64,000 bases of DNA from NCBI GenBank assembly GCA_041480425.1, contig JBGOZX010000005.1, forward strand, positions 2,568-66,567, in the 5' to 3' direction. Within the stretch, counting starts at the first letter, position 1. Each line of letters starts with the position of its first letter. The notes below the pieces were generated by a model, which worked only from the letters and a program-made list of their open reading frames with translations, did no database searches and had not been told where the DNA came from. Made by a program: the position numbers and the translations under genes. The DNA is from Bacteroidia bacterium (GTDB taxonomy: Bacteria > Bacteroidota > Bacteroidia > Bacteroidales > VadinHA17). This document shows, piece by piece, positions 1 through 64,000 of the stretch.

Positions 1-41
1 ATTAATGGCATCTTCATAAATAAAGTAAATCTGAAAAAACA

Positions 42-1373
42 ATGAAAAAAATAACAAAAATTAAAATATTTTCGAATAAATATGTGAAGTATAGTCTTTT
101 ACTGATAGCTGGCATTTTTATCGGCTGGTTGTTCTTTCATTCCTCACGAAAAAGCGAAAAGAAGTCAGATCAACTTTCAGAAACGGTTAAGACCACTATC
201 TGGACATGTGCAATGCATCCGCAGATACGAATGTCCGAGCCTGGCAAATGCCCCATCTGCGGAATGGATTTAATCCCGCTCGTCCAGAACAGCATCACCT
301 CTATTGACCCTGCTGCAGTGCATCTGAGTAAAGAGGCTTCAGAACTGGCTAATGTTCTTACCTCTGTAGCGACGAAACAAAAACCGGTTAAAGAGGTGCG
401 TCTTTATGGTAAAATACAGGCTGATGAAAGATTGTTCCAGAGTCAGACAGCCCATGTTCCTGGACGTATCGAAAGACTGTCCGTAAATTTTACAGGGGAA
501 ACGGTTGTAAAAGGTCAGGTCCTTGCGGAAATATATTCACCTGAACTGATTACTGCTCAGCAGGAGTTATTGGAAACAGTTAAAACAAAACAATTACAAC
601 CTGAATTATACGAAGCTTCCAAAGAAAAGCTTCTTCAATGGAAACTTACAGATAATCAGATCGCAGCTATAGAAAATTCAGGAGTTATCCGGAATAATTT
701 TGAGGTCGTATCAAATACTTCGGGCACAGTGACTGCCCGCCGGGTTAACACCGGCGATCATGTCTCACAGGGCACAGTCTTATTTGAAATTGCTGACCTT
801 TCGAATGTATGGGTCATGTTTGACGCTTATGAAAGTGATCTGCAATTCCTTCGCAAAGGAGAAAAAATTTCATTCACCCTTCAGGCATTACCTGGGATAG
901 ATTATACAGGCAAAATAATATTTATAGATCCTGTTATTGACCCTGTTACAAGAGTTGCAAAAGTAAGGGTCGAAACAGGAAATCAATCCGGAAAGCTTAA
1001 GCCTGAAATGTTTGCTACAGGAATTGTCTCTTCTACACTTGCCGAATTCAGTAACAATGTTGTCATACCAAAATCTGCAGTCTTATGGACCGGCAAGCGT
1101 TCTGTTGTGTATGTAAAACAACCGGATTCAGAAGAACCTGTTTTTAAGATCCGTGAAGTTGAACTTGGTCCCATGCTAGGTGAAAGCTATGTCATAATGA
1201 ATGGACTCTCCGAAGGCGAGGAAATTGTTACCAGCGGGACATTCAGTGTTGATGCCGCAGCCCAGCTTGAAGGTAAGCCGAGTATGATGAATCCTGCAGG
1301 TGGAAAAACCTCCACGATGCCGGGAATGGATATGCCTGGCGATAAAAAATCCAATAGCAATGTCAAAAACTAA
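42..1373 (+). CDS. Efflux RND periplasmic adaptor (membrane-fusion protein) with N-terminal heavy-metal-binding domain, CusB/CzcB-like
   Basis: 443-aa ORF. It has an N-terminal TM helix and the motif WTCAMHPQIRMSEPGKCPICGMDL (YHS-like metal-binding module of Cu/Ag adaptors), followed by HlyD-type barrel-sandwich/beta-barrel sequence. The partner pump is presumably upstream of the window. Confidence 0.8.
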   Translation: MKKITKIKIFSNKYVKYSLLLIAGIFIGWLFFHSSRKSEKKSDQLSETVKTTIWTCAMHPQIRMSEPGKCPICGMDLIPLVQNSITSIDPAAVHLSKEASELANVLTSVATKQKPVKEVRLYGKIQADERLFQSQTAHVPGRIERLSVNFTGETVVKGQVLAEIYSPELITAQQELLETVKTKQLQPELYEASKEKLLQWKLTDNQIAAIENSGVIRNNFEVVSNTSGTVTARRVNTGDHVSQGTVLFEIADLSNVWVMFDAYESDLQFLRKGEKISFTLQALPGIDYTGKIIFIDPVIDPVTRVAKVRVETGNQSGKLKPEMFATGIVSSTLAEFSNNVVIPKSAVLWTGKRSVVYVKQPDSEEPVFKIREVELGPMLGESYVIMNGLSEGEEIVTSGTFSVDAAAQLEGKPSMMNPAGGKTSTMPGMDMPGDKKSNSNVKN

Positions 1374-1517
1374 ATACCGGACGCAAAACCACAGAAGAGG
1401 TTATAAAAATTGATGTAAGAATGATATGGAAAAGGTAACAACACAAAATAATAAAACGGGCAATAGCGGAACAATAAATTTTAAATATTCAGTCTTCACT
1501 AACTAAATAATATTAAA

Positions 1518-2120
1518 ATGAAAAATATAATTCTCGGCTTAGCAATAGCAGCTACAACTTTGGTAGCCTGCAATAGCAACAGCAACAAATCAACAGAAAG
1601 TCAAAATAGGAATAAAGATATACAGGCCAAACCACAAACTGATAATCCAATAGTAACAACATCATCTTTTGTGGATACAAAGAATACAGTTTCAATTAAA
1701 GAAATTGTAAGCACTTATTTACAATTAAAAAATGCCTTTACTAATGACAATACCACCGAAGCCGCAAAAGCAGGAACAGCATTAGAAGCCACATTTAAGA
1801 ATTTCGATAAAACCGCTTTAACAGCTGCTCAAAAGAAAACATTTGAAGATGTAGAAGACGATGCAAGAGAACATGCAGAACACATAGGCAAAAACGGTGG
1901 AAATATTGCACATCAACGGGAGCATTTTGAACTGCTGAGCAAAGACATTTACGATCTGGTAAAAGCATTTGGTGGTGGGCAGGTTTTGTATAAAGATTTT
2001 GATCCAATGTTTAATAATGGTAAAGGTGCTTTTTGGCTAAGCGAAACAAAGGAAATTAAAAATCCATATATGGGAAAAGCAATGCTCACAAGCGGTTCAG
2101 TTTTAGAAGAAATAAAATAG
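1518..2120 (+). CDS. Lipoprotein, DUF3347-like accessory protein of metal-efflux islands
   Basis: Signal peptide with lipobox (LVAC). The helical region IVSTYLQLKNAFTNDN...EHAEHI resembles DUF3347 as I recall it. The genomic context is metal efflux. Confidence 0.5.
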   Translation: MKNIILGLAIAATTLVACNSNSNKSTESQNRNKDIQAKPQTDNPIVTTSSFVDTKNTVSIKEIVSTYLQLKNAFTNDNTTEAAKAGTALEATFKNFDKTALTAAQKKTFEDVEDDAREHAEHIGKNGGNIAHQREHFELLSKDIYDLVKAFGGGQVLYKDFDPMFNNGKGAFWLSETKEIKNPYMGKAMLTSGSVLEEIK

Positions 2121-2122
2121 CC

Positions 2123-2587
2123 TTGATCTTTGCAAAAAAAATACTGTTAGCAATAAGTATTGTATTTATTGCAATTCAATTTTTTAGACCTGCACTTAAT
2201 AAAAACAGCCAGGTTCTCGATACTGATATTTCAAAAATAGTAAACATCCCTGACAGTATTCAGGTTATACTGAAAAATGCGTGTTATGACTGCCACAGCA
2301 TTAACACTAACTATCCCTGGTATTCGAATGTTCAGCCGATAGGCTGGTTCCTGGCAAAACATATAACTCAAGGCAAAGATGAGTTGAATTTTAGTGAGTT
2401 TGGCAGTTATTCACCAAGAAGACAGTTAAGCAAAATGAATGGAATTGCAAATAGTATCAGGGACGATATTATGCCCTTGTCGTCTTATAAAATGATGCAC
2501 AAAAATGCACAGCTCAGTACAAATGAAAAGGCGCTCTTGATAAATTGGGCACAGCAATCAAAAGACAGCCTTTCGGTAAAAAATTAA
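2123..2587 (+). CDS. Membrane-anchored heme-binding-domain protein (CxxCH)
   Basis: TTG start 3 nt after the preceding stop. N-terminal TM helix and a single c-type heme motif CYDCHS, followed by PWYSNVQPIGW, typical of the Haem_bd family. Confidence 0.6.
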   Translation: MIFAKKILLAISIVFIAIQFFRPALNKNSQVLDTDISKIVNIPDSIQVILKNACYDCHSINTNYPWYSNVQPIGWFLAKHITQGKDELNFSEFGSYSPRRQLSKMNGIANSIRDDIMPLSSYKMMHKNAQLSTNEKALLINWAQQSKDSLSVKN

Positions 2588-2640
2588 AAACTGAAATGAT
2601 AAACTCAATTAAGTAATTCTTAAAGTTAAAAACTTATATT

Positions 2641-2763
2641 ATGATGAACGGGATGAATAACGGTTGGGGAATGGGTTGGGGCTGGATTATCGGCTTTATC
2701 GTTCTTGTTGTTGTTATTTGGCTGATAGTTAAAGTTGTGAATAAAGACAACAATCCAAAGTAA
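2641..2763 (+). CDS. Small (40 aa) Gly/Trp-rich single-TM membrane protein
   Basis: ATG ORF below the track cutoff: MMNGMNNGWGMGWGWIIGFIVLVVVIWLIVKVVNKDNNPK. It looks like the N-terminal membrane part of SHOCT-type small proteins but has no SHOCT tail. Confidence 0.35.
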   Translation: MMNGMNNGWGMGWGWIIGFIVLVVVIWLIVKVVNKDNNPK

Positions 2764-3041
2764 TCTATACCGATAAAATAGTGAGAGCCATTGCGGTAAA
2801 TGGCTCCAGACCTGGCTCAGACAAACATGGGGATAGCTAAGGCTATGAGTTTCATTTAAGTATAAGTAATTATTAATGCACTACGTCTGAGAAGAAAATG
2901 ATACAGCTAACGAAGAGAACTATATCGCTCCCTGAATGTTATCTTTACAGGAAATAATCAATGACCAAAGTAAAACAAAATCATCATACTTCTCACTGAA
3001 AAAGTCTTTAATAGAAAAAAGAGAATTTAAACAGTTTTAAG

Positions 3042-3692
3042 TTGGAAAGCAATTATTATAAGAAAGTTAAAGGGTTAGCAATATTTACTATTGTATATAA
3101 TATTGTAGAGGGATTGGTATCTGTTTTTCTGGGTGCACACGATGAAACACTTGCTCTTTTCGGATTTGGGGTTGACAGTTTTATTGAGGTCATCTCGGGA
3201 TTTGGTATCCTTCAGATGGTATTGAGGATAAAGATGAACCCTGATTCTCCACGAACCAGGTTCGAGATTACTGCACTACGAATTACCGGTTGGGGTTTTT
3301 ACATCCTTTCTTTGGGTTTGCTGGCCGGTGCAGCTCTCAATTTTTACCTGGGTCATAAACCTGAAACAACATTTTGGGGCATAGTTGTATCTTTGGTGTC
3401 GATCATAGTTATGACAATTTTATACCGGTCGAAAATATATTACGGTAAAAGACTCAAATCAGAGCCTGTTATTGCCGATGGAAGGTGTACCCTGGTATGT
3501 ATTTATATGTCTTTAGTACTACTTGGTTCCAGTGTCATATATGAAATAACCGGATTCGGATGGATTGATACTATCGGAGCATTGGGATTGGCATGGTTCT
3601 CTTTTAATGAGGGGAAGGAAGCTTTTAATAAAGCTAAAGGGAAAGAATGCCTATATTGTGAAGAATCTGAAAAAAATGAGCTAATAACTTGA
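3042..3692 (+). CDS. Cation transporter, CDF-like transmembrane domain only
   Basis: TTG start, about 6 TM helices. The acidic motif ETLALFGFGVDSFIEVISG occupies the position of the CDF TM2 metal site. There is no cytoplasmic C-terminal domain. Confidence 0.5.
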   Translation: MESNYYKKVKGLAIFTIVYNIVEGLVSVFLGAHDETLALFGFGVDSFIEVISGFGILQMVLRIKMNPDSPRTRFEITALRITGWGFYILSLGLLAGAALNFYLGHKPETTFWGIVVSLVSIIVMTILYRSKIYYGKRLKSEPVIADGRCTLVCIYMSLVLLGSSVIYEITGFGWIDTIGALGLAWFSFNEGKEAFNKAKGKECLYCEESEKNELIT

Positions 3693-3698
3693 TAAAAT

Positions 3699-4532
3699 AT
3701 GAAATACAAACTAAAGATACTTAAAGATTTAATGCGGAAATACAACAGTGCAGTCATAGCTTTTTCAGGGGGGGTTGACAGTACATTTCTCGCAAAAATT
3801 GCACATGAAGTTTATGGAGAAAAACTATTGCTCATCACAGCTACATCGAGCACATATCCGTTTTACGAACTTGAAGAAGCGAAATCCCTGGCATTGCTAT
3901 TGGGAATTAAGCACAGAATAATCGTTTCCGAAGAAATAGATATTCCAGGCTATTCCGATAATCCGCCTGATAGATGCTATTATTGTAAAAGTGAGCTGTT
4001 CGGGAAGATAAAATATATTGCCACGGAAGAAGGTTACGAAGCAGTCTTTGACGGCAGTAATGCTGATGATCTGAAAGACTTCCGTCCCGGTATGAAAGCC
4101 AGACATGAAAAAGGTGTTATTTCCCCGCTTACAGAATCTGGTTTTACTAAAAGCGATATCAGGTATTTCTCCGAAAAATTGAATCTGCCAACTGCTGCGA
4201 AACAATCTTATGCCTGTCTAGCGTCACGGTTCCCTTATGGAGAAAAGATAACAAAAGAAAAACTCGACAGACTTGCGATTGCAGAATTTGAAGTCAGGAA
4301 ACTTGGGTTCGCCCAGTTCAGGATCAGGAGTCACGAAAATCTTGCCCGGTTTGAATTTATTCTGTCTGAAATGGATAAAGCCTGGGATCTAAGAGATAAG
4401 CTTGCAGAAATTTGTCATAGATCAGGTTTTAACTATATTACCATTGACCTGAACGGTTACAGAACGGGATCAATGAATGAGGTACTTTCAGATTCGGAAA
4501 AGCTAGATTATCAGAAATCAGATATAAAATAA
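3699..4532 (+). CDS. larE: PP-loop ATP-dependent sulfur transferase, LarE family
   Basis: PP-loop AFSGGVDSTFLA, a CYYC pair, and SYACLASRFPYG, which contains the LarE sulfur-donating/cluster Cys position. Confidence 0.75.
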   Translation: MKYKLKILKDLMRKYNSAVIAFSGGVDSTFLAKIAHEVYGEKLLLITATSSTYPFYELEEAKSLALLLGIKHRIIVSEEIDIPGYSDNPPDRCYYCKSELFGKIKYIATEEGYEAVFDGSNADDLKDFRPGMKARHEKGVISPLTESGFTKSDIRYFSEKLNLPTAAKQSYACLASRFPYGEKITKEKLDRLAIAEFEVRKLGFAQFRIRSHENLARFEFILSEMDKAWDLRDKLAEICHRSGFNYITIDLNGYRTGSMNEVLSDSEKLDYQKSDIK

Positions 4533-4554
4533 TTAATCAGAAAAACCTTACAAT

Positions 4555-5625
4555 ATGCGTTGTAATACTGTCTTAACCAATGATGAAATAAACAAATACA
4601 GCAGGCAGATACGTCTGGTTGAATTAGGAAAGGAAGGACAGGAGAGAATAAAGGGTACATCGGTGCTGGTAATTGGTGCCGGTGCACTAGGGTGTCCGGT
4701 ACTTCAGTATCTGACAGCAGCAGGAGTAGGAATCCTGGGAATCGTGGATAATGACTGGGTGGATGAAACCAACCTGCACAGACAGGTTTTGTACACAATA
4801 AAAGATATCGGTAAACCTAAGCCTCTTGCAGCCAGGGAAAAACTTAAGCTTCTGAATCCCGAAGTTATATTTAAAGTGCATTTTATCCGGTTAGATAAAG
4901 AATCGGCACTGAAAATTATTCCGCAGTATGATATAATTGTCGATTGCACTGACAATTTCGCCACACGCTATTTAATAAATGATGCATGCATAATCCTCAA
5001 TAAACCTATAGTATATGGTGCAATCGATAAGTTCTCGGGACAATTAATGGTGCTGAATTACCACAATGGACCTACGCTCAGGTGCCTTTACCCGGAACCT
5101 CCTCACCCACTTGAAGTACCATCCTGTGATGAGACAGGGGTTATTGGCTCAATAGCAGGAACGATTGGTTCAATGCAAGCAACTGAGGTTATTAAAATAA
5201 TTCTGGAAAAGAAAGAAGTACTTTCGGGTAAACTTTTTGTTATTGATTCCCTGAACTTTACTACACAAATCATCTCTTTTGTAAGGAATTCCGAAAATTC
5301 AAATATTAAGACATTGGGTGATTACAATGATGTCTGTTTATCTGAAAAAGATTCAATAAAGGAAATTTCGGCTAAGGATCTTAAAAAAATGCTACGAAAA
5401 AAGCCTGAAATAACTATAGTCGATTTGAGAGATGAGACTGAAAGAGATGATATAGGGTTTAATTGTATTTCAATACCTTATTATGAAATAAGCAAGAAAA
5501 TTAATCTGATCCGGAACAAAGATCAGGTTGTCTTCTACTGCAAATACGGAGTACAAAGTACTAATGTTATTAATTACCTTCAGAAAGTACATAAGATGGA
5601 AAACCTTTACAATCTTGTTATTTAA
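4555..5625 (+). CDS. ThiF/MoeB/HesA-family adenylyltransferase fused to a C-terminal rhodanese domain
   Basis: YSRQIRL...VLVIGAGALGCPVLQYLTAAGVG nucleotide-binding fold. The C-terminal rhodanese has the active-site loop FYCKYGVQS. Confidence 0.8.
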   Translation: MRCNTVLTNDEINKYSRQIRLVELGKEGQERIKGTSVLVIGAGALGCPVLQYLTAAGVGILGIVDNDWVDETNLHRQVLYTIKDIGKPKPLAAREKLKLLNPEVIFKVHFIRLDKESALKIIPQYDIIVDCTDNFATRYLINDACIILNKPIVYGAIDKFSGQLMVLNYHNGPTLRCLYPEPPHPLEVPSCDETGVIGSIAGTIGSMQATEVIKIILEKKEVLSGKLFVIDSLNFTTQIISFVRNSENSNIKTLGDYNDVCLSEKDSIKEISAKDLKKMLRKKPEITIVDLRDETERDDIGFNCISIPYYEISKKINLIRNKDQVVFYCKYGVQSTNVINYLQKVHKMENLYNLVI

Positions 5626-5634
5626 CTAGTTTTA

Positions 5635-5840
5635 CCCCCCATCCCCCCTGTTTTGCTTCGCTGACCTTGCTGCGCCGAAGCGGCTACGCAAAGGCGCAGA
5701 GCTTCGCGCAGCGCCGTCGGCGCTCCGTCGCTGAAGCTTTGGAGCGTAGGCGACAAGCCTTAGGCGGCCGATGGAAAGCGAAGAAGGGGGGCTTAATAAA
5801 AGATACCGATTTAATAACCCCCTTTAGGTGGCAGGGGGTG
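5635..5840. repeat. G+C-rich structured intergenic element (family 2), bounded by C-runs and G-runs
   Basis: C6 runs at 5635-5648 and TTTGCTTCGCT (5652-5662) pair with GAAAGCGAAG (5774-5783) plus G6. The 111-nt GC-rich insert contains nested GCTTCGC/GCGAAGC-type hairpins. A second hairpin is CCCCCT(5817-5822)/AGGGGG(5833-5838). The element lies between the convergent 3' ends of the moeB-like gene and dinB. Confidence 0.6.
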
Positions 5841-5850
5841 AAAAAGAGGT

Positions 5851-6915
5851 TCAAGCATCAAAGAGAAACAACTGCCTGTCATCACATTCATCCGATTCCA
5901 GGTTTGAAACACTTACCCCTAATAACCTTATCCTGCTGCCTTCGAGCTGAAGCGATCTGCGAATCTCTGAAACCTCCTTATGAAGGGTACCAAATTCACG
6001 AATATAATTCTGCAATGTTTTACTCCGGGTTATCTGCCTGAAATCGGAAAACTTAACCTTCAGAGTGATTGTCCTCCCCGTAGTTCCCGAATGTTCAAGC
6101 CGTTCCATCAGCTCTTTTTCAAGCTTATACAGCTCTGCAATAATCTCAAAACGGGTTGTCAGGTCTTTTTCATAAGTGAGCTCCGTACCTAACGATTTGC
6201 GTTCAGTATTTGTCTCAACTGGTCGGTCATCAATACCTCTTACAATATCAAAATAGAATTTACCGACCTTTCCGAAATTCCTTATCAGAGCCAGCAAGTC
6301 CCATTGTTTCAGGTCTGAGCCGTTGTGAATTCCCAGCTTATGCATCTTTTCGGCAGTCACCCTGCCTATACCATAAAACTTTTCGACAGGCAGCCCTTCT
6401 ATAAATTTCTGAGCCTCCTCAGGAGGTATAAGAAAAAGACCATCGGGCTTCTTAATATCTGAAGCAATCTTTGCAAGGAACTTATTAACGGATATCCCTG
6501 CAGAGGCCGTAAGACCAGTTCTTCGTTTTATCTCCTCCCTTATTTCAGTTGCTATTTTTGTTGCCGATCCTATTCCCTTTTTATCAATAGTAACATCAAG
6601 AAATGCTTCATCAATCGAAAGAGGTTCAACCACATCGGTATATTCCTTAAATATCTCAAATACTTTCTCTGAAATTTCATTATACCTTTCAAATCTGTGC
6701 CTGACAAATATCAGGTCGGGGCAAAGTCTTTTTGCGATCACCGATGGCATTGCCGATCTGACTCCGAATTTTCTGGCTTCATAACTGGCTGCAGCAACTA
6801 CACTCCTTTCACCGCTCCCTCCTACTGCAACAGGCTTGCCTTTAAGTTCAGGATTGTCCAGCTGTTCTACAGATGCGAAAAATGCATCCATGTCTATATG
6901 TATTATCTTCTTCAA
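5851..6915 (-). CDS. dinB: DNA polymerase IV (Y-family translesion polymerase)
   Basis: MKKIIHIDMDAFFASVEQLDNPELKGKPVAVGG and SIDEAFLDV motifs; 354 aa. Confidence 0.95.
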   Translation of the reverse strand: MKKIIHIDMDAFFASVEQLDNPELKGKPVAVGGSGERSVVAAASYEARKFGVRSAMPSVIAKRLCPDLIFVRHRFERYNEISEKVFEIFKEYTDVVEPLSIDEAFLDVTIDKKGIGSATKIATEIREEIKRRTGLTASAGISVNKFLAKIASDIKKPDGLFLIPPEEAQKFIEGLPVEKFYGIGRVTAEKMHKLGIHNGSDLKQWDLLALIRNFGKVGKFYFDIVRGIDDRPVETNTERKSLGTELTYEKDLTTRFEIIAELYKLEKELMERLEHSGTTGRTITLKVKFSDFRQITRSKTLQNYIREFGTLHKEVSEIRRSLQLEGSRIRLLGVSVSNLESDECDDRQLFLFDA

Positions 6916-6996
6916 TTCAAAATAAAACTAAAAAGAAAATATTTTGAAATTTATTGTACTTTAACCATTATTGCAAATCAATTAAAGATTCAATTT

Positions 6997-9930
6997 TTGG
7001 ATTCTAAAACTACAGAAAATAAAAAGCACTTCGCACTGATTCTGACCCACCACAGGCTGTGGGGATCGATATTAATCCCGTATATTATTAATATTGAGCC
7101 TTATAAGAATTATTTTAAATTATCAGAATGTCTCTCACCTTACCAGTCGGATGATACCCTGAGCTATCTGAACGATGAAGAAAGAGAACTTGTCAGGATC
7201 ATCAATGAATATACAGACAGGAATCTGTTCAAGTTTTATTCAAAAGAAAACTCAGTTAAAGATTTTCTTGCCAAGGTTACATTCGAAAAAATTGAAAAAT
7301 TTATCAGGCCTCATATAGAAAAGAGAATTTATAAGTGTCTGATTATCGCAAGAGAAGAAACGATTCCCTGTTTTTTCCAGAAAACAAAATCAAATACCCT
7401 GCATACTGTCGATCAACTTCATTTTTATGGTGAATCGGCTATACCTGTTTTCAGGTTTGAACGGAACAATGAACAGTTAATTTACTCTTTGAAAATTGAA
7501 GCAGAAGAAAAGATTATTGAACTTAAAGACAATCAGGTCGACATTTTGTGTAAGTCGCCGTGTCTGATCAGGGAACATGACAGAATATTTTTTATTTCGG
7601 ATATTGACGGATTAAAACTAAGACCCTTTCTTACAAAAGAACATATTCTGATTCCTAAAAACAGTGAACTTAAATATTTATCAGGTTTTGTTCTGAACGC
7701 AGTCAATAAATATAAAGTTGAAGGGACAGGTTTTGAAATAATTATTTCACAACCATTTAAAGAGGCACTTCTCAGCTTAGAGAACGGATTTAAAGGGATA
7801 CCGGTGCTCATTCTGAAATTTCGTTATTCAGGAAATGAAATTTTCGCCAACGATACCGATCATTCATTCACATCTTTCGAAAGGAATGATGGCAAGTATA
7901 TCTACAGAAAATATTTCAGGGATTTTAACTGGGAGACACGATGCAAAGAAAAACTTGAAGAAATGGGGTTCTTTTCGGACGATGAGATACATTATAAATA
8001 TCATCAAATATCAGACGACCGTGATGAAGATACCTATACACTGATTGAAGCTGTCAACCGTAATTATTCCGAAATTATTGAATCAGGTTTTATTCTGACT
8101 TCGAAACTTGACCTGAATTATAATTTAGGGCCGGTCAATATTGAGATTAGCAGCCAAATAGAAAATGACTGGTTTGATCTGCTGGCAATAGTTAAAATCG
8201 GGGGTTGGGAGATTCCGTTTATCCGTTTTAAAAGAAATATCCTGGAAGGAATCAGGGAATATGAGTTGCCTGACGGTTCAGTAGCAATCCTCCCTGGATT
8301 ATGGTTCCCTAAATACAGATCAATTTTTGAGTTTGGAAAGATCTCCGGTGACTCCCTCAATATCCATAAGCAACATTTCTCACTCTTGTCAGGTGCAATA
8401 GAGGAGAATGAATCGGAAGGATATAAAAAGCTTGAAAAACTTCTGAACCCCGAACAGTTACAAACCATTCAGCCTCCCATGGGATTGAATTGCAAGATGA
8501 GAAAATATCAGGTTGAAGGGCTGAATTGGATGTACTGGCTTCAGACCTCCGGACTTGGTGGATGCCTTGCGGATGATATGGGACTCGGGAAAACAATTCA
8601 GGCTCTGGCTCTTCTTCAATATAATATTGAAAATTTAAAACCACAGTTCAGACCAGTGATTAATACTGGTCTTACCCTTTTCGATACACCTCCCCAGAGT
8701 TTTACCTCCATGATAATTGTTCCGGCTTCACTCATACATAACTGGCAAAATGAGATAAGACGATTTGCTTCCGGCATGAAAGTTTTTTGTTACACAGGTA
8801 CCCAGAGAAAAAAAACCTTATCTCTGTTTAATTCTTTCGATATTATTTTGTCAAGTTATCACACAATACGCCAAGACATTGACACAATAAGCACTTTTAC
8901 CTTTCATTATATTATTCTTGACGAGAGCCAGTCAATAAAAAATCCGGCTTCCCTTCTTTTCAAATCGATGATAAGACTTAAATCTGATTACAAACTTGTA
9001 CTGACGGGAACACCTATTGAAAACTCCCTCACTGACCTCTGGACCCAGATGAATTTTATTAATCCAGGATTACTGGGCAATCTTAACTTTTACCGTAAAG
9101 AGTACGCAAAACCCATTGATAGGGACAGGGATGATGATAAGGAATTAAAATTAAAAAAGATAATTCAACCATTTATCTTAAGACGTACCAAAGAGATGGT
9201 CGCCACAGATCTTCCCCCTGTAACTGAACAGACGGTATTTTGTGATATGACAGATGAGCAGATAAAAATTTATGAAGAAGAAAAATCATCTGTAAGAAAT
9301 ACTATTCTTAAAAGTATGGGCGATGACAGGTCTGAGGAAACCTCTATCGCACTTCTTCAAGGGCTGATGAGACTGAGACAGATATCTAACCACCCGGTAA
9401 TGGTGCATGAAGAATATTCAGCATGTTCGGGAAAATTTGAAACTGTGCTTCAGGATATTGATAGTGTTTTATCTGAGGGACATAAAATACTTATTTTTTC
9501 ATCATTTGTCAAACACCTTAACCTTTTTGCAGAAGTCCTTACCAAAAAAAGAATTAGTTTTTCTTTGTTGACCGGAGCCAGTACAAACAGGGAAAAGATT
9601 GTGAGCACATTTCAGAATGACCCTTTGAACAAGGTATTTCTTATCTCGATCAAGGCAGGAGGCGTAGGGCTTAATCTTACTGCAGCCGATTATGTATTTA
9701 TTCTTGATCCATGGTGGAATCCGGCAACAGAAATGCAGGCAATGAACCGGGCTCACAGGATTGGTCAGGAAAAAAGTGTCTTTGTTTACCGATATATTTC
9801 TACAGGTAGTATCGAAGAAAAAATAACAAAGCTGCAGGAAAAAAAATCTAGGCTTGCTGACTCCTTTGTCCGGAGTAATAATCCTTTGCAAGATATTGAT
9901 ATCAACCAGATCCTTGAGATAATCGATTAA
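6997..9930 (+). CDS. SNF2-family DEAD/DEAH-box helicase with a large uncharacterised N-terminal region
   Basis: Motifs LADDMGLGKTIQ, DESQSIKN, TGTPIEN and the helicase-C motif QAMNRAHRIGQ. The track ORF starts at 6697 but overlaps dinB. There is no in-frame ATG after dinB, so the in-frame TTG at 6997 is proposed as the start; this is uncertain. Confidence 0.8.
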   Translation: MDSKTTENKKHFALILTHHRLWGSILIPYIINIEPYKNYFKLSECLSPYQSDDTLSYLNDEERELVRIINEYTDRNLFKFYSKENSVKDFLAKVTFEKIEKFIRPHIEKRIYKCLIIAREETIPCFFQKTKSNTLHTVDQLHFYGESAIPVFRFERNNEQLIYSLKIEAEEKIIELKDNQVDILCKSPCLIREHDRIFFISDIDGLKLRPFLTKEHILIPKNSELKYLSGFVLNAVNKYKVEGTGFEIIISQPFKEALLSLENGFKGIPVLILKFRYSGNEIFANDTDHSFTSFERNDGKYIYRKYFRDFNWETRCKEKLEEMGFFSDDEIHYKYHQISDDRDEDTYTLIEAVNRNYSEIIESGFILTSKLDLNYNLGPVNIEISSQIENDWFDLLAIVKIGGWEIPFIRFKRNILEGIREYELPDGSVAILPGLWFPKYRSIFEFGKISGDSLNIHKQHFSLLSGAIEENESEGYKKLEKLLNPEQLQTIQPPMGLNCKMRKYQVEGLNWMYWLQTSGLGGCLADDMGLGKTIQALALLQYNIENLKPQFRPVINTGLTLFDTPPQSFTSMIIVPASLIHNWQNEIRRFASGMKVFCYTGTQRKKTLSLFNSFDIILSSYHTIRQDIDTISTFTFHYIILDESQSIKNPASLLFKSMIRLKSDYKLVLTGTPIENSLTDLWTQMNFINPGLLGNLNFYRKEYAKPIDRDRDDDKELKLKKIIQPFILRRTKEMVATDLPPVTEQTVFCDMTDEQIKIYEEEKSSVRNTILKSMGDDRSEETSIALLQGLMRLRQISNHPVMVHEEYSACSGKFETVLQDIDSVLSEGHKILIFSSFVKHLNLFAEVLTKKRISFSLLTGASTNREKIVSTFQNDPLNKVFLISIKAGGVGLNLTAADYVFILDPWWNPATEMQAMNRAHRIGQEKSVFVYRYISTGSIEEKITKLQEKKSRLADSFVRSNNPLQDIDINQILEIID

Positions 9931-9938
9931 TATTTAAA

Positions 9939-9990
9939 CTTTTAACCCGCCTCTAACCCACCGATCAATCGGAGTATGCTCTCCCAGGAG
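9939..9990 (+). repeat. Dispersed intergenic repeat, family 1, copy 1
   Basis: CTTTTAACCCGCCTCTAACCCACCGATCAATCGGAGTATGCTCTCCCAGGAG. By hand count, about 41 of 52 positions are identical without gaps to the reverse complement of 14694-14745. Confidence 0.65.
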
Positions 9991-10017
9991 GGGAACTTTA
10001 ATACCAGTTTTCTCTTT

Positions 10018-10992
10018 TTACTTTTTACTTTTTACTTTTACCTTTTGACTTTCCATCCAGGCAACCTTCAGCTCCGGCTTATGCTCCTTTCCGATAATAT
10101 CCCTGTAAAGTTCAGGTCTTCTTGATTTTATGTATCTGTATCCACCAGCCCTGGTAAGCTTTTCAGGTGTCAATATTGTAGTAACAATATCATCACCCAG
10201 TTTCCGGCATTCGGCTATAATATCTCCGAACGGATCTATGATCATTGAACAACCGTTTTTTAACTGATCATCATCCATACCGATCGGATTTGAAAAAATT
10301 ACATAAACAGCGTTATCATAAGCTCGTGCGGGGAGCCACTTCATCAGCCATTCCCTACCCTTCCGACCGTCAAATTCCAATCGCAATGAATTGGGATCAT
10401 TTTCCCTGTTTTTCCATAACTCAGGATCAACAAAACCGGCACCCGGACGTGGTGACGGAGTGCACATTGTGACGTGAGGCATAAAAATTATTTTTGCACC
10501 CAGCAGAGTTGTTGCCCTTACATTTTCAATCACATTGTTATCATAGCAAATCAATATTCCGCACTTCCACCCATGAAGATCAAAAACGGAATATTGGTCA
10601 CCAGGAGTAATGTGAGAATTTATAAAAGGATGTAATTTCCGGTGTTTTGCTATCAACCCATTTTTGTCAACGCAAACATAAGCTTTATATATTTTATTAT
10701 TTTTATCCTTTTCAAAAAGTCCTGCAAGAATTGTAATATTATGTTTTCCTGAGATTTGCGAAAGTTTTGCTATACTATCTCCCTCCGGGACATACTCTGC
10801 CAATTCAAGCATTTGCTCTTTCGAAAGTTTTCTGGCGAATGTATATCCGGTAATTGAACATTCATGAAAAGCAATAACCTGTGAGCCTTCGAGAGCTGCC
10901 TTTTTTGCCAGGTTTTCAATAACTGACAAATTATAAACTTTATCGCCACTTCTGTTTTCAAATTGTGCTGTCGAAATTTTTAATTTTTTCAT
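10018..10992 (-). CDS. Carbon-nitrogen hydrolase (nitrilase superfamily)
   Basis: The E-K-C triad is in context: FHECSITGY, HRKLHPF, CGILICYDN. Confidence 0.85.
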   Translation of the reverse strand: MKKLKISTAQFENRSGDKVYNLSVIENLAKKAALEGSQVIAFHECSITGYTFARKLSKEQMLELAEYVPEGDSIAKLSQISGKHNITILAGLFEKDKNNKIYKAYVCVDKNGLIAKHRKLHPFINSHITPGDQYSVFDLHGWKCGILICYDNNVIENVRATTLLGAKIIFMPHVTMCTPSPRPGAGFVDPELWKNRENDPNSLRLEFDGRKGREWLMKWLPARAYDNAVYVIFSNPIGMDDDQLKNGCSMIIDPFGDIIAECRKLGDDIVTTILTPEKLTRAGGYRYIKSRRPELYRDIIGKEHKPELKVAWMESQKVKVKSKK

Positions 10993-11009
10993 ATCTCTTT
11001 AAATGAAAA

Positions 11010-11032
11010 GGCCGGTATCACTGATACCGGCC
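11010..11032 (-). terminator. Rho-independent terminator of hydCBA
   Basis: Perfect 10-bp stem GGCCGGTATC/GATACCGGCC with a 3-nt loop. On the minus strand it is followed by TTTTCATTT, 22 nt after the hydA stop. Confidence 0.7.
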
Positions 11033-11053
11033 CTTAATTTAATCAATTTTTTC

Positions 11054-12835
11054 TTAATAGTTTTCGCGCTCTACATAATGTGTATGCAGAAGTTTGTGCG
11101 ATTTATGGCTGTTTGGTCTATCGAGGAATTCCTTATAAATAGCTATTACATCCGGATTTTCGTGCGATTTACGCAGAACCATATGCTCATCTTCCGAGTA
11201 AATAGCTTTCATACGCTTTTGTCTGATCTCCATGCTGGTAGGAATAGGCTGTCCTCCACCACCAATGCAACCACCCGGGCAAGCCATTATTTCCACAAAA
11301 TGATATGGAGATTTCCCCTGCCTTACCAGTTTCATAACCTTATTGGCATTTACCAGTCCATGTGCTATTGCAACTTTCAGCTCTACTCCTTCAAGGAATT
11401 TCCAGTCATCAACACACCCTTCGATTTTGATTGTTGCTTCCTTAACACCATCCATACCGCGGACAGGAGTAATATTAAGATTACTAAATGGAACTTCACG
11501 ACCCGTAACTATTTCATAAGCTGTACGTAAAGCAGCTTCCATAACTCCACCGGTAGCTCCAAATATTACACCTGCTCCGGTTGAATCACCCATAATTGAA
11601 TCATAATGAACAGGCCCAAGGTTCCTGAAATCGATACCTGCCTGCTTTATCATAACAGCAAGTTCACGGGTTGTAAGTACATAATCCACATCCTTGAATC
11701 CGCTGGCTCTCATTTCAGGCCTGTCAGCTTCAAATTTCTTGGCTGTGCACGGCATCACTGATACAGATACGATCCTGGAAGGATCAATTCTCCTTTTCTG
11801 AGCGTAGAATGTCTTGGCAAGAGCACCAAACATCTGCTGAGGAGATTTGCATGTTGACAAGTTCGGAAGAAATTCAGGGTACTTATGTTCTATGAATTTT
11901 ATCCAACCCGGGGAACATGATGTGAACATCGGAAGTGAAACTTTCTTATCTCCGTCAACGAGAGCTTTTTTCAGCCTGATCAGGAGTTCTGTACCTTCCT
12001 CCATGATTGTGAGATCAGCGCTGAAATCTGTATCAAGAACCGAATTGAATCCCAGCTGTTTCAGGGCATTCACCATTTTACCGGTTACCCTTTCGCCAGG
12101 ATCATATCCCAGGTCCTCGCCAAGTGCAACCCTTACAGCTGGTGCTGTTTGCACAACAACGTGTTTATCAGGGTCATAGATAGCATCCCAAACCTGGTCG
12201 ATATATGTTTTTTCAACCAGGGCTCCGGTGGGACAACGGTTTACACACTGTCCGCAATTAGTGCAGACAACATGGCTCATGGGCCTGTCGTGAAATGATG
12301 AAATTTTCTGATGAGCTCCTTTGTTGGCAACAGCTATTGCCGAGATGTACTGTAACTCAGAACATGTTCTGACGCAACGCTGGCAACGGATACATTTGCT
12401 GTCATCCTTAACAAAGGAAGGTGATGATCTGTCAATATTATATTTATGATCTTCAACGAGATCAAGGAAAATAGTATCCCCGAAGGCAAATTCATTTGCC
12501 AGAGCCTGCAATTCGCAGTTCTGATTTTTATAGCATTTCGTACAATCGGATCTGTGCTCGGTAAGAAGCAGTTCCACAACGTGTTTTCGTGCATTCCTTA
12601 CTTTAAGTGTATTGGTATGGATATCCATACCTTCAGAAACCGGCATTGCACAGGCTGCAATAAGAGTTCTTGCACCCTTTTGTTCTACAAGGCAAACACG
12701 ACAGTTACCGGCAACACACAGGTCAGCATGATTACACAGGGTTGGTATATTGATTTTTAGTGTCTTTGCGGCTGCAAGAACTGTTGTTCCTGCAGTAACA
12801 GAAACCTTCTGGTCATTTATAGTCAGATTTATCAT
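11054..12835 (-). CDS. hydA: [FeFe] hydrogenase catalytic subunit (group A, NuoEF-associated)
   Basis: N-terminal 2Fe-2S fold, ferredoxin-like CxxCxxCxxxC motifs, and the H-cluster signatures TSCSPGW, MPCTAKKFE and EIMACPGGCIGGGGQP. Confidence 0.95.
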   Translation of the reverse strand: MINLTINDQKVSVTAGTTVLAAAKTLKINIPTLCNHADLCVAGNCRVCLVEQKGARTLIAACAMPVSEGMDIHTNTLKVRNARKHVVELLLTEHRSDCTKCYKNQNCELQALANEFAFGDTIFLDLVEDHKYNIDRSSPSFVKDDSKCIRCQRCVRTCSELQYISAIAVANKGAHQKISSFHDRPMSHVVCTNCGQCVNRCPTGALVEKTYIDQVWDAIYDPDKHVVVQTAPAVRVALGEDLGYDPGERVTGKMVNALKQLGFNSVLDTDFSADLTIMEEGTELLIRLKKALVDGDKKVSLPMFTSCSPGWIKFIEHKYPEFLPNLSTCKSPQQMFGALAKTFYAQKRRIDPSRIVSVSVMPCTAKKFEADRPEMRASGFKDVDYVLTTRELAVMIKQAGIDFRNLGPVHYDSIMGDSTGAGVIFGATGGVMEAALRTAYEIVTGREVPFSNLNITPVRGMDGVKEATIKIEGCVDDWKFLEGVELKVAIAHGLVNANKVMKLVRQGKSPYHFVEIMACPGGCIGGGGQPIPTSMEIRQKRMKAIYSEDEHMVLRKSHENPDVIAIYKEFLDRPNSHKSHKLLHTHYVERENY

Positions 12836-12859
12836 AACTTTCTGTTTTTCAATTTAAAA

Positions 12860-14020
12860 TTAGTAGATGATCTCTTCCTTAAAGTTCTCAACAATGGTTC
12901 GGAAAGCATTGCCAACAGACTGTCCAAGACCACATTTTGAGGCAATTTTCATTGTATCGGCAAGCTTAACCAATTCATTCAGATATGTTGATTTAGCTTC
13001 ACCTTTCTTAACTTTTTCAACACCTTTAAGAAGTTGCTGGCAGCCTACCCTGCAGGGGGTACATTGTCCGCAAGACTCCTCAGCAAAAAAGTCGAGATAG
13101 TTATGAAGTACATTATACATTGATCTTGAGCTGTTGAAAAGCTTCATTGAACCACCGGTCGGTACACCTTCAAAGCCGATTATAGTATCAGTGAATTTTT
13201 TTCTTGGTACACAAAAGCCGGAAGCACCTCCAACCTGGACCGCTTTTGTATCTCCATCTCCGAATTCATTTACGAACTGCTGTACCGACATACCCAGCTC
13301 AAGTTCAAATATACCCGGTGTTGGTGTGTCCCCTGAAACTGAGAATACTTTTGATCCCCTGGAATCTTTTGTTCCAAGCCGATTGTATGCAGCAGAACCA
13401 TGCTTAATAATCATCAATGCAGAAACCAGTGTTTCCACATTGTTAATTGAAGTCGGCTTACCGAAAACACCTGATGTTGTTGGATAAGGAGGTTTGTTAC
13501 GTGGTTCTCCACGGTCTCCCTGTATTGATTCAAAAAGGGCACTCTCTTCACCGCATATGTATGCGCCGCTTCCAAGACAATACCTGATTTTAAATTCATA
13601 CCCTAACTCATCAACAAGCTTATGGAATAATTCAAGTTCCTTCATCAACTGAGGAAGCAGAAACCTGTATTCACCTCTGAGATAAACTATTCCATTCTTA
13701 GCGCCAATTGCTTTACCGGCAATAGCCATCCCACCATAAACCTTATATGATACCCTGTCGAGGATCTCACGGTCTTTAAATGTACCTGGCTCACCCTCAT
13801 CAGCGTTGCATACTATGTACTTAACAGGTTCCTTTTCAACTGCTGTATATTTCCATTTCAATCCGGTCGGGAATCCGGCTCCTCCGCGTCCTTTCAATCC
13901 TGATTCGAGTACCTGCTGAATGATCTCTTCTCTACTCATCTTAAAGGCTTTTATCAAAACCTCCTTCAGATCAATCTTCTCGAATATAAGATCTACCTTA
14001 TTTAGTCCTTTGTTTTCCAT
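12860..14020 (-). CDS. hydB: NuoF-like NAD(H)/FMN-binding hydrogenase subunit (short form)
   Basis: GRGGAGFPTGLKW, NADEGEPGTFKDR, and the N3-type cluster motif ESCGQCTPCR...KCGLG. At 386 aa it has no extra Cys-rich ferredoxin domains at either end. Confidence 0.9.
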   Translation of the reverse strand: MENKGLNKVDLIFEKIDLKEVLIKAFKMSREEIIQQVLESGLKGRGGAGFPTGLKWKYTAVEKEPVKYIVCNADEGEPGTFKDREILDRVSYKVYGGMAIAGKAIGAKNGIVYLRGEYRFLLPQLMKELELFHKLVDELGYEFKIRYCLGSGAYICGEESALFESIQGDRGEPRNKPPYPTTSGVFGKPTSINNVETLVSALMIIKHGSAAYNRLGTKDSRGSKVFSVSGDTPTPGIFELELGMSVQQFVNEFGDGDTKAVQVGGASGFCVPRKKFTDTIIGFEGVPTGGSMKLFNSSRSMYNVLHNYLDFFAEESCGQCTPCRVGCQQLLKGVEKVKKGEAKSTYLNELVKLADTMKIASKCGLGQSVGNAFRTIVENFKEEIIY

Positions 14021-14037
14021 GATCTAACCGGATATTA

Positions 14038-14502
14038 TTATTTTTGCATATAATTTTTAATTATTTCTGCCACTTTTTCAGGTGTAAGCTCAGTAAAAGG
14101 AATTTCATTTATCAATATTGCAGGAGCTTTATGACACCACCCTATACAGTTTGTTTCAATCAGACTGAATAATCTGTCTGAAGTTGTTTCTCCAATTTTT
14201 ATCTTAAGCATATCTTCAAGGGTTTGAATGATATCTCCCTTTCCCTTCATGGAGCATGTGATGGTTTTACATATCCTTATTACATATTTACCTCTCACCT
14301 TCGTGTCGAGAAAAGTATAAAAAGAAGCTGTTCCGTAAACCTCAGCCGCTGAAATATCGAGTTCTTTCGCAACTTCTACCATTGCCTCGTCATTAAGGTA
14401 ATTGTGTTTATCCACTATCCCCTGAAGTATAGGCAAAAGGTTCTCTCTAGCGCGACCATGTTTGTCGGTCAATTTCTTTACCAGATTTCCTACTTGATAC
14501 AT
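14038..14502 (-). CDS. hydC: NuoE-like [2Fe-2S] hydrogenase subunit
   Basis: Thioredoxin-like 2Fe-2S pattern ICKTITCSMKG...CIGWCHKAP; 154 aa, immediately upstream of hydB. Confidence 0.9.
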   Translation of the reverse strand: MYQVGNLVKKLTDKHGRARENLLPILQGIVDKHNYLNDEAMVEVAKELDISAAEVYGTASFYTFLDTKVRGKYVIRICKTITCSMKGKGDIIQTLEDMLKIKIGETTSDRLFSLIETNCIGWCHKAPAILINEIPFTELTPEKVAEIIKNYMQK

Positions 14503-14565
14503 TTCTTATTGATTTTTAGGTAATTAAATAATGTTTATACTACAATAAAAAGCTAATTAAAAGTG

Positions 14566-14583
14566 CTGTTAAATTAATAACAA
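14566..14583. promoter_or_regulatory. Candidate Rex operator (TGTTA-N6-TAACA variant) upstream of hydC
   Basis: CTGTTAAATTAATAACAA, 64-81 nt upstream of the hydC start. It matches 12 of 14 specified positions of the clostridial-type Rex consensus TTGTTAAnnnnTTAACAA. Confidence 0.4.
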
Positions 14584-14693
14584 TACTTTTTAAAAAAACC
14601 TTACATTAATCATAGTTTATAATTTAGAATGAAAATAAACAAAGGCGTAAAGGGGTAAAGGTGCATTGGTGCAAAAGTATATTAAAAAAATCC

Positions 14694-14745
14694 ATCCCGG
14701 GAGAGCCTGCCCCGATTTATCGGGGGGTTTGGGGTGGGTTAAAAG
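14694..14745 (-). repeat. Dispersed intergenic repeat, family 1, copy 2 (inverted orientation)
   Basis: The reverse complement CTTTTAACCCACCCCAAACCCCCCGATAAATCGGGGCAGGCTCTCCCGGGAT aligns with 9939-9990. It contains the CCCCGAT/ATCGGGG hairpin. Confidence 0.65.
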
Positions 14746-14933
14746 AAGTTGAAAAGTTGAGGTAAGTCTTGACGTCGGCTTTGCCTTCTGTCTTGTCCCA
14801 CTGCGTGGGACTGTCTTTAGGTCTTTTAAGTCTAAAAAGAATAAAGTCCCAAACAATAAAAGACAGGCCGAAGGCCGTAAAGACAGCAAAGAGTAAAGAC
14901 TTCAAGACTAATTAGACTACTACTTGAAAGACC

Positions 14934-16223
14934 TTATTTAGTTTTCTTAACTTCAATCTTACTAAGTAACGTAATATTCTGAATATTGGAATAACTGTAC
15001 TGGTACAAACCATCATCACCGACCATTACCAGAATATTCCCGATTGGAATCACATCGTAAGCATTTATATTCGGGTATGTATAGATAAGGTGATTTCCAA
15101 TTGTTTTTGGGTCAGAAGCATCAAATATTTTCAACCCGGCACTGCCGTCACAGATAAAAAGCAGATCACCATTTTTACCCAATCCATGAGGATTTACCAT
15201 GGAATATGACATTACAATAGAGGGATTAGTCAGATCCTTAACGTTGACAACATCAAGACAGTTCAGATTCCCGCCACAATTAGTTCCTGTCCTGAGAGTT
15301 ACATAAGCCAGTGTATCATCAACCACAACGGGATCGCAGCTCCTTGCATGCCTGAAAAATGTTCTTGATGTTGGTGAAAGAGGATTAGAAATGTCATAAA
15401 TTATCATACCTGTGGTCGTACCGAGGAACATATTGTCGCCGGAAAGGAACATTGTTTCAACACCCGAACCCGGATAGATATCATTGAACTTAACAGGACT
15501 GGTTTTATTGGAAATATCAAATATTTTTAGGTTACTCTGATCAACTATATATAATACTTTTTCTTTAATCCCGAATCTGGCCATTGATCCTCCGAATCCA
15601 ACGCCGCTGCCACTGACACCGGACGTGGTACCGGAGTAGTTTGATGCGTCAAGAAGAGCGAAGCCTCCTTTATAATAAATAGGCCAGGGATTGGGATTAG
15701 GATATACTTTTTCCCTGATAGTTTTCAATTCCCATTCAACAACAACTCCTTTTTTATTATCAACATAAGCCATAGGAAATTCATTTCCGGTGGGTGGAAC
15801 CGTATACGGGAGAATATCTTTTACCCTCCCAACCTCATGAATTTTGTCAATATTCTGAACATCCAGGATAACAAGGTCGACATAACTGTCGGCATACAAT
15901 ATATACCCGGAAATTGAGATATCGACAACTCCGGGCAATTTAACAAATGTCTTTTTTACAGGAGAAGCCGGATCAGTATTATCAAAAACATGAATTCCCT
16001 TAAGCTCCTCAACAATGAAGATATAGTTGTCTTTATAATATATCTTACCCGGATTGTTAAGTTCAACATTTTGCTCATTGGTGACTGATGATCTTAAATC
16101 AGTAAATGCCAGATAAACAGGCGCATTTCCTTTATATTCCATGTAAGTAGCATCCTCACAGGAATAAAAGAATATTGTAACTATTGACAATATTGCAATA
16201 ATTGGAATGATTTTTGCTTTCAT
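14934..16223 (-). CDS. LVIVD-repeat beta-propeller lipoprotein
   Basis: Lipoprotein signal (FFYSC). Repeated units DLVILDVQN, LKIFDISNKTSP, MIIYDISNPLSP and LKIFDASDPKT match the LVIVD repeat. Confidence 0.7.
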   Translation of the reverse strand: MKAKIIPIIAILSIVTIFFYSCEDATYMEYKGNAPVYLAFTDLRSSVTNEQNVELNNPGKIYYKDNYIFIVEELKGIHVFDNTDPASPVKKTFVKLPGVVDISISGYILYADSYVDLVILDVQNIDKIHEVGRVKDILPYTVPPTGNEFPMAYVDNKKGVVVEWELKTIREKVYPNPNPWPIYYKGGFALLDASNYSGTTSGVSGSGVGFGGSMARFGIKEKVLYIVDQSNLKIFDISNKTSPVKFNDIYPGSGVETMFLSGDNMFLGTTTGMIIYDISNPLSPTSRTFFRHARSCDPVVVDDTLAYVTLRTGTNCGGNLNCLDVVNVKDLTNPSIVMSYSMVNPHGLGKNGDLLFICDGSAGLKIFDASDPKTIGNHLIYTYPNINAYDVIPIGNILVMVGDDGLYQYSYSNIQNITLLSKIEVKKTK

Positions 16224-16296
16224 GAGAGGTAGGTTTTAGTTTCCTAAACTAAAACAAAAATCATGCTAAACTATTAACCTTTTAACCTATTTCATC

Positions 16297-17034
16297 ATGA
16301 AAAAATACTTTATATTATTCATCATGCTGACATTCATAGTATTACCTATGTCAGCCCAGAAAACAAAAGATGTAATCTATCTGAAAAACGGAAGTATTAT
16401 CTATGGAAAACTATTGGAAATATCAGATAACCAATATAAAATTCAGACCTCTGACGGAAGTTTGTTTATTTATTCCTCGGAAGAGGTTGACAAGTTCGTA
16501 AAAGAGACTCCCCGGTTTGATGGCAGAAAAGTAAATGGAGTGGGATTTGCTTTGGAGGCAGGGTTACTTATTGGTGCACAGCACAGTGAATTTGATGCAC
16601 CCTTCAGTTTTAATTTTCTTGTTAACTTTACCAATAGTACCAAAAATATTTTGGCCATAGGATCAGGTGTTGAGTTTCTTGGCTCTACTTTTACCCCTCT
16701 GTTTTTTGAATATAAAAGGTTATTCTATGACAGAAAAACAACTCCATTTGTATTTTTCAGAGGAGGTGGCTTGCTTCATCTTGGAGGAGATAAGGAAAGT
16801 AATAATGATTATAATCCTTATAATCAATATAATTACCCGACTGATTATAAAGGCGGCGCTTCTCTGGGATTTGGAACAGGCATCTCATGGGCAAAAGAGG
16901 AAAGTGAGACTTACCTTACTTTTGGTTACAGGTACGCACAGACAAGCTACAGAGAATTGAACTATAATAATCAAACATACACATATAAAAACTATTATAA
17001 CAGACTCGAAGTAAAACTCGGGTTTAAGTTCTAG
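16297..17034 (+). CDS. Putative outer-membrane beta-barrel protein
   Basis: Signal peptide, alternating aromatic/Gly-rich strands, and a C-terminal LEVKLGFKF ending in Phe. Confidence 0.45.
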   Translation: MKKYFILFIMLTFIVLPMSAQKTKDVIYLKNGSIIYGKLLEISDNQYKIQTSDGSLFIYSSEEVDKFVKETPRFDGRKVNGVGFALEAGLLIGAQHSEFDAPFSFNFLVNFTNSTKNILAIGSGVEFLGSTFTPLFFEYKRLFYDRKTTPFVFFRGGGLLHLGGDKESNNDYNPYNQYNYPTDYKGGASLGFGTGISWAKEESETYLTFGYRYAQTSYRELNYNNQTYTYKNYYNRLEVKLGFKF

Positions 17035-17070
17035 CCCTGATTTATTCCCGTAACTCTGCTATATTTGGGG

Positions 17071-17955
17071 ATGGATTATCAGAAATCTCTTAAAGACCTG
17101 AAGCCTTCTCATGAGTATTTCATCGGTATCGATTCCGATGGTTGCGTATTTGACTCAATGGAGGTAAAACAAAAAGAATTTTTCATCCCGAATGCATTAA
17201 AGTGTTTTGACCTTTTTGCAATATCCAGGCTGGTACGGGAGACCTGGGAGTTTGTAAACCTCTACTCAACTTACAGGGGTGTCAACAGGTTTCCGGCAAT
17301 GATCAAAGTTTTTGATCTGCTTGCAGAAAGAAATGAGGTCAGGGCTTCAGGTTGTAAATTGCCTGATTTCAGCTACCTTAAAGAGTGGGTGACAAAAGAA
17401 ACTAAACTGAGCAATGCTAATCTTCGCAAACATTATGAATCAAATCCGGATCCTGATCTTGAAAAAGTTGTGATCTGGACTGAAGCAGTGAACCAGGACA
17501 TTGGCGAATGGCTTCACGATATTCCGGCTTTTATTGATTCCATGAAGACCATCGAAAAAATAGCATCCTTTGCTGATTCAATAGTTGTATCGCAGACACC
17601 ACTTGATGCACTTAAGAGGGAATGGGAGGAACATGATCTTAAGAAGTTTGTACGTCTCATAGCTGGTCAGGAACATGGGACAAAAGCTGAACATATAACT
17701 TTTGCTGCAAAAAGCAAATATCCTGATGACAAAATACTTTTAATTGGTGATGCATTAAGTGATCTGGATGCTGCTAAAGATAATGGAGTTCTTTTCTATC
17801 CAGTTATACCGGGGAGAGAAGACAACTCGTGGAAAAGACTACTTGATGAAGGGCTTGAACAGTTTGTAAAAGGCACATTTGAAGGTAATTATGAAGATTC
17901 ACTTATTAATGAATTCAGAAAATCGTTACCGGATACACCTCCGTGGAAAAGATAA
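17071..17955 (+). CDS. HAD-superfamily hydrolase
   Basis: DxD motif IGIDSDGCVFD and distal motif LLIGDALSDLDAA. The ATG at 17071 is preferred over the TTG at 17065. Confidence 0.7.
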   Translation: MDYQKSLKDLKPSHEYFIGIDSDGCVFDSMEVKQKEFFIPNALKCFDLFAISRLVRETWEFVNLYSTYRGVNRFPAMIKVFDLLAERNEVRASGCKLPDFSYLKEWVTKETKLSNANLRKHYESNPDPDLEKVVIWTEAVNQDIGEWLHDIPAFIDSMKTIEKIASFADSIVVSQTPLDALKREWEEHDLKKFVRLIAGQEHGTKAEHITFAAKSKYPDDKILLIGDALSDLDAAKDNGVLFYPVIPGREDNSWKRLLDEGLEQFVKGTFEGNYEDSLINEFRKSLPDTPPWKR

Positions 17956-17967
17956 ACCTCCTTTCTT

Positions 17968-18047
17968 TTTCCCCCTGAAGGGGGAAATAAATCCACTAGA
18001 TAATTACATCTTTTCTCCCCCCTGGGGGAGATCCCGCTTCAGCGGGA
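17968..18047. terminator. Cluster of three G/C-run tetraloop hairpins between convergent genes (probably a bidirectional terminator)
   Basis: TTTCCCCC-TGAA-GGGGGAAA (17968-17987), CTCCCC-CCTG-GGGGAG (18015-18030) and TCCCGC-TTCA-GCGGGA (18032-18047). They are enclosed by AAACCTC...GAGGTTT. Confidence 0.5.
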
Positions 18048-18064
18048 GAGAGGTTTCAAATATT

Positions 18065-18718
18065 TTAGCGGGAATCAGTAACCTGATCCGAAATCCATTC
18101 AAACCACGCCTCTAATCCATCTCCTCTTGTACACGAGACTTCAAACAGAGGTATCAGGGCGTTGATATTATTCAAATCTGCCCTGAAGTTCTCATAATTA
18201 AAATTTGTATAAGGAATAAGATCAACCTTATTCAGGAGGACCGCTTTAGCTTCCCTGAACAGCATCGGGTATTTAGCTGGTTTATCATCACCTTCGGTAG
18301 TGCTTACAACTGCCAGTTTAAATGTTTCACCCAGATCAAATTGCGAAGGACAAATAAGATTTCCGACATTTTCAACAAAAAGCAGGTCAAGATTATCAAG
18401 ATCAAATGAATCCAGGACCCTTGAGATACTGTATGAGTCAAGATGACAACCTCCCTCAGTATTGATTACAACAATAGGAATATCGTATTTTTTCAGTCGC
18501 TGTGCATCGCGATCTGTGGTAATATCCCCCTCTATCACACCGATCCTGAACTTTCCTCCAAGTTCTTCGCAGGTACGTTCCAGCAAAGTCGTTTTTCCTG
18601 CCCCGGGTGAGCTTATTATATTCACCATCAGGACTTTTTTTACTACCAGCAGACTCCTGACCTCATTTGCTTTGTTCTGGTTCCGGTCAAGGATATTTTT
18701 CATGATCTTTATTTCCAT
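18065..18718 (-). CDS. hypB: Hydrogenase nickel-incorporation GTPase HypB
   Basis: P-loop SSPGAGKTTLLE, plus EGDITTDRDAQR and ENVGNLICP. Confidence 0.95.
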   Translation of the reverse strand: MEIKIMKNILDRNQNKANEVRSLLVVKKVLMVNIISSPGAGKTTLLERTCEELGGKFRIGVIEGDITTDRDAQRLKKYDIPIVVINTEGGCHLDSYSISRVLDSFDLDNLDLLFVENVGNLICPSQFDLGETFKLAVVSTTEGDDKPAKYPMLFREAKAVLLNKVDLIPYTNFNYENFRADLNNINALIPLFEVSCTRGDGLEAWFEWISDQVTDSR

Positions 18719-18720
18719 GT

Positions 18721-19062
18721 CTACTCTCCTTCTATACTTTTAATAAAAAGTTCTTTCCCATTTAATATATCAAGTTCTTTTGAGCCGCATTCACTACAAC
18801 CAAAAAAATTATCCTTCACCTGAAATTCACAGCTGCAATCCCTGCATCTCATGATTACCGGCACTAATTCAATATTTACTCTGGCATCCCGTGCAATAGT
18901 ATCTCTCACTGTTTCTCTGAATGCAAATTCAAAAATTTCCGGCACAATCTGGATCAACTGCCCGAATGCTATATTCACCATGGTAACCTTTGACAGTTTT
19001 TCCTTATTGGCTGCTTTTAGCACAATCCTAGTAAGATCTTCTGCTATTTTGATTTCATGCAT
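18721..19062 (-). CDS. hypA: Hydrogenase nickel-insertion protein HypA
   Basis: N-terminal MHE nickel motif (MHEIKIAEDL) and zinc site CRDC...CSEC. The start is trimmed to the ATG at 19062; the longer track ORF overlaps hypE. Confidence 0.9.
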   Translation of the reverse strand: MHEIKIAEDLTRIVLKAANKEKLSKVTMVNIAFGQLIQIVPEIFEFAFRETVRDTIARDARVNIELVPVIMRCRDCSCEFQVKDNFFGCSECGSKELDILNGKELFIKSIEGE

Positions 19063-19072
19063 TGTTAAGATT

Positions 19073-20080
19073 TTAACAGATCCTTGGAAGCTGCATCCCT
19101 GCCGGCATTTCAAGAATGCGTTTGCCACCAATCGTTGTATTCAAAACTACAAGTTTCCGGCTGTCGGGGATTATTTCTCCTATTACCTCCGAATTTTTCC
19201 CTAACGGGTGTGACCTGAGAATATCAAGAACCGTTTTATGCTCGTCATCACCGGTAACTAATAAAACCTTCCCTTCGTTGGCAAGATATAATGGATCAAA
19301 ACCCAGAATCTCGCACAATCCTTTAACAGGATCATCAACCGGGACTGATTCCTCATTAATGATTATCCCATAACCGGTCATACGGGCAAGTTCATTTAAT
19401 ACAACTGCAAGACCGCCCCTGGTAAGGTCTCTCATAAAATGGACCTTTTTGCAACTGCCCAGAACATTGTTTATTAAATGATTAAGTGATGCACAATCGG
19501 AAGTTACAGGTGTACGGAAACTTAGTTTGTTTCTGGCGCCAAGTACAGCTACTGCATGGTTCCCAAGAGGGCCATTAATAATCAGCTTATCACCCTGCTT
19601 AATCTTCCTTCCGGTACTAATATGTTCCAGTTCAGATCGTAAAATACCTGTTCCTGAGGCAGTTATAAACAATTTATCACACTTCCCCTTTTCAACCACT
19701 TTTGTATCTCCGGTAACGATCCTTACACCTGCTTTCAAAGCCTCATCTGCCATTGAACCTGCAATTACTTTAAGATCGCTCAGCGGAAAACCTTCTTCTA
19801 TAATAAATGATACAGCAATATATTTTGGAACTGCTCCGGAGACAGCAAGATCATTTACTGTACCACAAACCGCAAGTTTTCCTATATCACCCCCGGGAAA
19901 AAACAGAGGATCTACAACATATGAATCTGTTGTAAAGGCCAGAGTAAATCCGTTTTCTTTAAGAACGGCAGAATCTGTCAAAGGTTCAGTCATGCCAAAC
20001 CTTTTGACAAAAACATTTTCAATCAGATCATGAGTCAGACTACAACCACTGCCATGATTCAAAGTTATAAATTCACTCAT
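19073..20080 (-). CDS. hypE: Hydrogenase maturation protein HypE
   Basis: AIR-synthase-like fold with the diagnostic C-terminal PRIC. Confidence 0.95.
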   Translation of the reverse strand: MSEFITLNHGSGCSLTHDLIENVFVKRFGMTEPLTDSAVLKENGFTLAFTTDSYVVDPLFFPGGDIGKLAVCGTVNDLAVSGAVPKYIAVSFIIEEGFPLSDLKVIAGSMADEALKAGVRIVTGDTKVVEKGKCDKLFITASGTGILRSELEHISTGRKIKQGDKLIINGPLGNHAVAVLGARNKLSFRTPVTSDCASLNHLINNVLGSCKKVHFMRDLTRGGLAVVLNELARMTGYGIIINEESVPVDDPVKGLCEILGFDPLYLANEGKVLLVTGDDEHKTVLDILRSHPLGKNSEVIGEIIPDSRKLVVLNTTIGGKRILEMPAGMQLPRIC

Positions 20081-21158
20081 TCAGCCGGTATTTATAAAAG
20101 CTATTACATGCACCTTCATTTGAAACCATACAGGCTCCAACCGGGTTTTCCGGAACACAACTTTCACCAAACAGAGCGCAATCATCAGGTGTCTTTAAGC
20201 CCCTGAGGATATCCCCACAAATACATAACATATTATCTTCCTGATATTTAACTTCAACAGGCATTGTTTTTTCCGCATCAAACTTCTCAAACTTTTCTTG
20301 CAGCCTGAGTCCGCTCCATGGAATGTTACCGAATCCCCTCCACCAGGCATCACAGTATTCAAAGATCTCTGATAAATACCTCTGAGCAAGTGGATTACCA
20401 TTAAGTGTGACGGCACGGCTGTACTGAATTTCAACATCAGGTTTTTTGTGGTTGACCTGAGATATGAGCATTAAGATTGACTGGAGGATATCGGCCGGTT
20501 CAAAACCGGTAATTACGCATCCTAAATTGTATTTTTCAGGTATGAATTTAAAAACTGCTGAACCCGTAATCGTTGCTACATGACCAGGGCAGATAAAACC
20601 ATCGAGCTTTACTCCATCCTTAATAATTAACTCCATTGCCGGAGGCATTACTTTATGTGCGCTTAGCAGAAAGAAGTTTTTAATTCTTTCTTTCTCAGCC
20701 TGACTGACAGTTACCGCGGTTCCGGGAGCTGTGGTTTCAAACCCGATACCTAAAAAAATAACTTCCCTGGCAGGATTGATCCTGGCAATCTCAAGTGCTT
20801 CCAGCCCTGAAAGAACAACCCTGATATCTGCTCCTTTTGCCTTTTCTTTTTCGAGAGACGATACCGATCCGGGGACCCTTATCAGGTCTCCAAATGTAGC
20901 AATAGTGACATTTTCATTTTTTGAGTAAGCAACAGCTTTATCAATAAAATCTGTCCCTGTAACACAGACCGGACAACCCGGACCTGAAATCAGTCTGATG
21001 TTTCCGGGAAGAAGTGCCGGGATTCCGAAACGATGAATCGACGAAGTATGCCCCCCACACACTTCCATAAAGGTATAGTTATATCTTGCAGATTTTTTTA
21101 TGTGATCTGTCAGCTTTTTTATCAGAACTCTATCCCTGTACTCATCAATGTACTTCAT
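20073..21158 (-). CDS. hypD: Hydrogenase maturation protein HypD
   Basis: Motifs CGGHT, GPGCPVCV, GFETT and CPGHV. Start taken at MKYIDEYRD (21158). Confidence 0.95.
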   Translation of the reverse strand: MKYIDEYRDRVLIKKLTDHIKKSARYNYTFMEVCGGHTSSIHRFGIPALLPGNIRLISGPGCPVCVTGTDFIDKAVAYSKNENVTIATFGDLIRVPGSVSSLEKEKAKGADIRVVLSGLEALEIARINPAREVIFLGIGFETTAPGTAVTVSQAEKERIKNFFLLSAHKVMPPAMELIIKDGVKLDGFICPGHVATITGSAVFKFIPEKYNLGCVITGFEPADILQSILMLISQVNHKKPDVEIQYSRAVTLNGNPLAQRYLSEIFEYCDAWWRGFGNIPWSGLRLQEKFEKFDAEKTMPVEVKYQEDNMLCICGDILRGLKTPDDCALFGESCVPENPVGACMVSNEGACNSFYKYRLNE

Positions 21159-21165
21159 ACCAATA

Positions 21166-21390
21166 CTATACAACCATAGAATCATTCATTTCTTTCAGTA
21201 ATTCCAGAGTCTCCATAGCCTCTTTCTCGCTTATTTTCTGAATCGCAAAACCTGCGTGCAGAAGTACATAGTCTCCAATCTTTGCGTCTTCAATCAAATG
21301 AAGACCTGCTTTAAAAATTGCACCTCCGGCAGAAACATCTGCCATGGTGCCATCAATTGATATAATCCTGGCCGGAATGCTCAGACACAT
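21166..21390 (-). CDS. hypC: Hydrogenase maturation chaperone HypC
   Basis: Canonical N-terminus MCLSIP, with the essential Cys2 when started at 21390. Confidence 0.9.
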   Translation of the reverse strand: MCLSIPARIISIDGTMADVSAGGAIFKAGLHLIEDAKIGDYVLLHAGFAIQKISEKEAMETLELLKEMNDSMVV

Positions 21391-23644
21391 AATCCTGTTT
21401 TTTTGAAGCAATTATTAACTGACCCAGTGATATTCCCCCATCGTTAGCAGGAACAAGGTGATTCGTAAAAACTTCAAACCTGTTCCCACTTAAGAGATAC
21501 GAAGATTTTTCAAAAAGGTATTTATTCTGGAAGACACCTCCTGAAAGAATTACTTTATTAAGAGAAGTTTCATTCCTGATAATTTTTGAAACTTCAAAAA
21601 TTACCTGAGCAATAGTGTTATGGAATTTTGCTGAAATAAACGATATACTATTATGCGGCAAATCTTCCAGGATTGCATTGAACATTTCAGCAAATATCAC
21701 CGTTTTTTCAATTTTGAATGGATAGTAAAGATCTGTTTCACAATTAAATACTGATTCAAGACGCATTGGTGCTTCAGAATCGAAAGTCGATTTGATACAT
21801 AGTCCCAGAAGAGCAGAAACTGCATCGAAGAGACGGCCGGCACCAGAAGTAAGAGGCGAATTTATATTATTAACAATCATCTCTTTAACCAAAGTAAGAT
21901 TCTGTTTGTTAACTGATTGAAAGAGCGGTACAGACTCATAATCTATACTATCCCCAAAGTATTTAAATAAATATGAAAATGCCATCCTCCATGGTTCATC
22001 AACAGATTTGTCACCACCGGGCATCGGGATATAATCGAAGTGCGTAAATCTTGTAAATTTTTCAAGGTCAGCAATCAGAAACTCACCTCCCCATATATTC
22101 CCATCAGTGCCATAACCAGTTCCATCCATACTTATTCCTATAACCTCTTCATCGATCCCAAACTCTGCCATACATGATGCAATATGAGCATGATGATGCT
22201 GTACCCTGACAAGAGGTATTCTTAACTCCTTTTCAAGGACTTCAGCATAATGGGTTGTAAAATAATCAGGATGGAGATCACATGCTAAATACTCTGGTTT
22301 AAACTTGAAAAGATCTGAGAATCTGTCAATTGACTCCCTGTAAAAACTATAAGCTGCTAAATTCTTAAGATCGCCAATATACTGGCTCAACACTGCTTGT
22401 CTTCCCTTACCTATACAAAAACTATTTTTCTGTTCCGCTCCCAAAGCAAGAATGCCTTCAGTATTACAATTCAGGTCAACAGGTCTGGGAACAAATCCCC
22501 TTGAACGCCGGATCAGATTTATCTTATTATCAATAATCCTAATTACCGAATCATCAGCCCTGTTTCTTATCTGCCTGTTGTAGCTCACAACAGAATCTGC
22601 AATTTTCATTAAATGGATCTCAGCTGAAAGATCATCAATAATTATCGGTTCATCAGATATATTACCGCTAGTTAATACTACAGCAGGAGTTTTAAGGATC
22701 CTGAACAGCAAATAATGAACAGGCATATAAGGCAGTATCGCACCGGTTGTATTCAAACCGTTACATACAGCTTCAGATAACTGATTTCTCTGTCTAAGGA
22801 TAAGGACCGGTCTTCGCCATGATTTTAATTCCTTTCCCTCAGCTCTATCAACAAAACAGTATTTTTTAATTTCGGAAATATCCCTGAACATTACAGCAAA
22901 GGGTTTAGCATCACGATGTTTCTTTCTTCTCAATTCAAGAACTGCATTATTATTCAGTGCATCACACATAAGATGGTATCCGCCCAGACCTTTTATCGCT
23001 ACCGTCTTTCCTTCAGCTATCAGGGAAGATATCTTTTCAAGGATCTGTTCAATTCCTTCAAGACTTATATCCGGATCTGTGTAGCGGTATTCCGGCCCGC
23101 ATGAATTACAAGCTATTGGCTGGGCATGGAAACGGCGGTCAAGGATATCATTATATTCTAAGGAACACTTATTGCACATCCTGAAATCTTTCATTGTAGT
23201 TTTTGGACGGTCATAAGGCAGCCCTTCAATAATCGTAAACCTGGGACCACAATTTGTACAGTTGATGAAAGGATAATTAATTCTTTCGGGATCTGTTAAA
23301 AGATCGCTCAGACATTCCTGGCAAACGGCAATATCCGGACTTATTTCAGTAATTTGATTATCAATAACTTTACTTCCAACAATACTGAAACTGTTATAAC
23401 CATCCACTTGTTTTGGATTAACTTCAATTGATTTTATCTGGGAAGCGGGAGGAGCATTTTCCAGTATATCATTACTGAATTTATCAATGGCTTTTAAATC
23501 GCCCTGGACTATAACAGAAACACCATTGGTTCTGTTATCCACTTCGCCATTAAGACCATGTTTAACTGCCAGCCGGCAGATAAAAGGGCGGAAGCCTACA
23601 CCCTGAACCAGCCCTTTGATCAGTATTTCATATCCTTGTATAAT
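21353..23644 (-). CDS. hypF: Carbamoyltransferase HypF (start codon non-canonical or uncertain)
   Basis: Two CxxC-x18-CxxC zinc fingers (CQEC...CTNCGPR, CNKC...CNSCGP), then YrdC-like and Kae1-like domains. The acylphosphatase motif GLVQGVGFRPF is encoded in frame upstream of the track start (GTG 23542). The frame is open up to a TGA at 23648-23650. Confidence 0.85.
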   Translation of the reverse strand: MIQGYEILIKGLVQGVGFRPFICRLAVKHGLNGEVDNRTNGVSVIVQGDLKAIDKFSNDILENAPPASQIKSIEVNPKQVDGYNSFSIVGSKVIDNQITEISPDIAVCQECLSDLLTDPERINYPFINCTNCGPRFTIIEGLPYDRPKTTMKDFRMCNKCSLEYNDILDRRFHAQPIACNSCGPEYRYTDPDISLEGIEQILEKISSLIAEGKTVAIKGLGGYHLMCDALNNNAVLELRRKKHRDAKPFAVMFRDISEIKKYCFVDRAEGKELKSWRRPVLILRQRNQLSEAVCNGLNTTGAILPYMPVHYLLFRILKTPAVVLTSGNISDEPIIIDDLSAEIHLMKIADSVVSYNRQIRNRADDSVIRIIDNKINLIRRSRGFVPRPVDLNCNTEGILALGAEQKNSFCIGKGRQAVLSQYIGDLKNLAAYSFYRESIDRFSDLFKFKPEYLACDLHPDYFTTHYAEVLEKELRIPLVRVQHHHAHIASCMAEFGIDEEVIGISMDGTGYGTDGNIWGGEFLIADLEKFTRFTHFDYIPMPGGDKSVDEPWRMAFSYLFKYFGDSIDYESVPLFQSVNKQNLTLVKEMIVNNINSPLTSGAGRLFDAVSALLGLCIKSTFDSEAPMRLESVFNCETDLYYPFKIEKTVIFAEMFNAILEDLPHNSISFISAKFHNTIAQVIFEVSKIIRNETSLNKVILSGGVFQNKYLFEKSSYLLSGNRFEVFTNHLVPANDGGISLGQLIIASKKQDYVSEHSGQDYIN

Positions 23645-24303
23645 AGTTCAATGTTTTTTAATCCATCAACCTTCATAAGTTTGTGAACGTAATAGATGAC
23701 GCTTTCTAACTCATCACACAGGTTCACGTTATTAATAACCACATCAGGTGGCACTTTAAGCAAAACAGGAGCAAAATTTACTATCCCTTTGATGCCAAGT
23801 CTTACCAGCTCATCGCTTACCTCCTGAGCTGAAATTTCAGGAACAGCAATTATCGCAACTTTTACTCTGAATCTGTCTATTATCTCCTGTAACCGACTCA
23901 TCGAATAAACAGGGATATCCGATCGAATCTTCTGTTTGAACGGATCAATATCAAAGGTCGCAACAATATTCATATTACGCTGAACAAATTTGCTATACTT
24001 CGATAATGCAAGACCCATATTCCCCATTCCTATTAAAACAATATTATGGTCTTTATTGCGATGAAAGATGTTCTCCATCTTTTCCAGCAGGTCGTTTATC
24101 TCATAACCGCCCCTTTTATTGCCCCGAATATTGAATTCTGAGAAATCTTTCCTTACCTGGTCAGAAGTTACACCCGTCTCATTTGCAAGAGTATACGAAA
24201 ACACTCTTTCGACACCCATCATCTTAAGTCTGACCAGGCAGGCACGGTAAAGAAAAATCCTTTTCAGACTGTTTTTTATAACATATTTTGTGATTTGTTT
24301 CAC
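23620..24303 (-). CDS. rex: Redox-sensing transcriptional repressor Rex
   Basis: Winged-helix N-terminus (RIFLYRACL...VSS-like...DQVRKDFSEF), Rossmann motif VLIGMGNMGLAL and GIKGIVNFAP. It aligns with B. subtilis Rex along its length from memory. GTG start. Confidence 0.9.
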   Translation of the reverse strand: MKQITKYVIKNSLKRIFLYRACLVRLKMMGVERVFSYTLANETGVTSDQVRKDFSEFNIRGNKRGGYEINDLLEKMENIFHRNKDHNIVLIGMGNMGLALSKYSKFVQRNMNIVATFDIDPFKQKIRSDIPVYSMSRLQEIIDRFRVKVAIIAVPEISAQEVSDELVRLGIKGIVNFAPVLLKVPPDVVINNVNLCDELESVIYYVHKLMKVDGLKNIELLYKDMKY

Positions 24304-24305
24304 AT
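24288..24305. promoter_or_regulatory. Candidate Rex operator overlapping the rex start codon
   Basis: TTGTGATTTGTTTCACAT has perfect TGTGA-N6-TCACA half-sites (24289-24293 and 24300-24304), compared with the consensus TTGTGAAnnnnTTCACAA. Confidence 0.55.
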
Positions 24306-24470
24306 CAATTATTTTAATTTAGTTTTTTATGCAAGATAAATAATTTTTTTTATTTGAAAATATATTTTTTATACTATTGATATTATGCATATTATGACTA
24401 CACATAAATTCTTTATAATGAAATATAAATATTTTTTATTGATTTTTATTCTCATTGAACTTATTTTTAT

Positions 24471-24488
24471 ATGTGAATCTTCTCACAT
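24471..24488. promoter_or_regulatory. Candidate Rex operator abutting the first ATG of the [NiFe] hydrogenase operon
   Basis: ATGTGAATCTTCTCACAT has perfect TGTGA-N6-TCACA half-sites (7-bp arms TATGTGA/TCACATA). It ends 2 nt before the ATG at 24491. Confidence 0.55.
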
Positions 24489-24490
24489 AA

Positions 24491-25483
24491 ATGCACTATT
24501 TAAGCATCAAAAAGGAAGAATGGGATAAAGCATTGGAACAGCTGCTATTATCTTATACCATTTTCGCTTCAGTAGAAAATGAATTTGGTCTGGACTATGA
24601 ATTGATCAGACCAGCCGATATTTCACGGATATCGTACAATAAACCAAAACCTGCAACATCACTTAAAAGCTTTTTCCTGCCTGTAAAGGAAAATGTTACA
24701 TCAGACAGAATCCGCGAAAAACCAAGAGTAATTTTGGGTATTCCAAATTGTGACATTGAGGGTTTGCGTCTCCTTGATGAAATTTACCTTGACAAAGACT
24801 TCAATGATATCTTCTACAGGAATCGTCGTGAAAATACCATACTTATCTCTTCCGATTGTTTTGGAAAGCAGGAGCATTGTCACTGCTTATCATATGATGT
24901 TAATCCGTATGCAACAAATAATGCGGACCTTTCAGTTATCCGGCAGGATGGAGTAATCGTTTTGCGTGTCATAACCAAAAAGGGGGAAGACTTTGCAGGA
25001 CAACTATCCCTTGTTCAACCCCTGGAAGATATAAATATTGTGTTAGCTATCGACCAGGAACATAAAGCTACGGAAAATTTACTTCTGGAATCAAATAAAG
25101 GACTACCTGATTATTCAGGTACAGGCAGGCTTATCAAAAAAGCTGGTGAAAAGATATGGGAAAAATACTCAGCTCAATGCGTCTCATGTGGTGCTTGTAC
25201 AACGATCTGTCCTACCTGTACATGTTTTCTGCTCATCGATAAACCCGGTTTTGAAAAAGTGAAACAGATGGATGCCTGTCAATATCCGGGCTTTGAAAGG
25301 GTGGCTGGAGGAGAAGATGCTCTTTTTGAGCTCCATAACCGGTTCAGGAACAGGTATCTGTGTAAATATGTCTGGAAGCCTGAGAAATTCAGGTCCAAAG
25401 CATGTACAGGATGCGGAAGATGTATTGAAGCCTGTATAGGAAAAATAAATAAAAATGAATTATTTCTTGAATTGGCAAAATAA
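24491..25483 (+). CDS. Fe-S subunit, sulfhydrogenase beta (HydB) / AsrA-like
   Basis: Cluster motifs CVSCGACTTICPTCTCF and CTGCGRCIEAC in the arrangement seen in Pyrococcus sulfhydrogenase beta and anaerobic sulfite reductase subunit A. Confidence 0.7.
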   Translation: MHYLSIKKEEWDKALEQLLLSYTIFASVENEFGLDYELIRPADISRISYNKPKPATSLKSFFLPVKENVTSDRIREKPRVILGIPNCDIEGLRLLDEIYLDKDFNDIFYRNRRENTILISSDCFGKQEHCHCLSYDVNPYATNNADLSVIRQDGVIVLRVITKKGEDFAGQLSLVQPLEDINIVLAIDQEHKATENLLLESNKGLPDYSGTGRLIKKAGEKIWEKYSAQCVSCGACTTICPTCTCFLLIDKPGFEKVKQMDACQYPGFERVAGGEDALFELHNRFRNRYLCKYVWKPEKFRSKACTGCGRCIEACIGKINKNELFLELAK

Positions 25484-26314
25484 GTGATAATGCTTAATAA
25501 CAAGAACATATATAAACCCATCAGGGCTGAACTGACAAATGTTATAGATGAATCATCTCTGATAAAAACTTTTGTCCTGATACCTGAAGAGGAGTTCTCG
25601 TTTAAAACAGGTCAGTTTATTGAATTATCAGTTGATGGAATCGGGGAAGCTCCGTTTACACCCTCCTCCTCCCCCCTTGTGAAAGAAAAACTTGAAGTAA
25701 CAGTAATGAAGACAGGCTATGTTACAGAATACATGCATGCTCTGAAACCCGGAATATACATGGGAATAAGAGGACCATATGGAAGAGGCTACCCGGTAGA
25801 GGTTTTTTTTGGTAAAGAAGTTCTTATTCTTGGTGGCGGTTGTGGTCTTGCTCCGATCAGGTCATTGCTTTACGCCCTTGAGAATATAAAAGACAATCTG
25901 GAAAAGGTTATCCTTTGTTACGGGTCTAAAACACCTTCAGATTGCATATATAAACCTCTTTTTGACCGTTTGAACAATACCCCAAAATTTGAAGCTTATC
26001 GCACAGTCGATAAAGCGGACGAAGAGTGGAATGGTTCCGTTGGAGTTGTAACTACTCTGCTCAATAAAATAAAGATCAATACAGAAAATTCCGTTGCAGT
26101 TGTTTGTGGCCCCCCGATCATGATGAAGTTCGGAACTATCAGGCTCCTTGAAATGGGATACAAAGATGATCAGATCTACCTTTCAATGGAAACTAACATG
26201 TCGTGCGGATTAGGTAAATGCGGGCATTGTATGCTGGGAGAATTTTTTGTCTGCAAGGATGGACCGGTTTTCACTTATAGTGAATTAAAAAGAACACCTG
26301 ACATATGGAAATAG
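25484..26314 (+). CDS. FAD/NAD(P)H-binding oxidoreductase with C-terminal [2Fe-2S], sulfhydrogenase gamma (HydG) / AsrB / PyrK-like
   Basis: FNR-like fold (GQFIELSV, LILGGGCGLAPI) and the C-terminal motif CGLGKCGHCMLGEFFVCKDGPVF. The start abuts the preceding stop. Confidence 0.75.
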   Translation: MIMLNNKNIYKPIRAELTNVIDESSLIKTFVLIPEEEFSFKTGQFIELSVDGIGEAPFTPSSSPLVKEKLEVTVMKTGYVTEYMHALKPGIYMGIRGPYGRGYPVEVFFGKEVLILGGGCGLAPIRSLLYALENIKDNLEKVILCYGSKTPSDCIYKPLFDRLNNTPKFEAYRTVDKADEEWNGSVGVVTTLLNKIKINTENSVAVVCGPPIMMKFGTIRLLEMGYKDDQIYLSMETNMSCGLGKCGHCMLGEFFVCKDGPVFTYSELKRTPDIWK

Positions 26315-26374
26315 CAAAATAATTCAGGTAATTAAACGAACTTAATTAATAAAGAATTAAAGAAAATAGATATC

Positions 26375-26830
26375 ATGAAACTGACAATAGATGAGTTGAA
26401 AAATATCCGGTTTTTTGACAACTATAATGATGAACAGTTGAAAATATTTATCGGAATCAGCTCTATAAAGGAATTCAAAGTAAAAGATATTTTGTTTGAA
26501 CAATATGATGAGCTTTCCGATGTTTATGTATTACTTGTAGGATGCTTATCCTTAGGAATAAGTCTGGCAAAAGAAAAGAGAATCCGCCTTGGGACATTAG
26601 AAGAAGGTCAGCTCTTTTCATGGTCTGCAGTTTTCAGTCCTCATATCTCTACGGCATGGGTAATGGCCACATGCCCTACAAAAGTACTGGCCATTGATGC
26701 CAAAAAACTCAATCTTGAGTTTGAAAAAAATTGTGAGTTTGGATTGAAAACAATGTCAAAAATTGCTCAGACTATTTCTCACCGGCTAAGTGATACAAGA
26801 TTCCAGCTTATGAACCAATTAACACTATAG
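26375..26830 (+). CDS. Stand-alone cyclic-nucleotide-binding-domain protein (no DNA-binding domain)
   Basis: 151 aa with a CAP/Crp-type beta-roll pattern (FFDNYNDEQL...ILFEQYDELSDVYVLLVG...LGTLEEGQLFSWSA). It ends after the C-helix. Confidence 0.6.
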   Translation: MKLTIDELKNIRFFDNYNDEQLKIFIGISSIKEFKVKDILFEQYDELSDVYVLLVGCLSLGISLAKEKRIRLGTLEEGQLFSWSAVFSPHISTAWVMATCPTKVLAIDAKKLNLEFEKNCEFGLKTMSKIAQTISHRLSDTRFQLMNQLTL

Positions 26831-26840
26831 TATTTCTATT

Positions 26841-27338
26841 ATGGATCAAAAAATCCTCATAGATCTGATTAAGTTACGCGAGATAATGACAGAGAATTGC
26901 GATCAGCCCTTGCCGGAAGCTTTATATTATCCGTCTCCCAATAGTAACGGGCTTAAGACAATCCGGGAACTTGCAGCATTCAGGTTCACGTGCAGAAAAT
27001 GTGAAGATGCTCCATGCATCAGTGTCTGTCCGGCTGATGCCCTGGAGAAAGATGAAGAGGGCATTATCTCAAGATATACAAATCTTTGTATCTCATGCAA
27101 ATCATGTGTGACCATCTGTCCTTTCGGAACTATGATGACTGACTTTTTTAAGCATCACAGGAATAAGGACCTGTTCTACGATCTGAAGGACGAAAAAGAA
27201 CTCATTAAATTTATTGAAGCTTGCCCTGAAGGAACAGTTTCGCTTATTGATTCCGATGAATCTCCCGAAAAAAATATTTTCAGGCTTAATGAAAAGGTAC
27301 TCATCAGGGAGCACCTATATGTAACTGAAAAACAGTAA
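26841..27338 (+). CDS. 2x[4Fe-4S] ferredoxin-like electron-transfer subunit (HycB-like)
   Basis: CRKCEDAPCISVCP and CISCKSCVTICP motifs. Confidence 0.7.
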   Translation: MDQKILIDLIKLREIMTENCDQPLPEALYYPSPNSNGLKTIRELAAFRFTCRKCEDAPCISVCPADALEKDEEGIISRYTNLCISCKSCVTICPFGTMMTDFFKHHRNKDLFYDLKDEKELIKFIEACPEGTVSLIDSDESPEKNIFRLNEKVLIREHLYVTEKQ

Positions 27339-27349
27339 ATAATATAACA

Positions 27350-28282
27350 ATGGCAGTTAATCTGTTTTACTTCCTTATCTTCCCCGGTCTGCTTTTTGCT
27401 GCAGTTACAGGCTGTTTCCTGTCATGGTTCGACAGGAAAATTACTGCCAGGGTCCAGTTCAGGAAGGGACCGCCTCTTCTGCAGCCTTTCTACGATTTTT
27501 TCAAACTATTATTAGTCAAGGAGACAATACTTCCTAAGTATGGTTCACCGCTGATATTTCTACTTGCACCTGTCTTCGCTGTTTTTGGTGCGACAATGGC
27601 AGGTGTCTTCATTCTTCTACCATTATTTAATATAACCACTGGTTTTAAAGGTGATCTGCTGGTGATCTTTTATCTTTTGACAATCCCTTCATTCTCATAT
27701 ATTATTGGCTCGCTGGCATCAGGAAATCCTCTTGCTGCAGTTGGTGGATCGAGGGAGATGAAACTGATCCTCAGCTACGAATTGACATTCATTCTCTTCA
27801 TTGCCGGGATAATAATGAAATGCGGGCAACAGTTTGACCTGTACAGCATTATACAGACTCAGCAGGCTGGGACTCCTTTTATCGGCAGCATCTCAGGAGG
27901 ACTGCTATTTATTGTCGGAGTTTTTTGTATCCAGGCAAAACTGGCTCTTGTGCCGTTCGACATGCCTGAAGCAGAAGCTGAAATTACCGAGGGTATTTTT
28001 ATTGAATATTCCGGATCGGCATACGCAATGATTAAACTTACAAAATATATAATGATGTTTATTCTTCCGGCCCTGTTGGTTGCGTTGCTGATGAGTGGTT
28101 TCAGGTTGGATGGAATCCATATTTTATGGGCTGTGTTAAAAGTCATGGGGATTGTTCTGCTTCTTACTCTGATAAGGAACACAAATCCCAGGATCAAAAT
28201 CAAACAGGCTGTCAACTTTTTCCTGGTTTGGATGAACCTGCTTGCAGTTATTGCACTTGTATTGATTTCGTTTGGTTATTAA
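27350..28282 (+). CDS. NuoH/HycD/MbhM-like membrane subunit
   Basis: Polytopic membrane protein with RKITARVQFRKGPP (the NuoH signature) and EAEAEITEG. Confidence 0.85.
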   Translation: MAVNLFYFLIFPGLLFAAVTGCFLSWFDRKITARVQFRKGPPLLQPFYDFFKLLLVKETILPKYGSPLIFLLAPVFAVFGATMAGVFILLPLFNITTGFKGDLLVIFYLLTIPSFSYIIGSLASGNPLAAVGGSREMKLILSYELTFILFIAGIIMKCGQQFDLYSIIQTQQAGTPFIGSISGGLLFIVGVFCIQAKLALVPFDMPEAEAEITEGIFIEYSGSAYAMIKLTKYIMMFILPALLVALLMSGFRLDGIHILWAVLKVMGIVLLLTLIRNTNPRIKIKQAVNFFLVWMNLLAVIALVLISFGY

Positions 28283-28307
28283 CTGTGTGTAATAAATACT
28301 TATAGTT

Positions 28308-28721
28308 GTGGGATTTAAAAGTTATTGCTTCAAAAAATCACTCTGGGTCTTCCACTTTGGAGGCGCTTCATGCAATAATTGTGATATCGAGATCCTTGAT
28401 TGTCTGACACCACGACACGATCTGGAGCGTTTCGGTATTCTGCTCGTTGGAAGCATCAGGCATGCAGATGTTCTGCTGGTGAACGGATCGATAAACATCC
28501 GCGACAGGGAGAGACTGATTGAGGTTTATAACCAGGCACCAAAGCCAATTCTTGTGGTCGCTATTGGTGCCTGCGGGTGCACCGGAGGGATTTTTACCGA
28601 AAGTTACACGTTTGCAGGTCCTGTCGACAAGATAATCCCTGTAAATGCTTATATCCCAGGGTGTCCTCCAAAACCTGAAGCTATAATTGCAGGTATTGTT
28701 AAACTAATTCAGAATACATAG
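28308..28721 (+). CDS. [NiFe] hydrogenase small subunit, NuoB/MbhJ/HycG-like
   Basis: GTG start. Proximal-cluster Cys pattern SCNNCDIE, GACGCTGG and IPGCPPKPE. Confidence 0.85.
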   Translation: MGFKSYCFKKSLWVFHFGGASCNNCDIEILDCLTPRHDLERFGILLVGSIRHADVLLVNGSINIRDRERLIEVYNQAPKPILVVAIGACGCTGGIFTESYTFAGPVDKIIPVNAYIPGCPPKPEAIIAGIVKLIQNT

Positions 28722-28779
28722 GTACGAGGTGTGCGGTATGAGGTGCGAGGAAGATTGACTAAATAGGAATTTGAGAAAA

Positions 28780-29232
28780 ATGGAAACAGAGTTGATCATA
28801 GAAAAATTCAAAGAAAAATTCAATTCTGATATTCTTGAGATATCAGAAAAGAATCAGAGACGTATGATCATTACAATAAGGCCTAATTCGATTATTAGTG
28901 TTGCGGATTATTTATATCAAACAGCAGGGTTCAGATTTATAATTGCTTCAGCCCTGCATACAAAAAAAGGATTTGAGATCCATTATCATTTCAGTAAAGA
29001 TGAAGCAGGATTGATACTTAACATACATGTGGTACTAGACAGAAAGAATCCACAGATTGAATCTCTGTCGAATATGTTTAACGCATCAAACTGGATAGAG
29101 AGGGAGATGCATGAGCTTTTTGGTATCAATTTCCTGAATCACCCTAACCAGGATAAACTGATATCAGAAGGGAACTGGGCAGAAGGAGTATATCCTCTTC
29201 GTAAAGAGTTTAAATCAACCACTGAGGAATAA
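28780..29232 (+). CDS. NuoC/MbhK-like subunit
   Basis: NWIEREMHELFGINF motif. The ATG at 28780 is preferred over the TTG at 28771. Confidence 0.8.
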   Translation: METELIIEKFKEKFNSDILEISEKNQRRMIITIRPNSIISVADYLYQTAGFRFIIASALHTKKGFEIHYHFSKDEAGLILNIHVVLDRKNPQIESLSNMFNASNWIEREMHELFGINFLNHPNQDKLISEGNWAEGVYPLRKEFKSTTEE

Positions 29233-29234
29233 GA

Positions 29235-30440
29235 ATGAGCAGAAAAACTCTTATACCAATTGGACCTTATCATCCATTGCAGGAGGAACCGGAATTATTC
29301 AAACTGTTTTGTGACGGTGAGATAGTGAAGGATATACAATGGGTGACCGGTTATAATCACAGAGGTATTGAAAAACTCAGTGAATCAAAGACTTATGAAC
29401 AGGTATTTTTCCTTGTAGAACGGATTTGCGGGATTTGCTCCACTTCGCACCCTTTTGCTTTTGCTAATGCAGTGGAGGAAATAGCCGGGATTGAAATAAC
29501 CAACAGAACAAAATATATCCGGTCTATAATCGGCGAACTTGAACGTATCCATAGTCACCTGCTGTGGGTGGGACTCGCAGGACATTTTCTCGGATACAAT
29601 ACTGTTTTCATGTGGGCATGGAAGTATCGCGAACCGGTACTCGACCTTTTTGAAATGATATCAGGTAACAGGAACAGCTATGCTATGTTCAAAGTCGGTG
29701 GTGTTCGCCGCGACATTGAGAATAGTAAGATTAATGCTATTCGCAAGGTTATGAACGATGTTAAGAAAAAAACTGACCTTCTTGCAGGTGCTGTTATGGA
29801 TGATCCTGTCATTCATGCCAGAACAAAAGGAGTCGGCATTCTGACAAAGCAGGATGTAATTGATTATGCTGCTGTTGGCCCGACTGCAAGAGCCTCCGGA
29901 GTGGGTATCGATGTAAGAAAAGATGATCCATATGCTGCCTATCCGATGGTCAACTGGAAAGTTATTACAGCCGAAGCCGGTGATGTATTTGCCAAGGCAG
30001 AGGTCAGACTACTGGAGATGTACGAATCAATTTCGATAATTGAACAATGTCTTGAGGGTCTGGAAAAAGAAAAAGAGGGAGATATAACGGTAAAAGTCAA
30101 GGAGATACCGGAGGGCATCGGGAATGGCCGTGCAGAAGCACCCAGGGGCGAAGTATTTCATTTTGTCGTATCTGATGGTTCCAATTCACCTGCAAGACAT
30201 AAAATACGTGCTCCGAGTTATGTCAATATAGCCACTTTTAAAAAATCATGCATAGGTCAGACTATTGCTGATGCGACAATTTCGCTAGCAGCAGTCGATC
30301 CATGCTACTGCTGCACCGAAAGAATGGCAGTTGCTTATGATATTAATTCAGGCGAGAAAATAATGAATGCCAGAGAGTTGATTGATTTATCATTAATGAG
30401 GTCGGAGGAATTAAAGAAAAAACTTAACAGATTAATATGA
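29235..30440 (+). CDS. Group-4 [NiFe] hydrogenase large subunit (NuoD/MbhL/HycE-like)
   Basis: L1 motif RICGICSTSH and L2 motif DPCYCCTER, so all four Ni-Fe Cys ligands are present. A 38-aa tail follows the L2 motif. Confidence 0.9.
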   Translation: MSRKTLIPIGPYHPLQEEPELFKLFCDGEIVKDIQWVTGYNHRGIEKLSESKTYEQVFFLVERICGICSTSHPFAFANAVEEIAGIEITNRTKYIRSIIGELERIHSHLLWVGLAGHFLGYNTVFMWAWKYREPVLDLFEMISGNRNSYAMFKVGGVRRDIENSKINAIRKVMNDVKKKTDLLAGAVMDDPVIHARTKGVGILTKQDVIDYAAVGPTARASGVGIDVRKDDPYAAYPMVNWKVITAEAGDVFAKAEVRLLEMYESISIIEQCLEGLEKEKEGDITVKVKEIPEGIGNGRAEAPRGEVFHFVVSDGSNSPARHKIRAPSYVNIATFKKSCIGQTIADATISLAAVDPCYCCTERMAVAYDINSGEKIMNARELIDLSLMRSEELKKKLNRLI

Positions 30441-32296
30441 ATGAGATTATCAGCATAATATTATTGCCGGTCGTAACCGGACTGCTGCTTTTCTTCGTTC
30501 CTGACAAACTGAGAACTGTCAAAGGGATTATTGCACTGATAATCAGCATAATTACAGGTTACCTGACAGTTGTGATATATGGTTCAGAATATCATTTGGG
30601 AACCATTGATGAAATATCCGGCGGGTCAGGTTTGTTATTTTCCGGTTTTGATTTTCTGAAAGATGCTGCCAGATACCTTACATTTAACATCGACAATCTC
30701 AGTAAGCTTATCATATTGTTTATCAGTATTTTTGCCTTGCTGATCCTGTTATATTCACTTGTTTATATCAAGAAAGGAAGAGTCAAAAACTATTATCCAT
30801 ACTTCCTTATCACAATTGGTTGTTCATATGGAGCAGTATTTTCTGACAATCTTCTATTATTCCTTTTGTTCTGGGGAATACTGGGGATAACACTCTATAA
30901 GCTAATCCCCGGGCGTAATGAAGAGAGTTCTGCAACTGCAAAGAAAACACTTATTTTAATCGGGGCATCTGATACGATAATGATAATCGGTATTGCAATA
31001 ATCTGGAGGCTGACCGGATCATTAAGCATGAACAGCATCTCCTTACCAACTACCAACATTATTTCAGTAACAGCATTTCTTGCTCTGCTGGTCGGAAGTT
31101 TCACAAAAGCAGGTGCCTTCCCTTTTCACACATGGGTTCCTGATTATGCTAAAGATGCTCCGGCATCCTCATCTGCCCTGCTTCCAGCTTCACTCGATAA
31201 ACTACTCGGGATATACTTCCTCGCCAGGATCACAACCAGTATGTTCGTTCTTAATGAAGCGATGACTTTCTTGCTTCTGTTAACAGGGGTTATAACAATC
31301 ATAATTGCTGTTATGATGGCCCTTATTCAGCATAATTACAAACGATTGCTCGGATTCCACGCAGTATCCCAGGTTGGATACATGATCCTTGGATTTGGTC
31401 TGGGCTCAACAATTGGAATTGCTGCCGGTCTTTTCCACATGATTAACCATGCTCTTTATAAGAGCGGACTGTTCCTATCTGCTGGAAGTATTGAGTACCG
31501 TACAGGTGAAGAAAATATTGATGAACTTGGAGGTCTTTCCAGAGCAATGCCTGTTACTTTCTTTGCATCTCTGGTTTTTGCAATGTCAATTTCAGGGGTT
31601 CCTCCCCTAAACGGTTTCGCCTCAAAATGGATGATCTACCAGGGAATAATCGAATTTGGCAGCGGATCCGGTCTGGTAAATAAACTCTGGATCTTATGGT
31701 TAGGATTAGCTGTGCTAGGTTCAGCCTTAACGCTTGCCAGCTTCATCAAGTTCATCGGGGGAATTTTCCTGAGCCGTCGTAAAACTAGTTTTGAAAAAGT
31801 CAGGGAGGTACCTTTTTTGATGTGGATGCCATTAGTAATTCTTGCATTGTTCTGTATTGTCTTTGGTGTATTGGCGACAAACTTAATAGTGCCAAAGCTT
31901 TTTATGCCGGTATCGGGTGAATTCCAGTTTATCGGATTCTGGAATTCCACTTTTGTATCCCTGCTTGTACTGATCTCAATTATTCTCGGGATTATTGTCT
32001 ACCTAGCAACGAATATTAAAAAGTTCAGAACTGATGATAGTTTTATTGGTGGTGAAAAAATTCAGGATCAGACCAGTTATCCTACTCCGGAATTCTACAA
32101 AACGATCGGAGAATTCGGATTTTTTTCGTGGATGTATAAAAAGGCTGAAGAGAAGTGGTTTGATATTTATGACATTTCAAAGAAGTTTGTTCTCTGGTTT
32201 AGCCATCAATTGAGTGAAGCTCACACTGGTGTTTTACCCGGCTATGTAATCTGGGTTTTTGCAGGATTAATTATTATGCTACTCATTATGATATAA
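30437..32296 (+). CDS. NuoL/MrpA-N/HycC-like antiporter-type membrane subunit
   Basis: 619 aa and polytopic. Motifs WVPDYAKDAP, HAVSQVGYM and HMINHALYKSGLFL. Confidence 0.85.
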   Translation: MNEIISIILLPVVTGLLLFFVPDKLRTVKGIIALIISIITGYLTVVIYGSEYHLGTIDEISGGSGLLFSGFDFLKDAARYLTFNIDNLSKLIILFISIFALLILLYSLVYIKKGRVKNYYPYFLITIGCSYGAVFSDNLLLFLLFWGILGITLYKLIPGRNEESSATAKKTLILIGASDTIMIIGIAIIWRLTGSLSMNSISLPTTNIISVTAFLALLVGSFTKAGAFPFHTWVPDYAKDAPASSSALLPASLDKLLGIYFLARITTSMFVLNEAMTFLLLLTGVITIIIAVMMALIQHNYKRLLGFHAVSQVGYMILGFGLGSTIGIAAGLFHMINHALYKSGLFLSAGSIEYRTGEENIDELGGLSRAMPVTFFASLVFAMSISGVPPLNGFASKWMIYQGIIEFGSGSGLVNKLWILWLGLAVLGSALTLASFIKFIGGIFLSRRKTSFEKVREVPFLMWMPLVILALFCIVFGVLATNLIVPKLFMPVSGEFQFIGFWNSTFVSLLVLISIILGIIVYLATNIKKFRTDDSFIGGEKIQDQTSYPTPEFYKTIGEFGFFSWMYKKAEEKWFDIYDISKKFVLWFSHQLSEAHTGVLPGYVIWVFAGLIIMLLIMI

Positions 32297-32311
32297 TTAA
32301 TAAAAGCTGAA

Positions 32312-32839
32312 ATGGACCTGGCCATATCGATAATTGTAGGACTCATGATTCTAGGGGCGCTGTATGCTATCCATGCAAAGGATCTGCTTTCATCAGTAAT
32401 AGCTTGTGGTATTGTAGGTTACAGCTTAGTTATATGTTTCCTGTTGCTGAAAGCTCCCGACCTGGCAATTGTTCAGATCGTAGTTGATACAATAACTCTG
32501 ATCATTATGGTTGCAGTTGTCCTCGACAGTTCGAGGGAGGAATCATATTCAAAACTTGACACACAGGGATATATTTCAGCAGTAACTGGTATTTTAATGA
32601 TAATGATATTCCTTTATTTCTTTGCTGTTTCAATCCAGTCACTTGATGTTCTTGGGAAAAGCTCGTTACGAATGGCAGAATACTATATTGAAGGTGCTGC
32701 ACAAAAAACAGGTAGTGCAAATCTGGTTACTGGTGTTGTATTTGACTTCAGGGGTTACGATACTATGGGTGAAGCGGTTGTCCTTGTAACGGCTGTATTA
32801 GGGGTACTTACAATTTTAAGATTAAAAGGTAAAAAATAG
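32312..32839 (+). CDS. MrpA C-terminal-like subunit (MbhD/MbhE-like)
   Basis: DUF4040-like helices (DLAIVQIVVDT) followed by NLVTGVVFDFRGYDTMGE. Confidence 0.7.
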   Translation: MDLAISIIVGLMILGALYAIHAKDLLSSVIACGIVGYSLVICFLLLKAPDLAIVQIVVDTITLIIMVAVVLDSSREESYSKLDTQGYISAVTGILMIMIFLYFFAVSIQSLDVLGKSSLRMAEYYIEGAAQKTGSANLVTGVVFDFRGYDTMGEAVVLVTAVLGVLTILRLKGKK

Positions 32840-32859
32840 AAGAATGTTATTTGGATATC

Positions 32860-32872
32860 GAACAAGGATTAA
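32860..32872. repeat. Left arm of the 13-bp perfect inverted repeat flanking the four-helix-bundle gene
   Basis: GAACAAGGATTAA is the exact reverse complement of 33296-33308. Confidence 0.8.
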
Positions 32873-32882
32873 AGAATGAAGA

Positions 32883-33272
32883 ATGACGATTAGTAAGATT
32901 AACAAAATTGATTTGGAAGAGCGGCTAATAAATTTTGCCGTGCTGATTGTCGAAATATGTGAGAATATGAAGGATACAAAATCCTCAAATCACATGGCTG
33001 GACAATTAATCCGTTCCGGGACATCACCTGCATTGAACTATGGTGAAGCTCAGAGTGGTGAATCCAGAAAAGATTTTATTCATAAAATCAAAATCGTTCT
33101 AAAAGAACTAAGAGAGAGTTTTGTGTGCCTGAAGATTATCCATTGAAGCAAACTATGTAAATCGGAAGAGAAAATAAAACAGGCAATGAATGAGAATAAT
33201 GAATTAATCTCAATTTTTGTTAAGAGCGTAGAAACGGCACAGAAAAACCTAAAAAATGAAACTCATACATAA
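32883..33272 (+). pseudogene. Four-helix-bundle protein gene (23S rRNA intervening-sequence protein / Avd family) interrupted by an in-frame TGA
   Basis: QLIRSGTSPALNYGEAQSGESRKDFIHKIKIVLKELRES matches the family core. There is a TGA at 33144-33146. The same frame continues 41 more codons (SKLCKSEEKIKQAMNENNELISIFVKSVETAQKN...), which looks like the normal C-terminal helix. Confidence 0.7.
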
Positions 33273-33295
33273 AATAATTCTAAAATCTTAAATCG

Positions 33296-33308
33296 TTAAT
33301 CCTTGTTC
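33296..33308. repeat. Right arm of the 13-bp perfect inverted repeat flanking the four-helix-bundle gene
   Basis: TTAATCCTTGTTC. The adjacent AATCG (33291-33295) also pairs with CGATT at 32887-32891. Confidence 0.8.
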
Positions 33309-33350
33309 TTAAATCAATTATGAACTCTTAAAAATATAGACCAGACTCCA

Positions 33351-33788
33351 ATGAAAGGGATGACTTTAATAGTAAAAAAGACTACTCAGCTTATCGCTGG
33401 TATGATTTTCATGTACGGAATTTATGTCATAGTGCATGGTCATCTTACGCCCGGCGGAGGCTTCGCAGGAGGAGTTATTATTGCAGGTTCATTTATCCTC
33501 GTAACACTTGCATATGGCGGTGATTTTATGAAGCTTGTAAAAGAAGAGGCAGGGACTACCATTGTTGAAAGTTTAGCTACCATCATGGTAATAATAATTG
33601 CCACAGCAGGTTTTTTATTTGGGACGAAAATCTTTTTTAACAATTTTCTTCCTAAAGGAGTTGTCGGACAACTTGTAAGTGCCGGTGTTTTACCCCTTTA
33701 CAATATTTTTATTGGAACCGAGGTTGCTGCATCAATATTTATAATATTTCTTTCACTAATAATCTTTAAGGAGGAGTCACCGCAATGA
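33351..33788 (+). CDS. MrpB/MnhB-like subunit
   Basis: The HGHLTPGGGFAGG motif near the N-terminus matches the MrpB signature GHNxPGGGFxGG. Confidence 0.8.
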   Translation: MKGMTLIVKKTTQLIAGMIFMYGIYVIVHGHLTPGGGFAGGVIIAGSFILVTLAYGGDFMKLVKEEAGTTIVESLATIMVIIIATAGFLFGTKIFFNNFLPKGVVGQLVSAGVLPLYNIFIGTEVAASIFIIFLSLIIFKEESPQ

Positions 33789-34123
33789 TCGCATATATAA
33801 TGTGTTTCATATTATTTCTTGTTGGATTGTACGGGGTAATAACCAGGAGAAACCTGGTTAAAATAGCAGTTTCACTAACAATAATGGAAATAAGCACCTT
33901 CCTTTTCTTTGCTCTTATCGGATACATCGACGGAGGTGTTGCACCAATAGTAGACCCCGCTGATCCGGTAAAAGTATATGTCGACCCGTTACCACAGGCT
34001 TTGGTACTCACGGCTATCGTAATCGGACTGGCAACAACCTCAATGCTTATGGCGGTCATTATCAGGCTTTACAGAAAGTACGGGACATTCGATATCAGAG
34101 AGATTAAAAATTTAAGAGGATAA
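33785..34123 (+). CDS. MrpC/MnhC/NuoK-like subunit
   Basis: 112 aa, 3 TM helices, 4-nt overlap with the preceding gene. Confidence 0.75.
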   Translation: MIAYIMCFILFLVGLYGVITRRNLVKIAVSLTIMEISTFLFFALIGYIDGGVAPIVDPADPVKVYVDPLPQALVLTAIVIGLATTSMLMAVIIRLYRKYGTFDIREIKNLRG

Positions 34124-34126
34124 AAA

Positions 34127-35665
34127 ATGAATCCACTGATACCATTATTTGTCGTTACACCTCTGGCCGGAGCTTTCCTGATAATGATTATCGGAAGGTT
34201 TATCAAGGAGTTTAACAAGTACTTTACATCTCTGTTACTTCTTTTCCTTGTCATTATCAGTTTTTATTCCCTTTTCACAACAGGTGAAAATCTATCTGTT
34301 TATAAAGTCGGAGGATGGGAGCCAATTAATAAAGTTCCAGTCGGTATTTATATGGTTATGGATGGCTTCACTTCAATTGTTGTTTGCATTATTAATCTTA
34401 TTGGCTTCTTATCAGCCTTTTATTCAATCTCATATATAAAAAGATATACCGCTGAGAATTATTTCTACGCTTTATTCTGTCTGATGATTGCCGGAATGAA
34501 TGGAGTGGTGCTCAGCGGCGACCTGTTCAATATATTTGTATTCCTCGAAATTTCAGTTATATCGTCATATGCTTTAGTAGCATTCGGAGTTGAAAAGAAT
34601 GAGTTGGAGGCTTCATTTAAGTACCAGGTTTTGGGAGCACTGGCTTCATTTCTAATTCTGTTCGGTATCGGGTTTATTTACTGGAAAACCAAAACACTGA
34701 ATATTGCTGATATTAAAGAAGCTTTCAGTAATGGTTATGATAAAACATATTATCTTTTTGTTCAGATACTTCTTTTAAGCGGCTTTGGTCTTAAAGCTGC
34801 CATTATTCCTTTTCATGCATGGTTACCCGATGCTCATTCATCAGCACCATCTCCTATTTCAGCGATGCTTTCAGGTGTTCTCATCAAAGCTGTAGGCATT
34901 TATGTAATTTTAAGGTTATTCTTTAATATGTTCGTTGTGAGCGAAGGAATGGCAATCCTGATAACCACGCTGGGAACCTTATCAATGGTAATCGGAGTTT
35001 TCCTGGCTATAGGGCAATGGGATATTAAAAGGCTCCTGGCATATCATAGTATCAGCCAGATGGGGTATGTGGTTCTTTCAGTCGGTATCGGCATGATTCT
35101 GGTTTCAAGGGGCTCAAAACCGGAAATTGCAGCCCTGGCCATTACCGGTGGAATTTTCCATCTGATTAATCATGCAGCTTTTAAAGGTCTCTTATTCCTT
35201 AATGCAGGGGCAATTGAATATACGATCGGCACACGCGATCTTAAAGAGATGGGTGGATTGGCCAGTTCGATGCCGGCAACATCTGCCACCTCTTTTGTTG
35301 CATCAATGTCTATCTCAGGAATACCACCATTTAATGGGTTTTTCAGCAAGCTGATAATCATAATAGCTGCTGTTATGGCTAAGTTTTATCTGCTTGCAGC
35401 GCTTGCAGTAATAGTCAGCATTATTACTCTTGCTTCATTCCTGAAATTCCAGCGATATGCCTTCTTCAATAAATCTGATGTTAATAAAAATCAGCAGATA
35501 AAAGAAGTTCCATTTCCCATGGTATTCAGCATGGTTGTCTTAAGTATTATTTGTGTTGTTCTCAGCCTGCTTGTCATCCCCGATATCAGGGATGCAATAC
35601 TGACTCCTGCGATCAATATTCTTACGGATCCTTTAAAATACTCTTCAATAATAATCGGACAATAA
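34127..35665 (+). CDS. MrpD/NuoM/N-like antiporter-type membrane subunit
   Basis: 512 aa. Motifs WLPDAHSSAPSPISAMLSG, YHSISQMGY and HLINHAAFKGLLFL. Confidence 0.85.
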   Translation: MNPLIPLFVVTPLAGAFLIMIIGRFIKEFNKYFTSLLLLFLVIISFYSLFTTGENLSVYKVGGWEPINKVPVGIYMVMDGFTSIVVCIINLIGFLSAFYSISYIKRYTAENYFYALFCLMIAGMNGVVLSGDLFNIFVFLEISVISSYALVAFGVEKNELEASFKYQVLGALASFLILFGIGFIYWKTKTLNIADIKEAFSNGYDKTYYLFVQILLLSGFGLKAAIIPFHAWLPDAHSSAPSPISAMLSGVLIKAVGIYVILRLFFNMFVVSEGMAILITTLGTLSMVIGVFLAIGQWDIKRLLAYHSISQMGYVVLSVGIGMILVSRGSKPEIAALAITGGIFHLINHAAFKGLLFLNAGAIEYTIGTRDLKEMGGLASSMPATSATSFVASMSISGIPPFNGFFSKLIIIIAAVMAKFYLLAALAVIVSIITLASFLKFQRYAFFNKSDVNKNQQIKEVPFPMVFSMVVLSIICVVLSLLVIPDIRDAILTPAINILTDPLKYSSIIIGQ

Positions 35666-35666
35666 G

Positions 35667-36152
35667 ATGAGATATATCACTTTGTTTATATTATCCCTGA
35701 TATTCTGGCTGCTTCTCACCTTTAAGCTGACTGTTCCTAATATAATAGTCGGAACTGTCGCTTCAATTATTTGTTCTTTGTTTTTTGGCAGGTTCTTTAT
35801 CACAAATGTTTATAAACTTCTGCAACCTGAACGCTATTTCTGGTTTATAATTTACCTCTTCATTTTCATATGGGAATGTATAAAAGCTAATATAGATGTT
35901 GCTTACCGGGTGCTTCATCCTGCAATGCCAATCCGGCCCGGAATAGTGAAAGTTAAAACCACATTAAAGTCTGATTTTGCAAAAATGCTGCTTGCAAATT
36001 CAATTACAATGACACCCGGAACAATTTCAGTCGATATTATAGATGACAATCTCTATATCCATTGGATCTATATCAGGTCAGAAGATCCTGAAGTTTACAC
36101 AGAAATGATAACCGGAGCTTTTGAAAAGTATATTAAAAGAATAATAGAATGA
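35667..36152 (+). CDS. MrpE/MnhE-like subunit
   Basis: Size, two N-terminal TM helices, the motif ANSITMTPGT, and position before the MrpF/G homologues. Confidence 0.7.
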   Translation: MRYITLFILSLIFWLLLTFKLTVPNIIVGTVASIICSLFFGRFFITNVYKLLQPERYFWFIIYLFIFIWECIKANIDVAYRVLHPAMPIRPGIVKVKTTLKSDFAKMLLANSITMTPGTISVDIIDDNLYIHWIYIRSEDPEVYTEMITGAFEKYIKRIIE

Positions 36153-36415
36153 GCAATTACCTGAACATATTGCTGTACGTCCAGATAGGATTAAGTGTAA
36201 TCTGCCTTTACAGGATAATCAGAGGACCAACAATCCCTGACAGAATGGTTGGAGTTGATATATTCGGAATTCTTGTTGTAGGTATCTGTGCCATAATAGC
36301 TATTCAAACCGAGAGATCCTTTATTCTTGATATAGGGATTGCATGGATAATTTTAAGTTTCATCGGTACATTGACTCTGGCAAAGTACCTGACCGGTAAA
36401 AAACTAAATGAATAA
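36149..36415 (+). CDS. MrpF/MnhF-like subunit
   Basis: 88 aa, 3 TM helices, motif RIIRGPTIPDRMVGVD. Confidence 0.75.
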   Translation: MSNYLNILLYVQIGLSVICLYRIIRGPTIPDRMVGVDIFGILVVGICAIIAIQTERSFILDIGIAWIILSFIGTLTLAKYLTGKKLNE

Positions 36416-36734
36416 TATGATTAGTTTAATATTCATAACGATCGGAATACTTTTTAACCTGTTAGGGTGCATTGGAATAATCAGGCTTCCTGATACTTAT
36501 AACAGACTTCAGGCAGCCACAAAATGTGTGACTCTGGGGTGTTGCAGTATACTTCTGGGAGTTCTGTTCCATTTTGGATTCAGTGATGCAGGTGCAAAAG
36601 CACTGATTGCGATACCGATACTCTTCTTTGCTTCTACGGTAGGAGCACATGCGCTTATCAGGGGAACCTACCATTTCGGGATAAAGCTCGGAAAAAAAAG
36701 TGTAAAAGATGATTATAAAGATGCCATAAAATGA
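36408..36734 (+). CDS. MrpG/MnhG-like subunit
   Basis: 108 aa. GIIRLPDTYNRLQAATK matches the MnhG signature. Confidence 0.75.
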   Translation: MNNMISLIFITIGILFNLLGCIGIIRLPDTYNRLQAATKCVTLGCCSILLGVLFHFGFSDAGAKALIAIPILFFASTVGAHALIRGTYHFGIKLGKKSVKDDYKDAIK

Positions 36735-37351
36735 AGTATCCAAAGATCAGAGAATTAAAGGAGGCAGTTATTTCATTGGTTTCTCCGGCTTATACTTCGA
36801 AGTTTCCTGCTGAACCTCATATTCCATTCGAAAAATTCAGAGGCAAGCCTGTTGTTGATGATGAGAATTGTGTTGGTTGCGAGACCTGTGCAAATGTTTG
36901 TCCTCCCCAGGCAATAACATTTACCGATGACAAAGACAAAGAAATAAGGACCATAAAGAGAGACTATGGGAAATGCATCTTCTGTGGTCAATGCCAGGAT
37001 CATTGTATAACACAGAGAGGCGTCAGGTTATCTGATAAGATCTTTGATCTGGCAGTTTTCGACAGGGAAAAAAATGTTGAATACCAGGAAAAAGAACTCC
37101 TTATCTGCGAAAGCTGCAACGCTGTTATAACTACCAAAGAACATCTCTATTATATGCACAGGAAACTTGGGCCGAAAGCATTCGCTTCCATTCTTAATCT
37201 GAACCTTCTGAATCAAAAATTGAGGCTGGCAGACGGGCAGGATATAAAAGTTGAAATAAAAGATAAGCTGAAAAGAAAGGATATGTTCAACGTCATTTGT
37301 CCAAACTGCCTGAGACAGATCCTTGTAAAATACTTATATAAAGGTGTTTGA
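36731..37351 (+). CDS. NuoI/MbhN/HycF-like 2x[4Fe-4S] subunit
   Basis: CVGCETCANVCPP and CIFCGQCQDHC motifs, with additional C-terminal CxxC pairs. Confidence 0.8.
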   Translation: MKYPKIRELKEAVISLVSPAYTSKFPAEPHIPFEKFRGKPVVDDENCVGCETCANVCPPQAITFTDDKDKEIRTIKRDYGKCIFCGQCQDHCITQRGVRLSDKIFDLAVFDREKNVEYQEKELLICESCNAVITTKEHLYYMHRKLGPKAFASILNLNLLNQKLRLADGQDIKVEIKDKLKRKDMFNVICPNCLRQILVKYLYKGV

Positions 37352-37811
37352 GGACCTTGACAAACTTCTGTCACAAAAAGACAAAAAGATACTTTTTGTC
37401 GGAATAGGGAATCTTCTTAAAATGGATGATGGGGTTGGTGTTTATATAAGCAGAAAAATAAAAAAGACCCTCACTATTTCGGCACTGACAGTTGAAGCCA
37501 GCATCGAAAATTATATTGGCAAAATAAATACCCTTAATCCTGAAATACTTATCCTGATTGATTGTGTGGACATAAAAGCAACTCCCGGAACAATTAAATT
37601 ACTAACGATAAACCAGATACAGGATCTGACATTCAACACACACAATATATCGCTGCAAAAGTTATCGGGATTCTTCAGTATGCCGGTTTTTATTCTTGGA
37701 ATACAACCAGAAAAAATTGCTTTTGGAGAAAATATATCCTATATTGTAAGGAATGAGGCTGATAAAATTATTAACCAAATAAATACACAGGAGGTACATT
37801 ATGGCTACTGA
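37344..37811 (+). CDS. Hydrogenase maturation endopeptidase (HycI/HyaD family)
   Basis: GTG start overlapping the preceding stop. Motifs FVGIGNLLKMDDGVG and LIDCVD. Confidence 0.8.
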   Translation: MFEDLDKLLSQKDKKILFVGIGNLLKMDDGVGVYISRKIKKTLTISALTVEASIENYIGKINTLNPEILILIDCVDIKATPGTIKLLTINQIQDLTFNTHNISLQKLSGFFSMPVFILGIQPEKIAFGENISYIVRNEADKIINQINTQEVHYGY

Positions 37812-38214
37812 ATATCTATGCAAAGTTTGCAGAGGTCATCTTAAAGTGAAAACTTCCATAGTCCTTTCTGCCACAAAAACTAACGGTTCCAAAAGAGGCT
37901 TAGTTTTTTTGAATCCTGAGATCGGGAACTACACAACCACAACACATCCTTCTTTCCAGATTAAAGAAGGTGAAGAATTTATCTATACCTGCCCCATCTG
38001 TCACTCGCAATTAAATAGTGCCAAGTACAATCACCTTGTCAGAATAATAATGATTGATGATGATGGAAAGGAGTTTAACATTTACTTTTCAGGTATAGCG
38101 GGTGAAAAATGTACTTATAAGATCAGGGGAACCAAAATCGAAAAGAAAGGTCCTGATGCTTCACTGTATGATAAGTACTTCGACGTACCTGAGGAAGACA
38201 GGAAATATCTTTAA
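37801..38214 (+). CDS. Uncharacterised zinc-ribbon protein, last gene of the hydrogenase operon
   Basis: CKVC...CPIC pairs. The ATG overlaps the protease gene by 11 nt. I recognise no family. Confidence 0.5.
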   Translation: MATEYLCKVCRGHLKVKTSIVLSATKTNGSKRGLVFLNPEIGNYTTTTHPSFQIKEGEEFIYTCPICHSQLNSAKYNHLVRIIMIDDDGKEFNIYFSGIAGEKCTYKIRGTKIEKKGPDASLYDKYFDVPEEDRKYL

Positions 38215-38221
38215 ACTTTAT

Positions 38222-38244
38222 GGCACGGATTACAAATCCGCGCC
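38222..38244 (+). terminator. Hairpin 8 nt after the operon end (no T-tract)
   Basis: GGCACGGAT-TACAA-ATCCGCGCC, with 8 of 9 bp paired. Confidence 0.35.
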
Positions 38245-38310
38245 AGCGATGGTTATCAAAAGGAAATTTAAAGAAAATTAACCCTCCTTTTTTCTATAAA
38301 CAATAAATTC

Positions 38311-38318
38311 TATTTTTG
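38311..38318 (+). promoter_or_regulatory. Bacteroidota-type -7 promoter box (TAnnTTTG) upstream of tkt
   Basis: TATTTTTG, 40 nt upstream of the ATG at 38358. Confidence 0.35.
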
Positions 38319-38357
38319 TTACTGTTAGAAACAATAACGGTTTAATATTATTTTTTA

Positions 38358-40400
38358 ATGAACAGCGAAGTAAATAAAAGAGCTGCGGACAATATCCGCA
38401 TCCTGGCGATGTCGATGGTTGAAAAGTCAAAATCAGGTCATCCTGGAGGGGCGATGGGTGGTGCTGATTTTATCCATATCCTTTTTTCAGAATTCCTGAG
38501 TTTTGATCCATCCGATCCTGAATGGATTAACCGTGACAGGTTTTTTCTCGACCCCGGCCATATGTCGCCGATGCTCTACTCAATACTGACATTAACAGGT
38601 CATTTCAAAGTTGATGAAATAAAGAGCTTCCGGCAATGGGGCAGTACAACTCCCGGTCATCCTGAGCTCGACGTTATGAGAGGCATTGAAAACACTTCAG
38701 GACCTCTGGGCCAGGGTCATACAATGGCTGTGGGTGCTGCAATTGCAGAGAGATTTCTGGTTGCACGGTTCGGTGAACTTTTTGCCCATAAAACATTTGC
38801 ATTTATATCCGATGGAGGTGTTCAGGAAGAGATTTCCCAGGGGGCCGGACGTCTGGCAGGCTTTCTTGGGCTGAATAATCTGATCATGTTTTACGACTCA
38901 AATGATATCCAGCTTTCAACTGAAACAAAAGCAGTTACAATTGAGGATACAGCAATGAAGTACAGTTCATGGGGGTGGAATGTACTGAAAATCGATGGTA
39001 ACGACCATGATCAGATAAAAAAAGCTCTGAAAACAGCTGTTAATGAAAAGGATAAGCCAACCATCATTATCGGAAAAACCATCATGGGAAAAGGTTTGCT
39101 GGATAATGAAGGAAAGAGTTTCGAAAGAAAAACTTCAACACATGGAATGCCAGTGAGTGAAGCAGGCGGTTCCTACGAAAAATCGCTGGTCAATCTCGGA
39201 GGAGATATTTCCAATCCGTTCCTAATCTTTGAGGATGTAAAACATCATTATGAAATAATATTAACTGGCAAAAGAAAAGCAGCTGCAGAATGGAAGAAAA
39301 GAAAAAATGAATGGGCTGTAGAAAACAAAGAACTTGTTAAAAAGCTTCACTTCTTTTATTCAGGTAATGTGCCTGAGGTTGATTTTAAAGCAATCCAGCA
39401 GAAAGAGGGATCAGCTACCAGGGCAGCCTCAGCAACCGTACTTGGGGTATTTGCCCAAAAGATTGAAAATATGATCGTTGCTTCGGCCGACCTGTCCAAT
39501 TCTGATAAGACTGATGGATTTCTGAAATATACCCACCCGTTTATGAAAGGAGATTTCACCGGAGCTTTTCTTCAGATTGGGGTTTCAGAGCTTACCATGG
39601 CTGCAATAATGAATGGACTGGCTCTTCATGGTGGGGTAATACCTGCCTGTGGTACTTTCTTTGTCTTTTCTGATTATATGAAGCCTGCGGTAAGGCTGGC
39701 GTGCCTTATGGAACTGCCTGTTAAATATATCTGGACTCATGATGCCTTTCGTGTCGGAGAGGACGGGCCTACACACCAGCCTGTTGAACAGGAAGCTCAG
39801 ATACGCCTGATGGAGCATCTGAAAAACCATCACGGGGAGAATAGTATGCTTGTTTTCAGACCTGCCGACGCAACGGAAACAACTGTCGCATGGAAAATGG
39901 CACTTGAAAACAGCAAGACTCCCACTGCCCTTATCTTGTCCAGGCAGAACATAAAGGATCTGCCTTCAGACAGTAACAACAGGTATGGTGATGCCCTGAA
40001 GTCAGATAAAGGTGCATATGTTGTTCAGGATTGCACCGGCAAACCTGATGTCATCCTTATTGCCAGTGGTTCAGAGGTTTCAACACTTGTTGAAGGAGCA
40101 GAATTACTAAAAAAAGATAATCTCAGGATAAGAATTGTATCAGCTCCTTCTGAAGGACTTTTCAGAAACCAGTCTGAAGAGTACCGCAAAACAGTAATGC
40201 CTGATGATGTACCTGTATTTGGATTGACTGCAGGATTAGCAGTTACATTGCAGGGGCTTGTTGGTCCTAAAGGAAAGGTCTGGGGAGAGAATAGTTTCGG
40301 TTATTCAGCACCCTATAAGGTTCTTGATGAAAAATTCGGTTTTACCAAAGAGAATGTTTATCGTCAGGTTAGTGATTACCTGGCTCACTATAAAAGGTAA
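38358..40400 (+). CDS. tkt: Transketolase
   Basis: SGHPGGAMGGADF, the ThDP motif GDGGVQEEISQGA-like, and THDAFRVGEDGPTHQPVEQ. Confidence 0.95.
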   Translation: MNSEVNKRAADNIRILAMSMVEKSKSGHPGGAMGGADFIHILFSEFLSFDPSDPEWINRDRFFLDPGHMSPMLYSILTLTGHFKVDEIKSFRQWGSTTPGHPELDVMRGIENTSGPLGQGHTMAVGAAIAERFLVARFGELFAHKTFAFISDGGVQEEISQGAGRLAGFLGLNNLIMFYDSNDIQLSTETKAVTIEDTAMKYSSWGWNVLKIDGNDHDQIKKALKTAVNEKDKPTIIIGKTIMGKGLLDNEGKSFERKTSTHGMPVSEAGGSYEKSLVNLGGDISNPFLIFEDVKHHYEIILTGKRKAAAEWKKRKNEWAVENKELVKKLHFFYSGNVPEVDFKAIQQKEGSATRAASATVLGVFAQKIENMIVASADLSNSDKTDGFLKYTHPFMKGDFTGAFLQIGVSELTMAAIMNGLALHGGVIPACGTFFVFSDYMKPAVRLACLMELPVKYIWTHDAFRVGEDGPTHQPVEQEAQIRLMEHLKNHHGENSMLVFRPADATETTVAWKMALENSKTPTALILSRQNIKDLPSDSNNRYGDALKSDKGAYVVQDCTGKPDVILIASGSEVSTLVEGAELLKKDNLRIRIVSAPSEGLFRNQSEEYRKTVMPDDVPVFGLTAGLAVTLQGLVGPKGKVWGENSFGYSAPYKVLDEKFGFTKENVYRQVSDYLAHYKR

Positions 40401-40420
40401 ACATTGTGATCATTCGTTGA

Positions 40421-40447
40421 AAGCCGCCTCATCAGCGGCCTTTTTTT
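40421..40447. terminator. Bidirectional rho-independent terminator between tkt and the acylase gene
   Basis: AA-GCCGC-CTCATCA-GCGGC-C-TTTTTTT: a short GC stem flanked by an A pair and T7. Confidence 0.6.
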
Positions 40448-40496
40448 GGTACAGTCTCACCCCCCGCCCCTTCTCAATTTTATTATCTCCGTGAAC

Positions 40497-42890
40497 TTAT
40501 TTCCCTGCCTTAAGTTTCAAAGTATATTTTGCAGCAGCTTTGACTGCTGGTTCGGTAAATGCATCTTTATAAAACTTACCATTAATATAAGCGTCAGTCT
40601 GTGACATATAAAATTCACTTGCCGGAATGCCGGAATTTCCGGTTGGAATAACTGTAAATGACTTATCCCAGTTGGCAGTGTTAAAAATATGACGCTGTGA
40701 GGCTCCATAATTGGACTTAAATCCGTCTGAATACTTGAACTTTGAAACTGTATATCCGCTCCCTCCGATACCATATGTTCTTGAATTCAATCTGAACACT
40801 TTATTGAGGATTTTAATACTCCCTATAGGATGCTCAAATGTTACTGTATGAATTTTTCCCCACTTCCATTTTGTCGTATCTGATCCGTATTGGACTGTCA
40901 GATCTTTGATACATTCCTTAAAGCTTCTTAAAATAATGTCATCAAGTGTCTCCTTTTCAGGTGTATTGATGTCATCAACCCATTCATCAGAACCATTAGT
41001 AAGGATCCTGTATATATAATAATTTTTAATAGTCGGTGTAACCTCTCCAAATAGCTCTGCCAGTTCATCGCTGAGAAGATTCCTGGCAAAACCTATAGTA
41101 AAGAATTCAAACACAGTTGGAGCCACCATATCCTTATTGAAGTCATAATCCCAGCCGGAAAGCGAATTTAATGCAATGGTTTCTTCAGTATTCAGCTGAT
41201 TGCTTTTATCCTTGATCTTAAGAATGAAGGGAGTCAGAAGTCTGGAATAATCGTTATGCTGATCCAGAATCATTCTCTTGAAATCTTCAATCCCAAAAAT
41301 CTCCTTTTCATTCAGCATCTGTCTTATCCTGTTAATCCTGTACGGCAGATCATACTCATAGCCGATATAATATGGATAATCATCCTCCACAGTTTTATTA
41401 TTAGCTGATGATACATATCCGATTTCAGGATTATAGCTGAATGGTAGTTGTTCAAACGGAACATATCCCTTCCAGTCATATTCATCAGTCTCTCCGCTTC
41501 TTATAATCGTTCCGTTCCCATTACGTAACGCAACTCCTCCCGCGGAATTGAGACCGATATTTCCCTCAACATCTGCATATACAAAATTCTGGCTTATTGC
41601 CCTGAAGGTTGATAAGGCAGATCTGAACTCTTCCCAGTTGGAGACCCTATTAAGTAAGTAAACAGCCCTGATTTCATCACTTGGATCGTAACCTGCCCAT
41701 CTCATGCTCAGAACCGCATCACTTACATTTTCCATACCTGAGATTATAGGGCCCCTGTGAGTAAATCTGAGCTTAAGGGTTTTTTGCTCACCTCCTTTTA
41801 TTTTTATAATCTCATCCCTGACCTTCATATTCTTCCACTCTCCAATGAAAAAATACTGGTTTGAATCAACCGGATTGATTTTTTCTGCAAAAAGATCAAT
41901 GTCATCAAGACTGAAATTGGTCATTCCCCAGGCTACTTTTTCATTATGCCCGGCAACAACAAATGGCTCTCCCGGGACAACAACCCCGGTAACATTAAGT
42001 TTTCCGGGAATCACCTGGTGCATCTGCATCCATAACCCGGGCGCATCAAGTGACATATGCATATCATTGGAGAGTATCGGTTTACCGGTTTCAGTTCTTC
42101 TTCCTGTAACAGCCCAGTTATTACTGGCTGAGAAAGTACCAAGCCCCAAAGCCTCGAGCTTATCCATTGAGGAGATTATTCTCTGAACCTCTCTCAGAAT
42201 TTTTTCATCGAGCCTGAAGTCAGGGAAAACTGAGGATGTATCTGCTTTCCAGTCCGGTATCAGCTTATTAGCTTTATCAGCTCCGAACTTTTTAAACAGT
42301 TTATAATTGAACAGGTCGGAAGTGAAGTTATCGGATGCCAGGTCCCATCCCATATATCCTATAATGTTCGCAATATCCTCAAGTGTCCATGGATCAGGTT
42401 TATAACGAAGTATTTTAAATTCGGGAAGGAGTTTTTTCCCGGCATTTTTTATATAGTTGTTTACACCGTCTGCATAAGCCTGCATACAGGAGATAATTGC
42501 AGAATCTTCGTTGGCAAGAATCCTTTTTGATTTTGCAGGTATGTCAAGGCATCTCAGAAAAAGATCATCATAAACATATTTTTTCCCGAAAATTTCTGAA
42601 ATACGTCCCTGTGTTGCACGTCTGATCACGTCCATCTGCCAGAGCCGTTCCTGTGCAGTTACATATCCCACAGCATAATACAGATCATATTCATTGTCAG
42701 CATAAATATGAGGCATTCCGCGTTCATCCCTATAGACTGTTACATCAACTGCAAGCCCGGCCAGTGTAATTTCACCCTTGTACTTCGGAATGGCTCCGCG
42801 CTTAATACCATTAATGATTATCAGCCCGGTAATTAATGCCAGAATTACCAGTATCAATAATGTAAAACAAATGACTTTTAATACCTTCAT
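40497..42890 (-). CDS. Penicillin acylase / Ntn-hydrolase family protein (possible acyl-homoserine-lactone acylase)
   Basis: N-terminal anchor, WQMD motif, and the autoprocessing nucleophile context GTFSASNNWAV. Confidence 0.85.
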   Translation of the reverse strand: MKVLKVICFTLLILVILALITGLIIINGIKRGAIPKYKGEITLAGLAVDVTVYRDERGMPHIYADNEYDLYYAVGYVTAQERLWQMDVIRRATQGRISEIFGKKYVYDDLFLRCLDIPAKSKRILANEDSAIISCMQAYADGVNNYIKNAGKKLLPEFKILRYKPDPWTLEDIANIIGYMGWDLASDNFTSDLFNYKLFKKFGADKANKLIPDWKADTSSVFPDFRLDEKILREVQRIISSMDKLEALGLGTFSASNNWAVTGRRTETGKPILSNDMHMSLDAPGLWMQMHQVIPGKLNVTGVVVPGEPFVVAGHNEKVAWGMTNFSLDDIDLFAEKINPVDSNQYFFIGEWKNMKVRDEIIKIKGGEQKTLKLRFTHRGPIISGMENVSDAVLSMRWAGYDPSDEIRAVYLLNRVSNWEEFRSALSTFRAISQNFVYADVEGNIGLNSAGGVALRNGNGTIIRSGETDEYDWKGYVPFEQLPFSYNPEIGYVSSANNKTVEDDYPYYIGYEYDLPYRINRIRQMLNEKEIFGIEDFKRMILDQHNDYSRLLTPFILKIKDKSNQLNTEETIALNSLSGWDYDFNKDMVAPTVFEFFTIGFARNLLSDELAELFGEVTPTIKNYYIYRILTNGSDEWVDDINTPEKETLDDIILRSFKECIKDLTVQYGSDTTKWKWGKIHTVTFEHPIGSIKILNKVFRLNSRTYGIGGSGYTVSKFKYSDGFKSNYGASQRHIFNTANWDKSFTVIPTGNSGIPASEFYMSQTDAYINGKFYKDAFTEPAVKAAAKYTLKLKAGK

Positions 42891-43399
42891 AGTACTGCGG
42901 GTTAAGTTTTCTTAAATTTACAAATTTCCCTGAATTAATAAACAGTTAATCATCAGGCTTTTGTATGAAAGATTTATAAATAATATTGAAATAACAAAAT
43001 GAGACCCTGACAGATATTTATGATTTTTAGGAAAGTCAGGTAAAAGAGGTAATAATAAAATTGCAACTTTTTGTTAATAACCTCGCTCCAGCTCCTCTTA
43101 TAAGCAATACTTATCACATCAACGACCCTTCCATTAACAATAAGGGAAGGAGGTGAATTAATTAATCTACAGTGACTTACTCCTCCCTTATTGCTTAAGA
43201 GAGCGGAAGAGGGGAGTTTAGATTTAAGAGAAGAGGATCAGGGGGTTAGTTCATAAGAAGCAGAGTAGTATGCAATGAGATAAGATTTATGATAAGTGAG
43301 GGAATTGGTCGATTGATTAAAATAAATTTCAGAATTAGTTTGTTTTTAGTAAATTAGCCTAAATTTATTACTAACCTGCTCTAAGTTGGAATGCCTGTT

Positions 43400-44491
43400 A
43401 TGAAGAAAATAATTTGTATTCTGATTTTCCTGTCTGGTCTGTTTGTCCTGCCTGCATTCAGCCAGATTGATTCCCTCAATGCCCGTTATACAGTTCAGGA
43501 TACTCTGCATGAAAAGGTAAAACTATTCGATAGTGATGCACTGTTAGAAATATCCCTGCGGTTTGACATTACATATTACAGAAGGAAAAAACCGGATGTT
43601 GAATATCTGGACGCTATCCTGACTTACCATACCAGCGACAAAGATTCAATAAACAAAAATATAAAGGTGCGATCCCGCGGTGAATTGCGCCACACTATTT
43701 GTGATTTTCCTCCAATATTATTGAATTTCAAAATGTCAGATTCCATTGGAGGAGAATTCAGCAGTATAGATAAATTAAAAATGGTAACTCATTGTGAAAT
43801 GGGTAATGAAGAATACTTATTGAAAGAATATCTGATATATAAACTTTACAATGTGCTCACAGATAATAGTTACAGGGTCAGGCTTCTCAGGGTTAATTAT
43901 ATCAATACTTACAAGGAAAGTAAAACAATCCGACAATTTGCCTTTGCAATTGAACCAACAAAAGTTTTAGCCAAACGAACAAATTCCGTTGAGGTTACTT
44001 TACCAACCCTGACTCAGAAAAACATCAAACCTGAAATGATGGACAGATTTGCCATTTTCAATTACATGATCGGAAATACAGACTGGTCAGTTCCAAATCA
44101 TCACAATGCACTGGTGCTGTCCCAGGGCGGATCTGACCGGCCTGAACTTGGAATGATTGTACCTTTTGATTTTGATTATGCAGGGCTGATAAATACAGAT
44201 TATGCTGTTCCTTTTGAAACCTTACCAATCAAATCTGTACGCGAACGGCTCTATCTGTCGGTTTGCAAAAGTGAAGAAGTTTTCAAAAATGCCCTCAAAG
44301 AATTTTCCGAAAAGAAGGAGGAATTTTACAAAGTTATTAATGATTTCCCCTATCTGAATGCAAAATCAAAAAAAGATATGATCATTTACCTTGATGGCTT
44401 TTTTAACGGGTTTGACAAACGAAATACATTAGTAAATAAATTGCTTAGTGATTGCCAATGGTTCGAAATACAATCTAATCTGAAAAAATGA
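43400..44491 (+). CDS. Secreted hypothetical protein
   Basis: Signal peptide MKKIICILIFLSGLFVLPAFSQ (an alternative ATG lies at 43391). I recognise no family. Note the motif FNYMIGNTDWSVPNHHN. Confidence 0.5.
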   Translation: MKKIICILIFLSGLFVLPAFSQIDSLNARYTVQDTLHEKVKLFDSDALLEISLRFDITYYRRKKPDVEYLDAILTYHTSDKDSINKNIKVRSRGELRHTICDFPPILLNFKMSDSIGGEFSSIDKLKMVTHCEMGNEEYLLKEYLIYKLYNVLTDNSYRVRLLRVNYINTYKESKTIRQFAFAIEPTKVLAKRTNSVEVTLPTLTQKNIKPEMMDRFAIFNYMIGNTDWSVPNHHNALVLSQGGSDRPELGMIVPFDFDYAGLINTDYAVPFETLPIKSVRERLYLSVCKSEEVFKNALKEFSEKKEEFYKVINDFPYLNAKSKKDMIIYLDGFFNGFDKRNTLVNKLLSDCQWFEIQSNLKK

Positions 44492-44564
44492 TGATACAGG
44501 CAGATTTATCCATTGTCATTTAATATTCATCATTTTCTTTATCTTTGCCCCTTATTTTTGTTTT

Positions 44565-45164
44565 ATGAAATACGACATCCAACCCGGGGTAAAAGGACTG
44601 ATTTTTGATCTTGATGGAACACTTGCGGATACTATGCCATATCATTTTGCAGGTTGGAAAAAAGCATGCCACAAATATGGGGCTCATATTGATAATAGAT
44701 TTCTCCGTAAACACACCGGGAGTCCGGGATGGATTATAGCAGAAGAAATACTTAGAAATTGCGGAATAAACGGGAGTGTTACAATTGACCAGATAGTAGA
44801 AGAAAAACTTAATGAGTTTAATAAACTTCAGCACCTGGTAAAACCAATTGAACCTGTTACGGACATTGTAAAAAAATATTATGGCAAGCTGCCGATGGCA
44901 GTTGGTACAGGGGGTCACCGGGAAGCGGTTGAACGTACCCTTGAAATAACTGACCTGCGGAAATATTTTGATATCATCGTTACTGCCAACGATGTTGATT
45001 CTTTCAAACCTCATCCTGAAACCTTCCTGAGATGTGCAGAACTGATGAAGATCGATCCTGCTTTTATTGAAGTATTTGAAGATGCCGATCTTGGTATCGA
45101 AGCTGCAAGAAGTGCCGGTATGATTGCCACTGATGTAAGATTCTGGTATGATTCAAACTGGTAG
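44565..45164 (+). CDS. HAD-superfamily hydrolase, beta-phosphoglucomutase-like subfamily
   Basis: IFDLDGTLADT, VGTGG and FEDADLGIEAA motifs. Confidence 0.8.
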   Translation: MKYDIQPGVKGLIFDLDGTLADTMPYHFAGWKKACHKYGAHIDNRFLRKHTGSPGWIIAEEILRNCGINGSVTIDQIVEEKLNEFNKLQHLVKPIEPVTDIVKKYYGKLPMAVGTGGHREAVERTLEITDLRKYFDIIVTANDVDSFKPHPETFLRCAELMKIDPAFIEVFEDADLGIEAARSAGMIATDVRFWYDSNW

Positions 45165-45314
45165 GTTACCAGAATTCTAAAACTATCTGCCTTTTATCTC
45201 ACCCGGAATTTCATTTCTGCACTGATTCAGGTTCTAATGATTATTTATTAAAACCTTGATATGGATCACTCTTGTGCTGAATTTTCGGTAACTTGATTTC
45301 TGATAAAAAATTTC

Positions 45315-46226
45315 CTAGAATTCAATACCACATTCTTCAATTCCTCCATATTCTACCTGAATCGTAGCGTGTTCAATGCAGAATCTTTTATGCAACTTAT
45401 GCTGAATTAAAGTAATAAAACTTACATCGGTCTGTTCACTTGTTGAGAGATGCACTGTCAGTGCAGCATCAGTAGTACTTAATGCCCAGATGTGCAGGTC
45501 ATGAACACCTGTGACTTCAGGCAGGGTTTCAAGAAATTTTCTGACATCCTCAATTTTTATGTTTTCCGGCACTGCATCCAGAGCAAGATTGACAGAGTCA
45601 ATTAAAAGGTTATATGAACTGTAAAGTATTACTCCAATAATTGCAAAAGAAACCAGTGAATCAATCCATTGGATCTGAGTAAGCGCCATGATAAATCCTG
45701 CCACAACGACACCCAGGGATACCAAAGCATCAGCCACAAAATGAACAAAAGCACTTCGGATGTTCAGATCATATGTCTTTCCCTTCATAAATAACCATGC
45801 AGTAAATGCGTTAACACCAATACCTATCGCGGCAATCAACATCACATTTTTGGTGTTTATTTCGGCTGGTACATTGAGTCTGTCAATAGTTTGGTATACA
45901 ATAAAAGTGATTGCTACCAGCAACAGGATTGTATTTAGTAAAGCGATCAGTATGGTTGAACGACGGAATCCATAAGTAAATTTCAAAGTGGGTTTTCGTT
46001 GAGATAGAATAACTGCAATCCACGAGAAAGTAAGGGCAAGGACATCACTCAGATTGTGACCGGCATCAGCTAATAACGCCATTGAATTTGAAAGAAAACC
46101 AAAAATGGCTTCTATTGTAATAAAAATGATATTAATGATAATGCCTGTTTTAAAGGCATTACCCAGATTAATATCATGATTATGAGAATGATTGTGTACC
46201 ATAAATCTTTTCCGGCTGTCTAACAT
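45315..46226 (-). CDS. czcD: Cation diffusion facilitator transporter (Zn/Co/Cd efflux)
   Basis: His-rich N-terminus HNHSHNH, TM2 motif ALLADAGHNLSDV, TM5 motif HFVADALVSLG, and a C-terminal cytoplasmic domain. Confidence 0.85.
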   Translation of the reverse strand: MLDSRKRFMVHNHSHNHDINLGNAFKTGIIINIIFITIEAIFGFLSNSMALLADAGHNLSDVLALTFSWIAVILSQRKPTLKFTYGFRRSTILIALLNTILLLVAITFIVYQTIDRLNVPAEINTKNVMLIAAIGIGVNAFTAWLFMKGKTYDLNIRSAFVHFVADALVSLGVVVAGFIMALTQIQWIDSLVSFAIIGVILYSSYNLLIDSVNLALDAVPENIKIEDVRKFLETLPEVTGVHDLHIWALSTTDAALTVHLSTSEQTDVSFITLIQHKLHKRFCIEHATIQVEYGGIEECGIEF

Positions 46227-47404
46227 GCCATTTCACCTGCATTTTTCTTCGCTGAAAGAAGATTATATGCTCCTTTTGTGACAATACTTGCAGTACTTAT
46301 ATCAAACCCTTCCGGAACTTTTATTTCTGTAAATCCTGATGCTGAAACACCCTTTTTAACTACAATCATCCGATATTCTGTGAATGGTTTGCCCAGTTCT
46401 ACCTTCTCCTTTTCGAAGGCAAAGATATAATCCTTATCATCAAAACTTACTATTGCCTCTGAAGGAAGCGCTGTTACTTTATTGTCAGATTCTTCAATAT
46501 ATGCATTCACATACATTCCGGGGAAGAGATTCTTACAGGAGCTTGCGACAATTGCATAGACCCTGAAGGTTTTATCATCGCTGACTGATTTCCCGGTCTG
46601 CGTAACCACAGCTTCATGTTCTTCAGTCTCATTGTTAATATAGAATCTTATTTTCTGCCCTGCAGAAACCTTATCAGCATCTTTTTCAAAAAGTGTCAGA
46701 TCAAGAAATAGTTCATCGCTGTTTACAATTTCAAACAAAACATCGGTAGCTGAAACATATTTTCCGATATTGACATTAACTGCCTTTAGATACCCTTTAA
46801 TTGGGGATACCAGGTTGACGCTGCTGCTTATATTAATATCACTGAGTTTATCCGGATTGATCCCGACAAGCACAAGCTTCTGCTCCAATGCTTTTACCAT
46901 TGCCTTAAGATTCTTATATTCCACGGTAACCTGTTGAAGGTTTTGCTCTGAATATACATCATCTTTATATAAATCAGTATGACGTTTAAATTCTGCTTCA
47001 GCAAATACCAGCTTGTTTTTGGCTTCAAGGTAATTCTGTTGAATATCAACAAAATCCTGGTTTTCTATCACTGCAAGTGTTTGTCCCTTGCTTACAGCAT
47101 TCCCCGGAATAAGGGTAGTATACTTAATAAAGCCTCCTAAAGGCATACAAACAGTTGCAAGGTTTTGCGGTGCTACAGAAACAATACCATTGACCTTTAG
47201 CGTGTTGCTAATTTTTCGCATTTCAACCGTTCCCATCTGGATACCTGCGAGTTTGATCTGGTCGTCCCGCAACTCTACAATATCTTCCGGTAGTACTTCA
47301 ACCTCCAGGGTAGTGGCAACTGGCTTATTTCTGTTCGTACATGAACCTAAGTAAATCATTAGTCCCAAAAGGATTACCGATGCTCTATAATTGAATTTTG
47401 TCAT
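46220..47404 (-). CDS. Efflux RND periplasmic adaptor lipoprotein (CzcB-like)
   Basis: Lipobox LGSC, HlyD-like coiled-coil hairpin and beta-barrel. It overlaps czcD by 7 nt. Confidence 0.85.
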   Translation of the reverse strand: MTKFNYRASVILLGLMIYLGSCTNRNKPVATTLEVEVLPEDIVELRDDQIKLAGIQMGTVEMRKISNTLKVNGIVSVAPQNLATVCMPLGGFIKYTTLIPGNAVSKGQTLAVIENQDFVDIQQNYLEAKNKLVFAEAEFKRHTDLYKDDVYSEQNLQQVTVEYKNLKAMVKALEQKLVLVGINPDKLSDINISSSVNLVSPIKGYLKAVNVNIGKYVSATDVLFEIVNSDELFLDLTLFEKDADKVSAGQKIRFYINNETEEHEAVVTQTGKSVSDDKTFRVYAIVASSCKNLFPGMYVNAYIEESDNKVTALPSEAIVSFDDKDYIFAFEKEKVELGKPFTEYRMIVVKKGVSASGFTEIKVPEGFDISTASIVTKGAYNLLSAKKNAGEMAC

Positions 47405-47416
47405 GATCTTTATATT

Positions 47417-50400
47417 TTAAAATATTTTGCCTGTGATATATTCTATTGAAATAATTGTTTGATTGTAACTATTCAGAGCATCCAGGTAGTTTTGTCTGAT
47501 AGTCAATGCCCTGTTCAGGGTCAGTACATACTCCAGGTAATCCAATGCGCCTGCTTTGTAGCTGCGGGTTGCCTGATCAATTATCAGGTCGGCCTCAGGT
47601 ACAGCCTGTTTTTCATAGTAATCAACACTTGAAGAGAACTTACTATACTCATCGAGTAATGACTGATAATTGCCGGCAATTGACCTGGTATAATATTCAG
47701 CATCTGTACGCGCAATGTTTTCGCTTATTTTTGCGGCCTTTGCTCTTGATGTAAATGGTGTAACCCACAAAGGAATTGAAATACCTGCCTGAACTCCTGT
47801 AAAACGGAAACCCTTACCAAAATTAAGAGGCACTCCGTCAACATCCTGTGTTCCGATTATTGTCTGACTGAAATAACCTACATTTAAATCTGGTAGCATC
47901 TGGCTCCGTTCAAGTCTTTTCGCGATTTGTGATACTTCGACCTGTTGCTGAATATACCCCAATGATGGATTATGTTCAACTGAGGCACTATCAGTGAGAA
48001 ACGAACAATCAATTCTGTGCAAATCACTTTCTTCCGGGATTGGTAGCCATTTAATGTTTAAAATTATCATCAGTTTTCGACTATAAATACCGATATCAGA
48101 TGTTACCTGAAATAACTGGTTTTTAATTTCAAGGCTTTGTGAACGGGCTGTGATCATTTCGAGCCGGTTTGTTTCACCGGCTTTTGATCTTAATTCAGCT
48201 GCTCTTAAAAACCCAGAATAAAGGCTATCCTGGTACAACAGCAGTTTTTGTTTTGCATTCAGGAAAACGTATTGCCAGTAAACCTGTTTCACCTGGGTTG
48301 CAATTTCAAGTTGCGAAACCTTAAATTGCCACTCACTACTTTTAATATTTGCATTAGCCAGCTTATATCGGTTAACATATACTAAGGGGAACGCAAACGA
48401 TTGGGAAACAGTAAAACTATTGTCGTTTGTATAAGAGTTGAACTGGCCGTACTGTCCGTCAATAGCTGTTTTGGGAAGGTCAAGTGCTGCTCCTTTTAGA
48501 GCCTTCTGGACTTCTATTGAATAAGCTGAAGATTTCACAGAAAGGCTGCTGTCAAGGGCTGTCTGGATAGCCTCATGGAGGTTTATAGTTCTTGTTTGCT
48601 GAGCATTTGTGATATTAAAAAAAGACAAACCAATAAAAAGCAACAATAGTAAAGACAATGTCTTTAAAGATTTCCTTTTAAAGGAAAACCTGAATTTTCC
48701 TGATGAAAAGATAATATATAAAACTGGCAGGATGATCAAGGTTAGCAATGTAGCCGTAATAAGTCCGCCAATAACCACCGTTGCCAGCGGTTTTTGAACT
48801 TCTGCCCCTGCAGAGGTTGAAATGACCATAGGTAAAAATCCCAAAGCTGGAGCAGCACCAGTCAAAATAACAGAACGTAAGCGTGTATGCAGACCTTTTA
48901 GCACACGCTCGGTAATGTCAGTAACACCTTCTTTTTCAAGACGGTTAAACTCGGCTATCAGCACTATTCCATTGAGAACTGCTACACCAAATAATGCAAT
49001 AAAACCTACGCCTGCAGATATAGAGAAGTTCATTCCGCGTAACCACAGGGCAAAAACACCTCCAATAGCTGACATGGGAACCGCTGTAAAAATCAATAGT
49101 GATTGTTTCACAGAATGAAATGTAAAGTAAAGTAATACAAATATCAAAAGCAGTGCAATTGGAACTGCAATGGAAAGTCTTTTCTGAGCAGCCTCAAGGT
49201 TCTTAAACTGACCCCCATAAGTCACATAATAGCCTGTTGTCAATTGAATTTTTTCATCTATCTGAGCCGTAACATCATTTATTACGCTTTGAATATCACG
49301 ATTACGGACATTAAAACCGATAGTGATCCTGCGCCTGGTATTCTCCCTTGAGACTTGGGCAGGGCCTGATTTAATTAAAATATCAGCTATCTGGTCGAAT
49401 GGTATCTGGTGTCCATCAGGAAGCGCAACAGTGAGATTTTTTATATCATCCAGGCTCTGCCTGTAATCTTTATCCAGACGGACTACAAGACCAAAACGTT
49501 TTTCTTCATCAAATACGACTCCTGCCTGACTTCCTGCAAAAGCAGCACGTAAAACACGGTTAACATCCTCTACAGAGAGCCCATATTGTGCAAGACGATC
49601 ACGGTTATATTCAACCTGTACCTGTGACAGACCAGTAACTTTCTCTACGTTAATATCTTGAACTCCTGAAATTGTCTGAATAATCTTTTCAACCTCAGAT
49701 GCTTTTTCTGAAAGAGTGTTCAGGTCATCACCAAATATTTTAATTGCTATATCCTGCTTTGAACCCGTCATTAATTCATTAAACCGCATTTGTATAGGTT
49801 GCTGAAATTCAAATTTAACACCAGCCAGAGCGACCAGTTTCTCTTCCATTTTTCCAACTAATTCCTCACGAGTTGTTGCAGAAACCCACTCACTCTTATC
49901 TTTTAAGGTAATTATGTAATCACCTGTTTCCATAGGAGTAGGGTCTGTGGGGATCTCACCGGCTCCTATTTTGCAAACAGCGTGCTTTACTTCAGGAAAA
50001 TTTTCAAGCAATATCTTATTAGCCATAATGACTTTATCGACGGTATTAGAAAGTGATCCACCCTGAAGAGTCATAACTCCTGAGGCAAGGTCACCTTCTT
50101 CAAGCTGTGGAATAAACTCTCCGCCTAAACGGCTGAACAAAAAGAGGCTGAACAGGAACAGAGCAACTGCCGAAACAGAAATGAGAACTTTACGTCTGAG
50201 TGCGAAGGCAATTACAGGATTAAATGCTTTACGGATCCAACCCATCAACCGGTCAGAAAAATTTGGTTTGTGACTTGTATTCTTACTAAGGAACAATGCA
50301 GAGGCCATGGGAACATAAGTCAGCGACAGAATTGCCGCCCCAATCAGCGCAAAAGTAACTACCTGTGCCATAGGGCGAAACATTTTCCCCTCGATGCCAA

Positions 50401-51808
50401 CAAGCGCCATTATCGGCAGATACACTATTAATATTATTATCTGACCGAAAGTTGCTGAACTCATCATCCGTTTTGCCGAATCAAGTACATTTTCATCCAT
50501 CTGAGCCTGCGTCAGTTTCGCCAATCCGGGATGGTGATGTTTACTCATAAAAATCCGATGGACAACACTTTCAACAATAATTACTGCTCCATCAACAATC
50601 AGCCCAAAGTCAATTGCACCGAGGCTCATCAGGTTGCCTGACACTCCAAAAAGGCTCATCATTGAAACGGCAAAAAGCATTGCAAGCGGAATAACTGAAG
50701 CCACAATGAGCCCTGCACGCATATTCCCGAGTAATAAAACCAAAATAAAGATGACAATTAAGGCACCCTCTATAAGGTTTCTTGATACAGTGCTAATTGC
50801 ACGTCCCACAAGATCAGAGCGATTAAGATAAGGTTCTATCCTTACTTCTTTAGGCAATGATTTCTGGATCGATTCTATGCGTGTTTCCACATTATCAATT
50901 ACTTCATGAGCATTAGCTCCTTTTAACATCATAACCACACCGCCAACAGCCTCTGTAGTATCAACTACAAAAGCTCCATACCTCGTAGCGCTACCGAATT
51001 GAACCGTTGCTATATCCCTGATTAGTACAGGAATACCAGAACTACTGGTTTTAACAACAATCTTTTCAATATCCTCAATTGTTTTAACCAATCCTATCCC
51101 ACGGATAAAATAAGCAGTGGGCTTTTTATCAATATAGGCGCTGCCTGTATTTTCGTTATTTTTTTCAAGGGCTGTAAAAATATCGGTCAGTGATAGGTTC
51201 ATACCTCTTAGTCTTTCGGGATTTACAGCTATTTCGTATTGCTTGACAAACCCGCCATAACTATTTATGTCAGCAACCCCAGGAGTACCGAGCATTTCCC
51301 GACGTACAACCCAGTCCTGAATAGTCCGCAATTCCATTGGATTGAACTCTCTTTCGTATCCTTTTTTCACTGCCAGCCGATATTGGAATATTTCACCCAG
51401 TCCTGTTGAAATAGGAGCAAGTGATATCTGGGCAACTCCTGCCGGAATGACCTCTTCAGCTTCTTTCAACCGCTCACTTAGCTGCTGTCTTGCCCAGTAA
51501 ACATCAACACCGTCTTCAAACACCACGGTTACTACCGACAACCCTAACCGGGATATAGACCGAAGTTCGATAATATCAGGAATATTGGCAACCGAAACCT
51601 CAATAGGTGCTGTAATAAAACTTTCTACTTCCTGAACTGCTAAGGATGGCGCAAGCGAAATGACCTGCACCTGATTATTAGTAATATCCGGAATAGCATC
51701 GATAGGTAACTTCGTTAATGAGTAAGTCCCCCATCCGATCAATGTTAAAATAAATAATCCGATAATGAATTTATTTTTTATTGAGAATGAGATAATTCGA
51801 TTTATCAT
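47417..51808 (-). CDS. CusA/CzcA-family heavy-metal RND pump fused in frame to a TolC-like outer-membrane factor
   Basis: 1463 aa. Residues 1 to about 1036 are a complete 12-TM HME-RND pump. Residues 1044-1069 (KRKSLKTLSLLLLLFIGLSFFNITNA) look like a signal peptide. Residues 1070-1463 look like a TolC/CzcC-type two-repeat OMF. Confidence 0.85.
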   Translation of the reverse strand: MINRIISFSIKNKFIIGLFILTLIGWGTYSLTKLPIDAIPDITNNQVQVISLAPSLAVQEVESFITAPIEVSVANIPDIIELRSISRLGLSVVTVVFEDGVDVYWARQQLSERLKEAEEVIPAGVAQISLAPISTGLGEIFQYRLAVKKGYEREFNPMELRTIQDWVVRREMLGTPGVADINSYGGFVKQYEIAVNPERLRGMNLSLTDIFTALEKNNENTGSAYIDKKPTAYFIRGIGLVKTIEDIEKIVVKTSSSGIPVLIRDIATVQFGSATRYGAFVVDTTEAVGGVVMMLKGANAHEVIDNVETRIESIQKSLPKEVRIEPYLNRSDLVGRAISTVSRNLIEGALIVIFILVLLLGNMRAGLIVASVIPLAMLFAVSMMSLFGVSGNLMSLGAIDFGLIVDGAVIIVESVVHRIFMSKHHHPGLAKLTQAQMDENVLDSAKRMMSSATFGQIIILIVYLPIMALVGIEGKMFRPMAQVVTFALIGAAILSLTYVPMASALFLSKNTSHKPNFSDRLMGWIRKAFNPVIAFALRRKVLISVSAVALFLFSLFLFSRLGGEFIPQLEEGDLASGVMTLQGGSLSNTVDKVIMANKILLENFPEVKHAVCKIGAGEIPTDPTPMETGDYIITLKDKSEWVSATTREELVGKMEEKLVALAGVKFEFQQPIQMRFNELMTGSKQDIAIKIFGDDLNTLSEKASEVEKIIQTISGVQDINVEKVTGLSQVQVEYNRDRLAQYGLSVEDVNRVLRAAFAGSQAGVVFDEEKRFGLVVRLDKDYRQSLDDIKNLTVALPDGHQIPFDQIADILIKSGPAQVSRENTRRRITIGFNVRNRDIQSVINDVTAQIDEKIQLTTGYYVTYGGQFKNLEAAQKRLSIAVPIALLLIFVLLYFTFHSVKQSLLIFTAVPMSAIGGVFALWLRGMNFSISAGVGFIALFGVAVLNGIVLIAEFNRLEKEGVTDITERVLKGLHTRLRSVILTGAAPALGFLPMVISTSAGAEVQKPLATVVIGGLITATLLTLIILPVLYIIFSSGKFRFSFKRKSLKTLSLLLLLFIGLSFFNITNAQQTRTINLHEAIQTALDSSLSVKSSAYSIEVQKALKGAALDLPKTAIDGQYGQFNSYTNDNSFTVSQSFAFPLVYVNRYKLANANIKSSEWQFKVSQLEIATQVKQVYWQYVFLNAKQKLLLYQDSLYSGFLRAAELRSKAGETNRLEMITARSQSLEIKNQLFQVTSDIGIYSRKLMIILNIKWLPIPEESDLHRIDCSFLTDSASVEHNPSLGYIQQQVEVSQIAKRLERSQMLPDLNVGYFSQTIIGTQDVDGVPLNFGKGFRFTGVQAGISIPLWVTPFTSRAKAAKISENIARTDAEYYTRSIAGNYQSLLDEYSKFSSSVDYYEKQAVPEADLIIDQATRSYKAGALDYLEYVLTLNRALTIRQNYLDALNSYNQTIISIEYITGKIF

Positions 51809-51880
51809 TACTTGGAAAATATTTAACTTTAATAACTGACTATCTTAAGATGTTTTTATTATTATTCCACACCCTCTCTT

Positions 51881-51975
51881 GTTTCCCCAGCTTTGCTTCG
51901 CTTAAGCTACACGAAAGCGAAGGGGGGAAAAGATTTACTCCTTCCCCTGTGGGGAAAGTTTGGGAAGGGGGTTCT
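51881..51975. repeat. Intergenic hairpin element, family 2, short copy
   Basis: TTTGCTTCGCT (51892-51902) and GAAAGCGAAG (51913-51922) are identical to the motifs at 5652-5662 and 5774-5783. They are followed by G6, AAAAGAT and a TTCCCC-TGT-GGGGAA hairpin (51942-51956). Confidence 0.6.
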
Positions 51976-51985
51976 TTATAAAGTA

Positions 51986-52393
51986 TTAGCTTGAAGAAGG
52001 AGGAGCCCTTAACGGAGATAATTGAACAAAATAAGAATCGGAGAAACGTTCCCGGATGTCAAATATCGTAATAATTGAAACTGATAATTCAAAAGAAAAA
52101 GAATCAGGCAAAAAATCGTTTGAGATATTTTTAGATTGAATAATTTTTGTTAAAACATAAGAGGTGGCCTTTTCTGAGGCCAGGTCATTAAATGCATGAC
52201 AATGAACAGGGAAACCTGAATTGTGACTGGTTTTCCCGTTTGAAGCCGGACATTTATCTACCTGATATGAATATGCATCAGATAAATGATGATCATGCGG
52301 AATAATCAGATGAGCACATATGGCCAATCCGGCAACCAGCAGGAAAAAAGCAGGTATATTTTTTAAAATCTTGATCATCATTTCAAAAGTCAT
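51986..52393 (-). CDS. His-rich membrane-anchored small protein upstream of the czc operon
   Basis: TM helix followed by HLIIPHDHHLSD...HNSGFPVHCHAF. Start taken at the ATG at 52393 (track TTG at 52417). Confidence 0.45.
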   Translation of the reverse strand: MTFEMMIKILKNIPAFFLLVAGLAICAHLIIPHDHHLSDAYSYQVDKCPASNGKTSHNSGFPVHCHAFNDLASEKATSYVLTKIIQSKNISNDFLPDSFSFELSVSIITIFDIRERFSDSYFVQLSPLRAPPSSS

Positions 52394-52546
52394 ACAGCTT
52401 TTAACTGTATCCTGCAAATATACTTATTAAATTAATGTAAATAAATTGCAGAATTCCTATCAGCAACCAGAACAAACCCTTAGCTCCATTCTGATGCTTT
52501 TAAGGTCCATCCGGTTAATTTATATTAGATTGTAATTAGTACAGGA

Positions 52547-53488
52547 CTAAACAAGTATTTTTGTTGTTAAATTGGTAATACTGGTTTGGATTGCATCAAA
52601 CTGCTTACTATCTTTAGAGCTGTCCTGTTCAACAATCATGTATTTCATACCTGCAATATCTTTAGCTGCCAGGATCTCTTTAAAATTAATTACTCCAGAA
52701 CCTACAGGAGCGAAATCAGTGACACCGTCGGTAGTGAATATGGGTGCTTCATTTGAGAACATATCTTTCATATGGAAAAGTTGGAACCTGCCCGGGTATT
52801 TTTTGAATATCTCAACCGGATTTTGGCCGGCTTTAATTGCCCAGAAAAGATCCAGTTCCATAGTTATCAGATCTTTATCCATCTCTGGCATAAAGATATC
52901 ATAGAAGGGTACCTTCCCTTCTACAGTAGCGAATTCGAAATTGTGATTGTGATACCCGAACTGGACACCATTTTCTTTCATGATCTTACCAACCTTATTC
53001 CAGTCGGCTACCATTTTCTGATAACTGGCGATTGTTTTGCGTGCTTCTTCAACCACCCAGGGCTGCATGCAATACTTAACACCAAGTTTTGCATGGTCTT
53101 CAGCCATTGTTTTAGCATTGTCTGTTTTAATACTACTTCCATCTACACTTGCGTGACTACTTAGGATTTCCATACCCAGGCCATTCACCAGTTTCTTGAA
53201 TTCGGAAGGTTCATATCCATAAAACTTACGGTTTGCATAATTGGCCAGTTCAAGATATTTATAACCGATATCAGAAACCTTTTTCAACGAACCCGGAACA
53301 TCTTTTCCCATAGCATCACGGATAGTGTATAACTGAAGCCCAATACCGAAGGTTTTGGGGTCAGCCACCGCTGATTTTGACGCAAGCGTGCCGACTGTTT
53401 TAAAGGAAGACTGTGAAAGGACTAATGCTCCTAATGCCCCTGTAGCAGAGACTCTAAGGAATTCCCTTCTAGAATGTGTTTTTTTCAT
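52547..53488 (-). CDS. Sugar-phosphate isomerase/epimerase (xylose-isomerase-like TIM barrel) with Tat signal
   Basis: Twin-arginine signal SRREFLRV, plus the pattern YLELA...GYHNHNFEF...ELDLFW. Confidence 0.75.
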   Translation of the reverse strand: MKKTHSRREFLRVSATGALGALVLSQSSFKTVGTLASKSAVADPKTFGIGLQLYTIRDAMGKDVPGSLKKVSDIGYKYLELANYANRKFYGYEPSEFKKLVNGLGMEILSSHASVDGSSIKTDNAKTMAEDHAKLGVKYCMQPWVVEEARKTIASYQKMVADWNKVGKIMKENGVQFGYHNHNFEFATVEGKVPFYDIFMPEMDKDLITMELDLFWAIKAGQNPVEIFKKYPGRFQLFHMKDMFSNEAPIFTTDGVTDFAPVGSGVINFKEILAAKDIAGMKYMIVEQDSSKDSKQFDAIQTSITNLTTKILV

Positions 53489-53626
53489 GTTTATGGTTAT
53501 AAATATTTAATACTGAATTTTTATTGAAGGAACATCGTAAAAAAATCCGATAATAAAAATAATATAATATATTTAGAATAGAAAACCTAACCTTAATTTG
53601 ATTTCTGGATATTATATTGCTTTATC

Positions 53627-54283
53627 GTGACAAAAATTATTGCAACAGGTGATGGCTCACATACAATATTTGTTCCTGAATTAAATGAACATTATCATTC
53701 CATTCACGGGGCAGTACAGGAATCCATGCATATTTTTATTAATAGTGGATTTGATTTCTGCAAAGCAAATCCGGTCAATATTTTTGAGGCAGGTTTTGGA
53801 ACAGGACTGAATGCTCTTCTCACAGCTATGAGGAGCATCAACGGGGACAGAGTTGTTAATTACACTTCTATTGAAAAACATCCTCTCCCCGATTATATTA
53901 TTAATTCACTTAACCATTTTGTTTTTACAGGGAAGGAAGGCAAAAAGATCTTTGATACAATACATTCCACCGGATGGAATTACCCTCAGATTATCTGTGA
54001 TAATTTTATTCTGAACAAAATCAAAGGTGATCTTACTTCTGATGACATATCCGGCAGTTATGATCTTATTTATTTTGATGCTTTCGGCCCGGACAAACAA
54101 CCTGAAATGTGGACATTGGACATATTTAAAAAGATTTCAGATATTACGGTCACGAATGGAATACTGGTAACATATTCTGCCAAGGGTGAAGTAAAAAGAA
54201 ATCTGAAATACTGTGGATTTGAAGTTACTCTTCTTCCCGGACCACCCGGGAAAAGACAAATTATACGGGCCGTAAAAATTTGA
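53627..54283 (+). CDS. mnmD: tRNA (mnm5s2U34) methyltransferase, MnmC methyltransferase-domain type
   Basis: GTG start. Motifs TGDGSHT, FEAGFGTGLN and IYFDAFGPDKQPEMW. Confidence 0.75.
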   Translation: MTKIIATGDGSHTIFVPELNEHYHSIHGAVQESMHIFINSGFDFCKANPVNIFEAGFGTGLNALLTAMRSINGDRVVNYTSIEKHPLPDYIINSLNHFVFTGKEGKKIFDTIHSTGWNYPQIICDNFILNKIKGDLTSDDISGSYDLIYFDAFGPDKQPEMWTLDIFKKISDITVTNGILVTYSAKGEVKRNLKYCGFEVTLLPGPPGKRQIIRAVKI

Positions 54284-54324
54284 AAAATAATTTTTCATAT
54301 ACTTTTTTCCTTTTGCCAAAGTAT

Positions 54325-54332
54325 TATCTTTG
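54325..54332 (+). promoter_or_regulatory. Bacteroidota-type -7 promoter box (TAnnTTTG)
   Basis: TATCTTTG followed by CGG, 29 nt upstream of the ATG at 54361. Confidence 0.4.
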
Positions 54333-54360
54333 CGGAAATTTAAATTAAAAACTATAACAA

Positions 54361-55074
54361 ATGAAAATCAAGGGATTAATTGTTCTGACTGTTGTAACTG
54401 CCTTATTACTTGGCTCATGTGCAAAAAATTCTATTACAAAGGTAAAAATTAAAAGTAAAGAAGACTCACTTTCATATGCATTCGGGATCGTAAATTATAA
54501 TGCTTTGAAAGGAGATAGTCTTAATCTGGATCCAAAGTTAGTTGCGAAAGCTATGCTTGATGGTGAAAAGGGAAAACCTATAATGTCAGATGAAGTTGCC
54601 AGAGGCTTTATAATGGTATTTATCAATGGACGTGAAACAGCAAAAGCTGCAAAACAGGCTGAAACGAATAAAGTAACATACAAAGACTATATTGCTGAAA
54701 ATGAGGCATTTTTAGCAAAAAATAAAGAAAAAACCGGAGTAACCGTAACTCCAAGTGGCCTCCAATATGAAGTAGTAAAAATGGGAACCGGTCCAAAGCC
54801 TACAGCTGAGAGCACTGTTAAGGTTCATTATGTCGGAACACTTATTGACGGTACGGAGTTTGATTCTTCAGTAAAAAGAAATGAACCGACTCAATTCCCC
54901 GTTTCAGGAGTTATCCCCGGCTGGACTGAAGCTTTACAGCTTATGCCGGTTGGTTCAAAATTTAAGCTTTATCTTCCGGAAAGTATTGCTTACGGTGCAA
55001 ATGGCGCTGGTGATGTGATCAAACCATATTCAACTCTTATTTTTGAAGTTGAGCTCCTTGAAATAATAAAGTAA
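54361..55074 (+). CDS. FKBP-type peptidyl-prolyl isomerase lipoprotein (Mip/FklB-like)
   Basis: Lipobox LGSC and a C-terminal FKBP domain VHYVGTLIDGTEFDSS...IPGWTEAL...LIFEVELL. Confidence 0.9.
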   Translation: MKIKGLIVLTVVTALLLGSCAKNSITKVKIKSKEDSLSYAFGIVNYNALKGDSLNLDPKLVAKAMLDGEKGKPIMSDEVARGFIMVFINGRETAKAAKQAETNKVTYKDYIAENEAFLAKNKEKTGVTVTPSGLQYEVVKMGTGPKPTAESTVKVHYVGTLIDGTEFDSSVKRNEPTQFPVSGVIPGWTEALQLMPVGSKFKLYLPESIAYGANGAGDVIKPYSTLIFEVELLEIIK

Positions 55075-55075
55075 C

Positions 55076-55534
55076 ATGAGAACTGCTGAGATACAGACTC
55101 CTAAAGGTGTAATGCAGGTCGGATTTTTTGAAGAAGATGCCCCTGGCACAGTTGAAAATTTTGTTAAACTTGCCAGAGAAGGTTACTATGATGGACTGGC
55201 ATTTCACAGGGTTATTCCCAATTTTGTAATTCAGGGAGGCTGTCCTTACTCTAAAGATCTAAGCGATCCGAGAGTTGGAACAGGCGGACCGGGCTATAAG
55301 ATCAAGTGTGAACTTGACGGTAGCAATCAGTATCACGACAGAGGAATTCTTTCGATGGCACATGCCGGGAAGAATACAGGTGGTTCACAGTTCTTTATCT
55401 GCCACAGCAGAACCAATACAAAACACCTTGACAGACAACATACGTGCTTCGGAAAAGTTTTTGAAGGCATCGATGTTATTGACAAGGTTCGTCAGGGTGA
55501 CAAAATTGAAAAGATAATTATTCACGAAGAATAG
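55076..55534 (+). CDS. Cyclophilin-type peptidyl-prolyl isomerase
   Basis: FHRVIPNFVIQGG and SMAHAGKNTGGSQFFI motifs. Confidence 0.9.
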   Translation: MRTAEIQTPKGVMQVGFFEEDAPGTVENFVKLAREGYYDGLAFHRVIPNFVIQGGCPYSKDLSDPRVGTGGPGYKIKCELDGSNQYHDRGILSMAHAGKNTGGSQFFICHSRTNTKHLDRQHTCFGKVFEGIDVIDKVRQGDKIEKIIIHEE

Positions 55535-55540
55535 ACTGAA

Positions 55541-55921
55541 ATGGCATTTGAAATTACCGGAAAAATTATCGATATCTCACCTGTTAACCAGGTAAGCGAC
55601 AAGTTCAAAAAACGCGAATTTGTAATTGAAAGGAAAGATACAGGTGGAGCTGCCGTGTTTATCGATTATATCAAGTTTCAGCTTATACAGGATAAGTGCG
55701 ACCTCATTAATGAATCATTCCTTAACGAAGAGGTTAAGATCTGGTTTAATCTTAAAGGAAACAAATGGGAACGCGACGGGAAGATCAACTATTTTACAAA
55801 TCTCGATGCATGGAAGATTGAAAAAACATCCGCTCCAGGCAGAGATCAGAACACTCCGTCACATAGTACTTTGGAGGACATACCACCGGAGAATGAGGAG
55901 CTAAGCGATTTACCATTCTGA
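55541..55921 (+). CDS. DUF3127-family protein
   Basis: The MAFEITGKIIDISPVNQVSDKFKKREFVIE N-terminus is typical of DUF3127 as I recall it. Confidence 0.55.
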   Translation: MAFEITGKIIDISPVNQVSDKFKKREFVIERKDTGGAAVFIDYIKFQLIQDKCDLINESFLNEEVKIWFNLKGNKWERDGKINYFTNLDAWKIEKTSAPGRDQNTPSHSTLEDIPPENEELSDLPF

Positions 55922-56066
55922 AAATAAAGTAAGAGACTGAAACTTAAAATTCAGTCTCTTTTTAATTTTTTTCATATATCTTTAGTTAAAAGAGAATTCA
56001 GATATTTTCTTCTTTTTATAATCAAAAGAATTTTTGAAAAATAAATTAAATTTTATATATAAAGTC

Positions 56067-58730
56067 ATGAGATATTCTTTAACCCTGATTCTGTTGACTG
56101 TGAGTTTTCTGGTTCAATCTCAGGTTCCGGCAAAGGCAGAATTAAAAAAAGTACCGCTTCGGATTCAGCTACCATACAACAGGTTTATACAGCCAGCGGG
56201 TATCCCGATACGCTTTGGTGATGTATCACTCGAAAATCATTCGCTTGATGTTGCATTATCTCCTGACAAAAAATGGCTGGCAGTAGAAGAAAGATCGAGT
56301 ATTGTATTTATCAGTACTTTAGATAATAATGTGAAATTCATACTTAGGAATAGTGATCATTTGGGTCTCAGAGGTGGAATGAATACTTATTCGGGGATTA
56401 TCTGGCATATTAACAACGGAAATCCTGAAGTTTACTGGAGTGTAATTGGCGCAAACGACAGATCTTTTGTTGCATCAGCCAGATGGGACGGACAAAAGGC
56501 AGAATTTGGCAGGTTATTGGAGTACAAAGCTGAACCTCCTGCTGAATTGGCATTGCCAAATGAAATACTTATTACCAATGAATTAAATCATAAATACCTC
56601 TATGTTGTCCTTAACGGGAATAATAAGATAATAAAACAGGATTTTGTTTCCGGTGACATAGTTTGGATTGCTGATCCTGGTGTAGCTCCTTATGGTCTGA
56701 CTATGGCGTCTGGGAAATTATATGTCACAAACTGGGCAGGCAGGCACCCCTTAAACAATGACAAAGAGGTCGCAGGTATTCCATGGGGGAAGGCAAGAGT
56801 TGATAATAAGGCCGGTGGCGCAACCAGGGAAGGAAGTGTTACCATTATTGATCCGAACAAAGGAACGATTATTAAAGAGCTGGTGGTCGGTCTGCATCCC
56901 AATGAAATAATCAGCGATAGTGAGGGAAGTTTTGTTTATGTTACCAATTCAAATAGTGACAATGTTTCCGTTATCAACACAATTACAGATGAGGTAACTG
57001 AAACGATAAGTGTCAGATTACAACCCGAAATTAATCCTTTCTTCGGTGATTCACCAAACGGATTATGTCTTTCATCAGATGAGCAATCTCTCTATGTCGC
57101 TAACGGAATGGATAATGCCCTGGCAGTAATAAGTCTGGCGAAAAGATCAGCAAGAAATGGCTCAGGAAATACCAGTTTAGTGACAGGATTCATTCCGACA
57201 GGAGCCTATCCTTCAGGTATCTGCATATCATCTGCAGGGTATCTCTATGTAGCAAACCTAGAAGCTTATGGTGCAAGGTTGCCTCTGAATTATCCCAAAA
57301 CCAACAATCTGATTTACAATTCTCATAATATGCTCGCTTCAGTATCGGTTATTCCGGTTCCGGATATGAAGAATCTTAAAGCATATACCGATACAGTTAT
57401 CGCTGTCAATGATCTTTCAAGGGCAACATTGGCAAGGGAAAAACCAAGAGAATCCATTCAGCCTAAACCTGTTCCTGACAGAATAGGAGAACCATCTGTT
57501 TTTAAACATGTTGTATATATAATAAAAGAGAACAGGACCTACGACCAGATTCTTGGTGATATGAAACAGGGAGACGGGGATCGAGCTCTATGTATTTATG
57601 GAGCTGAAATTACCCCGAATACCCATAAGCTTTCAGAGGAATTTATGCTTTTGGATAATTTCCATGTGTCGGGAAAATGTTCCGCAGAAGGTCATCAGTG
57701 GACTGATGCCTCAATAGTCACCGACTATATTGAAAAGAATATGAGGGCATGGTTCAGAAGTTATGCTCATGTGCAAACCGATGCGCTGGTCTATGCTCCT
57801 ACCGGATTCATCTGGGATAATGCAACAGGTCATGGTAAGTCAGTCCGGATATATGGAGAAGCATCTGTTCCGGTCCTGGACAATAAACTAAAATGGACAG
57901 ATATTTATAAAAAATACAAAGCCGGAGAAAAAGTTGAGTTCACTAATTACACCACTATTGAACCTGTAAAGAAAATTCTCAGCCAGACATATCCATCTTA
58001 TGGTAACCATGAGTTTTCTGATGCAATGCGGGCTGATGCATTAATCAAGGAATTAAATAATTATGAAGCGATGCCGGGTGACCAGCTTCCTGAACTGTTG
58101 GTTGTCGCACTACCAAACGATCATACTGCAGGGGTCAGGCCAGGCTCCCCTACACCAAGAGCAATGGTTGCAGATAATGATGCTGCACTTGGGCGCATCG
58201 TGGAGGCATTCACCAAAAGTCGTTTCTGGGAAAACACTGTAATATTCGTAGTTGAAGATGATTCTCAGGGAGGATGGGATCATGTCTCCGCATACCGGAC
58301 AGTTGCGCTGGTAATAAGCCCTTATTCAAGATTGAAAAAAACCAATCATACTTATTATACCCAGCCTTCAATGGTCCGGACCATTGAGCAGATTCTGGGT
58401 TTGCCCCCGATGAATATCCAGGATGCTATTGCAAATCCGATGTTTGATTGCTTTACATCAATACCGGATAAATCTCAATATAAAGCACTTCCGAATAAAA
58501 TCCCGATTGATGAGATGAACCCACAGATTTTATCCCTCAAAGGGAAAGCATTGTATTATGCGAAGAAAAGCCTTCTTCCCGAATTTGACGGGGTTGATTC
58601 AGGTAATGATGATCTTTTGAACAGGATTCTCTGGTATGCTGCAAAGGGCAGCGCACCCTATCCGGCAAAATATGCAGGGGCTCCAGTATCGGAAGTAGAA
58701 GAGGAGACTGAAATTCAGCCATATGACTAA
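56067..58730 (+). CDS. Secreted beta-propeller (YncE/YVTN-like) fused to a phosphoesterase (phospholipase C / AcpA family) domain
   Basis: Signal peptide, repeated LYV(A/T)N propeller units, then the phosphoesterase motifs VVYIIKENRTYDQILGD and DDSQGGWDHV. Confidence 0.7.
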   Translation: MRYSLTLILLTVSFLVQSQVPAKAELKKVPLRIQLPYNRFIQPAGIPIRFGDVSLENHSLDVALSPDKKWLAVEERSSIVFISTLDNNVKFILRNSDHLGLRGGMNTYSGIIWHINNGNPEVYWSVIGANDRSFVASARWDGQKAEFGRLLEYKAEPPAELALPNEILITNELNHKYLYVVLNGNNKIIKQDFVSGDIVWIADPGVAPYGLTMASGKLYVTNWAGRHPLNNDKEVAGIPWGKARVDNKAGGATREGSVTIIDPNKGTIIKELVVGLHPNEIISDSEGSFVYVTNSNSDNVSVINTITDEVTETISVRLQPEINPFFGDSPNGLCLSSDEQSLYVANGMDNALAVISLAKRSARNGSGNTSLVTGFIPTGAYPSGICISSAGYLYVANLEAYGARLPLNYPKTNNLIYNSHNMLASVSVIPVPDMKNLKAYTDTVIAVNDLSRATLAREKPRESIQPKPVPDRIGEPSVFKHVVYIIKENRTYDQILGDMKQGDGDRALCIYGAEITPNTHKLSEEFMLLDNFHVSGKCSAEGHQWTDASIVTDYIEKNMRAWFRSYAHVQTDALVYAPTGFIWDNATGHGKSVRIYGEASVPVLDNKLKWTDIYKKYKAGEKVEFTNYTTIEPVKKILSQTYPSYGNHEFSDAMRADALIKELNNYEAMPGDQLPELLVVALPNDHTAGVRPGSPTPRAMVADNDAALGRIVEAFTKSRFWENTVIFVVEDDSQGGWDHVSAYRTVALVISPYSRLKKTNHTYYTQPSMVRTIEQILGLPPMNIQDAIANPMFDCFTSIPDKSQYKALPNKIPIDEMNPQILSLKGKALYYAKKSLLPEFDGVDSGNDDLLNRILWYAAKGSAPYPAKYAGAPVSEVEEETEIQPYD

Positions 58731-60753
58731 TCCACTGCTGCAACACTGGGCTACGCCATTCAGAACACCACCTTTTGATATTATTAAACCAGAACACTTC
58801 AAACCTGCAATTGAAGATGCTATTAAGTCTGCTTCACAAGAAATAAAAGCAATAACTGAAACCGGCGAACCTCCTGATTTCTCAAACACAATTGAAGCAC
58901 TTGACCGGAACGGTGAAAGGTTAGGAGAAACATCATTAATCCTTTTCAATCTGAACAGTGCAGAAACTTCGAAAGAGATCCAGGCTGTTGCCCGGGAGGT
59001 ATCCCCTTTGCTTACACGCTTTTCAAACGATATTACTCTGAATGAACAGCTGTTTGACAGGATAAAAATTGTTTATAATTTGAAGGATTCATTACTTCTG
59101 ACAATAGAACAGGTAATGCTTCTGGAAAGGAAATACCGGAGCTTTATCCTTGGTGGAGCAGGGCTCAGGGATGATCAAAAAGCCACCTTCAGGGAGATGT
59201 CTGAGGAGCTCTCGAAACTGTCACTCCAATTTGAGGAGAATGTACTTGAAGAGACCAATTCATTTGAGCTTCATATCACCGAAAAGATAGATCTTGCCGG
59301 CTTACCGGAGGGTATTATAGAAATGGCCGGAATGGAAGCTAAAAACAGGGGAAAAGAGGGCTGGATTTTTTCACTTCATTTTCCCAGCTATGGGCCATTT
59401 ATGCAAAATTCCGACGTAAGACCATTGCGGGAAAAAATGTTCAAAGCTTTTTCTTCCCGTTCCTTCAGGGGGAATGACAGGGATAACAGAAACCTGGTCC
59501 TGAGAATAGCAAGTCTGAGATATGAAATAGCTAAAATGCTGGGATTTAGTAATTATGCCGAAATGATTTTAGGAGACCGGATGGTCGATACTCCTGCTAA
59601 AGTTGAGAAATTTATTGATGACCTTTATAAATCATCGAAGCCATACGCCGAACGGGATTTTCAAAACATCAGAGAATATGCTGAAAAAAACGGTCATACC
59701 GGTGATGTTGAGCGATGGGATTGGGCGTACTATTCTGAAAAACTGAAAAAAGAAAAATTTAACATTGATGATGAAATACTCAGACCATTTTTCAGGCTGG
59801 AAAATGCAGAGAAAGCTATCTTTAATCTTGCTACCTCCCTCTATGGAATAAGGTTTTCACAGAATAGTGAGATCCCTGTTTATCATCCTGAGGTAAAAAC
59901 CTGGGAGGTATTTGATAGCGATGGCACTTTCCTTTCAGTTCTGTATACCGACTATCACCCCCGGCCAGGGAAAAACGGTGGCGCCTGGATGACAGGTTAC
60001 AGGGAACAGCATATGATGGATGGTAAAGATGTCCGGCCATTGATTTCGATCGTTACAAACTTTTCCAGGCCAACAGAAACCAGACCCTCTCTGCTTTCAT
60101 TTAATGAGCTGACAACTTTTCTCCACGAATTTGGCCATGCACTGCACGGTATGATAACACGATGCACCTATGAAAGCCTTTCAGGGACAAATGTTGCCCG
60201 CGACTTTGTGGAGCTTCCATCGCAATTCATGGAAAACTATGCTTACGAACAGGAATGGCTCGACTCCTGGGCTGTTCATTATCAGACAGGAGAAAAGATT
60301 CCTTCTGAAATTATGAGAAAGATAAGAGAAGCATCAACTTTTAATGAGGGGTATGCATGTTTACGACAGTTGGGCTTTGCCTTTCTGGATATGGCATGGC
60401 ATTCCTTAACGAAAGCTCCTGAAAAAGATATTATTGAGTTTGAGTCACAAGCACTGGCAAAAACAGAACTCTTTCCTAAAATTGAAACATCAAATATAAG
60501 CTGCTCATTCACACATCTGTTCGGAGGTGGATATGCTGCGGGTTATTATGGTTATAAATGGGCTGAAGTACTTGATGCAGATGCATTCTGGTATTTCAGG
60601 GAATCAGGGATCTTTAACTATGATATAGCCCAATCGTTCAGAAGGAATATACTTGAAAAAGGTGGTACAGATAAACCCCGGAATCTATATTTAAGTTTCA
60701 GAGGCAAAGAACCTTCAATTGATGCTTTCCTTGAACGAAGCGGACTGAAATAA
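58723..60753 (+). CDS. dcp: M3-family peptidyl-dipeptidase Dcp
   Basis: Zinc motif FLHEFGHALHG and a downstream E. 8-nt overlap with the preceding gene. Confidence 0.9.
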   Translation: MTNPLLQHWATPFRTPPFDIIKPEHFKPAIEDAIKSASQEIKAITETGEPPDFSNTIEALDRNGERLGETSLILFNLNSAETSKEIQAVAREVSPLLTRFSNDITLNEQLFDRIKIVYNLKDSLLLTIEQVMLLERKYRSFILGGAGLRDDQKATFREMSEELSKLSLQFEENVLEETNSFELHITEKIDLAGLPEGIIEMAGMEAKNRGKEGWIFSLHFPSYGPFMQNSDVRPLREKMFKAFSSRSFRGNDRDNRNLVLRIASLRYEIAKMLGFSNYAEMILGDRMVDTPAKVEKFIDDLYKSSKPYAERDFQNIREYAEKNGHTGDVERWDWAYYSEKLKKEKFNIDDEILRPFFRLENAEKAIFNLATSLYGIRFSQNSEIPVYHPEVKTWEVFDSDGTFLSVLYTDYHPRPGKNGGAWMTGYREQHMMDGKDVRPLISIVTNFSRPTETRPSLLSFNELTTFLHEFGHALHGMITRCTYESLSGTNVARDFVELPSQFMENYAYEQEWLDSWAVHYQTGEKIPSEIMRKIREASTFNEGYACLRQLGFAFLDMAWHSLTKAPEKDIIEFESQALAKTELFPKIETSNISCSFTHLFGGGYAAGYYGYKWAEVLDADAFWYFRESGIFNYDIAQSFRRNILEKGGTDKPRNLYLSFRGKEPSIDAFLERSGLK

Positions 60754-60755
60754 GA

Positions 60756-60855
60756 ATCTCTGTGGTTCTCTGTGCATCCTTTGTGGTTCTCTCTTTAATA
60801 AAAAAATAAAACTTACACAGAGTTACACAGAGAAGCCACAGAGTTGCACAGAGAT
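60756..60855. repeat. Long imperfect palindrome built from phased CTCTGTG/CACAGAG heptamers
   Basis: Left-arm units start at 60758, 60768, 60779 (CTTTGTG) and 60789 (partial). Right-arm CACAGAG units start at 60816, 60826, 60837 and 60847. The spacing is 10-11-10 nt in both arms, around a 22-nt A/T loop. Confidence 0.75.
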
Positions 60856-60945
60856 ATCTAAAAGTAGTATTATATTTACCTGATTGTTATTCAAATTATA
60901 TATTGAAGTTAAATCTTTATAAATCAATATCTTAACATCATCAAC

Positions 60946-63900
60946 ATGATTCTCTTTTTTGAAGGCCTTTCCAAGAATCTAATCGCTGTCGGAGCATCTG
61001 AAAAACTACAGGAAAAAGAAATTGAAAAACTTATCTGGCTGTTCTCTGCAGCAACCCTGATAAATAAAGAATTAATTGAAGGCACTTTTATCGGACCCAG
61101 AAAAGAGATGATAACTCCCTGGAGTACAAATGCTGTTGAGATAACACAGAATATGGGTATTACAGGAATAAAGCGAATCGAGGAGTTCCATCCTGTTATC
61201 AAAAAGGATCCACTCTATGATCCAATGCTTCAGTCGGTTTACAACAGGCTGGACCAGCACATTTTTATTATTGACAGAAAACCCGACCCGGTATTTTACA
61301 TTGATGATATAAAACAATATAGTCATAAAGAAGGCCTTGCACTAAATGAAGATGAAGTTGCTTATCTGGAAAGGTTAAGCAGGTCGATTGGCCGGAAATT
61401 AACTGACAGTGAGGTCTTTGGTTTTTCCCAGGTCAATTCTGAACATTGCCGTCATAAAATTTTCAATGGAATATTTATAATTGACGGAGAAGAGAGGGAT
61501 TCAACCCTTTTCCAACTCATAAAAAACACAACTCATTTTAATCGCAATAAAGTTGTTTCTGCCTATAAGGACAATTGTGCCTTCCTCCAGGGTCCTGTGG
61601 TGGAACAGTTTGCCCCAGCCACACAGGATAAACCTGACTTTTTCTCTATTAAGGACTTTGAATCAGTCCTTTCCCTTAAAGCTGAAACACACAATTTCCC
61701 GACAACTGTTGAGCCGTTCAATGGGGCATCAACAGGTACAGGTGGCGAAATAAGGGATCGTATTGCCGGAGGAAAAGGAGCTTTCCCTGTTGCAGGTACT
61801 GCAGTTTATATGACTTCTTATCCCCGTCCTGACGGAGGCCGTCAATGGGAAAAAGCCACAAAAGAAAGGCATTGGCTTTATCAGACCCCTGAGAACATCT
61901 TAATCAAAGCTTCAAATGGCGCCAGCGATTTTGGAAATAAATTCGGACAACCACTTATATGCGGATCAGTTCTTACATTCGAGCATTTTGAAAACCTCAA
62001 AAAATTCGGATACGATAAAGTAATAATGCTGGCAGGAGGTATAGGTATAGGCAAAAAGAAAGACAGTGAAAAGAGTATTCCTGAAAAAGGAGACCTTATT
62101 GTTCTCCTTGGTGGTGACAACTACAGGATTGGGATGGGAGGCGGAACTGTATCTTCAGTTGATACCGGCAACTATGACAGGTCGATTGAGCTTAATGCAG
62201 TACAGAGGGCAAATCCTGAGATGCAAAAAAGAGTATATAACGCTATCAGGGCTCTTGGTGAAACGGATAGCAACCCCATAATATCTATACACGACCACGG
62301 AGCAGGAGGTCATCTTAACTGCCTTTCCGAACTTGTTGAAGCAACCGGAGGCAGGATAGACATCAGCAAGTTACCAGTAGGAGACCCTACCCTGTCTGCA
62401 AGGGAAATAATCGGTAACGAATCGCAGGAACGTATGGGACTGGTAATGAAGAAGATAAATATTGATTTGCTGAGAAGGATTGCCGAAAGGGAGAGAGCAC
62501 CAATTTACATTATTGGGGAGATTACCGGTGATCATATGTTCACATTCGAGAACCCTGCCAACAAAGAAAAACCGATTGATATTTCGCTGGCATCTCTTTT
62601 TGGTGATCCTCCGAAAACAACTTTGAACGATAATTCTGCTGCAGCAAATTACAGCAAGGTGGAATATTTACCTGAAAAGATAATAGAATATCTTGAGCAG
62701 GTTCTGCAGATAGAGGAGGTTGCATGTAAAGACTGGCTGACAAATAAGGTTGACCGTTCAGTGACTGGAAGGGTTGCCAAACAACAATGCGCTGGTCCTC
62801 TTCAGCTGCCCTTAAATAATCTGGGTGCCATTACACTTGATTACCGCGGAAAGTATGGGATGGCAACATCTATCGGACATGCTCCGGCAGCTGGGCTGGT
62901 TGACCCTGCTGCCGGTTCGGTGCTTTCAATTGCAGAAGCTCTTACCAATATCATCTGGGCTCCTCTCACCGATGGACTTAAGAGTGTATCTCTCTCGGCA
63001 AACTGGATGTGGCCGTGTAAAAACCCTGGCGAGGATGCCAGGTTATATGCCGCAACCAAAGCAGCAAGCGATTTTACTATTTGCCTTGGGATAAATATAC
63101 CTACAGGTAAGGATAGTCTTTCAATGACACAAAAATACAGCGATCAGGTTGTCTATTCGCCCGGAACCGTCATAATATCTGCCTCAGGTGAGGTAAAAGA
63201 TATAAGGAAAATCGTTGAACCTGTTATTGTTAAAGACCCTTATACTAGTCTCCTGTATATTGATATGAGTTGTGACAAACTAAAACTGGGAGGAAGCAGC
63301 TTTGCACAGGTTGTGAACAGGCTGGGCGATGAAGTTCCTATAGTGAAAGATCCATCCTATTTTGCTGAGGTCTTCAATACGATTCAATATCTTATTAACA
63401 AAGGGAAAATACTTTCAGGTCATGATATTTCTGCCGGGGGAATGATAACCACCCTTCTTGAAATGTGTTTTTCAAATACAACAGGTGGGATAACCGTAAA
63501 TCTTTCAGAACTTGATGAAAAGGATACAATCAGGTTGCTTTTCAGTCAGAATCCCGGAATAATAATTCAGGTAAAAGATGAGGATTCAGTAGCCGAAATT
63601 CTTCTGGAACATGGCATTTCCTGTTTTTCAATCGGGCATCCTGTAAATGAAAGAACTCTATATATCAATATCCTCAAAGAATCATATGTTTTTAATATTA
63701 ATCACCTGAGAGATAAATGGTTCACAACATCTTATCTTCTCGACAGAAAACAATGTGGTCCCGAACTTGCTCTGGAACGGTTCCGGAACTATAAAAAGCA
63801 TGAACTGAATATTAGTTCAGGTGATTTTAAGAGTTCCTTTAAATCGGTTGGACTATCGCCGGACAGGAGAAAGAAGAGTGGCACCCGGGCTGCAATTATC

Positions 63901-64000
63901 CGTGAAAAAGGTGTTAACGGCGACAGGGAGATGGCTTATGCACTCTGGCTGGCAGGCTTTGATGTGAAAGATGTACACATGACCGACCTTATCAGTGGAA
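60946..64000 (+). CDS. purL: Phosphoribosylformylglycinamidine synthase, single-chain large form (5' partial; continues beyond the window)
   Basis: It is absent from the ORF track because no stop is reached. The frame is open from the ATG at 60946 to 64000. It encodes [26 protein letters not shown] and, near the end, the amidotransferase start [34 protein letters not shown]. Confidence 0.95.
   Translation, partial: [1018 protein letters not shown]

Follow-up and report, generated by a model that had tools for sequence, protein, structure and literature searches.

Which donor supplies electrons to a membrane-bound [NiFe] hydrogenase whose genes lie directly behind those of a flavin/NAD(P)H module? 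This question is raised by an operon at positions 24491-38214 (plus strand) of a 64-kb stretch of DNA (the window) from a sediment Bacteroidales genome. Its genes abut or overlap, with an interval of 512 bp between MbhD/E and MnhB as the widest break. We found 20 ORFs, one more than the 19 genes counted in the original prediction, in which a four-helix-bundle gene (32883-33146) had been overlooked; all genes named there are present on the plus strand at the positions listed below.

18065..23542, minus: hypF-hypC-hypD-hypE-hypA-hypB maturation genes, downstream of rex (Pfam HypF, HypD, AIRS (HypE), HypA, cobW/HypB)
23620..24303, minus: rex, redox-sensing repressor, divergent from the operon (Pfam Put_DNA-bind_N and CoA_binding)
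24289..24304, unstranded: Rex box 1, TGTGATTTGTTTCACA, overlapping the start of rex, exact palindrome core
24472..24487, unstranded: Rex box 2, TGTGAATCTTCTCACA, 19 nt upstream of the g1 ATG, exact match
24491..25483, plus: g1 (beta), sulfhydrogenase-beta/AsrA-like Fe-S subunit with three predicted [4Fe-4S] (Pfam Fer4_22)
25484..26314, plus: g2 (gamma), sulfhydrogenase-gamma/AsrB-like FAD, NAD(P)H and [2Fe-2S] subunit (Pfam FAD_binding_6, NAD_binding_1, DHODB_Fe-S_bind)
26375..26830, plus: g3, accessory protein with cNMP-binding fold, lacking a DNA-binding domain (Pfam cNMP_binding, 1e-9)
26841..27338, plus: g4, HycB-type 2x[4Fe-4S] connector ferredoxin (Pfam Fer4_11)
27350..28282, plus: g5, NuoH/HycD/MbhM-like membrane subunit (Pfam NADHdh, 5.8e-63)
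28308..28721, plus: g6, NuoB/HycG/MbhJ-like small subunit, [4Fe-4S] (Pfam Oxidored_q6)
28771..29232, plus: g7, NuoC/MbhK-like subunit (Pfam Complex1_30kDa)
29235..30440, plus: g8, group-4 [NiFe] large subunit (L1 RICGICSTSH, L2 DPCYCCTER)
30437..32296, plus: g9, antiporter-like subunit 1, MrpA N-terminal/NuoL/HycC-like (Pfam Proton_antipo_M)
32312..32839, plus: g10, MbhD and MbhE, C-terminal part of MrpA (Pfam MbhD, MbhE)
32860..33308, plus: inserted cassette, four-helix-bundle gene between 23-nt inverted-repeat arms (Pfam 23S_rRNA_IVP (PF05635), TIGR02436)
33351..33788, plus: g11, MrpB/MnhB-like (Pfam MnhB)
33785..34123, plus: g12, MrpC/NuoK-like (Pfam Oxidored_q2)
34127..35665, plus: g13, antiporter-like subunit 2, MrpD/MbhH-like (PDB MbhH 1e-81, MrpD 2e-72)
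35667..36734, plus: g14-g16, MrpE, MrpF and MrpG (Pfam MNHE, MrpF_PhaF, PhaG_MnhG_YufB)
36731..37351, plus: g17, HycF-type 2x[4Fe-4S] subunit with a C-terminal CxxC...CxxC site (NCBIfam FHL iron-sulfur subunit)
37344..37811, plus: g18, HycI-type maturation endopeptidase (Pfam HycI; TIGR00072, 80 bits, cutoff 47)
37801..38214, plus: g19, 137-aa CxxC...CxxC (zinc-ribbon) protein

Regulation and conservation of the operon

The rex gene encodes a bona fide Rex (NCBIfam Rex equivalog, 214 bits, cutoff 138) and adjoins the operon in 58 related Bacteroidales loci; among the hyp genes, a HypC-like ORF starting with MCLSIP was located at ~21166-21390. Both Rex boxes predicted at the promoter are real: next to the divergent rex gene, they are the sole exact TGTGA-N6-TCACA sites within the 64 kb. 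In the 58 related loci, box 1 recurs without exception at about -200 and box 2 at -19/-20 of beta in 53, while a similar box is found upstream of beta in other phyla. RNA contigs assembled from peat metatranscriptomes cover the operon of a close ortholog (locus L008) from beta to g19 and bridge its beta-gamma, gamma-cNMP-HycB, HycB-NuoH-NuoB, MrpE-F-G-HycF and HycF-HycI junctions, although such contigs of a relative carry no strand information. RNA depth drops outside this operon in three runs. Run X16 possibly contains DNA carry-over. Together with the gene junctions and the Rex boxes before beta, the contigs suggest a single transcription unit, and with the synteny described below they uphold the earlier claim that the beta/gamma pair and the Mrp-linked group-4 hydrogenase form one unit.

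Is the beta/gamma pair then a local addition, as the term chimera had implied? Among 80 Bacteroidales genome loci, at least 60 of them informative for the upstream genes, beta (60), gamma (62) and the HycB-like gene (63) occur in every locus that reaches far enough upstream, and the same order is kept in 40 of 40 metagenome loci picked by the large subunit alone. All seven nearest beta representatives (33-43% identity) share the operon's gene order, with Spirochaetota, Omnitrophota, Planctomycetota and Elusimicrobiota as labelled sources. Judged by gene order, the linkage of beta, gamma and HycB to the hydrogenase is obligate and the arrangement ancient and conserved. The search for an AsrA/AsrB-like pair upstream of Mrp-Mbh clusters thus yielded co-occurrence in all loci with enough flank, and the notion of a local chimera had to be dropped. 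Nor is the combination unusual, as had been supposed; it belongs to a large multi-phylum family, and in silico work had already recorded a sibling architecture (beta/gamma, Fdh-like, HycB, Mbh and Mrp) in Saganbacteria (PMC6349859) and, with an AlphaFold3 model, in group 4b clusters that also carry an Fdh-like subunit (PMC13582414). These descriptions of the Fdh-like variant date from 2019 and 2026. In agreement with the original prediction, we found no biochemical or structural data on any member in the literature searched. Papers based on HydDB take such Mbh-Mrp enzymes as ferredoxin-dependent (PMC8542988, PMC9324843, PMC11257099). We are hence dealing with a widespread, peat-transcribed family that is usually assumed to run on ferredoxin, yet is invariably accompanied by a flavin/NAD(P)H input module.

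Conserved ligands along a proposed path from flavin to Ni-Fe site

The sole PDB match of beta is the beta subunit of P. furiosus SHI (9NEZ_B, 1.2e-32), and its matches to NCBIfam ShyB, HydB and AsrA all stay below the cutoffs. Gamma aligns over its full length with SHI gamma (9NEZ_C, 3e-50); both subunits are full-length homologs of their SHI counterparts. The gamma motifs GxGxxP, CGP and Cx4Cx2C..C for NAD(P)H, FAD and [2Fe-2S] are intact in 122 of 122 homologs, with no stop codons, and 15 of 16 beta cysteines are invariant (106 sequences). The connector g4 matches HycB-type proteins in the PDB (9MQX_E, HDCR HycB3/4, FHL HycB) and keeps eight invariant cysteines (128 sequences). A NuoI-like subunit had been predicted and is present as g17, but its closer type is HycF (7Z0S_F, 8e-19) rather than MbhN (1.3e-12); its 12 cysteines are invariant or near-invariant (94 sequences). 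Likewise, C22, C25, C89 and C119 of the small subunit g6 are invariant (143 sequences). These patterns suggest purifying selection on the whole Fe-S wire.

The large subunit keeps all four Ni-Fe cysteines, as predicted, and carries a cleavable 38-aa C-terminal tail, for which a HycI gene lies in the operon. Its PDB matches are MbhL (5.5e-85) and HycE (8e-77), but its identity to large subunits of other beta/gamma-linked clusters (60-71%) is well above the 40% to MbhL. Such subunits are 63-71% identical to each other, 40-45% to MbhL and 35-39% to HycE, which points to co-evolution of the large subunit within beta/gamma-linked clusters. The two predicted antiporter-like subunits were identified as g9 and g13. 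The former matches MbhH, MrpA, HycC and MbsH' in the PDB and lacks the TM5 glutamate; in the latter, the TM5 Glu and the Lys of TM7, TM8 and TM12 are conserved and aligned with MbhH.

A probable NAD(P)H hydrogenlyase and its alternatives

We observed the gene content, the conservation of cofactor ligands, the obligate synteny, the Rex sites and the transcription of an ortholog in situ. These are best explained, with a probability of roughly 0.6, by one membrane complex, a formate hydrogenlyase (FHL)-like 'NAD(P)H hydrogenlyase' whose membrane arm is of the full Mrp type; how its subunits touch, which nucleotide it uses, in which direction it runs, and which ion it moves at what stoichiometry are our inferences. 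Electrons would enter from NAD(P)H at FAD and [2Fe-2S] of gamma and pass through three [4Fe-4S] of beta, two of the HycB-like connector, two of the HycF-like subunit and one of the NuoB-like small subunit to the Ni-Fe site of g8. Via the NuoH-like g5, the redox reaction would be coupled to the two antiporter-like subunits and MrpB/C/E/F/G, tying NAD(P)H + H+ <-> NAD(P)+ + H2 to movement of H+/Na+. In E. coli FHL, which likewise has HycB and HycF subunits, FdhF holds the place taken here by beta/gamma. The standard potentials E0' are -320 mV for NAD(P)+/NAD(P)H and -414 mV for H+/H2. At sediment H2 the reaction is close to equilibrium, which makes coupling to an ion gradient plausible in either direction. 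Rex would repress the operon and the divergent rex-hyp genes and allow expression at high NADH/NAD+. In this fermentative Bacteroidales the complex would most likely act as a reductant valve that makes H2, either aided by the ion gradient or running close to equilibrium with it; in other hosts it could run towards H2 uptake.

Several points speak against the hydrogenlyase reading. Ferredoxin-dependent hydrogenases of other bacteria are also under Rex control, so that such control is no proof of NADH as substrate. Gamma carries a conserved K/R149-T/S150 that aligns with an Arg of the NADPH-specific SHI gamma and thus hints at NADPH, a nucleotide not sensed by Rex. The genome also encodes a HydABC-type [FeFe] hydrogenase, which could handle NADH. 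The missing TM5 Glu of g9 and the published view of ferredoxin dependence count on the same side.

But, could the enzyme simply be the ferredoxin-dependent Mbh of the literature, with beta/gamma as a side branch, so that the complex shares out electrons from ferredoxin to both H+ and NAD(P)+? In that case it would combine an ion-translocating Fd:NAD(P)+ oxidoreductase with a hydrogenase and be Rnf- or Mbx-like in role. The closest solved large and antiporter subunits are those of the ferredoxin-dependent P. furiosus MBH, annotation links HydDB 4g/4d enzymes to ferredoxin (PMC5037454), and fermenters of this kind produce reduced ferredoxin. We nevertheless regard this as unlikely: the operon contains no ferredoxin gene, the ferredoxin-docking subunit of MBH is replaced by a HycF-type subunit with a HycB-type connector, as in FHL with its bound dehydrogenase input, and the strict beta-gamma-HycB order right before NuoH, kept in ~100 loci, suggests that the input module is fixed.

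For sibling clusters with an extra Fdh-like subunit, electron confurcation or bifurcation has been proposed in silico. Applied to our operon, this would mean that H2 formation draws on two donors at once, NAD(P)H together with either ferredoxin or an unknown substrate. An AlphaFold3 model of group 4b clusters with SHI beta/gamma homologs and an inactive Fdh-like protein features a three-branch Fe-S network (PMC13582414), and the large subunit of one Fdh-like variant member (L173) is 60-64% identical to those of the present family. However, neither our operon nor any of the 52 metagenome loci checked encodes the Fdh-like subunit that would form the third branch, gamma's FNR-type FAD is the sole flavin, no bifurcating flavin of NfnB, HydB or EtfAB type is encoded, and HydABC exists separately in the genome, which leaves this proposal with a low probability.

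Slightly less probable still is an enzyme mainly for H2 uptake. As an ion-pumping H2:NAD(P)+ oxidoreductase, it would draw on H2 to provide NAD(P)H and, to some extent, an ion gradient. The title of Xiao et al. 2025 (cited in PMC13582414) describes SHI, the enzyme to which the beta/gamma homology points, as reversible and NADPH-linked, and in an Omnitrophota relative (L084) the cluster adjoins rex and Wood-Ljungdahl genes. Against this, derepression through Rex at high NADH is more in keeping with the disposal of reductant, H2 evolution is the activity of the group-4 enzymes characterised to date, and by established thermodynamics uptake towards NAD+ at sediment H2 yields little or no energy; it would also be the same enzyme reversed, not a different machine.

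The idea that beta/gamma have nothing to do with the hydrogenase, being left over from an AsrAB-type sulfite reductase or transcribed as a separate unit upstream, can practically be dismissed, even though NCBIfam AsrA/AsrB score about as well on g1/g2 as the sulfhydrogenase models do (none reaches its cutoff) and MAG pipelines often label such genes asrA/asrB: the genes following g2 are cNMP and HycB-like instead of AsrC, the linkage holds in all ~100 informative loci across phyla, junctions abut or overlap, Rex boxes and promoter region precede beta and not HycB or NuoH, and ortholog RNA contigs bridge gamma to HycB.

Accessory genes and an inserted cassette

Of 62 Bacteroidales loci, only 33 contain the cNMP-fold gene g3, as do a few metagenome loci; clusters of other phyla lack it. 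The zinc-ribbon protein g19 matches nothing in Pfam or NCBIfam; it is conserved at 56-89% across 60 loci and, being absent from clusters of other phyla, is confined to loci of the Bacteroidales type.

The inserted cassette sits between MbhD/E (g10) and MnhB (g11) and was found in only 3 of ~75 loci. The frame of its four-helix-bundle gene extends over 32883-33273, but an in-frame TGA at 33144-33146 shortens the ORF to 32883-33146; orthologs in three loci (L002, L016 and L028) carry Arg at the stop position.

Gene content of the operon

ORF listing combined with Pfam and NCBIfam scans delineates a single-strand gene block at 24491-38214, in which gene junctions mostly overlap or abut and which holds the gene set put forward in the original prediction. 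Nineteen genes (g1-g19) had been counted there; a twentieth ORF, encoding a four-helix-bundle protein, had been missed. The block and its upstream flank comprise the following features.

Upstream, divergent: hypF, hypC, hypD, hypE, hypA and hypB
Immediately upstream, divergent: rex (NCBIfam Rex, 214 bits against a cutoff of 138)
24491-25483 (+): g1, sulfhydrogenase-beta/AsrA-like protein, 'beta' (Pfam Fer4_22)
25484-26314 (+): g2, gamma/AsrB-like protein, 'gamma' (FAD_binding_6, NAD_binding_1, DHODB_Fe-S_bind)
26375-26830 (+): g3, cNMP-binding fold without DNA-binding domain
Following (+): g4, HycB-type ferredoxin; g5-g7, NuoH-, NuoB- and NuoC-like subunits
29235-30440 (+): g8, [NiFe] large subunit
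30437-32296 (+): g9, NuoL/MrpA-N-like antiporter subunit
Following (+): g10, MbhD+E
32883-33146: four-helix-bundle gene (PF05635/TIGR02436, '23S rRNA intervening sequence protein' family)
Following (+): g11-g16, MnhB, MrpC, MrpD, MrpE, MrpF and MrpG; g17, subunit with two [4Fe-4S] clusters; g18, HycI
37801-38214 (+): g19, 137-aa CxxC...CxxC protein of no Pfam or NCBIfam family

The large subunit g8 matches Pfam Complex1_49kDa and NiFeSe_Hases and contains RICGICSTSH and DPCYCCTER followed by 38 residues, so that, as had been claimed, all four Ni-Fe cysteines are kept; the C-terminal tail is predicted to be cleavable. With its NuoD fold and both Ni-Fe ligand motifs (RxCGxCxxxH, DPCxxC), and accompanied by the NuoB-like g6 with four invariant cysteines and by NuoH- and NuoL-like subunits, it has the features of a group 4 [NiFe] hydrogenase; the tail, HycI within the operon and the adjacent hypFCDEAB genes would provide for the processing expected of this group. 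NCBIfam models score only 36 (ShyA) and 25 (HydA) bits on g8, a group-4/NuoD-like protein. Pairwise identity amounts to 40% with MbhL of Pyrococcus furiosus, compared to 60-71% inside its own clade. Large subunits of beta/gamma-linked clusters share common L1/L2 signatures and 63-71% mutual identity; with MbhL of P. furiosus they are 40-45% identical, and with HycE of Escherichia coli 35-39%.

Two of the smaller genes are restricted to part of the family. The cNMP gene g3 is present in only 33 Bacteroidales genome loci, i.e. about half; by eye, the phosphate-binding Arg of CRP-type sites appears absent from its product (…PHISTAWV…), and its position between gamma and the HycB-like gene is exactly that of an Fdh-like gene in a sibling variant of the cluster. 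The gene g19 overlaps the HycI stop codon, is conserved at 56-89% identity and is confined to Bacteroidales-type clusters; its product may have a maturation or accessory role specific to this lineage.

The four-helix-bundle gene lies between mbhDE and mnhB on a cassette (32860-33308) flanked by 23-nt inverted repeats (32860-32882 and 33286-33308). The same insertion occurs in the related loci L002, L016, L028, L149 and L156. As only 3 of the roughly 75 related genome loci carry it, we consider it a sporadic insertion and not a part of the enzyme. The copy in the window is truncated by an in-frame CGA to TGA change at 33144, where the orthologs in L002, L016 and L028 encode Arg. The stem of the cassette could serve as an RNase III site and thereby split the mRNA.

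Distribution of the gene cluster

With each GTDB species represented by one genome, a scan yielded close relatives of the large subunit in at least 567 species-level genomes, of which the best 80 were all Bacteroidales/Bacteroidota MAGs. Every genome locus with enough flank possessed the full set (beta in 60 loci, gamma in 62, the HycB-like gene in 63). An HMMER query with beta against 1.84 billion representatives returned 180 clusters at E<1e-30, and the seven nearest full-length representatives share 33-43% identity with it; their labelled sources are Spirochaetota, Omnitrophota, Planctomycetota and Elusimicrobiota. All seven loci exhibit the order beta-gamma-HycB-NuoH-NuoB-NuoC-large subunit-NuoL-MbhDE-MnhB-MrpC-MrpD-MrpE-F-G, and the family thus spans at least five phyla. 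To avoid the bias of a beta search, metagenome contigs were scanned with a large-subunit alignment headed by an Elusimicrobiota sequence. Of the large-subunit genes, 40 had 4.6 kb or more of upstream sequence, and in all 40 cases beta, gamma and the HycB-like gene preceded the hydrogenase genes in the same order, so that the co-occurrence of an AsrA/AsrB-like pair with this hydrogenase holds throughout these loci. The operon, originally described as chimeric, hence turned out to belong to a conserved multi-phylum family. We rejected a recent chimera or horizontal island on account of this cross-phylum synteny and of the GC content, which is even across the whole window.

Variants occur at individual loci. 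L115 and L134 carry a short form, beta-gamma-HycB-NuoHBCD-NuoL-HycF-HycI, without Mrp genes, and in L086, L089, L100, L104, L114, L120, L124 and L164 the gene directly 3' of the large subunit encodes an additional antiporter-like protein of about 470 aa. In L119 and L130, gamma and the HycB-like gene are separated by an unassigned interval of 0.7-1.0 kb, which corresponds to neither the cNMP gene nor a gene of Fdh size. In an Omnitrophota MAG (L084/L085), rex directly precedes the cluster on the same strand and Wood-Ljungdahl genes (FTHFS, RACo, CooC-like, DUF3786) adjoin it, which suggests a role in acetogen-like metabolism in this lineage.

Parts of this picture have surfaced in the literature before. 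In Saganbacteria (RX5A), asrA, asrB, cooF and a molybdopterin oxidoreductase were described beside an Mrp-linked group-4 hydrogenase (Matheus Carnevali et al., PMC6349859), and in Elusimicrobia a "Mbh-Mrp-oxidoreductase" type of unknown function was recognised (Meheust et al., 10.1101/765248). Our literature search found no paper that treats the beta/gamma-only form or reports on its obligate linkage, Rex control or expression. Caldithrix abyssi, considered as a possible cultured host, has no group-4 enzyme according to a published paper.

Rex sites and transcription

Rex operators are of the TTGTGAA-N4-TTCACAA type and lie in the promoter region. The 187-bp spacer between rex and g1 contains two exact TGTGA-N6-TCACA sites (24289-24304 and 24472-24487), the only ones in 64 kb. 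The first, at about -200, is retained in 58 of 58 related loci, and the second, at -19/-20 relative to the start codon of beta, in 53 of 58; relatives from other lineages have similar boxes directly upstream of beta, many of them without a neighbouring rex. The Rex boxes proposed for this promoter are thus borne out as candidate operators by exact cores and kept positions. Together with a Rex protein scoring above the curated cutoff, the two predicted operators place the operon in a putative Rex regulon. A window-wide search with an 18-mer Rex consensus allowing three mismatches gave 13 sites where 7.3 were expected, which is not above chance; hence, our case is built on exact cores, location and phylogenetic footprinting. 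A sigma-70 promoter scan yielded 58 sites compared to 49.8 expected from shuffles, i.e. no excess, with a model that excludes Bacteroidota promoters. Terminator-like sites within the operon are weak.

Among sequencing runs, only sediment DNA runs contain the window sequence and no RNA run with it was found. We thus examined co-transcription in the ortholog L008 from a fen MAG (large subunit 89% identical), the operon of which is present in 20 peat or wetland metatranscriptome runs. Contigs from four runs cover it from beta to g19, and depth is low in rex/hypF and downstream of g19 in three runs; these are assembled, unstranded contigs of a relative, and one run (X16) covers the flanks as well. 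Single RNA contigs bridge beta-gamma, gamma-cNMP-HycB (1078 nt), cNMP-HycB-NuoH, HycB-NuoH-NuoB, LSU-NuoL (LSU, large subunit), MrpC-MrpD, MrpE-F-G-HycF and HycF-HycI. The contig joining gamma to the cNMP and HycB-like genes speaks against the first two genes being a transcription unit of their own, at least in this ortholog. The L008 MAG contig has small assembly gaps (5729-5732, 7247-7250 and about 9516-9542), through which metatranscriptome contigs read, supplying e.g. 104 missing letters at 7247-7250.

Proposed electron path and alternative readings

How would the beta/gamma pair be connected to a membrane-bound hydrogenase? Over its full length, gamma aligns with the gamma subunit of the P. 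furiosus soluble hydrogenase I (SHI; 9NEZ_C, 3e-50), including GxGxxP, CGPP and the Cx4Cx2C...C [2Fe-2S] site. These motifs are intact in 122 of 122 homologs (47-89% identity) free of stop codons, which argues for a retained NAD(P)H site, a point on which the original prediction had depended. K/R149 and T/S150 of gamma are invariant and align with an Arg of the NADPH-specific SHI gamma, which hints at NADPH as the nucleotide. The sole PDB match of beta is SHI beta, and 15 of its 16 cysteines are invariant among 106 sequences. Like SHI, a group 3b sulfhydrogenase (PDB 9NEZ), the operon encodes beta and gamma as full-length homologs with aligned, putatively functional Fe-S, FAD and NAD(P)H motifs; unlike SHI, it lacks the soluble group-3 alpha/delta catalytic pair, and beta/gamma are wired to a membrane-bound group-4 enzyme instead.

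The next elements resemble E. coli formate hydrogenlyase (FHL-1; HycBCDEFG plus FdhF, group 4a, PDB 7Z0S), in which electrons pass from the dehydrogenase via HycB, HycF and HycG to HycE. The HycB-like protein keeps eight cysteines (128 sequences) and matches HycB-type proteins, with two clusters compared to four in FHL-1. The HycF-like g17 keeps eight cluster cysteines and a C-terminal CxxC...CxxC (94 sequences), a cysteine pair also present in HycF, and lies nearer to HycF (8e-19) than to MbhN (1.3e-12). The large subunit matches HycE (8e-77), and HycI processing is common to both systems. The peripheral arm thus resembles that of FHL, beta/gamma replacing FdhF: the input of FHL-1 is molybdopterin FdhF, that of the operon the FAD/NAD(P)H pair, and the Pfam scan revealed no molybdopterin or CooS gene in the operon. 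The FHL-1 membrane arm consists of HycC/HycD only, whereas the operon has a full Mrp set.

A single complex of the operon products is the best-supported reading; the gene composition and unity of the operon are shown, and its function we infer as follows. NAD(P)H would be oxidised at gamma, electrons would reach the Ni-Fe site via beta, the HycB-like and HycF-like proteins and the small subunit, and the Mrp arm would couple turnover to H+/Na+ movement. With potentials of -320 mV for NAD(P)H and -414 mV for H2 at 1 bar, H2 formation from NAD(P)H costs +18 kJ/mol under standard conditions and is near equilibrium at sediment H2 levels. Formation of H2 could therefore either draw on the ion gradient or generate it, and the enzyme may work in both directions. 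We assign a probability of about one half to the reading of the beta/gamma-HycB-Mbh-Mrp family as widespread membrane enzymes that couple NAD(P)H/NAD(P)+ directly to H2 via an ion gradient.

The strongest competing reading, still an unlikely one, is an enzyme driven by ferredoxin, with NAD(P)+ on a side branch. It draws on the likeness to the P. furiosus membrane-bound hydrogenase (MBH; MbhA-N, HydDB group 4d, PDB 6CFW), which among solved structures matches the large subunit (5.5e-85) and g13 (1e-81 to MbhH) best and with which the operon shares homologs of MrpB/C/D/E/F/G, subunits resembling NuoH/B/C and a Ni-Fe site on the cytoplasmic side. HydDB presents 4d as coupled to ferredoxin and linked to Mrp, and treats 4g as a loose class of uncharacterised enzymes (PMC5037454); according to Loh et al., no enzyme of 4g has been characterised (PMC7886697). 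Relatives in Elusimicrobiota are also labelled 4g in the literature, and for the Mbh-Mrp enzymes of Cloacimonadota, Omnitrophota, Auribacterota and Endomicrobium, called 4g as well, ferredoxin was assumed (PMC8542988, PMC9324843, PMC11257099). The operon has the Mrp-derived module of 4d (MbhD/E, MnhB, MrpC, MrpD, MrpE, MrpF, MrpG). In MBH, ferredoxin acts directly at MbhN, and flavoprotein and HycB connector are absent; here, beta/gamma and the HycB- and HycF-type subunits are present and obligately linked. MBH has one antiporter-like subunit and its Mrp genes come first, whereas the operon has two within its Mrp-like membrane arm and places the Mrp genes after the hydrogenase genes. The second of these, g13, retains Glu in TM5 and Lys in TM7, TM8 and TM12 at the aligned positions; the first, g9, matches MbhH, MrpA, HycC and MbsH', has a Gly at the TM5 Glu position of MbhH and g13 (FWGIL vs FLEIM) and keeps the TM7, TM8 and TM12 lysines.

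Less probable still is confurcation. A September 2026 paper described group 4b clusters with an inactive Fdh-like protein and SHI beta/gamma homologs, for which bifurcation was proposed from an AlphaFold3 model (PMC13582414). This Fdh-like sibling, a group 4(b) Mbh-Mrp with AsrA/AsrB, has the same gene order except for one gene and a large subunit of the same clade: the related locus L173 reads beta-gamma-Mo-HycB-NuoH-B-C-LSU-antiporters, its large subunit being 60-64% identical. An Fdh-sized insert between gamma and the HycB-like gene occurs in none of 52 related loci and is absent from the window, too. The enzyme is thus the beta/gamma-only sibling of an architecture known only in silico; lacking the third branch, its wire is linear and two-ended, and the bifurcation proposal is not directly transferable.

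An enzyme working mainly in H2 uptake is slightly more doubtful again, since the predicted Rex control points to expression when NADH accumulates, consistent with reductant disposal. Finally, an unrelated AsrAB remnant is highly improbable: g1 and g2 resemble AsrA and AsrB of Salmonella AsrABC, yet at 118 and 206 bits they fall under the curated cutoffs of 323 and 289, and the siroheme catalytic subunit AsrC is missing from the operon, so that we rejected an AsrAB sulfite reductase.

For anaerobes, the way in which electrons reach H2 from NAD(P)H is a central issue, with soluble confurcating HydABC enzymes or very low H2 as the known routes. An ion-gradient-linked membrane enzyme would add a third: if the preferred reading of direct NAD(P)H-H2 coupling is true, fermenters and syntrophs could make H2 from pyridine nucleotides without electron confurcation ('NAD(P)H hydrogenlyase') or, alternatively, use H2 to obtain both NAD(P)H and ion-motive force. 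MAG studies would then misfile this common family (at least 567 species-level genomes, at least five phyla, 20 metatranscriptome runs) as a ferredoxin-dependent group 4g/4b hydrogenase plus an AsrAB sulfite reductase. Reconstructions of sediments, peat and digesters may name an incorrect electron donor for a major source or sink of H2, and asrA/asrB labels may yield false sulfite-reduction potential. Owing to its simple two-ended wire, the beta/gamma-only form is a cleaner test object than the 2026 sibling.

The window encodes a further hydrogenase.

11054-14502 (-): HydABC-type [FeFe] hydrogenase (HydA, 593 aa; short NuoF-like HydB, 386 aa; NuoE-like HydC, 154 aa)

No Rex box precedes this gene set, which is separated from the [NiFe] operon by 10 kb. 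Two hydrogenases with a possible pyridine-nucleotide link are therefore present in the organism. Elsewhere, a single 1463-aa ORF at 47417-51808 (-) fuses an AcrB-type RND pump (residues 5-1034) to an OEP domain (1276-1460) of the outer-membrane-factor type, adjoining genes for a membrane-fusion protein and cation efflux, and a second heavy-metal efflux cluster occupies 42-3692.
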